From positions 682,001 through 746,000 of the forward strand of contig NIVC01000291.1 in the NCBI GenBank assembly GCA_002269645.1: a stretch of 64,000 bases of DNA, written 5' to 3'. This DNA comes from Macrostomum lignano. Taxonomy: Eukaryota. The translations under genes and the position numbers were made by a program. The notes below the pieces were generated by a model, which was not told where the DNA came from, did no database searches, and saw nothing but the letters and a program-made list of their open reading frames with translations. Shown here in pieces: positions 1 to 64,000 of the stretch. Position 1 is the stretch's first letter. Each line of letters begins with the position of its first letter.

Positions 1-390
1 GGCTACCTCGCCAGGCACTGCTTCCTCCGAGGCGACCTCGAGAGCGAAATTTGCCCCTTCTGCGAGTGCGACAATGAAGATGCTCAGCATTTTGTCTGTC
101 ACTGCCCTTTCTTTAACAGAGACCGGCTACGCTACCTCGGGCCGAACCCGTCCATTGACGAGGTCTGCCAGCCCGACAGCATCCCACGGCTCATCCAGTT
201 CCTTCGGGCGACTAGACGAGCCAGTTTCTTCCCAACGGAAGATCACGCTGCAGGACGGACCGGCGGACCACCCTGACCGGCCCCACGCCTCTGCCTGTCT
301 GCGGGCCTTCAGGGGCTAGCGGAATGGGCGACCCTCGCTTCCCCGCTGTGTCTACGGACCACCCTGCAGCTAAGTCAAGTAAGTCAAGTA
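1..390 (+). mobile_element. 3' end of a non-LTR retrotransposon (LINE, I/R1-like): ORF2 C-terminal CCHC zinc knuckle, 3' UTR and short-repeat tail
   Basis: Frame 1 from base 1 reads GYLARHCFLRGDLESEICPFCECDNEDAQHFVCHCPFFNRDRLRYLG...LIQFLRATRR, with the stop at 274-276. This has the CxxC-x7-H-x4-C knuckle typical of LINE ORF2 ends. It is followed by a GC-rich UTR and a (TAAGTCAAG)x2 tail ending at about 390. The ORF track missed it because it has no start codon. Confidence 0.8.
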
Positions 391-1310
391 CCCCGGTGGG
401 TCTGTCAGTTTGCTGAGTCCTGTAACCCTTGTGGATCTGTCAGTTTGCTGAGTCCTGTACCCCGGTGGGTCTGTCAGTTTGCTGAGTCCTGTACCCTTGT
501 GGATCTGTCAGTTGCTGAGTCCTGTACCCTTGTGGATCTGTCAGTTGCTGGGTCCTGTACCCTTGTGGATCTGTCAGTTGCTGAGTCCTGTACCCTTGTG
601 GATCTGTCAGTTGCTGAGTCCTGTACCCTTATGGATCTGTCAGTTGCTGAGTCCTGCACCCTTGTGGATCTGTCAGTTGCTGAGTCCTGTACCCTTGTGG
701 ATCTGTCAGTTGCTGAGTCCTGCACCCCAGTGGATCTGTCAGTTGCTGAGTCCTGTACCCTTGTGGATCTGTCAGTTGCTGAGTCCTGCACCCCAGTGGA
801 TCTGTCAGTTGCTGAGTCCTGCACCCCAGTGGATCTGTCAGTTGCTGAGTCCTGTACCCTTGTGGATCTGTCAGTTGCTGAGTCCTGCACCCCAGTGGAT
901 CTGTCAGTTGCTGAGTCCTGCACCCCAGTGGATCTGTCAGTTGCTGAGTCCTGTACCCTTGTGGATCTGTCAGTTGCTGAGTCCTGCACCCCAGTGGATC
1001 TGTCAGTTGCTGAGTCCTGCACCCCAGTGGATCTGTCAGTTGCTGAGTCCTGTACCCTTGTGGATCTGTCAGTTGCTGAGTCCTGCACCCCAGTGGATCT
1101 GTCAGTTGCTGAGTCCTGCACCCCAGTGGATCTGTCAGTTGCTGAGTCCTGTACCCTTGTGGATCTGTCAGTTGCTGAGTCCTGCACCCCAGTGGATCTG
1201 TCAGTTGCTGAGTCCTGCACCCCAGTGGATCTGTCAGTTGCTGAGTCCTGCACCCCAGTGGATCTGTCAGTTGCTGAGTCCTGCACCCCAGTGGATCCGT
1301 CAGTTGCTGG
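391..1310. repeat. 33-bp minisatellite (GTGGATCTGTCAGTTGCTGAGTCCTG[T/C]ACCC[TT/CA]), ~28 copies
   Basis: Direct tandem repeats. The 11-aa periodicity in all overlapping ORFs confirms a 33-bp unit. Confidence 0.95.
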
Positions 1311-4300
1311 GCAATCGGTATTGGCATGGAGAACTGCTTGGCACGCGAAGAAAATTAGCAGGCTGGAAACCTCTGAACCAGGCGGGTGGAGGCGGCAGTG
1401 CTGCAGTCAGTAATTGCTGCAGCGAAGACTTCCTCTAAGCGGCTTCGCATCTCCCCATTTCTTCGCATCCATGCCGAGCCTGCGGCACTCAGTCAGGCCC
1501 GCTGCGCATCCGAGGCTCTCCCTTCATTATTGCTTTTTTGCGAAGGCTTGTGCAAGAAATCATTTTGTTTCTTGGCTTTCTTCTAACCTCCGCCGGGCAA
1601 TCTTTCTCTTCTGGAAATAATAATTGATGACTCAGTCGCGGCTTCAATTATTGCTGCGCGGCAGTGCGCTGGGCCGTTGTATTTTTCTTTGCGAAAGCGG
1701 CCATTTCTGGCGCAGTGGTACAGCCGCGCTCGTAGCCGTGAGTGCAGTTGTAATTCTGATTGAATCTGCAACTTGTAAGCGGCATGGACCAATGCCGTCA
1801 CGGGTTCTTCGTGTCTTCACTGGGCTCTGTTCTCGTTAGGGATCTTTGGTCTCAGTTTATAGTCTGCTGATCTAAATTTGACTGGGTCTGGGTGCGCTTG
1901 AACTGTGGATTGGAAATTTCTAGGACAGAAGCGACACTATGTCCTAGAAGCTGCACTAAGCGACTCAGCTTTGCAAAGTACTCTGTCTCCAGTGTCTCGT
2001 AAATTCCAGCTCAAAAGCAGCCTTTTGTGTTCTGATTGATTTTGCTACTCGCCCATGTTCATTGCATTCCAGCCAGCCTCACTTTAAACTGGGTGCCCGA
2101 CTGGTCCCGAGATGATGGAGCCTGGGCGATTTGGTAGTGAGGCCCTAGATCATTGATTTTGGGTTTTCTAAATAGCAAAGACAAAAGACTATTTTTTTAA
2201 AATGTTGTGGTGACGAACGAGCAGTACTTGCAGTGGAAGTTGATACTTTTGTTGTATAGTTGTTGTTGATCATGTTTTTTGATAATAGTGTTTTTGTTGT
2301 TGTCGTCCTCGTAGCTGTCGTTGGTCATTAACTTTGTAAGAAATCATAGCGGCTTTCTGGATCTTCGCAAGGCTGCTACTGAAATCAATGCAATGATATC
2401 AAGCGGGTTCTGTATAAATTCCGATGAATTTCTCAGTTGTCATCAGCCAAGTATGGACCCTCTGCAGCATCTACACAAAAAGTAAAATTTGTAGTTTTGT
2501 TTGAACATTACGGAATAAAACGCTGGTTGTGTATCCGTTAAGCTTAATGGAATGGCAGCAGCTGCCAGTTCGAATCTCCGATGCCAGCCATCGGTGCGAG
2601 CACACCGCTACAGCTGCACACCCGGAAAGCGGCAGGTGACCCATAAGTACCTTTAAAGCTGCCGAAGCAAGAGGAATTCGAACTGCACACGCAGTTGCGG
2701 CGCATTTTGTCTTGAAATTCTTTCCCAGCTTCTCAATGCGGCGCGGCGCCAGGTGCGCAGTTTAAAATCGGTCATGGCGTCGATAAAAATGCAATGCCGC
2801 TTCTCTCAAAAGAGTTGCAGTTTTAAATTTTCTTTTCTGACAAAGTAAACGGGCGTCGCAAAGGCCGCGTTTTATGCTGCAAAAGTTAACCAGCCCGTTG
2901 AATGAAAGGTGCTCTCGTGTTCTTTATCTAACATGCATGCATATAGGACATACATGTAGAATTCGGATGTCTGGCAGAGCTTCATATCGAAGCTAAAATT
3001 GTCACGATCTCGAACAGCGCATCAAAAGCCAACGTTCAAGCATGCTTTATTGCTAGAAACAATATTTGTGTTAGAATGGATTTACAGACCATATATAGAG
3101 ATGTTTTAACTTGGCATTCATGCCGCGATGCGATGCACTTCGGAGTGAAAGCTGTTGAAAAACTGATGTTTATATTTCAATGCTTCTAGGTCTTAAAAAT
3201 TAATAACTGCAAAAATAAAGCTGAAATCATTATTAAAGCGGAAAAACTCGGCAATTAACGTACAATTTGCATTATTGTCGTACTGCATGTTTTTATTAGT
3301 TCAAATACAATACTCTATACATCTATGAACTCCTTGGATAAATGTATAGTGGGATGTTCACATGGCTGTCATGTCAAGAGCAATGATCGAGGGCATAGAA
3401 ATGTACTTTGCATATACAAAGCACACATGCACGGTATGCGAAATACATGTACATGTATACATGCAGCTACAGGAAATCTTGCATCTACAGTATGGTCGGC
3501 ATCCTTTTTCACACCAAAATTAGTGTTTTGATTATCTCACGCCCATTCGAGCGCCGCGCGTGCTAATCCAACAAAAATTGACCCTAGCACATGTACATGA
3601 ATTATACCGTACGTGTACATGTTCATGCAATCATGCATATATGTTGCATATATGTATACCATACGCGTACATCATGTGTACATGCAGGACAATTCTCAAA
3701 AAATGATGAAATTGAAATTTGAACATGTTGCAGACCGAATAAAACTAAGTCTTGGACTAGGACCATAGTGCTTGTATCTGCGACCTCTCGGTTTCTACCT
3801 ACTACATGTATTTATGCTTCTTCACATGAGAGTGTACTATACATGTACCGCGTAAAATCGCAAGCCAAAGGGAATCTGACGAAAATAGATTCCACTGAAT
3901 GAAAACCCCGGTGCATATCGCCAGTAAAGTGATGTGTTTGGGAGTCGTTTTTAAATCGTTGGTTCGTTACTCGTATATTTGTTGAAATAAAGCAAGAGCT
4001 CGTCAATCGTTTCGCGCTTGTTCCTATCTATCTTGCCGCTCGTACGCAGTTTATCAATTGAGGGCCTGTAAGCCAAGCGTTTACCCATAAACTAATACGT
4101 GGCTGCTCGCAGCCACACATCATAAAGGCTACTAAAAAGCTAAAAAATTTTATCGGAGACTCTGGGTAAATGTTTGTTTAATACTGAATTAAAACCAGCT
4201 AATATGTACGGATGTGCGCGAAGGTTCAGCCATGAAGCAAAGCTACAAATAATTCTTTCTGCTTGGTCAGACACAGGAATAAATATCGAGCTTATTTAAA

Positions 4301-4909
4301 AATAAACAGGTGAATACCAATGCTGACAAGTTTCAAAAAATACAAAATTACTAAAGTTTATGTTATACTGTCTTACAATGATTTTTAAATTCACCGAATT
4401 TTTTAATAATTTATCGATGAAAACATTTTTGAAAAGATCAGCGGATCTTTACAGTGATCGTGCGAGCTTGTTAGGTATTAAACTTGATCTAAAGTTTATT
4501 CAGTTTTATTAATTCTTCTGCACTTTGCTAGTCGTCTTTTTGTAGACCTAGTCGAAGCAAGTAAATAGTTTTCTGCCTTTAAACTTAACAAAAAACATTT
4601 GAGAAACAATTTGAAACTCGAGCCATCAAGGTTTATATTATTATATACTTTGAAGTGCATTTTGTCGCAGATTAAAAAACGATTTATTGATTTTAAGTCA
4701 TAAAAACACTTTTTTTTACTGTAAGTCCATTGATTGTTGCATAGCAGTCACCCAAAACAGGAAATTATAAATTGACATTGGCATTAAGCATTTGGCACTA
4801 ACTTGCTTGGTGGCTGGTGCTAATTCTAAACTTCATTACAAGGCTAAGCCTAAAGCCAAGGAAGCATACCGTCCCATTTCTCTAACAACTAAATATCACA
4901 ATAACTGCT

Positions 4910-13861
<8,952 letters not shown>

Positions 13862-14745
13862 ACAAACTCGAGGCCAGCGTCATTTATTCAGCAGAGCGCA
13901 GTGTGATTGCGGACACAGAGCACCTTGCAATTTCTAATTCAGTTAACAGAGGAATTGCTGGAATTTGGCCGTCATTCCCCATAAATTAATTCATATAATT
14001 GTAATTTAGTACTCGCTGATTGTCTCCGCTATTTTGTCCTTAACTTAGTTGAAAATCTTATTTTTTGACAACATAGCGCTACTTGCCTACTGTTAGTAAC
14101 TTGATTGCGTTGGAATAGAATTTTTATATTCAAACTTATTATATAAGCCAGCCAAATGATTGCGCGCACAAGCTGTATTCGCTGCACAATATTGTACCCG
14201 ATGTGTGCCGTACACGAGTACTGAAGCATGTAACCAGAGCGGTCTGTCCCGATTCCAAATGCCCTTGCTGCTCTACTGTTAGTAAGATTACAAGGTCTGA
14301 TACATTATTCTATAATATCAGCAACCATTTTGTTACAAATTTCGCTATTAATCGCATATTCCTACTCATAGTAGCGCAGGTCAGTTTGGGCAGTTTGGGG
14401 CCTGTTTTGCTTACTGAGCACCCAACCTCTCGCTGAAGTTTGCTTTCATTACTACTATAAGGCCTTTGATTGTCCATGAAGCAGGTCACAAAGATCAATT
14501 ATTAATATTAATTAGTTGCATCTACATAATGAGCCTCTGAGCTGTTTAGTCTGGTGCCAGCACTGCAGTAACAAATTAGTAGCAAAATTTATTCTGAGAC
14601 TCAATATATGCTTTATTATTCTGCTCTGATTGCCCAGTGATTTTCTCTCTTATTATTTGCTTAGGAAAATCAGTCAGATTGCGCAATAAATATATAAAGT
14701 GCATTGCCAACGCCCATGTAATGCCAACCAGTCTGGGTCGCTCCC

Positions 14746-14822
14746 GTTGCCATGGCGTTGCTTAGCCTCGTTGATTGGCGCCCCGCAACGGCATAGTTGC
14801 TAAAATTTGTTGCTATGGCTAC
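14746..14822 (+). promoter_or_regulatory. Cluster of RFX X-box-like sites plus an inverted CCAAT box, upstream of the NACHT gene
   Basis: GTTGCCATGGCGTT (14746) and GTTGCTATGGCTAC (14809), further GTTGC/GCAAC half-sites at 14757, 14785 and 14796, and TGATTGG at about 14772. Confidence 0.45.
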
Positions 14823-14942
14823 TGCATTGTGTCTGTTTACATTATTTGTGGTACAGGATATTAACTATGCACTGGGGTACCGAAATTATGTGCATTTTTG
14901 TACAATTAATTTCCACTGCAGTTTTTTTCAAATTCTTTCAAT

Positions 14943-15752
14943 AAGTGACTGCTGGACTTGGAGCCTCACCTTCAGGTGCATGTAGGAAGTCAACAAGTGA
15001 CTGGGCTTGGCGCCTCACCTTCAGGTGCATGTAGGAAGTCGATAAGTGACTGGGCTTGGCGCCTCACCTTCAGGTGCATGTAGGAAGTCAACAAGTGACT
15101 GGGCTTGGCGCCTCACCTTCAGGTGCATGTAGGAAGTCAACAAGTGACTGGGCTTGGCGCCTCACCTTCAGGTGCGTGTAGGAAGTCGATTAGTGACTGG
15201 GCTTGGCGCCTCACCTTCAGGTGCATGTAGGAAGTCGATTAGTGACTGGGCTTGGCGCCTCACCTTCAGGTGCATGTAGGAAGTCGATTAGTGACTGGGC
15301 TTGGCGCCTCACCTTCAGGTGCATGTAGGAAGTCGATTAGTGACTGGGCTTGGCGCCTCACCTTCAGGTGCATGTAGGAAGTCGATTAGTGACTGGGCTT
15401 GGCGCCTCACCTTCAGGTGCATGTAGGAAGTCGATTAGTGACTGGGCTTGGCGCCTCACCTTCAGGTGCATTTAGGAAGTCAACAAGTGACTGGGCTTGG
15501 CGCCTCACCTTCAGGTGCATGTAGGAAGTCGATTAGTGACTGGGCTTGGCGCCTCACCTTCAGGTGCATGTAGGAAGTCGATTAGTGACTGGGCTTGGCG
15601 CCTCACCTTCAGGTGCATGTAGGAAGTCGATTAGTGACTGGGCTTGGCGCCTCACCTTCAGGTGCATGTAGGAAGTCAACAAGTGACTGGACTTGGCGCC
15701 TCACCTTCAGGTGCATGTAGGAAGTCGATTAGTGACTGGACTTGGCACCTCA
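14943..15752. repeat. 49-bp minisatellite, ~16 copies
   Basis: Unit AGTGACTGGGCTTGGCGCCTCACCTTCAGGTGCATGTAGGAAGTC(AACA/GATT), with no spacers. Confidence 0.95.
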
Positions 15753-15890
15753 AATTTCAATATTCTTCAGCTGAGGACGCAACATGAGGAGGCTTCAACC
15801 TTCAAGCAATTTGATGGTTTGCAGAAATTAGCCGGTCTGTGTTAATGAATGAACAATCCAGCTCCATGTACGTAAGTTATAAAAGGATAG

Positions 15891-16118
15891 ATAGAATCCT
15901 AATTTTCCAAACGAAAACCATTATAAACAGAGCTATACGAAAGCTTAGAAAGGCAAGTCATGTCAATAGATCACTGGGTCTGCCTACTATAAAAAAACAA
16001 TAACAGTTTTTGTGCTGAAAAATCTCCGTAATGTAGTTTTTGGTAAAACTTGCCTCCTAAATTTTTTTCACGAAATGTAGTTTCTCGTCCTTTCACTTGA
16101 GTTATTGAGTAGTCCTTG
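15891..16118. mobile_element. Diverged solo arm related to the fold-back MITE at 57310-58005
   Basis: Shares ordered blocks with the MITE right arm (ATAGAATCCTAATTTTC, CACTGG.TCTGCCT.CTAT, CAATAACA.TTTTTGTGCTGAAAAA, TTTC.CGTCCTT) and ends in GTCCTTG. Confidence 0.65.
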
Positions 16119-16557
16119 GAGCGTACCTGCATGCTTGAAGAAGTCCTTGTGCTTACGCTAAATCATTCTTGCTTGTCTCTCAATTGCCAGAGGACAGTGG
16201 AGAGAGAAATATTGCACTGTACTTCTCTGCCCCCACCTAGTCTAATAAACATTCTTTGACGGGGAATGAGATTGGGGTGGTGGGCTGCACAGGCTATGTC
16301 TTGCTTTATCTGGGTGTACTCGTACTGTGGGGCATGTACGCATAGCTCTCTACCCCTCTGTGGCCCAGTGTACACCGGCCCCGTTCTGCCCTGCCCAACC
16401 CCTAATAGTCCGCGCTGCGGCGGCCAGATGCTTTCAGTCAGGCATAGCGTGGGAGAAAAATAAAGAAGCGCCAGTCTTCGTGCTCTCAGACGACAGACAC
16501 TGGCCAACCAGTTGTGCATTGGCGGCTGTGGCTGTTGAAGCCGCTGTCTGCACAATA

Positions 16558-23556
<6,999 letters not shown>

Positions 23557-24170
23557 CCAGCAATGCGGGGCGCCTTCGTGCTCTTTTAGTCGCTTCATTC
23601 GCCACGTGCCCAGGCCTGTCACCTCAGACAGCCAGCTTCGACTTTGATTTTGGATTTTGACTGTACACAACTCTATCTGCTGTATGATAGCAAATCTTTC
23701 TGCCCGTTTTATTCTGTTAAGTACTAGTTTCTATTAATTAGCTCGTAGTAATGAAATTCAGCCAACTGTCACCTGGAGCATTCCACAGTCTGCCAAGCAT
23801 AGAGTTTAAACTGCTCACCCAGAGGGAGTTCCAATGAACTCCTCACACTACTTATGTAAGATCTCCCGTCCTTTCTGGGACTGTGCGAAAGATATCAACA
23901 CATTTTGAATACGAATATGATACCAATTTCTGCCTAAAGTTGGCTAATTGAAATTTTATGCATTATACTCGTATGAATATATGAGCCGTGATCTGTGAGC
24001 CGTTTTGCGTATATGTAATTGGGAGTAAAAAACGTTTTGCGTTTAAAGCTACTCGTTGGGTGAAGAATGGGAACAGTAGTACGAGCGTATGTGTAAATCT
24101 GGTGTAGTCTCGGTATTTGAGACCATTAAGGAAGGCAATAAGAAATGTGCACGCTTCCTTAACTTCAATT

Positions 24171-25238
24171 TACTATAGCATTTTGCAAGCTAGTGGAGAC
24201 TACGAGCAAGTAATTTAATCCAAGATAGCAAAAAGACATGCATTTTGAGCCTCACTGCTATTTGCCTATGATAAAAAGTGTGTCAAACCGGCAAGCAATT
24301 TAATCCAAGATAGCAAAAACACATGCATTTTGAGCCTCACTGCTAGTTGCCTTATGATAAAAAGTGTGTCAAACCGGCAAGCAATTTAATCCAAGATAGC
24401 AAAAACACATGCATTTTGAGCCTCACTGCTAGTTGCCTTATGATAAAAAGTGTGTCAAACCGGCAAGCAATTTAATCCAAGATAGCAAAAACACATGCAT
24501 TTTGAGCCTCACTGCTATTTGCCTATGATAAAAAGTGTGTCAAACCGGCAAGCAATTTAATCCAAGATAGCAAAAACACATGCATTTTGAGCCTCACTGC
24601 TATTTGCCTTATGATAAAAAGTGTGTCAAACCGGCAAGCATAATCACCTCCCAGCGATGCAGTCTGTTCGAATTCTTGCCTGCGTGCTAAGTTGGCAATG
24701 CTTCTGTTGTTATCGCCTCTGTCGATAGCGCCGATTATCAATCTATGCTTTTCGTCGCTAATCTTAGCATACTGCACAGGTGGCGCTCCGGCATCTTCGG
24801 CAGCGATTCTGTCGATGTCTTCAAAAATTGGTGCTGGCTTGGTCACTTTCGTCTGACATGTTGAAAGAACTGAGAGTGGAACGGCATGGACAGCGCTGTT
24901 TATGGATTTCAGTGCTTCAATGAGTGCTCCAAGGATTACATTGCTTGCCGGTTTGACACACTTTTTACCATAGACAACTAGCAGTGAGGCTCAAAATGCA
25001 TGTGTTTTTGCTATCTTGGATTAAATTGCCTGCCGGTTTGACACACTTTTTATCATAGACAAATAGCAGTGAGGCTCAAAATGCATGTGTTTTTGCTATC
25101 TTGGATTAAATTGCCTGCCGGTTTGACACACTTTTTATCATAGACAAATAGCAGTGAGGCTCAAAATGCATGTGTTTTTGCTATCTTGGATTAAATTGCT
25201 TGCTCGTAGTCTCTACTAGCTTGCAAAATGCTATAGTG
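24171..25238. mobile_element. Non-autonomous fold-back DNA transposon with inverted subterminal 85-86-bp tandem arrays (5 left, 3 right) and an internal HTH remnant
   Basis: The terminal ACTATAGCATTTTGCAAGCTAGT.GAGACTACGAGCAAG is inverted at both ends. The internal - strand reads YAKISDEKHRLIIGAIDRGDNNRSIANL, resembling a Tc1/IS630-type N-terminal HTH. Confidence 0.8.
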
Positions 25239-25295
25239 TTTCGGTACATGTTTATTGAAAACAATAGGTTTTGTAGCTTACATGTACATGTATAA

Positions 25296-25465
25296 TAACC
25301 GTTGGACTCACGACTGAGGTCGGGGTTTCGATTCCTGATCCCACTGGAACAAATTTTGTCCTTGAGCAAGGCACTTAACTCTGCATTGCTTCAGTTCACC
25401 CAGCTTTAAAATTGGTTGCCAGCATTAGCTGGGGTAACTGAGGGTGTGGTGACCCCCCAGTCCTT
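25296..25465 (+). mobile_element. tRNA-derived SINE fragment with a CORE-like central motif
   Basis: B-box-like GTTTCGATTCC (25325), then TGTCCTTGAGCAAGGCACTTAACT and CTTCAGTTCACCCAGCT, a layout typical of conserved-core SINEs. No complete tRNA cloverleaf. Confidence 0.55.
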
Positions 25466-25877
25466 GGACTGAACAGCCGTAATGCAGCCTTCCGCCCTTC
25501 GCAGATGCGCCGCGAAAAAGCTGCGGTTTTGAGCTGTCGGTTGCACATCTGCATATTAGGGCAGGTGTTCACTGCACTTTGGACTGCCCGGGCTGCCTGC
25601 CTGCCCTGCCGGGGTCTGGGCCTCGGCTCAGCCTGGTGGGCGTGGCGAAACATCTGCTTTATTGCTTTCATCGATTTCTGTTAGGTTGTCCTGGTGAGAG
25701 TAAAAATTCAGTACATCACGCATGTAAATGTAAGCTAAACACTTCTCCGAGGTATAATATACCGACACAGTGATTGCTCGGTTCCTCATTTCCCCGTTGT
25801 CTCCATTTAATGAACTAGAGATACATGGGGAACTCAAAGTTATGCCCCGCAGGGGCGTAGCAAAGAGGGCATCATCA

Positions 25878-26880
25878 GGGCAGCAAGAGGGCAGGCAACA
25901 AGAGGGCAGCAAGAGGGCAGGCAACAAGAGGGCAGCAAGAAGGCAGGCAACAAGAGGACAGCAAGAGGGCAGCAAGAGAGCAACAAGAGGGCAGCAAGAG
26001 GGCAGCAAGAGGGCAGCAAGAGGGCAGCAAGAGGGCAGCAAGAGGGCAGCAAGAGGGCAGACAGCAAGAGGGCAGCAAGAGGGCAGCAAGAGGGCAGCAA
26101 GAGGGCAGGCAGCAAGAAGGCAGGCAGCAAGAGGGCAGCAAGAGGGCAGCAAGAGGGCAACAAGAGAGCAACAAGAGGGCAGCAAGAGGGCAGCAAGAGG
26201 GCAACAAGAGAGCAACAAGAGGGCAGCAAGAGGGCAGCAAGAGGGCAGCAAGAGGGCAGCAAGAGGGCAGCAAGAGGGCAACAAGAGCAACAAGAGGGCA
26301 GCAAGAGGGCAGCAAGAGGGCAACAAGAGAGCAACAAGAGGGCAGCAAGAGGGCAGCAAGAGGGCAGCAAGAGGGCAGCAAGAGGGCAGCAAGAGGGCAG
26401 CAAGAGGGCAGCAAGAGGGCAGACAGCAAGAGGGCAGCAAGAGGGCAGCAAGAGGGCAGCAAGAGGGCAGGCAGCAAGAAGGCAGGCAGCAAGAGGGCAG
26501 CAAGAGGGCAGCAAGAGGGCAACAAGAGAGCAACAAGAGGGCAGCAAGAGGGCAGCAAGAGGGCAACAAGAGAGCAACAAGAGGGCAGCAAGAGGGCAGC
26601 AAGAGGGCAGCAAGAGGGCAGCAAGAGGGCAGCAAGAGGGCAGCAAGAGGGCAGCAAGAGGGCAGACAGCAAGAGGGCAGCAAGAGGGCAGCAAGAGGGC
26701 AGCAAGAGGGCAGGCAGCAAGAAGGCAGGCAGCAAGAGGGCAGCAAGAGGGCAGCAAGAGGGCAACAAGAGAGCAACAAGAGGGCAGCAAGAGGGCAGCA
26801 AGAGGGCAACAAGAGAGCAACAAGAGGGCAGCAAGAGGGCAGCAAGAGGGCAGCAAGAGGGCAGCAAGAGGGCAGCAAGA
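25878..26880. repeat. 11-bp minisatellite (GCAAGAGGGCA)n with higher-order variants, ~1 kb
   Basis: Direct tandem repeats, which explain the four long ORFs overlapping this interval. Confidence 0.95.
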
Positions 26881-27161
26881 AGACACAAGTGCCCCAATAG
26901 GCTAGCAAAAACTGCATGTTTGCTATTGAATGACAGCATTTGGCAGCTGATGAAGATAAACAATGATAAGATAACCAAAACAATTTTGGAGCAGATATTA
27001 GACATATTCAAGCGGGTTGCTACGATGCATTCTAACAACTACATGTAAACATAAGCTGTTACATACAATTCAGAGCACGAATTCCACATAACCCAGAAAC
27101 CTGGTTGAGGCACAAGTGAAACATTTCATGTACTTAGGATACAAAAGGTCAGTGACTTTCA

Positions 27162-29231
27162 TCAGCTCGCACAACGCTTCCGAGCACTCATTGAACTCTT
27201 GTGCTGACTGTAAAACTTCACATCCCTGGTCACCTCGGCGATGTCGAAGTAGTTCGGCCTCCGCTTGGACCACCTGTAGCCGAGGTGCAGAAAGAGGTGG
27301 CGGCCCACGGTTTCCGGGCCCGTCAGGTCGTGCTTCCAGTTGCGCTCCGCGTACCGCCTGCACAGCTGCAGCCGCCTGTCGTGCAGCCGCTTGGCGGCGG
27401 CGTCGGTCGACTTCGGACTGGCTGGAAAAACAAAGCGCAGATTGCAGTGAAACTCGAGCTGGCGGGGCATGCGAGCCGTGCTGTGCACCGCATCATCTTT
27501 TAGATATGCAACCCAGACCCTGAGGCTAGTGCGATTGGGCCTCATGAGTGACCGAGACACGGTTAGAGTGACAGACATATGAGTTTAGAGTGACTGACAT
27601 ATGGGTTAGAGTGACAGACATATGGGTTTAGAGTGACTGACATATGAGTTGGAGTGACCGACACTGTGGATTAGAGTGACCGATACTGTGGATTAGAGTG
27701 ACAGACACTGTGGATTAGAGTGACCGACACTGTCGATTAGAATGACCGACGCTGTGGACTAGAGTGACAGACATTGTGAATTAGAGTGACCTAGATGCTG
27801 TGGATTAGAGTGACTAAGACACTGTGGATTAGAGTGACAGACATTGTGGATTAGAGTGATCTTTGCAGTGGATTAGAATGTTTAATGAATTTTAGGCCAG
27901 CTAAGAAAATTCTAATCAAGTTCTAGAACTAGTTTAGTTTAACTCTTTCAGTTGGCTCACACTAAAAGCTGACTTTCTGTGAGTAAAACTGTTGTTATAA
28001 TAGAACTGCCTGAATTTCCTAGAGTGACACTTTGCACTCAATAGTGATCGGTTAAAGAGTAAAGTTAAAATCGTACGGTTGCCTCGATAACTACGAGTGC
28101 ATATTTAATGGGAGCGACTCACAGCTCTCCAAAGTTCTGCACTTGCTCCTGAAGTGATGCAAACCGTCGTCAATCAGCGGGCTGAACACGGGCGGGTCCA
28201 GCAGCGTCACCACGTGCCTACTGGTGGCGTTGTCTGTCCACCAGCTCTGCAGCTGGCTGGTGAGCAGGTCGGGACCCGTGGTCGGGCCGGCGCCTCCCGT
28301 CTTGTCGTCCACTTCCATCATGGCGAACACGAGACGCAGGAAGAACGGATGTCCGGGCACGGATCCCATGGCGCTGTTCATGGCGCTGAAGTCCTTGCCG
28401 TAGAGAATCACAGCGTGCTCCTTGGCCTCCTGGTCCACGAAGGCCGTGAGGTTTTCGAGGCTCGGGAAGAACGGCTTCACGCACTCGACGTCCATGTCGA
28501 TGTAGATGCCTGCGGGTCACGGATGTTGGAGGAGCACCGTCGACTTCCATTGGAATGGATTCTGGGTAGCTACAAGCTAAGCAGAGAAATGATAATTCAG
28601 TCGGCAGTTACTCAGCTGAGGCGTGCGAGCGCTCACCTCCGTAATGATGCAGAACCATGTAGCGGATGCTGTCTCCTCGCTGCACGTGCATCTTGAAGAT
28701 GAGGAACTTCCGCATGAAGAACGGGTAGTGGTCATTGATGAAGGCAACGATGTCCTTGTCGGTCCACAGGTAGTACTCCCAGTCGGGGTTCAGCTTGAGG
28801 CAGTGTTCAATGTGCTTCCGGTATTCAGTGAAGATTCGTCGAGTCGTAAAGGTCTGGTGAATGATCTTGGGAATCGCTCCAGGTGTAACTGGGCGCGGTC
28901 CAGGCGGTATTGCAATGTTGCTAAAGTCCACTTTGGGATGCGATTCTTTACCCATGTAACTGTAGGCCAGGATTGCAACGGCCTGAAACGGTTCGGCTGC
29001 ACTGAAGGAGTGGCCTGCACAGTTTCGCTGGCAGTGTCCACTGAGCTTTGAGAAAAACGGCCACACCCGTGAATAGCCAGCTGCCCTTATAATGTCTGAA
29101 TGCATATATTGAGGCTGCATGTATTCAGTAATTAATTAGTAATAGAAAGTTCCTTTCGCACTCACCATCAGCGCCACGAATGCGGCGAGGAATTTGAAGC
29201 GACAGACCGACTGCAGAGAGCCTGGATTCAT
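27162..29231 (-). CDS. GT32 (DxD sugar-binding) glycosyltransferase copy A, type II membrane protein, 352 aa; exons 29231-29166, 28982-28637, 28509-28123, 27421-27162
   Basis: MNPGSLQSVCRFKFLAAFVALM/AVAILAY (transmembrane), then IPKIIHQT...CLKLNPDWEYYLWTD...QRGDSIRYMVLHHYGG/IYIDMDVEC...NSAMGSVPGHPFF...TTGP.LL.../RHLFLHLGY. Intron phases 0, 1, 1 and total 1059 nt. An alternative in-frame acceptor exists at 29114. Confidence 0.9.
27560..27860. repeat. 22-bp minisatellite in intron 3 of GT32-A
   Basis: GACACTGTGGATTAGAGTGACC units, the same family as 33705-34410. Confidence 0.85.
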
Positions 29232-31345
29232 GTTCCACTGAGCTTGAGCTGAGTACGGCTGAGTAGGGCTGAGAAATACTGAGTACGGCTGAGAATGGCT
29301 GAGTGCGGCTGAGCTGACCTCAACTGTGGGTTGGCAAATAAAAGATGTTGCAATCCGCTATTCTCTCTGCCTACAAGATCAGAGCAGTTCCTATTATCTG
29401 AGTCTTGTCCAATCCTGCCCCGTCTAGAAAATTTTTGCTCTCCCTTTGCCGCGAGGGCGTACACAGGGCAGACATGTAGTGACAGAGCAGGGTTTTGTTC
29501 AGGTACTTTCCAAATTTTTAAGGAGTGCAATGTACGCTGTTGCATTGTTCCTTCTTTATGCGACTTGATACTCGGGTCGATTCTGCTAACGCACTGGAAT
29601 CATAGACCTCCGGGAACTGCTTTGCCTAGGGTTCCCTGCTCAATATTTAACGGAATGGCAGGCGCTAAGTTAGACGACCGTCAGCTCATTTCAACAAATA
29701 GTATTGAATATTTTAGCTGAGCTGAGCACCTTGAGTTTTTACCTCCATGGTATTTCATTTCTCAATTTTAATCCGATTCAAATGTGTAAAAGCGTACGCA
29801 TTACGCTCGTAAACGCCAAAAGCATGCTTAAACCGCTCGTCATCGCGTATTGCCTAGAGTCATTTGATGCTCGAGAAATACATATCGTGCTGCTCAATAG
29901 TCATTTTTGAGTGCTTAAATGTCTAGGTCACGAGTGCGCAGGTGCACAGGTCAAAAAGAAGTGATCCACCTACCGTTTGCACAATCTGCAAGAAGCTCAC
30001 GTTTGCAGCAATGGAGCACCCGAAGAAAACTATCAATACTTTCTAGTGCAGGCGATTTATAAGAAATATCTTTGCATTCGGTTGCGGCATGTACTTCGGA
30101 GACTTAACGCTGTGAACACAACAACTGTGCGTCAGATGCTAATAATTTTCATGGGCCAGTGACTTCAAAATAGCATTGTGCGGTTGACGCCATGAATTTA
30201 TTGTCTCTACTTGACTCTCATTTGTCTTGCGCGGTTTGCTTGTAACTCATTTGGCTGTTTGTTTTCGCCTTTTATTGTTTGTTTGTTTGCTGTCTGTCTA
30301 CGTGCTTGTTTGCTTAGTTGCCTGCTTTTGTGTCTGCTTTGTATTAATTCCTTTTACATATTTGCTTTCTTACTGGCTTGCCTTCCCATTTGAAAAATTT
30401 TCATTTATCCTGCTATGTATAGTCATACTTGTAAATATAGCTTTGCAGCTTCTGCAACTGCTATTGCAGAAGCTTCTGGGTGATTATTCTGTGTGAAAGT
30501 ATACGGCATTCTGAGCTTCTTGTGATGCTGGTGCCTGTCTGTGATTAGGACAAAAAAATCGAGCTTTTGTCGATTCAGTATTCATCCATGGCCGGCCCCC
30601 ACATTCTTTTACAGGGCAGAGTTCTCACTAAAGCCGAGTTTCCAGTCCCTTCTTTCTATGGTAAATTTATACAGAAGTCCCTGGCAACAACACGGCTTCA
30701 ACGAGTAGATAAATCTAAAACCTTGTTGACTATGGAGTGTCTATGAATTAGATTTAGATTTAGATAGAGTTTGTTCTTGTGCTGTTCTGCTGAGTGTAAT
30801 AAATGCAGGAATCGCTAAACTTATACATTCAAACCGCTCAAATCAAAGTCCAGGCCAATCCATCACTCAGTCTCTTAGATGGTTGATGCAGTGAGTCACT
30901 ACATTTCACTTCTACTCAAAAACACTATTTAAGTGTTATTAATATATTAACACATGCTTTCGTGGTAAGTGACTCACCTTCAGGAGCCCCGGAACTGGGG
31001 GTCAGAGGGGGGCAGCTGCCCTATCTCAATCAACGCTCAACTGTAAAGAGGAACCCAGCTAGGGAGGTCAAAGTGTTCAAAGACCCCAGCAAAGAAAAAA
31101 GTTTCTCTTGAAGGTTCCGAAATAGCGAAAAATCTTGCTTATCATGCTACTGTGGCTCCGCAATATTTTATCAGTGACCCGGTAAGTTCGTACCCCACCC
31201 AACCCCAGGCAGAAAATAGCTCCGGGCCGACTGCTCACCTTGGGCATCAGAAGAGCGGGTCCCTCTCATGGCGTTGCTTGGTGGAGGCAGCTGCACTGAG
31301 TTTTCTGTAATGCCGAATGCTGGGAAATTTTCTATGTTGTGGGTT

Positions 31346-31521
31346 CCCCCGCTAAAGTCTTCCAGCTCCGAGCTGTCTGCAGCCATACCGCAGGTATCTC
31401 ATCTCACGCTAAAGTCTTCCAGCTCCGAGCTGTCTGCAGCCATACCGCAGGTATCTCATCTCACGCTAAAGTCTTCCAGCTCCGAGCTGTCTGCAGCCAT
31501 ACCGCAGGTATCTCATCTCAT

Positions 31522-31564
<43 letters not shown>
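31346..31564. repeat. 57-bp repeat x3 followed by a (CT)n microsatellite
   Basis: CTAAAGTCTTCCAGCTCCGAGCTG...CTCACG x3, then (CT)~21. Confidence 0.9.
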
Positions 31565-31570
<6 letters not shown>

Positions 31571-32067
31571 GAGTCGGGGATACCAAATTTGGCTGAGATG
31601 TGACAGCCAGCCTCTCCCAGAATTTCAGGCAGCTTTGTCCCCCATCCTCATTTTCCTTACAGCGCAACTGAGTGACCGGTTGACCTGTGCCCCTCTCCGC
31701 TGCATCTCCCACCCGAGGGTCCTGCAGTGGGAGGATATAATTAAATAATGAAAACTGTACTGAAGTCTATTTTTTAATTTAAAAAGTGGACTAGCGTGAT
31801 AAAAATGATAGAAGCAATATATCGACATTGACAGCTATCGAATTTCTATAATAATAAGACTATCATTAACTTATGCAAAGCAGGAATTCTAGGTTGCAGG
31901 TACATAATCAAGGTAGCAGACAGACATATCAGGATGAAAAGGCTGCCTCATGCGGGATGACTCAGTTTCAATGTTAGCTGCAGAATTGAGGCAAGGAATT
32001 CTCTAGACCTGAAAGTGGCTCTAGCCAAGGACTAGAGAATTACTTGGTTGAGCACACTGAGCACTGC

Positions 32068-32070
32068 AGC

Positions 32071-32146
<76 letters not shown>
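32068..32146. repeat. (CT)n microsatellite
   Basis: Direct observation. Confidence 0.95.
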
Positions 32147-32150
<4 letters not shown>

Positions 32151-32592
32151 GCACGGGGGCAACATGAAATATCGGCTGGGGTGAGAAAAGTAAACTACTC
32201 GGACCATGAGCACAGCTGACTTTCTTAGCGCTATGGAAGACGCTACGAGCGTATAAGCGAAAACTGTTTGTCCCAATAGGCCATCGGGCCAGAGAATGTC
32301 CATCGCCAAGGTTTAGCGCGTTCTCAGCAATGCACCCTGACCTGAGCTTGGGTGATTTTGCCTAAATTTGTAGATTGTGCCCACGTACTCCAACCCGTGG
32401 CTCAAACCCGTGGCCCATGCGCATCTAGTCTGCGTAATATTTGCAGTAATTCAACTCAAAGTTTTGCCTCTGTTGAAGCACGAATTATATAAAAGCAACA
32501 CCTACAGGTGCAAACAGAGAATTCCCATATCTTCCGAGTAAATCCGAATCCGACCCTACATTGCAAGCCGATGATCATAGCGGTTCGCCACA

Positions 32593-32935
32593 GAGTGGAT
32601 GTCTGCTAGCCACTGAGTGGATATCTGCTAGCCACTGAGTGGATGTCTGCTAGCCACTGAGTGGATGTCTGCTAGCCACTGAGTGGATGTCTGTTAGCCA
32701 CTGAGTGGATGTCTGCTAGCCACTGAGTGGATGTCTGCTAGCCACTGAGTGGATGTCTGCTAGCCACTGAGTGGATATCTGCTAGCCACTGAGTGGATGT
32801 CTGTTAGCCACTGAGTGGATATCTGCTAGCCACTGAGTGGATGTCTGCTAGCCACTGAGTGGATGTCTGCTAGCCACTGAGTGGATGTCTGCTAGCCACT
32901 GAGTGGATGTCTGTTAGCCACGGAGTGGATGCCTG
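32593..32935. repeat. 22-bp minisatellite, ~15 copies
   Basis: Unit GAGTGGATGTCTGCTAGCCACT. Confidence 0.95.
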
Positions 32936-33297
32936 TCAATTGCGGGGTGGACACTGTAGATGTTAACTGCTGAGGGGATATCCGAACTAATGATTCTATA
33001 AAATCAAAATCAGCTGATATTCTGGTTGAAGACAAATTTAGAAACAGACTAGCACCGAAGTACAAAGTCGCTCTGTGGTTTGGCTCAAACTTTATCTAAC
33101 TTGCAAAACTCGAACAGCCTATTCGTAATCAGAGATTTGTACCGCCTGTGCACTCAAAACACCGATATATAAAGCGGAATTCAGAGCACGAATTCCACAT
33201 AACCCAGAAACCTGGTTTAGGCACAAGTGAAACATTTGAATAATTTTGAGCAGACTACATTTCATGTACTTAATATAGATAAGGTCAGTGACTTTCA

Positions 33298-36200
33298 TCA
33301 GCTGGCACAACGCTTCCGAGCACTCATTGAACTCTTGTGCTGACTGTAAAACTTCACATCCTTGGTCACCTCGGCGATGTCGAAGTAGTTCGGCCTCCGC
33401 TTGGACCACCTGTAGCCGAGGTGCAGGAAGAGGTGGCGGCCCACGGTTTCCGGGCCCGTCAGGTCGTGCTTCCAGTTGCGCTCCGCGTACCGCCTGCACA
33501 GCTGCAGCCGCCTGTCGTGCAGCCGCTTGGCGGCGGCGTCGGTCGACTTCGGACTGGCTGGAAAACAAAGCGCAGATTGCAGTGAAACTCGAGCTGGCAG
33601 GGCATGCGAGCCGTGCTGTGCACCGCACATCTTGTAGATCTGCAACCCAGACCCTGAGGCCAGTGCGATTGGGCCTCATGAGTGACCGAGACACAGTTAG
33701 AGTGACAGACATGGGTTTAGAGTGACTGACATATTAGTTGGAGTGACCGACACTGTGGATTAGAGTGACAGACACTGTGGATTAGAGTGACCTAGATGCT
33801 GTGGATTAGAGTGACAGACACTGTGGATTAGAGTGACCGACACTGTGGATTAGAGTGACCGACACTGTGGATTAGAGTGACCGACACTGTGGATTAGAGT
33901 GACCGACACTGTGGATTAGAGTGACCGACACTGTGGATTAGAGTGATTGACATATGAGTTGAAGTGACCGACACTGTGGATTAGAGTGACCGACACTGTG
34001 GATTAGAGTGACCGACACTGTGGATTAGAGTGACCGACACTGTGGATTAGAGTGACCGACACTGTGGATTAGAGTGACCGACACTGTGGATTAGAGTGAT
34101 TGACATATGAGTTGAAGTGACCGACACTGTGGATTAGAGTGACCGACACTGTGGATTAGAGTGACCAAGACACTGCGAGTTAAAGTTACCAAGACAGTGT
34201 GGATTAGAGTGACCAAGACACTGCGAGTTAAAGTTACCAAGACACTGTGGATTAGAGTGACCAAGACACTGCGAGTTAAAGTTACCAAGACACTGTGGAT
34301 TAGAGTGACCAAGACACTGCGAGTTAAAGTTACCAAGACACTGTGGATTAGAGTGACCAAGACACTGCGAGTTAAAGTTACCAAGACACTGTGGATTAGA
34401 GTGACCGAGATGCTGTGTGCAGGGTTAGGTGAGATCGACCAGCTGTAACCACAAGTTGTGCGATTCGTCGGCAACGTGGAATGATCGAATCAATCGGAGC
34501 AACTAAAATAGAATCGACACACAAAAAAGAGTGACAAAAATGCACAGAATAATGACCCTTGCACCTTACTGACTGTTGGTTATTCAAGGAGCGAAGGGCA
34601 GCTGAAGCGGGATTCCAATGAAAGCAAGCAGAAATGAAAATCACCATCAAAGCGACTCACAGCTCTCCAAAGTTCTGCACTTGCTCCTGAAGTGATGTAA
34701 ACCGTCGTCAATCAGCGGGCTGAACACCGGCGGGTTCAGCAGCGTCACCTCGTGCCTTCTGGTGGCGTTGTCTGTACACCAGCTCTGCAGCTGGCTGGTG
34801 AGCAGGTCGGGACCCGTGGTCGGGCCGGCGCCTCCCGTCTTGTCGTCCACTTCCATCATGGCGAACACGAGACGCAGGAAGAACGGGTGTCCGGGCACGG
34901 ATCCCATGGCGCTGTTCATGGCGCTGAAGTCCTTGCCGTAGAGAATCACAGCGTGCTCCTTGGCCTCCTGGTCCACGAAGGCCGTGAGGTTTTCGAGGCT
35001 CGGGAAGAACGGCTTCACGCACTCGACGTCCATGTCGATGTAGATGCCTGCGGGTCACGGATGTTGGAGGAGCACCGTCGGCTTCCATTGGAATGGATTC
35101 TGGGTAGCTACAAGCTAAGCAGAGAAATGATAATTCAGTCGGCTGTTACTCAGCTGAGGCGTGCGAACGCTCACCTCCGTAATGATGCAGAACCATGTAG
35201 CGGATGCTGTCTGCTCGCTGCACGTGCATCTTGAAGATGAGGAACTTCCGCATGAAGAATGGGTAGTTGTCATTGATGAAGGCAACGATGTCCTTGTCGG
35301 TCCACAGGTAGTACTCCCAGTCGGGGTTCAGCTTGAGGCAGTGCTCAATGTACTTCCGGTATTCAGTGAAGACTCGCCGAGTCGTGAAAGTCTGGTGAAT
35401 GATCTTGGGAATCGCTCCAGGTGTAACTGGGCGCGGTTCGAAAGGTATTGCGATGTCTCTAAAGTCCAGTTCGGGAGGCCCTTCGTCAGTATTACGATTG
35501 TAGGCCAGGATGGCAACGACCTGCAACGATTTGAATGAAACTAAGGATCTTCCAAATGTCTCTGGCAGTTAAACTTTGTCAAATTAGAAACCCTAATGGT
35601 TTTATTGATGGATTTTGGGCTATTCTGTATTGACAGTTCATGTCTCAGGGCACAGCACACGGTTGGCTCCATCTCAAGCACTCTGCATGGCCCCTGATCA
35701 AAGCCAGCCCTAGTCAGAGTTACAAGCCAGCATGATGTGACCAAGCTGTTAAAAATGACCAGTAAGTAAGCCATAGTAGATTTTGTGCATGGTTTTGGAG
35801 TTCGGAAATGACTTAACAGTGGCGTAACAGTCGTACATTGCTCAATGTGCGCATCAACTGTATGATTGTGACAAGGATGAAGGGAGAGTTGCTGTGATAC
35901 CTAACATCAAGGAGGCTGAGATCTATGGCAGAATATTCTGGAGACTTATTTTCCCTTCATTTGTTGGCTCCGAACGAGCGGCTGAAACTGCTAGTAAAAA
36001 TGCTAGTAAATATACTGAGACTTCAGACAGAGCACACCCAGTCACACGACAGGTTAAGGTAGCATCACACCCAAACAATCTCATTCTTGACCAGCTGTGG
36101 AAGAGGAATTAAACTTGGGGTTTCCTGAGACGAGGGCTCGGACCGGAAGGTGAGAACATGTAGGCATAGTATAATTGTGCTAATGACAGTAGTAGGCACA

Positions 36201-38051
36201 GAATACACCAGAATGCTCAATCGACCGGTCGATTGAGGTATGATCGGAACTTAAAGGTGTGTCCTCGAAATGGAAACAACCAAATTGACACTCATCATCA
36301 CCTGGTTCATCATTCGCCTAGAGAATGTAGATAACTCGTATTATTATGTAGTTTTGTGCAAATTTCAAATGCTATTATAGAGCTTCTGCAGTAAGTAGTG
36401 AAAATAAGTGAAATAATGTATATTACTTATTTATTCTTCATCTCAGGAGTAATATCCATGGCTTTTTATTTCGAATTTAGATAAACGAGCTGATTGGGAG
36501 TTCTGTATTCTAGTAGGCGCAGGAGAGAAAATGAGTCATTCTGCTGCATTTTTTCATCGTAAATTTCGGGTTATTTTGACAAGTAACCCGAAAACTGCAA
36601 AATCAGGCAATAAGCTTCAGCTACACAGTAAGCTTTTGTACATGTTTATAAAATAAGAATAAGGTTTAAGGTTCAAGGGATCATCGCATCAAGAAAATGC
36701 AGCCTTATGATCAGGGCAGATGCTCACACCTACGGCGCTGTCTGCGTACTTGTGCATGTATCAGTGTGGAGTGCATGTCTTTTGGACAGCTAAAGTACAC
36801 GGTGCTGCACTTCACTGGAGCCTGCTTTTGCTGCAAAATGCAGTACATACGCTCGTATGATATGTATCGAGATGCATTGTAGAAAGTAAGCTTTTTGTTG
36901 TTTAACCAATTGATAAATATATCACACTCTGAGCAAGTTTATCAATATAGACATCAAACAAAACTGATACTTGCTGATTCACAAAGCTTACGGGGGGAAT
37001 TGCTGAGACGTCAAGGCTTACAGATGGAATTTGTCAAGGTCAGAAGCCACACGTAGTTTATACAAAAATTTGTATTCCATTCTTTGTCGGCTCCCCAACG
37101 GGGGGCGCTGATTGCTAGTTTGGTGCTAAAAACAGAAGACTTACCTTCTTGCAAATGTTTTTGCAGTTTTTACAAATTAATTCTGAAAGAACTCTTGGGA
37201 AATGATTTTGAGAAAGCTTGGCTCAACTTGGCCTCCCAGTGCTGCAACAGAGCGGACCAGTGCTGACAGCCCCTGCTCAGTGAATACCTGCATTGCCCGT
37301 GCTAACGGAAGAATTGCGCTCGCCCACTTCACTCTGCAGCCGGAGAATCGACATGAGCAGCCTGGCAAGCAGAAGCGAGCCGTTGCTCTGCTGTTGTTGA
37401 CTTCAAGCACACAAACTCATTAATGCACAGGTAAATACAAGCTTTTGGCTTACAGTTGAAGCTGCTCAGCTGCGGGGCTAGAATCAACTGCGTAGAGCAC
37501 TACATGTACTCAGCTTAGACGACTCCAAGTTTTACCGCATGTTTGAGCAGGCGAGCGCATTTTCGTGTGAGTAAATAACTAGATTTCTCGCTTAGATGGG
37601 CTTCTCAGAGCTAGAGAGTGAGCTCATAGTTGCATGAATACGGCATAATGTGTAAAAAGCTCATTAGAGTGTAAAATGCATTCTGTAGTTAGGTCGCTTG
37701 TTTGTGGGATTTGTTAAAAGCTTACAGCGGAACTACTGTGCTATCTGACTAAATATTACCTTGATTCTGTCACCTATGGCCTCAATAAATAGTAAATATG
37801 CTGGATTTGAAGAATCCAAACAGTGAGAATGCAGGGATGGGCTATTATAAATATAGCTTAGTGATCATGCCCACACAATGGAGTAGCGGAATGAAATGGC
37901 CATCATGGATGCAAATTGTCAAAATAACTTGTCCAGCTCATGGCCAACTGGTAGCGAGAGAGCATGACTCAAGCAGGGGGCTTACCAGCAGAGCAGTCAG
38001 CAAAGCGACCACTTTGAAACGGTAGGTCGATCTGAACAGCACGCGCGCCAT
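33298..38051 (-). CDS. GT32 glycosyltransferase copy B, 352 aa; exons 38051-37986, 35520-35175, 35047-34661, 33557-33298
   Basis: Exon 1 MARVLFRSTYRFKVVALLTALL|GTAAGC is 66 nt, the same length as in copy A, and joins VVAILAY to complete the transmembrane helix. Exon sizes of 346, 387 and 260 nt are identical to copy A. The DxD motif IYIDMDVEC is present. Confidence 0.87.
33705..34410. repeat. 22-bp minisatellite switching to a 48-bp (24+24) higher-order unit, intron 3 of GT32-B
   Basis: GACACTGTGGATTAGAGTGACC units, then ACCAAGACACTGCGAGTTAAAGTT/ACCAAGACACTGTGGATTAGAGTG pairs. Confidence 0.9.
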
Positions 38052-38805
38052 GAGCCAGGAGACGCTACTCCGCAGGTGCAACTTGCGAGAGCAACACAGT
38101 ACTGGATGGAGGCGGCAATACAAGATACATATAGCTAGCGTTTGAGTACAGAGCTCAGTACTCTGGGGACTCAACGGGATCAAATTTCGGGCAGAAATGC
38201 CACCGCACTCCGTCTTCCCAATTGTCATATGCACCCCTGCCGGATTGGCCCAGCCTCCGTGGCAAGTGTACGTTACTCATTCCCTGCTCTTACTTTCCTC
38301 CCTACCTACTGCAGCCTTTCTGCTCTGCTCTTACTGACTCAAGCACGCCCTACTGCTTCATCGCTCTGCTACACTACCTGAGGAGGAATTTGACCAAAGC
38401 TCCGTCCTGCTCAGTGCTTGCTAAAGTGAAGAAAGCCGCACGCCCTCCCTGCGCTCAGCCAAGGAGTTCCAGAACCTGAGTCTGGAGTGCAAAACCCCAT
38501 TTTCAGATTTTTCAGACTTTCGAAAACGCATAACGCTGAATGGGATTTCGATCGGGATAGACATATTCCATTGTAAATAATATTGTCATAATGTGAGAAA
38601 ATTCCGGGCGTCAATGTCGAGAATTCCGGGCTCTGTGTTGTAACATACAAGAAGTTTTAAGTGTCTATGGCCATTCTTTCTCCTCATTTGTCAATTTAGT
38701 ACCATAGACATATAGGCATAGGTATTTATGGGCTTAGATTTACTGTAAAAGGAAAAAGAACGTCAGGATAAATTTTAATTTGTTAGCCTGCACCACGCTT
38801 CAAAC

Positions 38806-39583
38806 ATGATCAATCACTTAATCAATTATTCAAATTTGCCTGGAGAAGTTGTATCTGGTATGTCGACTGAAGAGCTGGCCTGGATTTCAGCGGAGTCAAA
38901 CAGCCGGTATTTGGAGGAATTGAGCAAGGAATTCGCGGACAACATCGAATCAGAAGAGAGTCTCGACCTTCCAGACGACGTGATTGAAGAGCTAAATGAG
39001 CTAGAACGCGGTGGTATACCCGATTCTTCTGTTCGGCAGATGGAGGACAATATAAACCGTTTAAAGAGATTTCTGGAAGATAACAAGCTGTCAACTGATC
39101 TATTACTAATTCCAAAGTCTATTTTGGCTAATTATCTGCGCTTCTTCTATTTGAGACTGAGAACAAAGGACAATCTGTACTATGCTCCAGCAAGTCTGAT
39201 CAGCGTTCGAGCAGGACTGCATCGCTTCTTCTGTCTAAGCCGTCCGGATATTAATATTACATTGCCTTTGCCAGTGCCAATCGGATGCTGGTATCAATGG
39301 TGCGGGAGTACAAGCTGACTAATCAGCCTAAATCTCGAGAGGTTGAGAAGAGTGATCTACAGAAGATGATAAATTATTTTGACAGGTCTAATGGAGTCGT
39401 ACTGCAAGACGAAGTCATGTTTTGACATCCAATTTACTATACTTTGGATTGCGTGGATGAGAAACTCTTACCAACTCTAACTAAAGAAAGCTTCGCGTTT
39501 CTACAAGATTCTGAGGGGCGCGACTATGTCGCCCTGAATCATGACCTGAGTAAGAACTCAAGGGCATCTCTGAAGAACGTTTG
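38806..39583 (+). pseudogene. Decayed Crypton-type tyrosine recombinase (DUF3504; ZMYM/KCTD1-like)
   Basis: LANYLRFFYLRLRTKDNLYYAPASLISVRAGLHRFF; after a frameshift FASANRML...EKSDLQKMINYFDRSNGVVLQDEVMF...YFGLRG*E (R to stop); after another shift LTKESFAFLQDSEGRDYVALNHDLSKN. It is truncated before the HxxR and Tyr catalytic region. Confidence 0.8.
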
Positions 39584-39658
39584 ATTTTAAAGGCCTGAAA
39601 AACCAAGTATAAGATATTCTATGGATTTGAGGTCGGTATGTGATTAAATACCGACCGA

Positions 39659-39990
39659 ATTTAAGTGAAATACCGACCGAAAAACCCATAGAATATCTTA
39701 TTTAAACTACTTTAATTTTGCGGAATGTATTCAGATAAATCCCGGAGCCATACTTGTATGTCTATGGTTGAAGTTGGGGATGGGGTGTGGGGGCGAAGCC
39801 CCCACATTCTTACCATAGAGAAAATTTCATTAAGAAATTTCTCGAGTCACGAAGGAAGAGAAGATAGAAGCTCGCTATATAGATACATACAATAATCCTC
39901 GCAATATGTCCGGGAAAGTGATCGATTAAATACCGCAAAATAAAATCTATGTCAATAACCTCCCTGAAAGTGAGCTTTAAAGTGGTTTAA
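39659..39990. mobile_element. Second copy of the ~335-bp dispersed repeat, directly 3' of the Crypton-like ORF
   Basis: Near-identical to 11093-11426. Confidence 0.75.
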
Positions 39991-41082
39991 ATGTTCGTTA
40001 CGTACCGGCCTTGTGAGTGTCTTCTGCTTCAGCTGTCCATGGAGTCGGCACTCCAGGCTCTGCTTCTACCAGGTCTCCTTGGCTCAGCTTGCTCAGGCTA
40101 CAGGGAGGCAGTTCTGTACAGGACGCGTGGCCACACAAGGCTCTGGCTGTACGTTGCTGTCGCTTTCAATCCAAGCATGGAGAGAAAATCTGAGTGAAGT
40201 GCGCATGAAAAGGGATGAAAGCTTCTTGGGAAGGAGCAGTCGTGTGGGGGCTGCAGAGAAGCTATTGTAGAATTAGACTGGAAAACTGATTATTGCGTAA
40301 ATGCGGAGTCAAAACATCTGACGCACGATTGGTTACTACGAGCTATCACCTCAGGAAACAGGTTTATTTATTAGAGGCAAGGTGCTGGGTACATTGGCGC
40401 ACTTAAAGCGACATTGTCACACAAGCGGCGAAAGTCATTGCTGCCCATTCCGCCGACTCCCCTGAGCAGGCACACTAGCGCGCAGATACGTACGCAGTCA
40501 TCGAGCCGGGGCCGCTGGCACAAACAGAACGCCGCGCCAGACCACGAGGCTCCAGGAGACCTGGACTGGCAAAAACAGCGAAAAGCCAAACAATCGATTT
40601 CTGACTATCTTTGAGACTGAAAGTAAAACAACAGGCAATAGGCTTATCAGGCCATAAAATTTTGCGCATGAGCTTAGTCTGACTCTCTAAAAATGGCCCC
40701 CCATGAAGGCCAAATCGCCCATTCCTGACACCATAAACTTCTAGTGGTCCTTGGCACTATCGCCTTACTTTGCGGCAGCGCCCCCGAAGCCCCCCGCAAA
40801 CAAACTGACCAAGTCAACAGGCCACAAACAGCTCTTAGTTATGCAAGGTGGGTGACAAAAATCTACGATATTCAAAACAGGTCTGTCAGCAGTTAAAAGT
40901 TTGTATTTATAAAAATGTGAGAAATAACACAGCAAACACGTGCAGAATTCTGGAGCGATTGTCACGCAAAGGACTAGCCAGAGCAGCTGAATTCCTGCAG
41001 CCGATGGGTGCCAAACCAAACAGCAGACAATGCCGCAGCGTCAAAGAAGACCGACACCCACAGCGGACTCGAAGCTTCGCAG

Positions 41083-43598
41083 TCACTGAGGCGCAAATGC
41101 CGACATCTCCTCGTCAACGTCCGACGCGGTGGAGGTCGCCGAGGCGGCCGCGCAGGCGTGCACTTTGCGCCGCTTGCCGGTGAGGTGGCCGAGCTTGCTG
41201 GACACGATCCGCTTGCCCCGGCGGGCATCGTCACCCGCGGCCAGCTCGGCGAACGGGTCGTCCGCTGCCGCTGCTGCTGCTATCGAAGAATCGACGAAAA
41301 ATGTCGGCAGAAACGGGGCAGCGGCGGCTCCGGTGGAGCTCTTGGCTGAGGGCAGATCGCCGCGCTGCCGGTGCACCGCCGCCCGGATCGGCCGCGGGAT
41401 CGCCGGCGAGGAGGCGGCGGCGGCAGCTACGGATGACGAAGCCGTCAATGGCGGAGACAGCAGCGCCAACGTAGTCGCCAGGGCGGTGGGCGGGGCGTTG
41501 GAGGCGGGCGCGGCAGACGCGGTGGCTGCCGACGTTGCAAGGCTGTCGGCGTCGTCGAAGGCGTCAGCAATGCCGCAGCCCTGGAAGGCGGCCACAACGA
41601 TGGCTTCGTCGTCCACTGCATCAAGGCTGGTGTCGCTGCCGCATCCGCCACCGAGACTGCCTTCGTCGTCGGCTTCAGCGCCGCTACCGCCGCCGCCGAT
41701 GCCGCTGGACGCTGGTGAGCCGGGCGCCACGGCAGCCGCCAACCTGCCAGCGGCCACCATGACCCGGTCTTGCCGCCCGTCGTCCTCATCATCCGGGCTC
41801 GAGCCGCCCGCCGTTGCTTTTTTCCGCTTTCGCGGCGGCCGCGGCGCCCCCCGGAGAGTCTGCGAAGCCGCCGCAGCCGCAGAGGCCGCGTCGACGAGCA
41901 TCGGGCGCGGCTGCTTGTGGCGGACGCGAACCCGACGGGAGTGGCCACCGGCGGAGCGACCCGGCGCAGCCGACATCGCGGAAGCTGCGGCAGTTCCGGC
42001 AGCGGCGGCGGACAGGGCGGCGGGGTTTACGGCTGTGCCGCCACTGCACTGAGGGGAAGCGGGCGCGGCGACTCCAGCAGCGAGTTCTGCTGAGTCCGCT
42101 GAGTCCAGTTGATGCTGCTGCTGCTGCGCCAAGGCCTGGCAACGAAGATGAGGTTTGCCACGTTCTGAGGATATTAAAAGTGCTTCCCAGTTTTGGGACC
42201 TAAGCAAGGCGCAGGTTTGAATTGGGGGCTGAAACTGCGATTGCCTACTAGAAGCAGTAGTAAGAAAAGAATGTGGAATTGTGTGTAAGAGTTTCGGCAG
42301 CGTAAAAGAGCTTCCTCAAGTCTGCGCTGCACATGCACACACACTGCCCTGCCTTCCCATAGACTCAAGCATGTACATTGTACATGCACACACTCTACCC
42401 TGCCTTCCCATAGACTCAGGCATGTACACTGTACATGCACACACTCTACCCTGCCTTCCCATAGACTCAGGCATGTACATTGCGCATGCACACACTGCGC
42501 CTCGAGGTTCGGCGCTCATGGGTGTGAATAGCAGGTGTCACTCCTGTCCCTCCTATATCTGCAGGTTTCACTATACTACTCAAAGTAGGCGGCCTCACCC
42601 GCAGACTAAGGTTGGCGAGCGCCCTGGCCGCCAGCGAGTCCTCGTCGGATTCGGCGGTGGCGGGCGTGGGCGCGGAGGCCGGGCTGGGCCGCAGGCCCCA
42701 CTGCGGCGGGTGAACAGCGGCGAACCCGGCCTGCGCTGCCACCACGACGGCGGCTGTCGCGGAGGCGGGCAACGGCAGGCAGCCGCTGACATCGCAGCCG
42801 GAGGACTCGGAGCCGCCGTCAGCAGCCGCGTCCAGCTGCTGCTGCTGCCGAATCTGACTGGATCTCCGCCTGCTGCTGGAGGGCCTGAGCAGTGCAGGCA
42901 GTTGCTGAGCACCTGCCGTGTTGTCCATTGGCTGATTGTGAGGCTGCAGAGAAAGCAGAGTTTGGATGGCTGTCAGTCATCATTGCAGCATAAAAAATCA
43001 TGCAGCACTTCACATAGAATTTTAAAGCAATTGGCGATTTCAAATTTCCTTTGGGAAATCCCTTTGGGATTAACTTTAGGAAACTACTTTTTTAAATCAA
43101 TTACAGATAGATAGATTGATAGATGCCTTGCAGCAGCTCATTTTAGATGATTTGATAGATGTAACTTTTATAGGCAATATATTTATCTTCAATAAATTTA
43201 ATTGTCAAAACTGTGACAGCCAGAATGTACACAACCAGCAAGCACCAGTGCAGCCACACTTGAAACCCCCCAACCTCTGTCTAGCTAAGGTGGGGTGTGT
43301 GCACCAGACTAGCTGGCTCGCTAAGCTGGGATGTTGGCAAAGTTTATCATGCTACCTTTTCTCACCCTTCTAGGCCCCTCAATTTTTCACAATTTGAAAA
43401 TATAAATATACATGCAAAGTAGCAAAGTAGCACAAAATCTTCATTGCTATTCCATCTATTAAAATTAAAGGCCTTCTATAAGGCTTCAAAACTATAATGT
43501 AAATAAAAAATGAACACAATTAAATAAAAGCTGTATTAAAAAATCTAACAATAAATTTATCTTAAAATGATAAAAATAAATTGATAAAGACTTACCAT
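41083..43598 (-). CDS. Unassigned low-complexity (Ala/Ser/Gly-rich) protein with basic NLS-like motifs, ~497 aa; exons 43598-43596 (ATG), 42943-42599, ~42228-41083
   Basis: ATG|GTAAGT at 43596 splices in frame to CTCTGCAG|CCTCAC (PHNQPMDNT...). The GTGAGG donor at 42598 is phase 0 and there is a phase-0 acceptor at 42228 or 42234. GC-rich codons; motifs RPPRKRKK and KRIVSSKLGHLTGKRRKVH. Confidence 0.6.
42331..42494. repeat. 51-bp repeat x3 (intronic)
   Basis: CATGCACACACT..CCTGCCTTCCCATAGACTCA.GCATGTACA x3. Confidence 0.85.
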
Positions 43599-46334
43599 AC
43601 ATATATCTGTAGAAACCTAAGGTTACAGTTTTTTATGTTTAATTTTGGTATAGCTAATTACATTATAAAATATATATATGCTAACTATGCAGTACATTAA
43701 TATATATTTAAATGCAAAGGCAAGATTTTAATTTATAGCATTAATATGATTGCATACCTACCTAGATAGATAGATACTGACACCATTTTTAGTATATGGG
43801 TTTAAAAATGTTTTTAAATTTTAAAAAAGCTATACTTCTTTAAAAAAAGTTAAACTTATACGAATATGATATATGGACAAACAAACATTTTTGTATATGA
43901 AAAGATTTGAATTTAGGGAAAGGAGCAACTTGTTTTGTTAGGCCTACTTGTAACTACTCTTCAAATTTTCAGACCTTATCTACTTGCAAATATTAGGAAG
44001 TGTTTGATGAATTAGTTATTTTGAAAGGGAAAAATAGAAATGAGCAACTAAGGATAATACTAAAAAGCATTAAGAACCAGATATTCCAAGACAAAGCTTA
44101 GTGTCATGACACACCAATCTTAGTAATGCCCTGGGCTAGCAATATTATATGCAACTTTATGTGACCTCATGACCCTTAGTAGTATACTACTAATAGTGCT
44201 AAGGCTTATAGAATTAGGCCAAAAATTAATGAGGCCCTATAATAGAGTTTTACTATAGTTATGGATATTGAATTTTTAGACAGAATATATAGATATAAAT
44301 ATGGTATTATAAGAACATATATTTCTCATCCATATCTAGTTCTTGTATCTAGTAATATCATTCAACTAAGACTTGAAAGACCACTAGTGTTATTGATTTA
44401 ATGTAGATAGAGATAAATGAATGTTGCCAGTTTCAAAGTGAGAGGAACTTGTAAGTCCTTGCAATTTAGGAGTTAACTCTTAAGTAACAGACATGTTCAT
44501 ATTGTAGTTGGGTGGTAGGGGCTAGAGAGATGGTAGAAATAAGTTACTATAGGCCTAATGTTTTTGTTTTCACTTTCAAAGCAGATTTTAAGTCTCTATA
44601 TGGATTTAGAGACTTAAACAATAGAGTTTCAATGCTATATACATATTGAGGTTGAGTGATGGAGGCTAATATTAAGATGAATGTTTTCAATTTTAGTGCA
44701 AAGGGGCTCTTAAGTCCTAGGGTTGAGGACTTTTAATAGGCCCTATAAAAACTTTGGTGACACAAAACACAATGGTAGATATTTTAGAGATAGAAAAGTT
44801 ACAACCAGTGAGACCATTGGGTAAAATACCAAAAGTAGCGCAGCAGTGAATAAAAAGCGGAGACAATGTTTTAATGTCCTACTGCTCTAAAAAGACAAAA
44901 ATTTATGACATGCTTTACTATTTTCTAAAGGTGACACTTAGATGTCTTAGTATATAGCTCGATTATTCTAAAATATGGCAGGCACTTTGGCAATCCCCAT
45001 TTCAATAACAATTGCTAACAATATAACAGTATCTAGAGATAGGTGTCTAGTTCGGTGTTTAGAGATAGTCACTTACACAGTTAAATTTAACTAAGCCATT
45101 TTTATTTTATTTAAATCCAAATTGGGGCTGCCCTGGCCTAAGCAAAAAGTTTCTCAGAAAACAAAAAGTTCAAAAGTCGCTAATTTAAAATGTTTAAACA
45201 AACGGTCGATGAACATTACAAAGTCACAACACAATAGATGTGTGAAAAACTTCTATTAGTGTTATTTGTACCGCTTTTAGTCTTTTAAATACTTGAAAAT
45301 AATGTGCAAAGCATGTACGCTTACTGTTAATAGCTTTAGTTCAGTAACTAAAACCTTTGCTTTTGCTTGTGTCAACTAAAGAGTTAATCAATCAATTTTT
45401 TCGCAAACTCTCTATATAACACAGATTTTTAGGTGCTGCAATCATTAGATCTGAATTCTGTTAGGAAAACTGGTGTAGTCTACTATTCGGATCCAGTAGT
45501 CTACTACGTAAGTGTACAAGTACATGTACGTGGTACATGTACGTAACATGCACTGTACATGTATACTACAAATGTACGTACATCTACATGTACTGCAGCA
45601 TGTACTTCTGAATGCAGTCGCAAGTGTTCATGTATTTATTTTGCTCATTTTGTATGTTGTTATCCTCTGCACTAGGCTCTGGTTGTCACGGGTTTTTGTA
45701 CGCGCAGACGAATACAATTTCATGCGCACCTAATTATTTTATGATGGGGGCGCATGTTTGAGGAAGAAAGATCGACGACGCTATATTGTACATGTACTTC
45801 CCACGATATTCTGAATAAATTCGGAAAACATAATGTACATGCAACTTTTGAGACCTAGACGCACATGACCTTGCTGTAATGGAACCGTTTTTTGAGGCAC
45901 ACTTTTACATGTAAATTGACGAAGAAGAAGTTTATACAAAGAGATTTGTTTTTAATGCCCGAAGTACATTTTTTACTGCACACAGTGCTCGCGTGTACTT
46001 TTAATACGGATAAGTGGCGTTGATTTATCCGGCCGGGTTAGTACGCTAGTAAGTACAATACAGCGATTGCGGCATCAATTGCGCGAAGATCCCATCCAAA
46101 ACTGAGAAAAATAAAGAGGAAACAAAACAATTGAAAGGGGATAGTGGCTGTAAAAATCAAAACTTGGCGGTTGTCGAATTCGCATTGAAGAAGACGTTCC
46201 ATTGCTAGTTTTTTAAACCGAGTCAGTATTTCCGGATTATGGAGTACAGTAGTGTATCGTCTCCACGGCCTCTTTAACTGAACAGAAGTCCGTTTGTACT
46301 TTCCCATTGCTCATTAGAAACTCCGTAGGAAGTC

Positions 46335-49300
46335 TCAGTTGCCTGTCGAGCGTGGCTGCGACTCTTCTTTCTTGAAGACATCCATCAGCTCGTCCAGCAC
46401 GGTGGCCACCTTCTGTGGATTGCGCTCGCTCAGGTTGATTCCCTTCACAATCTGCCGCTTCACTTTGGGCTGGACGCGGGCCTTGGCCTCGGTTGTCGGG
46501 ATGTCCTCGTACGGATCGAACAGCGGATTAAAGAAACCCTTCACGTTGCTGTACCTGTGATCGGGTAGTTAAAGTCGGTTTTTGGTCAAAGTCAAGCAAG
46601 ATCATGAAGGTGCGTGAAGCCACGAATGGCACAACTTAGGAAGATCCTGACAGAAACCCAGCTAAGCATTGAAACCTAGTTGGTGCCCAACTGAACTCCT
46701 AATTCTGTCCTAAAACATGGTCGATAGCCCCTGAAAACCTTTCTGACTGGTGCCTAAGGCCAGTAGCCAATAGCTCTAGTAACCTAGCGAATTACGGGTG
46801 CTCCCGCTGAGACTAACGTAAATTTGAACCGCCCAGAATAAAACCGGCCCTGTACATACTTGTCCTTGAGCGACTTGAATACGTTCAGCCGAGTTTTGAC
46901 TTCCTCGAAGATGCTGTCCTCGCGGCCGACCATGGAGCGCCAACCGGGCACCACCCGGTCCACATTCTTGGCGCTGATGCGGTCCTTACCCAGCAGGTCG
47001 TCCGGATTGGCGCCGGCTACCTGGGCATCCTGTACCAGCTTCTCCTTGAACTCGTTGAAGCTGACAATAGGTACGGCCTTCTCCAGTCCGGCCTGGCCGC
47101 TCTTCTTTGGTCGCTTAGTGCCCGAAGCCTTCGGCTTGGCCGCCTTCTCCGTCACTGGACTGGTGGCCGGAATCTCGGCGATGGCCTGGCCGAGCAGTTG
47201 GAATCTCTGGTTGAGCTCTTCGCGGCGGTCCTTCACGAAGTCGTACTTGATCGGCCCGATGTAGATCTTGGTGACGTTGATGCGTTCAGCCAGCTCGCGG
47301 CCGGGCACCAGGGAGCGCGGGTAGGGCGAAATTGGGTTGCGCTTCAGATGCTCCTTCTCGAAGCAATACTCCAGGTAGATATTGTCCTCATTGATGAAGC
47401 GAATGTTCTTGATGATGGCGTCCGGTTTGATCTTCTTCTTGCCCTTCTTCGATTTAGCGTCGTCTTTGGCTGAAAGACGCGCAAAGTCACCATCAAAGTT
47501 TTTGAAAGGACAGCTGAGGCAGATTTACCAAGAAATCAGCCCACTACTAACTTAAAATTTCATGAGATGCATTATATAACTGACGCAGCATGACTTAACT
47601 AAACTGGATAAAATACAACATGAAATTTCGCCTTGTTCTCATAAATTTACAATTAAATAACAACAACAGAAAAAGATTGGAGCCCCCAACTCACAGGAGC
47701 CAGCTTTGCTCTCAGTAATGCTGGTTGTTGGCAGCAGCACCTGTGGGAACGGCACACCAAGCTGCTTGTCACCGAATATCCACTCGCGACGTCGGTTCAT
47801 GATCAGCTTCATCTTCTTGAGCTTGAACTTTGCCTTCATCTCTTTGTCGGATAGAATAAAATAGGAAGCATCCATGATTTCTTCCTCTTGCTCTTGCTGG
47901 AATTGGGAAAAGTGGAAAAAAGGACACTTTATAAATCACGCTGGTGGAACTTCGCGTATCTTGCGTCAAACTCTTGCTCGATTCCGATTGGCATGCAGTA
48001 CTGAACATCAGCTTAAGATTTAAAATATCACCCCATAATTAATAGCCACTTCCCCTACATGACCTACACGCCCCCTTCCAGAATGCAACTAACCTCTTCA
48101 GAATGCTACAGGTCACCCTCACAAATGCTACTTTGAACGTGCCATCAAGTCACCCTCAGAATTAGCCAGATCCCACTCTCAACACGCAAGATAACGAGAG
48201 CCCGATCAGCTTAAAACGGAGTCAAACCACCGTCAACTCCAAGGCGCACCTCCTGAGTCTCATCCTCTTCTACATCGTCGCTTGTCCCGGCTGCGGCACT
48301 GTCGACCTTGTCGTAGCAGACGGGGTGGCCAGGGAAGTCGGGGCCGCACACGGAACTGTTCGGATAGCCGATGTCTGACCTGGCCGTAAAGTTGCGCGGC
48401 GGCTCCTGAACTCCAAACTGGCTGCGGAACAGGAACTTGTCCTGCGTGCCCAGCGGGTGGAAGGCGTACACGTAGGCCTGCGCGGTCTTCACCGGGCCGT
48501 TGCTGGGCAGCAGGTTGCCGGCGGCGAACAGGCGGTTGTTCTGTTTCCAGCTGGAGTCCAGCACCGTACGCTGCTCTGTAGCTCCGTACGGAGTGTCGCA
48601 GTTCATGTCGCCATAGTTAATTGAGCATTTATTGCTGCGCTGGAACGGGAAGTACAGCTCCATGTTGTCCACGGAGTTCTCGGTCGTGTAGATGCCGAAT
48701 TTGAAGCTGGAAGGTAAACACGAAATATACAATTGAAAATCTTGACAAACTGAGCTAATCAATTGGTATGGAATAGTCAAGAATAGAGAGGTATTTCTTG
48801 GCACACAAATTAGAAAGAAGTCAACAGAATGCCCAACTCACCGCTGTTTGTTGTACACGAGTCGCTGGCGGTATTCGGGAAACCAGCGCTCCAGCATGGT
48901 GTTGCAGATCTTCACCATGGTGTAGTCTGGGCCCTGGATCTGCACAATCAGATATTTGATCCATTTAAACTTGCCAACCTGCTTGTTTAGAATTCGGTTT
49001 GTTATGAGGATGACGCACTTTGATTTTCGAGAGCATTTTTTAATGATGGCAGAGTATTGCGGCTTCAGCAGGTTGAGATTCTCGTCTGCGGAAGAAAGTG
49101 GATGCAACAAGACTGATTACTTCGGTTTGGATTCATTCATACGAATTAAGAGACTTGTGTCTGAGCCCTGAGGTGATTTTGTTTCCTAGATATGCATTCA
49201 GCCATCTAAACAAGTTTTGAGCACCTTTCAGGAACAGTAGGTACTCGCAGACAACTGGCTTGTTCTGCTGGTGCCACTTGGCAATGTTCTGGCCAAGCTC

Positions 49301-49857
49301 AACGGCAAATTTGTGCTGCACCCGCTCATCGCTCGTCAGGTTCCCCGACTCGTCGCGGGGCGGAAAGGTCTCGCGCTGGTCAGCGGCGGTCACATGCTCC
49401 CAGTAGGGTCCGAGCAGGTTGTTGTCTGTTGAGGTGAAGGGGCGCAGTTATCTTGTTCTGGCAGGTTAACTGTTGGTTTCAATTAATTTAATTTAATTTA
49501 TATCAGTGTAAATTTTACCCTAACTTTAGCTTTTGCATCGCTGGCAATCTTTTTAATTGCAATTGCAAGTCACTAAAATACAATGGAACCCCGGAAATCC
49601 CAGAAAGCAAGCCTACCTGAGGTGAACATTCGCAGGTTCCTCGGATCATTGAGCTTCTTGTCCAGAAACGCCTGCTTCCTTGCAGCCTTAGCCGCTGCCT
49701 CATCATTGCCCGCGGCGGCGCTGTTATTTGCTGGCGGCTGTTGGTCCTCCTGGATGAGAGCCGAGCCCTGGGCGTTGTTGTTGCCCTGAGAGTTCAGGCG
49801 ATGGCATTCCTGCAGCTCCTGCTGGTCCAGTGGCATTTTTTGAGCGTTCAGCTCCAT
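46335..49857 (-). CDS. Unassigned (orphan) 7-exon protein-coding gene, ~724 aa; exons 49857-49617, 49425-49225, 49085-48842, 48706-48250, 47896-47695, 47469-46860, 46554-46335
   Basis: GC-rich open exon frames join through GT-AG introns with matching phases (1, 1, 2, 0, 1, 2), and 2175 nt is divisible by 3. The exon 2 donor (GTGCTC) is weak, and a possible extra 39-nt intron lies inside exon 3. No recognisable family motif. Confidence 0.75.
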
Positions 49858-50312
49858 TTTCAAGCAGGCACAGACAGCTTAGCTGGATTTGGGTCTTTCG
49901 GTGCTTCAATTCGGTATCAAGTGAATTGCGATTAAGTGCCAACTGTTTCTTCGGCTTGACTTGAAAGACGGGGCATTGACTGACTTCAATCACATAGACA
50001 TGCGCACAGCCTCCCTCCCGGACCAAACAGCGTTTAGGCGTTCGGGCCATAGACAGCGATATACTTGAAGTATTTAAGCTGTCTCAGCCAAGCAAAGCAA
50101 CAAAAGTTTGCTTTGACACTCGCACTTGCAGAGTTGCAGCTCGAAGAAAGAAGATTTGCGCACTCGAAACCTAGAGATAAATCTACCATTTTTAGGAAGC
50201 TGTTTGAATCGACCTTGAAGAAGGCATGTTGCATCTCATAAAGCATAGAGAAAACGATTTTCCGGGATAATATTAAACAAAGTGAAAGCTAAAAACGAAA
50301 AAATAAATACAA

Positions 50313-50682
50313 GGTCTGGTCTGGTCTGGTCTGGTCTGGTCTGGTCTGGTCTGGTCTGGTCTGGTCTGGTCTGGTCTGGTCTGGTCTGGTCTGGTCTGGT
50401 CTGGTCTGGTCTGGTCTGGTCTGGTCTGGTCTGGTCTGGTCTGGTCTGGTCTGGTCTGGTCTGGTCTGGTCTGGTCTGGTCTGGTCTGGTCTGGTCTGGT
50501 CTGGTCTGGTCTGGTCTGGTCTGGTCTGGTCTGGTCTGGTCTGGTCTGGTCTGGTCTGGTCTGGTCTGGTCTGGTCTGGTCTGGTCTGGTCTGGTCTGGT
50601 CTGGTCTGGTCTGGTCTGGTCTGGTCTGGTCTGGTCTGGTCTGGTCTGGTCTGGTCTGGTCTGGTCTGGTCTGGTCTGGTCT
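50313..50682. repeat. Perfect (GGTCT)n pentanucleotide microsatellite, ~74 copies
   Basis: Direct observation, 370 bp. Confidence 0.97.
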
Positions 50683-51480
50683 TCCACTAGATACTCCAAG
50701 TGGAACCAGTCAGGGAGACATGGCACATCCACAGTGGCATCGTTCATTCATCCGTGGGCTGTCCCACCAAAAAGCAAGTTTAGTCTCGTCCGATTTTTCA
50801 TTTATGCAGAACGGATAGGCGACTTTCAGAGCGCCTTCTCACACAATTTGGCATGATTTCAATCTTGGTTCAATCGGCTTTGATGATTTTAATTTTAAAG
50901 TTGAATAAATTGTCCAAAAGCAGAACTTTATAGTTTTCAGGGCCGTAGTTCATCTTTAGTAGTTCACCTTACCATACGAGCAACGGCTGCGTGGCTGCAC
51001 GCCTCAAGCCAGATTTTCCAGCCTGGCCAAAGCATGGCAATATTGTTTAGAAGCCTGACCCATTTCACACAAGAGGCACGCTCTTGCACTGCCTTGGAGA
51101 CTGTGTCTGACTCTCTCATCTCTCAGCCCCCTTTGCCTGGCTCAGTGCTCGCACGGCCTGTACAGGCTTGTAGTAACTCTGCAGACTGTGGGTGTGTAGG
51201 ACTGCCAATTTTTCTTTCTTGAGCGTTTTTAGAATGTACATACGTTGTCCGAAGACAGACAGCTTTGACTCGGAACTCTGGCTGAGTAATTTCAAGTGAT
51301 TATAAAACAGCTTTCTCGATCCGGTGCTGAAACCTTGCAAGGTTGCGCCAGGTCTAAGCCAGATTTAGAAAGATTCTGAGGATCGATGAGGTAGGCAGAT
51401 CTTGCCATAAGACTTCCAGAACAGATCCGCTACGTAAAAAATCTTAGAAACCTTGACAGAGCCAGCCGCGCCTCTGCAGA

Positions 51481-54213
51481 ATGGAGACTGGCTTCAAGCG
51501 TCGGAACTTGAAGATTCTGGGCTCTCTGCTGATTGCCGCAGTTGTTGGGGTAAGAAACTTGAGCGAAAGTAAAAGCGACTGGTTACTCAGTTGACTGAGT
51601 TATTGAGTAAACTGGATTACGTACTTTTCAGACTTTGCTCTCAGGTGTGCTCAAACAGTGCACTAGTTCAAACTGTACTGTCAAAAGATCGCAAGTTCTG
51701 GGCTACAAAGCAATGTCCAAAGCACAATCGGTCCTCAAAAACGTTTCCTCTGTGCCAAAAATTCTTCACCAAGTGTTCGCAAGCGAGCGAGTCTATGCAA
51801 ACTACTTGCCCTTTGTCAACAGCTGCCTTAGCCGCAACCCTGACTGGCAGTACTACCTGTGGACCGACAAGACAGCCGAGAAGCTCATTGTCGATCGGTA
51901 CCCGGAGTTCCTGGCCAAATACAAGCAGTACACCGACAACTTGGAGAAGGCCGATTCTATCCGGTACATCGTGCTTCATCATATGGGCGGTGAGTGCTAA
52001 GCCGCTCGAAGGGTCCCGCAGTACTCGTAACTTCGTTCAGAGAAATGCTCATTGAGGAAGGAGTATAGCTATATTAGCAGTATGCGAAGTATGTCCCTAT
52101 GTGTATGCATGCACTGAATCGCTCAAACAGGCATTTACCTGGACATGGACGTCGAATGCATCAGGCCATTTTTCCCGGCTCTGGAGGGTATCCAGGCCTT
52201 CCTCGACCAGGAGCGGCCGGAGCAGACCAACATTGGCCTGGCCCAGCGCTACTCGGCCATGAACTCGGCCATGGGCGCCCGGCCGGGCCATCCGTTCTTC
52301 CGGCACGTCATCGACCAGCTGCGGGCCGGAACTCGAGTCGGCGAAGCGCTGCGAACCACCGGCCCGCTGGCGCTGACCTCCGCACTCGAGTCCTACAGGC
52401 AAGTTCGAGCGGCTGCCGACGTGAAACTCCTGGATCCCAAGGTGTTTTCTCCGCTGATGGTCGATATGAACAAATGGAAGAAGATATGTCGACATCTTCG
52501 TAAGTGTCGTGATTTTGGTCGGTTTGGGACCCTGCGGAACAACAAGTGCAGAATAACAAGTGCAGAATAACAAGTGCAGAATAACAAGTGCGGAATAACA
52601 AGTGCAGAATAACAAGTGCAGAATAACAAGTGCAGAATAACAAGTGCGGAATAACAAGTGCAGAATAACAAGTGCAGAATAACAAGTGCGGAATAACAAG
52701 TGCAGAATAACAAGTGCAGAATAACAAGTGCAGAATAACAAGTGCAGAATAACAAGTGCAGAATAACAAGTGCAGAAATGCTTTACGCATGCGAACAGCT
52801 ACATGTTAGCCCAGCGGACAGGGGAAACAAATTAATGTGAAAACTCGAACTGGAACATATTGCTGATCACGAGCGAGGCTTCAACAATTTTGTGTGCGAG
52901 TTTGTGCCAAAGAATAATTGCAGAGCTCCAAAAGCGTCTGGAACAGAAGTCTCCAAAGGGGGTCGCCATAGATTTTATTGTGGGGGGACAAAGCCGAGAA
53001 TTCTACATGAATAAACTCCTTCATTATTTAAGGAATAGGTGGTGTTGTTGGCATTCAATTTGGCCACACAGACAGGCACTCATTTTGACACCACAGACAG
53101 GCACTCATTTTGGCGCCACAGACAGGCACTCATTTTGGCGCCACAGACAGGCACTCATTTTGACCCCACAGACAGGCACTCATTTTGGCGCCACAGACAG
53201 GCACTCATTTTGACCCCACAGACAGGCACTCATTTTGACCCCACAGACAGGCACTAACTTTGGCGCCACAGACAGGCACCAGACAGGCACTCATTTTGGC
53301 GCTACAGACAGGCACTCATTTTGACCCCACAGACAGGCACTCATTTTGGCGCCACAGACAGGCACTCATTTTGGCGCCACAGACAGGCACTCATTTTGAC
53401 CCCACAGACAGGCAATCATTTTGGCGCCACAGACAGGCACTCATTTTGGCGCCACAGACAGGCACTCATTTTGACACCACAGACAGGCACTCATTTTGAC
53501 CCCACAGACAGGCACTAACTTTGGCGCCACAGACAGGTACCAGACAGGCACTCATTTTGGCGCCACAGACAGGCACTCATTTTGGCGCCACAGACAGGCA
53601 CTCATTTTGGCGCCACAGACAGGCACTCACTTTGACACCACAGACAGGCACTCATTTTGGCGCCACAGACAGGCAGTCATTTTGGCGCCAAGCGCACAAT
53701 GCTTTGGTGCCCTGAAGTACAATTATTGATTTCCATAACAGGTGAAAAGGTGGGGCGAGGGACAAAGCATTGGCATGTCCCCCATAGCTTTTACTGGGGT
53801 TTTGGCTGGGATTTTCAAGACTCTTGTATTACGAGAATATATTTTTTGTGAAAAAATTTTCGAATCCATTCTAGACTTTTCCAAGAACATGCTGGATTAT
53901 TATTATTTCTTTTTTAGGGTCTTACTGTAAGTAGGCTGAAACACATTTTTATCGACCGCAGATAATTTTAATTTCATTGCCAGTTTTGTCCGCCAAGTGG
54001 TCGAGCTCTTCTCGCTGGTCGCTGCAGCAGCGCGGCTGCGTCCAGCTCCAGGCCAAGGGGTGGCGCGCGGACGACAGCAACGGCAGCACTATCGGGCTGC
54101 ACCGCTTCCTGCACCTCGGCTACGACTGGATCGCCGGCAAGCAGCGACTGCCGCCCGTCAGCCTGACGAAGGCCTTTCCGGGCAGAGTGAAATTCTACGG
54201 CGGGTCTGCGTGA
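51481..54213 (+). CDS. GT32 glycosyltransferase copy C (most divergent), 341 aa; exons 51481-51549, 51632-51989, 52131-52499, 53984-54213
   Basis: METGFKRRNLKILGSLLIAAVVG/TLLSG (transmembrane), then VPKILHQVF...CLSRNPDWQYYLWTD...EKADSIRYIVLHHMGG/IYLDMDVEC...NSAMGARPGHPFF...TTGPLAL.../HRFLHLGY. Same intron positions and phases (0, 1, 1) as the other copies. Confidence 0.9.
52538..52776. repeat. 14-bp minisatellite (AACAAGTGCAGAAT)n in intron 3 of GT32-C
   Basis: Direct observation, ~17 copies. Confidence 0.95.
53063..53690. repeat. 25-bp minisatellite in intron 3 of GT32-C
   Basis: CACAGACAGGCACTCATTTTG(GCGC/ACCC) units. Confidence 0.95.
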
Positions 54214-54471
54214 GGCCACCTCGCAAACTTGAAATGTCAGCTCGCGTGCTGGCGACTCAGAAGACAAATTGTCGATTCAAAGCCCGTTCGGCCAGTCGCT
54301 GCCGAAATTCAACTTAAAGTTTCATGAGAATGTGTACATACGGTACGAGCGTATTACTCATTTGACCCGCTAGGCTGCAGACGGGTGCAATTTGCTCTTC
54401 GCAGCATTTTTGCTTTTTTTAGACTCAGACGCCAAATTTTAGCGACTTGATTTCAAATATCAGATAACTCC

Positions 54472-57033
54472 TTAACCTTATGATTACCAGTGGCATGCTG
54501 TGCATGCCATCGTTCATTCTGTCAATTGACCATAGACAGATTTGAAGTCGGTGGGAAAGCGAGTTTAGACAGAATCATTGTGTCATGCTGTACGCTCATT
54601 ATTCCACGCTTAGGAATCATTATTTTAGGCTTCTAAAAATACATTCATGAGACAATGTGTTTGTGTATATGGTTTTGTCATAGACAATGATAAATTTTAG
54701 TCACTCGTGGCTTCGCCACTCGTGAAAAATTTATCATTGTCTACCTCCAAAACCATATACACAATCTATCATTGTCTGACTCAACCAGATGGAATGCTAC
54801 CTGGTATGCATGCCAAGGTCAAAAACTGCTTGTATTGTCATATTGCGTCGCAGTGTAACGAAACAAATAGAAAACAACATACATTGTATGTACAAAAGTA
54901 AATCTTAAGAACATAAAGGCAAATGAAGCTGCATGCAAGTGAATGAAAAGAATGCTAGCAACAGTTCGATTGCAGTTTCAGCAAAGCGCCAGCAATCAGT
55001 TAGCCGAGTGCCACTCAAAGAAGCACGGCTCAAGGCAAAGCCCAGGCTGACCGTCACAACCTTGGCAGAAGTAGACGGTCCGCTTTTTCAGTCTGCGCTG
55101 CAGGTAACAAACTCGGCAACGCTTGGTAGGCCGTTCTTGTGCTACGGTAGCGGGTAGCTTTTCCAGCCGGTGATGGATGTCTCTGGACTTAACCTGGATG
55201 GACTTAACTCTGGATCGACCATTTTCACTGCTTTCAATCAAGTGCCTTACACACCTTTCAGTGTAGTTGAGAAAGCTCATGGATCCACCTAGATGCCGGT
55301 ACACAATCCAGGAGTTGCGAACCAGTTGCTGTAGCAGAAACACCGCTAGCTTTACGAACTATTTGTGCGTTCGGCGACATGCGCTGTAAGGCTGGGCTGC
55401 GGCATCCATCCGATCCACACCTCCCATGTTCTGATTATATTGCAACATCGAGTTGGGCTTCAGCAGCTGTTGCTCCACACCACCGCGCAGTACCCGGCTA
55501 ACCAAAGAGCTAGCAGCTGTTGAAGCGGAGTCCAACAGATAGACAGTCTTTGTTCCTGAGCTTTGCCTGTCAACCAGCTTCACAGCGAGGATGTCACCAT
55601 GTCGGGCAAAGGAATGACTCGGTGGTTGCAAGAGCATATCTCGCAGAATCGGTGGAACGCCTCGGTCTTTGCGAACGGTCCCAGTTAAGGTTGTTCCTCG
55701 GGTCAGAAGGAACTTGGCCAGTCTCACTGATGAAAACCAACTGTCGCAAAAGACCCGATATCCAAAGTTCAATAGATAGACAAAGTTCTACGACGACTCT
55801 CTCACTGATTGAGAGCTGCGGCACATCGTTGCCGAACTGTTCATTTGCAATGGTGGTTGAATGTATCCGACAGTTCCACATGTAGCCTGTAGAAGACTCT
55901 GTAAGGCAGTACAACTTGATGCCAAACTTGGCTCTCTTGTTGGGCATGTACTGCTTAAAAATCAGCCTCCCTTTATAGAGCAGCAGCGCTTCATCAACGG
56001 CAATGCTTTGACCGGGCAGGTAGCTGTTCTTGCAAACAGTCTGGACCATGTCTAGGAAAGGCCTGATCTTGCACAAGGGATCATCAGCGTCGAAGTCAAG
56101 ACATTCATCGCAACGCAGCCATGTCATGATTTGTTGAAACCGCGAGCGAGGAAGCATCTTCATGCTTTGAAAGTAGGGATGAAAGTAGAACGGGTCCGTG
56201 GACCAGTAAGCCGTCACCTCCGGTTTCTGTACAACTCCGGTATATAATATAACGCCGATCACCTTCTTCATCTCAGAAACAGTGCAGGGCTTCCACGTTC
56301 TGAGCCCGTAAGGCAGTTCATCATCTCCGTGTTCTTCTTGAAACTTGGCAATATCCAGCTGCGCTCTCTTGTTTGTCCACATGCACATCTGAAGCAGCAA
56401 CTCATCGGGTAGAAACTGCTCGAAAATGGCTGTCCAGCCGTCGTCAACATCAGCAGGTACGGAGAATCCCGGATTGACTCCGTTTGCCCCGAGGAACTCG
56501 GGAAGAGAATTAGCTCGAGCATCGGTCTCTGGAGTTACTGATCTCCAATCATCGTGCATCATTCCCTGATCGTCTTCCTCCGGTCCATCGTTGCCTTCTT
56601 GATTTTCGCCACCGTCCTCTCCCTCGCTCTCAGCAGTGACAAATGAGTCATCGCTCGACTCATCGCTCGATTCGCTGTCGAGGCCCAAGTTTTGCAAGGC
56701 TTGCTTGGCTGCTTGCCGTCGCTGTCTGACCGCTTGCATTGTTGATTTGGTAAGCTGGGGTGGTGAGCTAAGGAGGCACCAGTAAAAATTCTTGAAGTTA
56801 ACTTTTCGCGCCTGTATTTGCTCTCTCTTGACTTTTTTCTAGCTTGGCCATAGACTATACTCCAGTCAAAGATGTCACTTCTCCTGTTGAGAAAGCGTTT
56901 TCTTGCCTGTCCATAATAAAGCAACTGTTTTGGAATTCTAAGTGTACAGCGCAGATATAAATTGTCTATGGCATGTCCATATCATGCAAGATAGAAATGT
57001 GGGGAAGGAATTCTGTCGTAAACAAGTGGTTAA
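54472..57033 (-). mobile_element. piggyBac (PGBD4-like) DNA transposon, ~2.56 kb, TTAA-flanked
   Basis: TTAA|CCACTTGTTTAC (read inward from 57033) and TTAA|CCTTATGATTAC (54472) form short imperfect TIRs. The left boundary is less certain than the right. Confidence 0.7.
54996..56739 (-). pseudogene. piggyBac transposase with one frameshift (~55775) and one in-frame stop (55359-55361)
   Basis: DDD triad contexts IAVDEALLLYKGR, FCDSWFS and MGGVDRMD; QYMPNKRAKFGIKLYCL; RRTHK*FVKL where the consensus has W (TGG to TAG); C-terminal CRD RCRVC...CQGC...LCLEPCFFEWH. Confidence 0.93.
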
Positions 57034-57309
57034 AAATTGCTTATTCTATTTTTACTTTTTAAGATGGGGTACGAGCTAAGGCAGCCATCTCTGCCATCGA
57101 ATTACATCTCAACTCAGAGCTCTCAGTTCATTCAGCCAAATTGAATTCTGAATGAACACCTGTTTATATATAGCTTTTGCTCACGCATCCTCCCTAGACT
57201 TGAATTTTTGTCATCTATTGAAAACAAACCCTATACCTAGCTACAAATCAGATCGAGAATCGCGAGAGCAGAGGGCTCATCTCTGTTGCTGCTTGCTAAC
57301 CATGAAACT

Positions 57310-58005
57310 CAAGGACGACTTAAGTAGAAGGACGGGAAACCTCGTTTCTTAGAAAAGTTTTGAAGGCACTTTTTCCCGTAAAAATACACTACGGAGATAG
57401 GAAGTTTTCATTTTTTCAGCACAAAAATTGTTATTGCGTTTGATAGGAGGCAGATCCAGTGTTCATCTTTTGATATGTTGTGCCTTTTTTATTGCTCTAT
57501 CGATATTTATAAAGCTTTTCGTTCAGAAAATTAGGATTCTATGTTAATTTTTTATTCTACGTATATTTCCTGTATCTAAAAATCACAAAAATGCATGGCA
57601 CAGCTCCAATCTTTGGTTTTATGAATCTAGTTTATCATCTGTTACAAATATTTGCTACACAGTCGGGTAAGAATGATAAAATAGACTCATGAAGCTAAAG
57701 AGCCGAGCCGTGGCATTCTAATGTATTTCAAGCACAAGACACGCGAAAATATACGTAGAATAAAAAATTAACATAGAATCCTAATTTTCTGAACGAAAAG
57801 CTTTATAAATATCGATAGAGCAATAAAAAAGGCACAACATATCAAAAGATGAACACTGGATCTGCCTCCTATCAAACGCAATAACAATTTTTGTGCTGAA
57901 AAAATGAAAACTTCCTATCTCCGTAGTGTATTTTTACGGGAAAAAGTGCCTTCAAAACTTTTCTAAGAAACGAGGTTTCCCGTCCTTCTACTTAAGTCGT
58001 CCTTG
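57310..58005. mobile_element. 696-bp fold-back MITE: 259-bp near-perfect TIRs, CAAGG termini, 8-bp TSD (P-superfamily-like)
   Basis: Arms 57310-57568 and 57747-58005 are reverse complements. ATGAAACT is duplicated at 57302-57309 and 58006-58013. Confidence 0.9.
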
Positions 58006-58049
58006 ATGAAACTGTGCTGCTCACGTGACATACTGCGGTAACCGTGTAC

Positions 58050-59235
58050 TGTTCCAGGCACTGGGAGTGGCTGGAGGTGTCTCTGTGTGTGCACTGGGAG
58101 TGGCTGGAGGTGTCTCTGTGTGTGCACTGGGAGTGGATGGAGGTGTCTGTGTGTGCACTGGGGGTGGATGGAGGTGTCTGTGTGTGCACTGGGAGTGGAT
58201 GGAGGTGTCTGTGTGTGCACTGGGGGTGGATGGCAGGTCTCTGTGTGTGCACTGGGAGTGGATGGAGGTGTCTGCGTGTGCACTGGGGGTGGATGGCAGG
58301 TGTCTCTGTGTGTGCACTGGGAGTGGCTGGAGGTGTCTCTGTGTGTGCACTGGGAGTGGATGGAGGTGTCTGCGTGTGTGCACTGGGAGTGGCTGGAGGT
58401 GTCTCTGTGTGTGCACTGGGAGTGGCTGGAGGTGTCTCTGTGTGTGCACTGGGAGTGGATGGAGGTGTCTCTGTGTACACCGGGAGTGGATGGAGGTGTC
58501 TGTGTGTGCACTGGGGGTGGATGGCAGGTCTCTGTGTGTGCACTGGGAGTGGATGGAGGTGTCTGCGTGTGCACTGGGGGTGGATGGCAGGTGTCTCTGT
58601 GTGTGCACTGGGAGTGGCTGGAGGTGTCTCTGTGTGTGCACTGGGAGTGGCTGGAGGTGTCTCTGTGTGTGCACTGGGAGTGGATGGAGGTGTCTGCGTG
58701 TGTGCACTGGGAGTGGCTGGAGGTGTCTCTGTGTGTGCACTGGGAGTGGCTGGAGGTGTCTCTGTGTGTGCACTGGGAGTGGATGGAGGTGTCTCTGTGT
58801 ACACCGGGAGTGGATGGAGGTGTCTGTGTGTGTACACCGGGAGTGGATGGAGGTGTCTCTGTGTACACCGGGAGTGGATGGAGGTGTCTGTGTGTGCACT
58901 GGGGGTGGATGGCAGGTCTCTGTGTGTGCACTGGGAGTGGATGGAGGTGTCTGCGTGTGCACTGGGGGTGGATGGCAGGTGTCTCTGTGTGTGCACTGGG
59001 AGTGGCTGGAGGTGTCTCTGTGTGTGCACTGGGAGTGGCTGGAGGTGTCTCTGTGTGTGCACTGGGAGTGGATGGAGGTGTCTGCGTGTGTGCACTGGGA
59101 GTGGCTGGAGGTGTCTCTGTGTGTGCACTGGGAGTGGATGGCAGGTGTCTTTGTGTGCACTGGGAGTGGATGGCAGGTGTCTTTGTGTGCACTGGGAGTG
59201 GATGGCAGGTGTCTGTGTGTGCACTGGGAGTGGCT
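58050..59235. repeat. ~30-bp GT-rich minisatellite with higher-order structure
   Basis: GTGTGCACTGGGAGTGG[A/C]TGGAGGTGTCT[CT] units, which explain the six long ORFs in this interval. Confidence 0.95.
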
Positions 59236-59763
59236 GTTCCGAATGAAAAGGAAAAATCATTAAAATTGCGGCAGTATTTCTGGTGCTTTCTAGACCCATG
59301 CTGTGAGCTGATTTGAATAGGTGTTATGGAAAGCTAGGATGCTGCATTGGGGAGCGGAAAAGTGACTGTGCAGTATTCCTGCACTTCATTCTATTTCAAT
59401 CTGACTGTACGCTGTTGGTGTGTAAGAGATTTTCTGTGTGGAAGAGAACTTACTAGGGTGAGCGCATCTAGCTTTGCTGAGTCAGGGAAGGGATTTCCTG
59501 GCAAGGTTGCTAATGGGAGCATATTGTGTCGATATAAGGCCTTTCAGCAGCACAGCACTCCCCAGCCAAGAGTGCGCAGGCAGTCATAGCGATTGGGGAG
59601 TGTGCTGGTGGGAGGTGGAGGCTTATTGAGTGTCAAAGTAGAGCTTAAACTTGCGAGTCAATGCCGGCTCACCCTCCGAGCAGCCTCACCCTAAGCGTAG
59701 AAGTCTGAGTCTCATCTCAATTGTGGTTCTAGTCAAGAAAATATTTCTAACGGCTTTGGCAAG

Positions 59764-62100
59764 ATGCCCCGACGCATTCTTCGCCTCACCGGCGTCGCTG
59801 CTATTCTCGTGAGTAATTCCTGAGCAGGCTTGCCGTAGCAATAAATCACAAATAACTCCATCCGAGATAGCAGATAGATACTCACTGAAGGTCACTCTGC
59901 CGTGTGACCAGCAGTTCCCATTAGTTTGACCGCAACTATATGTCATGGACACTATCTAATCATTGTGAGTTCTCCCTCTCAGCCATCTCTTCCCCTTTTT
60001 TCCAAAAATTCTGTTGAGAAATTCATGTTTCTTTTTGGCCTCCAGCATCGTCATCTGGTCATCCTGGGCCGAGTAGAATTCACGCTAGAATAAGCTGCAT
60101 CTGTCTTCTGAAGCAAGATCCAGCACGTCCAGTGGAACATACTCAGGCTTTTTTTAATTCGATTCCGTTGGTAATTTTGGCTGCTGCACCCCGCCGGCTC
60201 ACAAATTTAGGCATGCAGCGCAATAATCGGATTCGAACTGCTGCTCTGGCAGCCAAGCAAGCCACGGCTTCAGAGTGGCAGCGCGAAGGTGGCCGATAAT
60301 CAGGAGCCTCGGTATGGAGCGATACCGAAGATTCTTCACCAGACCTTCGAGACTCGGAAGGTGTTCAACGAGTACAGGAAGTACATTGAGCGCTGCCTCA
60401 AGCTGAACCCCGACTGGGAGTACTACCTGTGGACGGACGAGGACATTGTGGCTTTCATCAGCGACTATTACCCGTTCTTCATGCGAAAGTACCTTTCATT
60501 CCGGATGCACGTCCAGAGAGCAGACAGCATCCGCTACATGGTTCTGCATCACTTCGGAGGTGGGTGAAGCATCCTGCTTTAGAATGCCTCGAACCTCCAA
60601 TCACTATGAAAAAGTTCAATTTAGTTCATCGATATGACATTGAATACATATAGAGGTCATTGTTTCAGGAATTGAGATCAGAATGGGTTGGTGCGAGCTA
60701 GAGCCACTGTTCTAAGAATCTGGAAGGGAGATCAGTATGGGTTGGTGCGAGCTAGAGCCACTGTTCTAAGAATCTGGAAGCGAGATTAGTATGGGTTGGT
60801 GCGAGCTAGAGCCACTGTTCTAAGAATCTGGAAGGGAGATCAGTATGGGTTGGTACGAGCTAGAGCCACTGTTCTAAGAATCTGGAAGGGAGATCAGTAT
60901 GGGTTGGTGTGAGCTAGAGCCACTGTTCTAAGAATCTGGAAGGGAGATCAGTATGGGTTGGTGTGAGCTAGAGCCACTGTTCTAAGAATCTGGAAGCGAG
61001 ATTAGTATGGGTTGGTGCGAGCTAGAGCCACTGTTCTAAGAATCTGGAAGGGAGATCAGTATGGGTTGGTACGAGCTAGAGCCACTGTTCTAAGAATCTG
61101 GAAGGGAGATCAGTATGGGTTGGTGTGAGCTAGAGCCACTGTTCTAAGAATCTGGAAGGGAGATTAGTATGGGTTGGTGCGAACTAGAGCCACTGTTCTA
61201 AGAATCTGGAAGGGATATCAGTATGGTCTCCCGACGATGAGAGTTAGGGACTCTTGCTCGTACTCTACGAACAATACGAGCTAGAGCCACTGTTCTAAGA
61301 ATCTGGAAGGAGTTCGTTTCGCACAAATGTACAGAAGTGTCCTTTCCAGGCATCTACATCGACATGGACGTCGAGTGCGTGAAGCCGTTCTTCCCGAGCC
61401 TTGAAAACCTCACGGCCTTCGTGGATCAGGAGGCCAAGGAGCACGCTGTGATTCTCTACGGCAAGGACTTCAGCGCCATGAACAGCGCCATGGGATCCGT
61501 GCCCGGACATCCGTTCTTCCTGCGTCTCGTGTTCGCCATGATGGAAGTGGACGACAGTCAACATCGGGGAGACGCTTTAGCGACCACCGGTCCCCGTTTG
61601 CTCACCAGCCAGCTGCAGAGCTGGTGGGCTGACAATGCCACTAATCGGCACCAGGTGACGCTGCTGGATCCGCAGGTGTTCAGCCCAATTATTGACGACG
61701 AGGCGCATGACTTCAAGACCATGTGCAGGCTGCTGCATGCTTGTAAGTGTTTTCGAAGTTTTAACTTTCTCTAGAATAAACAAGTGCAGTAGCCGTAAAT
61801 GATAAATGGTTCGCTATTCAAAATATTTTAGCCACACCGAATCCAAAAGATGCAACTGCTCGGCGGGTTAAGGAGATGCAGTTGCAGCTGTGCAGGCGGT
61901 ACGCGGAGCGCAACTGGAGTCGCGACCTGACGGGCCCGGAAACAGTGGGCCGCCACCTCTTCCTGCACCTCGGCTACAGGTGGAATAATTGGTTGAAGTG
62001 GAAACAAAAGCACCTTCACGCCTACTTCAGCTTTTTCGACATTCAAGACGTCGCTAAGAATGTGAATTTCTACACACAGAAAAGGAATTCTACGCTTTAA
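59764..62100 (+). CDS. GT32 glycosyltransferase copy D, 351 aa; exons 59764-59808, 60211-60559, 61350-61742, 61832-62100
   Basis: MPRRILRLTGVAAIL|GTGAGT joins TTTAG|ACSAIIGFELLLW (transmembrane). IPKILHQTF...NPDWEYYLWTD...QRADSIRYMVLHHFGG/IYIDMDVEC.../RHLFLHLGY. Phases 0, 1, 1 and total 1056 nt. Confidence 0.88.
60675..61310. repeat. 54-bp minisatellite, ~10 copies, intron 2 of GT32-D
   Basis: GTATGGGTTGGTGCGAGCTAGAGCCACTGTTCTAAGAATCTGGAAGGGAGATCA units, with no spacers. Confidence 0.95.
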
Positions 62101-62299
62101 TAGGATTCTTTTTCTTTTAAAAAGTAAATTTTGGCTAATAAAGACAGCTAGCTGGTACTTTCACTTTAAAAAAACTGGATGCTCATTTCTCTATATCGAT
62201 CGAAGAAAGAGAATACATATTTTAGGTCGCGCATGAGATACGCAGTTTTGTGCGCTATTAATGACTAGTAGAAGGCATGAGGGGGCTTTTGGACAAAAT

Positions 62300-62540
62300 T
62301 TTTCACGTCCTCCATAATCCCATTAAATCCATCCATATTATCCCTGACAGAATCAGAAAAAAAGGGGGTCGCACTCGCTCCGAAAACGTCCTCCATAATC
62401 CACCTAAATCCATCCATATTATCCCCGACAGAATCAGAAAAAAGGGGGTCGCACTCGCTCACAAAACATCCTCCATAATCCTATTAAATCCATCCATATT
62501 ATCCCTGACAGAATCAGAGCATTATCCCTGACAGAATCAG
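62300..62540. repeat. Degenerate ~80-bp repeat, ~3 copies
   Basis: CCTCCATAATCC...AAATCCATCCATATTATCCC.GACAGAATCAG recurs three times. Confidence 0.8.
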
Positions 62541-63193
62541 AGCATAACAGTAGGACACCTGTTATGCTCACTGACACAGACATAATCCACTAACATCCAC
62601 CCATAGCATCTTCGAAACAATCTGAAAATAATCTGTATTCTTCTCCCCACATTCAATCCGCAACGTGCTACCACATCCCTAAAACTTTAAATCCCCTAAC
62701 CCAGGGTCCTTACCCATTGAAAAAAAATAAATAATTTTATTATTCATTAGTAAGAATTATATATTTATTAACGGTTGCACAGCTGATAGGATATGTATTA
62801 ACTATTACAAGAGTATCAAAAATGGTAGAAAAAACAGACACTATGTAGGATCTGCGTTAGAATTCTTCAACAACATACAGAGCCAGCCTAGCGTTCCTTT
62901 GAGCCAGCAGCTAGATTCTCTAACGCGTTAGAATTTTCTATGTGAAAATTTGGTGTGCCCAAGCTTATCATGCGGGAAGCTTTTCACATAGAAAATTCTA
63001 ACGGCGTTAGAATTTAAAACCCACCGACTGAGTTGCACACAGTACTGAGAAAATTGCTACCCTCCTCTACTTAACCAATCGGCTGTCTCCAGTTGTTGAA
63101 TCTTCTCTTTGAAATTCTAACGCGTTAGAAAAATTCTAAATGAACTGAATTTAAAAATTACACAACTTTCCACGCAGGATCACTGGCCAAAAT

Positions 63194-63670
63194 TTATTCT
63201 AGAAACTTCATCTTAGAGTTTAGTTCCCTAATTGGCATTGACACCTGTCTCAAGCCTGGGTAGGTAACAGACAGTTTGTACAGACGAATGTACAAATAGC
63301 CAGTTGATTCCTGGATGTTTACATTTTTACACAAATGGGCGAACCGCACTTTAACATCTTGTCCAAAGTTCTCGGTGCGATAAGTTTTTAGCAGCCGCCC
63401 AACTTCGAGAATCCAATGTAGACCTCCAATTTGAGTCTTCTTGTATTTTGCTAGAGCCGCCTTCACCCTAGTGATGATGTTCTGCTCGCCAGATGGAAGC
63501 TGGTGATCAACAGCGTCCATCAGCTGATCAGCTAGTGTTACGCGGGATGCGTACAACTTCTCCCTGAATATCTGCAGATCCGCCATCTTCTTCTGCAGAG
63601 CCGCCGCCTTCTTCTCTTCGCTACTCACATTTTGCGCTTCATTCGCTGCGGCGATATCATCAGGGGCCAT
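63194..63670 (-). CDS. Intronless 158-aa ORF with an N-terminal helical region and a putative HTH (DUF3102-like pattern), possibly transposon-associated
   Basis: Non-repetitive ATG-initiated ORF. ILEVGRLLKTYR...FAHLCKNVNIQESTGYLYIRLYKL resembles the IG..L..(K)...F......S..T...Y..L pattern. The family assignment is inference. Confidence 0.55.
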   Translation of the reverse strand: MAPDDIAAANEAQNVSSEEKKAAALQKKMADLQIFREKLYASRVTLADQLMDAVDHQLPSGEQNIITRVKAALAKYKKTQIGGLHWILEVGRLLKTYRTENFGQDVKVRFAHLCKNVNIQESTGYLYIRLYKLSVTYPGLRQVSMPIRELNSKMKFLE

Positions 63671-64000
63671 GGCGAAAAACTCGATTGGTAGGTCGCCAGT
63701 TTCTAGACCGAAAAAAGGTGGTTAGTTCCTCTCTTCTTCTTGCTTGTAGATGTGACGGAATATCCTGTAAAACTCTTTGTAGCATGGCACAAAGGCCTTG
63801 CTTATCTGTCAAATGAAGATTCCACTCGACTTCCATTTTCTAAATTTTCTTGTCTTCTAATCTTCTAGTTTGGCGGACAATTTCTTAGATCACTTTCAGC
63901 GTGCTTAAGTTCCTGCAGTCGTCGTTTCTCAGTCGCAGTTGATGGCATATGCGGGGAGAATCAACCCGAGTGTTTCTGCATTTGCTTAAATACAGCTATA

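What the first reader, a model, noticed from the sequence alone, without database searches (positions are those of the whole stretch)
27162..62100. Four intact SUR1/Och1-type GT32 glycosyltransferases in two divergent pairs
All four share an identical 4-exon plan: the transmembrane helix is split by a phase-0 intron and a phase-1 intron lies just before the DxD motif. They also share a distinctive C-terminal H.FLHLGY motif. The IPKIIHQT / NPDWEY.LWTD / QRADSIRY.VL.HYGGIY.DMD signature resembles fungal MIPC-synthase (SUR1/CSH1) and bacterial GT32 enzymes more than vertebrate A4GALT/A4GNT. This points to an expanded, undescribed glycolipid or mucus glycan-modifying system, possibly of ancient horizontal origin, with diversified cytoplasmic tails and stems.
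Basis: partly seen in the sequence, partly recalled or inferred. Interest (0 to 1): 0.7.

Follow-up and report, generated by a model that had tools for sequence, protein, structure and literature searches.

The report
Four flatworm GT32 glycosyltransferase gene copies
The window, from the flatworm Macrostomum lignano, carries four intact copies of a Golgi-type sugar-transferring enzyme (family GT32); they belong to an uncharacterised family shared with molluscs, ribbon worms and a brachiopod, so this is an ordinary gene-family expansion, not a new kind of system.

Summary
Four intact GT32 genes lie at 27162-29231 (A, -), 33298-38051 (B, -), 51481-54213 (C, +) and 59764-62100 (D, +). All four share one 4-exon plan: a phase-0 intron inside the transmembrane helix, a phase-1 intron just before the DMD motif, and a phase-1 intron after a conserved Cys.

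The organism is Macrostomum lignano. Protein C is identical to NCBI PAA86240.1. Protein A is identical to residues 369-720 of a fused UniProt model.

By sequence the grouping is (A,B),D and then a distant C. The "two pairs" are pairs of orientation only.

The proteins look like type II Golgi retaining GT-A enzymes, closest in structure to yeast Och1. They are not A4GALT/A4GNT-type, because Gb3_synth scores below its cut-off. They are not SUR1-type either, because they lack the C-terminal membrane helix and fall outside the fungal clade.

They are a divergent, expanded branch (at least 14 lineages in M. lignano) of an animal family. That family is also found in molluscs, a nemertean and a brachiopod. 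It shares a C-terminal two-Cys plus His module of which H.FLHLGY is a local variant.

The introns are specific to Macrostomum; in relatives the catalytic domain sits in one exon. Horizontal origin is neither shown nor excluded. Donor sugar and acceptor are unknown.

The parts
27162..29231 (-). Gene A, GT32 glycosyltransferase, 352 aa. Exons 29231-29166, 28982-28637, 28509-28123, 27421-27162. Introns 183, 127 and 701 nt, phases 0, 1, 1.
   Evidence: 100% identical to residues 369-720 of UniProt A0A1I8GYL9. PF04488 E 1.1e-17.
33298..38051 (-). Gene B, GT32 glycosyltransferase, 352 aa. Exons 38051-37986, 35520-35175, 35047-34661, 33557-33298. Introns 2465, 127 and 1103 nt, phases 0, 1, 1.
   Evidence: Exon 1 was located by a 100% tblastn match to the N-terminus of A0A1I8JD60. 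98.5% identical to residues 1-343 of A0A1I8GYL9.
51481..54213 (+). Gene C, divergent GT32 paralogue, 341 aa. Exons 51481-51549, 51632-51989, 52131-52499, 53984-54213. Introns 82, 141 and 1484 nt, phases 0, 1, 1.
   Evidence: Exact match to NCBI PAA86240.1, BOX15_Mlig018756g1.
59764..62100 (+). Gene D, GT32 paralogue, 351 aa. Exons 59764-59808, 60211-60559, 61350-61742, 61832-62100. Introns 402, 790 and 89 nt, phases 0, 1, 1. Exon 1 is supported by ORF and splice consensus only.
   Evidence: Best public proteins are only 72-74% identical.
28490..28498 (-). DMD (DxD) catalytic motif of A. The same codons lie at 35028-35036 (B, -), 52142-52150 (C, +) and 61361-61369 (D, +).
   Evidence: Och1 has the same D187-M188-D189 (PMC12312940).
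27276..27299 (-). C-terminal His motif H.FLHLGY of A. Also at 33412-33435 (B, -), 54100-54123 (C, +) and 61954-61977 (D, +).
   Evidence: It corresponds to HHWVHTY in molluscs and VHHW.GTW in bacteria.
27067..28993 (-). Block of A homologous to B (33178-35531), 89-95% identical. It covers exons 2-4 and introns 2-3 and ends 11 nt upstream of exon 2. The first exons and first introns are not alignable.
   Evidence: Per-region dS and dN.
61350..61555 (+). Gene-conversion tract. The first 206 nt of D exon 3 differ from A (28509-28304) at 2 positions, while the flanking introns do not align.
   Evidence: Over alignment columns 131-205 (end of exon 2 plus this tract) dS is 0.117, against 1.0 in the stretch before it.

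Best explanation
These are four functional paralogues in Macrostomum lignano. Each encodes a type II (N-terminal signal-anchor) lumenal glycosyltransferase of CAZy family GT32.

Shown:
- A GT-A catalytic domain with a DMD motif and a C-terminal His motif.
- The closest solved structures are the three known GT32 structures, led by yeast Och1.
- The genes belong to a divergent, Macrostomum-expanded branch of an animal GT32 family. That family is also present in molluscs, a nemertean and a brachiopod, and is marked by a C-terminal two-Cys plus His module.

Inferred:
- They sit in the Golgi.
- They bind a nucleotide sugar and Mn2+ through DMD and the C-terminal His.
- They add an alpha-linked sugar, with retention of configuration, to a lumenal glycan on a glycoprotein or glycolipid.
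- The donor is most likely GDP-mannose, by analogy with Och1 and SUR1. A UDP-hexose is not excluded.

The copies arose by local duplication. Gene conversion keeps their catalytic parts alike, while tails, anchors and stems diverge. That points to differences in localisation or expression, not in chemistry, for A, B and D. C is old enough to differ in substrate.
For: - Pfam PF04488 scores 63-70 bits against a cut-off of 23.
- The AlphaFold model of C has pLDDT 84.8, with the catalytic domain mostly above 90.
- Foldseek ranks Och1 9n3s first (E 4e-11), then YeGT and PaToxG. The Och1 paper names these as the only other GT32 structures.
- A PDB profile search gives Och1 at E 1.2e-18.
- Each protein has a single N-terminal hydrophobic segment and carries N-glycosylation sequons in the predicted lumenal part.
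- dN/dS is 0.19 in the part of the core compared between A and D, and 0.24 over the catalytic and C-terminal part of A against B. There are no stops or frameshifts.
- The window proteins align end to end with a mollusc/nemertean profile built without Macrostomum, at 224-237 bits.
- A profile of the C-terminal module alone scores 30.8 (A, B), 21.5 (D) and 11.5 (C) bits. The maximum over 3000 shuffles is 8.9, and fungi score at most 1.1.
- hhalign scores are 486 and 458 against the two animal subfamilies over 286 and 277 columns. They are 403 against bacteria and 380 against fungi, over the core only.
- Named full-length relatives are Mollusca, Lineus and M. lignano. Lingula matches the core but ends in a short bacterial/SUR1-like tail.
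Against: - No expression or enzyme data were available here. Donor, acceptor and localisation are inferences.
- Gene C has HQV where the others have HQT. The Thr corresponds to an Och1 residue proposed to contact the nucleotide.
- In my NJ trees the Macrostomum clade does not join the other animal subfamilies. Deep nodes have under 35% support, and core-only scores against bacterial proteins are nearly as high as against molluscs. Placement in the animal family therefore rests mainly on the shared C-terminal module and architecture.
- D's exon 1 is unverified.
Confidence: 0.8

Rival explanations
1. They are animal counterparts of fungal MIPC synthase (SUR1/CSG1, CSH1) and mannosylate an inositol-phosphoceramide-type lipid. 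This is the reader's lead, and it matches NCBI's automatic names for mollusc relatives.
For: They share GT32 motifs with SUR1. Mollusc and brachiopod relatives are auto-named 'CSH1-like' or 'inositol phosphoceramide mannosyltransferase 2-like'. Fungal SUR1-clade proteins are clear homologues, at about E 1e-45.
Against: The fungal clade has 98% bootstrap support and excludes them. Scores are lowest against the fungal profile: 147-158 bits against 214-237, and 380 against 486 in hhalign. The fungal enzymes have a second, C-terminal membrane helix that is absent here. The fungal proteins lack the two-Cys module. From general knowledge, animals are not known to make the IPC substrate.
Confidence: 0.07
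2. The family entered animals by ancient horizontal transfer from bacteria into a spiralian ancestor, and later gained introns and expanded in Macrostomum.
For: Among named strong hits the family is seen only in spiralian phyla. The catalytic domain is encoded without introns in Sinanodonta, Lineus and Octopus. Core similarity to bacterial multidomain GT32 proteins, for example a cyanobacterial one, is almost as high as to molluscs. The Macrostomum introns are lineage-specific.
Against: Single-exon coding regions are common among Golgi glycosyltransferases, so they are weak evidence. Deep tree nodes are unresolved. GT32 is also native to fungi, so an old eukaryotic origin with losses fits equally well. 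The hit lists show only the top 120-150 proteins, so absence from other animal phyla is not established.
Confidence: 0.15
3. They are orthologues of animal A4GALT/A4GNT, the alpha-1,4-galactosyl and alpha-1,4-N-acetylglucosaminyl transferases, as some UniProt names for M. lignano paralogues imply.
For: UniProt names such as 'Alpha-1,4-N-acetylglucosaminyltransferase' appear on paralogues. They share the PF04488 domain.
Against: PF04572 (Gb3_synth), which marks that group, is absent in C and below its cut-off in D (14.1 against 22.3 bits). A bacterial control passes at 25.9 bits. No named A4GALT/A4GNT protein appeared among the best hits.
Confidence: 0.05
4. Some of the four are decaying duplicates that merely still look intact.
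For: A, B and D have no correct stand-alone model in public protein sets. The region is rich in minisatellites and holds a transposase remnant.
Against: All four have open frames and canonical splice sites, and all catalytic motifs are kept. dN/dS is 0.19-0.24 in the catalytic part. The 4-exon plan is preserved.
Confidence: 0.05

Closest known systems
Yeast Och1 (initiation-specific alpha-1,6-mannosyltransferase, GT32; PDB 9N3S)
   Same: Best sequence and structure match in the PDB. Type II membrane protein with a GT-A fold and the same D-M-D motif. It also shares the HQT, WTD and D..RY motifs in the aligned N-terminal half.
   Different: Only about 15% identity over the fold, and the sequence match covers only the first 130 or so residues of the domain. 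Och1 has no two-Cys C-terminal module. Its N-glycan acceptor need not apply here.
Fungal MIPC synthase SUR1/CSG1 and CSH1 (GT32)
   Same: PF04488-only architecture and similar core motifs. Identity is 36-44% over the core, 40-53% of the length.
   Different: A separate clade with 98% support. The fungal proteins have a C-terminal membrane helix and lack the two-Cys module. The substrate is not expected in animals.
Uncharacterised spiralian GT32 proteins, such as Sinanodonta woodiana ACJMK2_044486, Lineus longissimus LOC135494083 and LOC135489082, Octopus bimaculoides LOC106875328, and Mizuhopecten 'CSH1-like'
   Same: End-to-end alignment, type II architecture, and a C-terminal module with two conserved Cys, an H-x-[FW]-x-H motif and a VKFY-like tail.
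   Different: Only 25-34% identical. Their catalytic domain is encoded in one exon, whereas the Macrostomum genes have three introns. Their function is also unknown.
Animal A4GALT/A4GNT (GT32 with the Gb3_synth domain)
   Same: Same CAZy family, with a DxD-containing PF04488 region.
   Different: The PF04572 Gb3_synth region is not detected above threshold.

Membership tests
CAZy GT32 / Pfam PF04488 (Gly_transf_sug) | PF04488 match above the gathering score | tested here: met
   63.5-70.2 bits against a cut-off of 23 in all four.
CAZy GT32 / Pfam PF04488 (Gly_transf_sug) | DxD motif with a hydrophobic middle residue, typical of retaining enzymes | tested here: met
   DMD in all four. Och1 has D187-M188-D189.
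CAZy GT32 / Pfam PF04488 (Gly_transf_sug) | GT-A fold closest to solved GT32 structures | tested here: met
   Model pLDDT 84.8. The top Foldseek hits are the three GT32 structures 9n3s, 8ovt/8ovs and 4mix. Tested on protein C only.
CAZy GT32 / Pfam PF04488 (Gly_transf_sug) | Retaining alpha-glycosyl transfer from a nucleotide sugar | not testable with these tools
   Needs an enzyme assay.
Fungal MIPC synthase (SUR1/CSG1, CSH1) | Falls within the fungal SUR1/CSH1 clade | tested here: not met
   The fungal clade has 98% bootstrap support without them. Profile scores are lowest against fungi.
Fungal MIPC synthase (SUR1/CSG1, CSH1) | Additional C-terminal membrane helix after the catalytic domain | tested here: not met
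   The hydropathy scan finds one N-terminal segment in A-D. It finds a second segment at about 270-314 in four fungal members.
Fungal MIPC synthase (SUR1/CSG1, CSH1) | IPC substrate and Csg2-type partner present in the organism | not tested
   I did not search M. lignano for IPC synthase or Csg2.
Animal A4GALT/A4GNT | Gb3_synth (PF04572) region after the DxD region | tested here: not met
   No hit in C. D scores 14.1 bits against a cut-off of 22.3. A bacterial control scores 25.9. A and B gave no PF04572 hit at E up to 0.01.
Spiralian animal GT32 family (unnamed; auto-named 'CSH1-like') | End-to-end match to a profile built from mollusc and nemertean members only | tested here: met
   224-237 bits. 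A, B and D cover profile positions 47-57 to 334-335 of 337; C covers 15-311. hhalign aligns 286 columns.
Spiralian animal GT32 family (unnamed; auto-named 'CSH1-like') | C-terminal module with two conserved Cys and H-x-[FW]-x-H | tested here: met
   A and B 30.8, D 21.5, C 11.5 bits, against a maximum of 8.9 in 3000 shuffles and 1.1 in fungi. C is marginal.
Spiralian animal GT32 family (unnamed; auto-named 'CSH1-like') | Groups with the other animal members in a phylogeny | tested here: inconclusive
   NJ with 100 bootstraps gives the Macrostomum clade 82%, but its link to other groups has under 35% support.

The most novel reading that the evidence does not exclude
The spiralian GT32 family, with its extra two-Cys C-terminal module, makes a lineage-specific alpha-linked glycan whose enzyme has never been identified. 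One example would be the alpha-mannose of the mannose-containing glycolipid cores described in molluscs. On this reading the family was acquired from bacteria in a spiralian ancestor, then gained introns and expanded to 14 or more lineages in Macrostomum. The paralogues would be retargeted by swapping tails and stems, while gene conversion holds the catalytic core constant.
Probability: 0.1. Interest if true: 0.55.

Novelty: new member of a known kind. Interest (0 to 1): 0.28.

Why it matters
It gives corrected gene models for a tandem cluster that public annotation fuses (B+A) or misses (D). It also defines an uncharacterised animal branch of GT32 spread across spiralian phyla, with a recognisable C-terminal module. 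Macrostomum lignano supports RNAi and transgenesis. It could therefore be a practical system for finding what this family does, and what is learned there could be tested in molluscs and nemerteans. In itself, a cluster of glycosyltransferase paralogues is ordinary.

Tried and rejected
- Two alternative first exons for B close to exon 2 (35774-35724 and 36084-36016) gave open models. I dropped them once a homologue showed the true exon at 38051-37986.
I reran it with database ids only.
- NCBIfam gave no hits.
- Literature searches on Macrostomum glycosyltransferases, GT32 with horizontal transfer, and 'inositol phosphoceramide mannosyltransferase' found nothing relevant.
- Midpoint-rooted NJ trees did not resolve the deep branching. 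I used profile-profile and module-specific scores instead.
- High ranks of long multidomain proteins in the representative search came from two GT32 domains per protein, not from closeness.
- The PDB profile search also listed the glycosyltransferase domains of large bacterial toxins as weak partial matches. I did not follow these up.
Full report
**What is there**

A motif scan and six-frame reading locate exactly four related loci: two on the minus strand and two on the plus strand. A tblastn search with the final proteins finds no further fragments.

I built spliced models for all four. Each has four coding exons with GT-AG introns of phases 0, 1 and 1.
- The first intron interrupts the single N-terminal hydrophobic helix.
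- The second falls between HHxGG and IYxDMD.
- The third follows a conserved Cys by five to six residues.

Exon lengths are nearly the same in the four genes:
- A and B: 66/346/387/260
- C: 69/358/369/230
- D: 45/349/393/269

Intron lengths differ widely, from 82 to 2465 nt.

For B, the first exon is not next to exon 2. It lies at 38051-37986. I found it only because a UniProt model of a near-identical copy begins MARVLFRSTYRFKVVALLTALL, which matches the window 100% there and is followed by a GTAAGC donor in phase 0.

**Organism and support for the models**

Protein C is identical to NCBI PAA86240.1 (BOX15_Mlig018756g1) of Macrostomum lignano, on a 760-kb contig. Protein A is identical over all 352 residues to residues 369-720 of UniProt A0A1I8GYL9. 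B is 98.5% identical to residues 1-343 of the same entry. That entry, and A0A1I8JD60, fuse B and A into one protein.

D has no correct public model; the best matches are 72-74% identical. Its exon 2 start coincides with the start of a partial D-like protein. Its exon 1 rests on the ORF, a GTGAGT donor and completion of the membrane helix.

**Relationships among the four**
- A and B are close: dS 0.13 overall, and 0.054 in the catalytic part.
- D is their sister, at dS 0.57.
- C is distant: dS above 1.3 and about 44% amino-acid identity.

So the "two pairs" are pairs of orientation. B and C point away from each other across 13.4 kb.

The A/B homology block runs from just past the stop codon to 11 nt upstream of exon 2. 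The first exons, first introns and the stem region are strongly diverged: stem dN is 0.31 against 0.013 in the catalytic part.

D carries a tract at the start of exon 3 that differs from A at 2 of 206 positions. Over alignment columns 131-205, which span the end of exon 2 and this tract, dS is 0.117 against 1.0 in the stretch before it. The introns beside the tract do not align. This is gene conversion, or an equivalent homogenisation limited to coding sequence.

dN/dS is 0.19-0.24 in the catalytic parts, and all motifs are intact. The genes therefore look functional.

**What the proteins are**

All four match Pfam PF04488 well above threshold and nothing else above threshold.

An AlphaFold model of C is confident over the catalytic domain: mean pLDDT is 84.8, and 243 residues are at 90 or above. 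Its best structural matches are yeast Och1 (9N3S), then YeGT and PaToxG. The Och1 paper states that those are the only other GT32 structures. It describes Och1 as a retaining GT-A enzyme with DxD at D187-M188-D189 (PMC12312940). The window proteins have the same D-M-D.

A profile search of PDB sequences gives Och1 at E 1.2e-18. The alignment covers the IP.I.HQT, W.D and D..RY..L...GG.Y.DMD motifs.

A hydropathy scan finds one N-terminal segment and none at the C-terminus. N-glycosylation sequons lie in the predicted lumenal part.

I infer type II Golgi enzymes that transfer an alpha-linked sugar from a nucleotide sugar, with Mn2+ held by DMD and the C-terminal His. The donor and acceptor cannot be read from the sequence.

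**Which GT32 branch**

The A4GALT/A4GNT marker domain PF04572 is absent in C and below its cut-off in D, while a bacterial control passes.

Fungal SUR1/CSH1 proteins form a 98%-supported clade that excludes the window genes. They give the lowest profile scores. They carry a C-terminal membrane helix that the window proteins lack.

Three homologue searches and one exhaustive representative search were run. Every named protein that matches the profile end to end comes from one of these groups:
- Mollusca: bivalves, gastropods and Octopus
- the nemertean Lineus longissimus
- M. lignano itself

A brachiopod protein (Lingula anatina, 'CSH1-like') was also found. It matches the core but ends in a short bacterial/SUR1-like His motif and lacks the long C-terminal module.

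These animal proteins share a C-terminal extension with two conserved Cys, an H-x-[FW]-x-H motif and a VKFY-like tail. A profile of that extension, built from mollusc and nemertean proteins only, gives these scores:
- A and B: 30.8 bits
- D: 21.5 bits
- C: 11.5 bits
- maximum over 3000 shuffles: 8.9 bits
- fungi: at most 1.1 bits

Profile-profile comparison aligns the Macrostomum clade end to end with both animal subfamilies (scores 486 and 458). It aligns only over the core with bacteria (403) and fungi (380).

It corresponds to VHHW.GTW in bacteria.

M. lignano holds at least 14 lineages of the family below 90% identity.

**Exon plan in context**

Two further M. lignano paralogues have the same three introns. 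One is about 45% identical. The other sits low in the clade and has one extra intron.

In relatives the catalytic domain is uninterrupted:
- In Sinanodonta and two Lineus genes the whole coding sequence, or all of it but the first 30 or so residues, is one exon.
- Octopus has one phase-1 intron in the cytoplasmic tail, ahead of the membrane helix.
- Lingula has one intron, near residue 270.

The 4-exon plan is therefore a Macrostomum-lineage feature, not an ancestral one.

An environmental contig encoding the closest non-lignano relative lacks intron 2. It has a GTGAGT donor in phase 1 at the intron 3 position.

**Origin**

NJ trees with bootstrap do not resolve how the Macrostomum clade, the two other animal subfamilies, bacteria and fungi are related. 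Core-only scores against bacterial multidomain proteins nearly equal those against molluscs.

A spiralian-wide distribution fits vertical descent within animals. A much older transfer from bacteria is neither supported nor excluded.

I found no paper on this animal family.

**Verdict**

These are GT32 enzymes of the Och1/SUR1 domain type, and the family is expanded and uncharacterised. But they are not SUR1-like in particular, the motif is not unique to them, and they sit in a family spread over several animal phyla.

This is a new set of members of a known kind and is of modest interest.

Noticed in passing
window 61350-61555 vs 28304-28509 and 34842-35047: D and A/B are 99% identical over the first 206 nt of exon 3. 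High identity continues across the exon 2/3 junction in the coding sequence, yet the introns beside it are unalignable (127 against 790 nt). A second patch of 93-98% identity lies in exon 4. The homogenisation appears limited to coding sequence.
   Followed up: partly
window 33298-38051 and 27162-29231 (UniProt A0A1I8GYL9, A0A1I8JD60): Public models fuse B and the downstream gene A into one 720 or 689 aa protein. They splice from inside B's last exon into A's upstream region. This is either a mis-prediction or a sign of read-through transcripts across the tandem pair.
   Followed up: partly
window 16300-23304 (+): A GC-rich block (62-67% GC, against 30-50% nearby) holds a large gene with AAA_16/NACHT and NWD1-like winged-helix domains. 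A 1002-codon ORF follows, containing a CAA/polyglutamine run of about 75 units at 20947-21172.
   Followed up: partly
window 54996-56739 (-): A piggyBac-type transposase (DDE_Tnp_1_7 plus its zinc finger) lies between genes C and D. It is split over at least three ORFs, so it is probably a decayed copy.
   Followed up: partly
window 27563-27859, 33697-34408, 52533-52777, 53050-53690, 60674-61226, 50313-50682, 58058-59233: Minisatellites fill the introns and upstream regions of the four genes. The same 22-bp unit sits in intron 3 of both A and B. Units of 14 and 25 bp lie in intron 3 of C, and a 54-bp unit in intron 2 of D. GGTCT x74 lies upstream of C, and a 33-bp unit x36 upstream of D.
   Followed up: no
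L004 (JGI metagenome 3300040801 contig, 1082 nt): The closest non-lignano relative (50% identical to D) is encoded without intron 2. It ends at a GTGAGT donor in phase 1, exactly at the Macrostomum intron 3 position. It probably comes from another small invertebrate in an environmental sample.
   Followed up: partly
window 11094-11429 and 39659-39993: A 337-bp element is present twice at 96% identity, far from the GT32 genes. It is probably a dispersed repeat.
   Followed up: no
window 41083-42207 (-): A 374-codon Ala/Ser-rich ORF lies in a GC-rich patch between B and C. It has no Pfam match and its status as a gene is unknown.
   Followed up: partly
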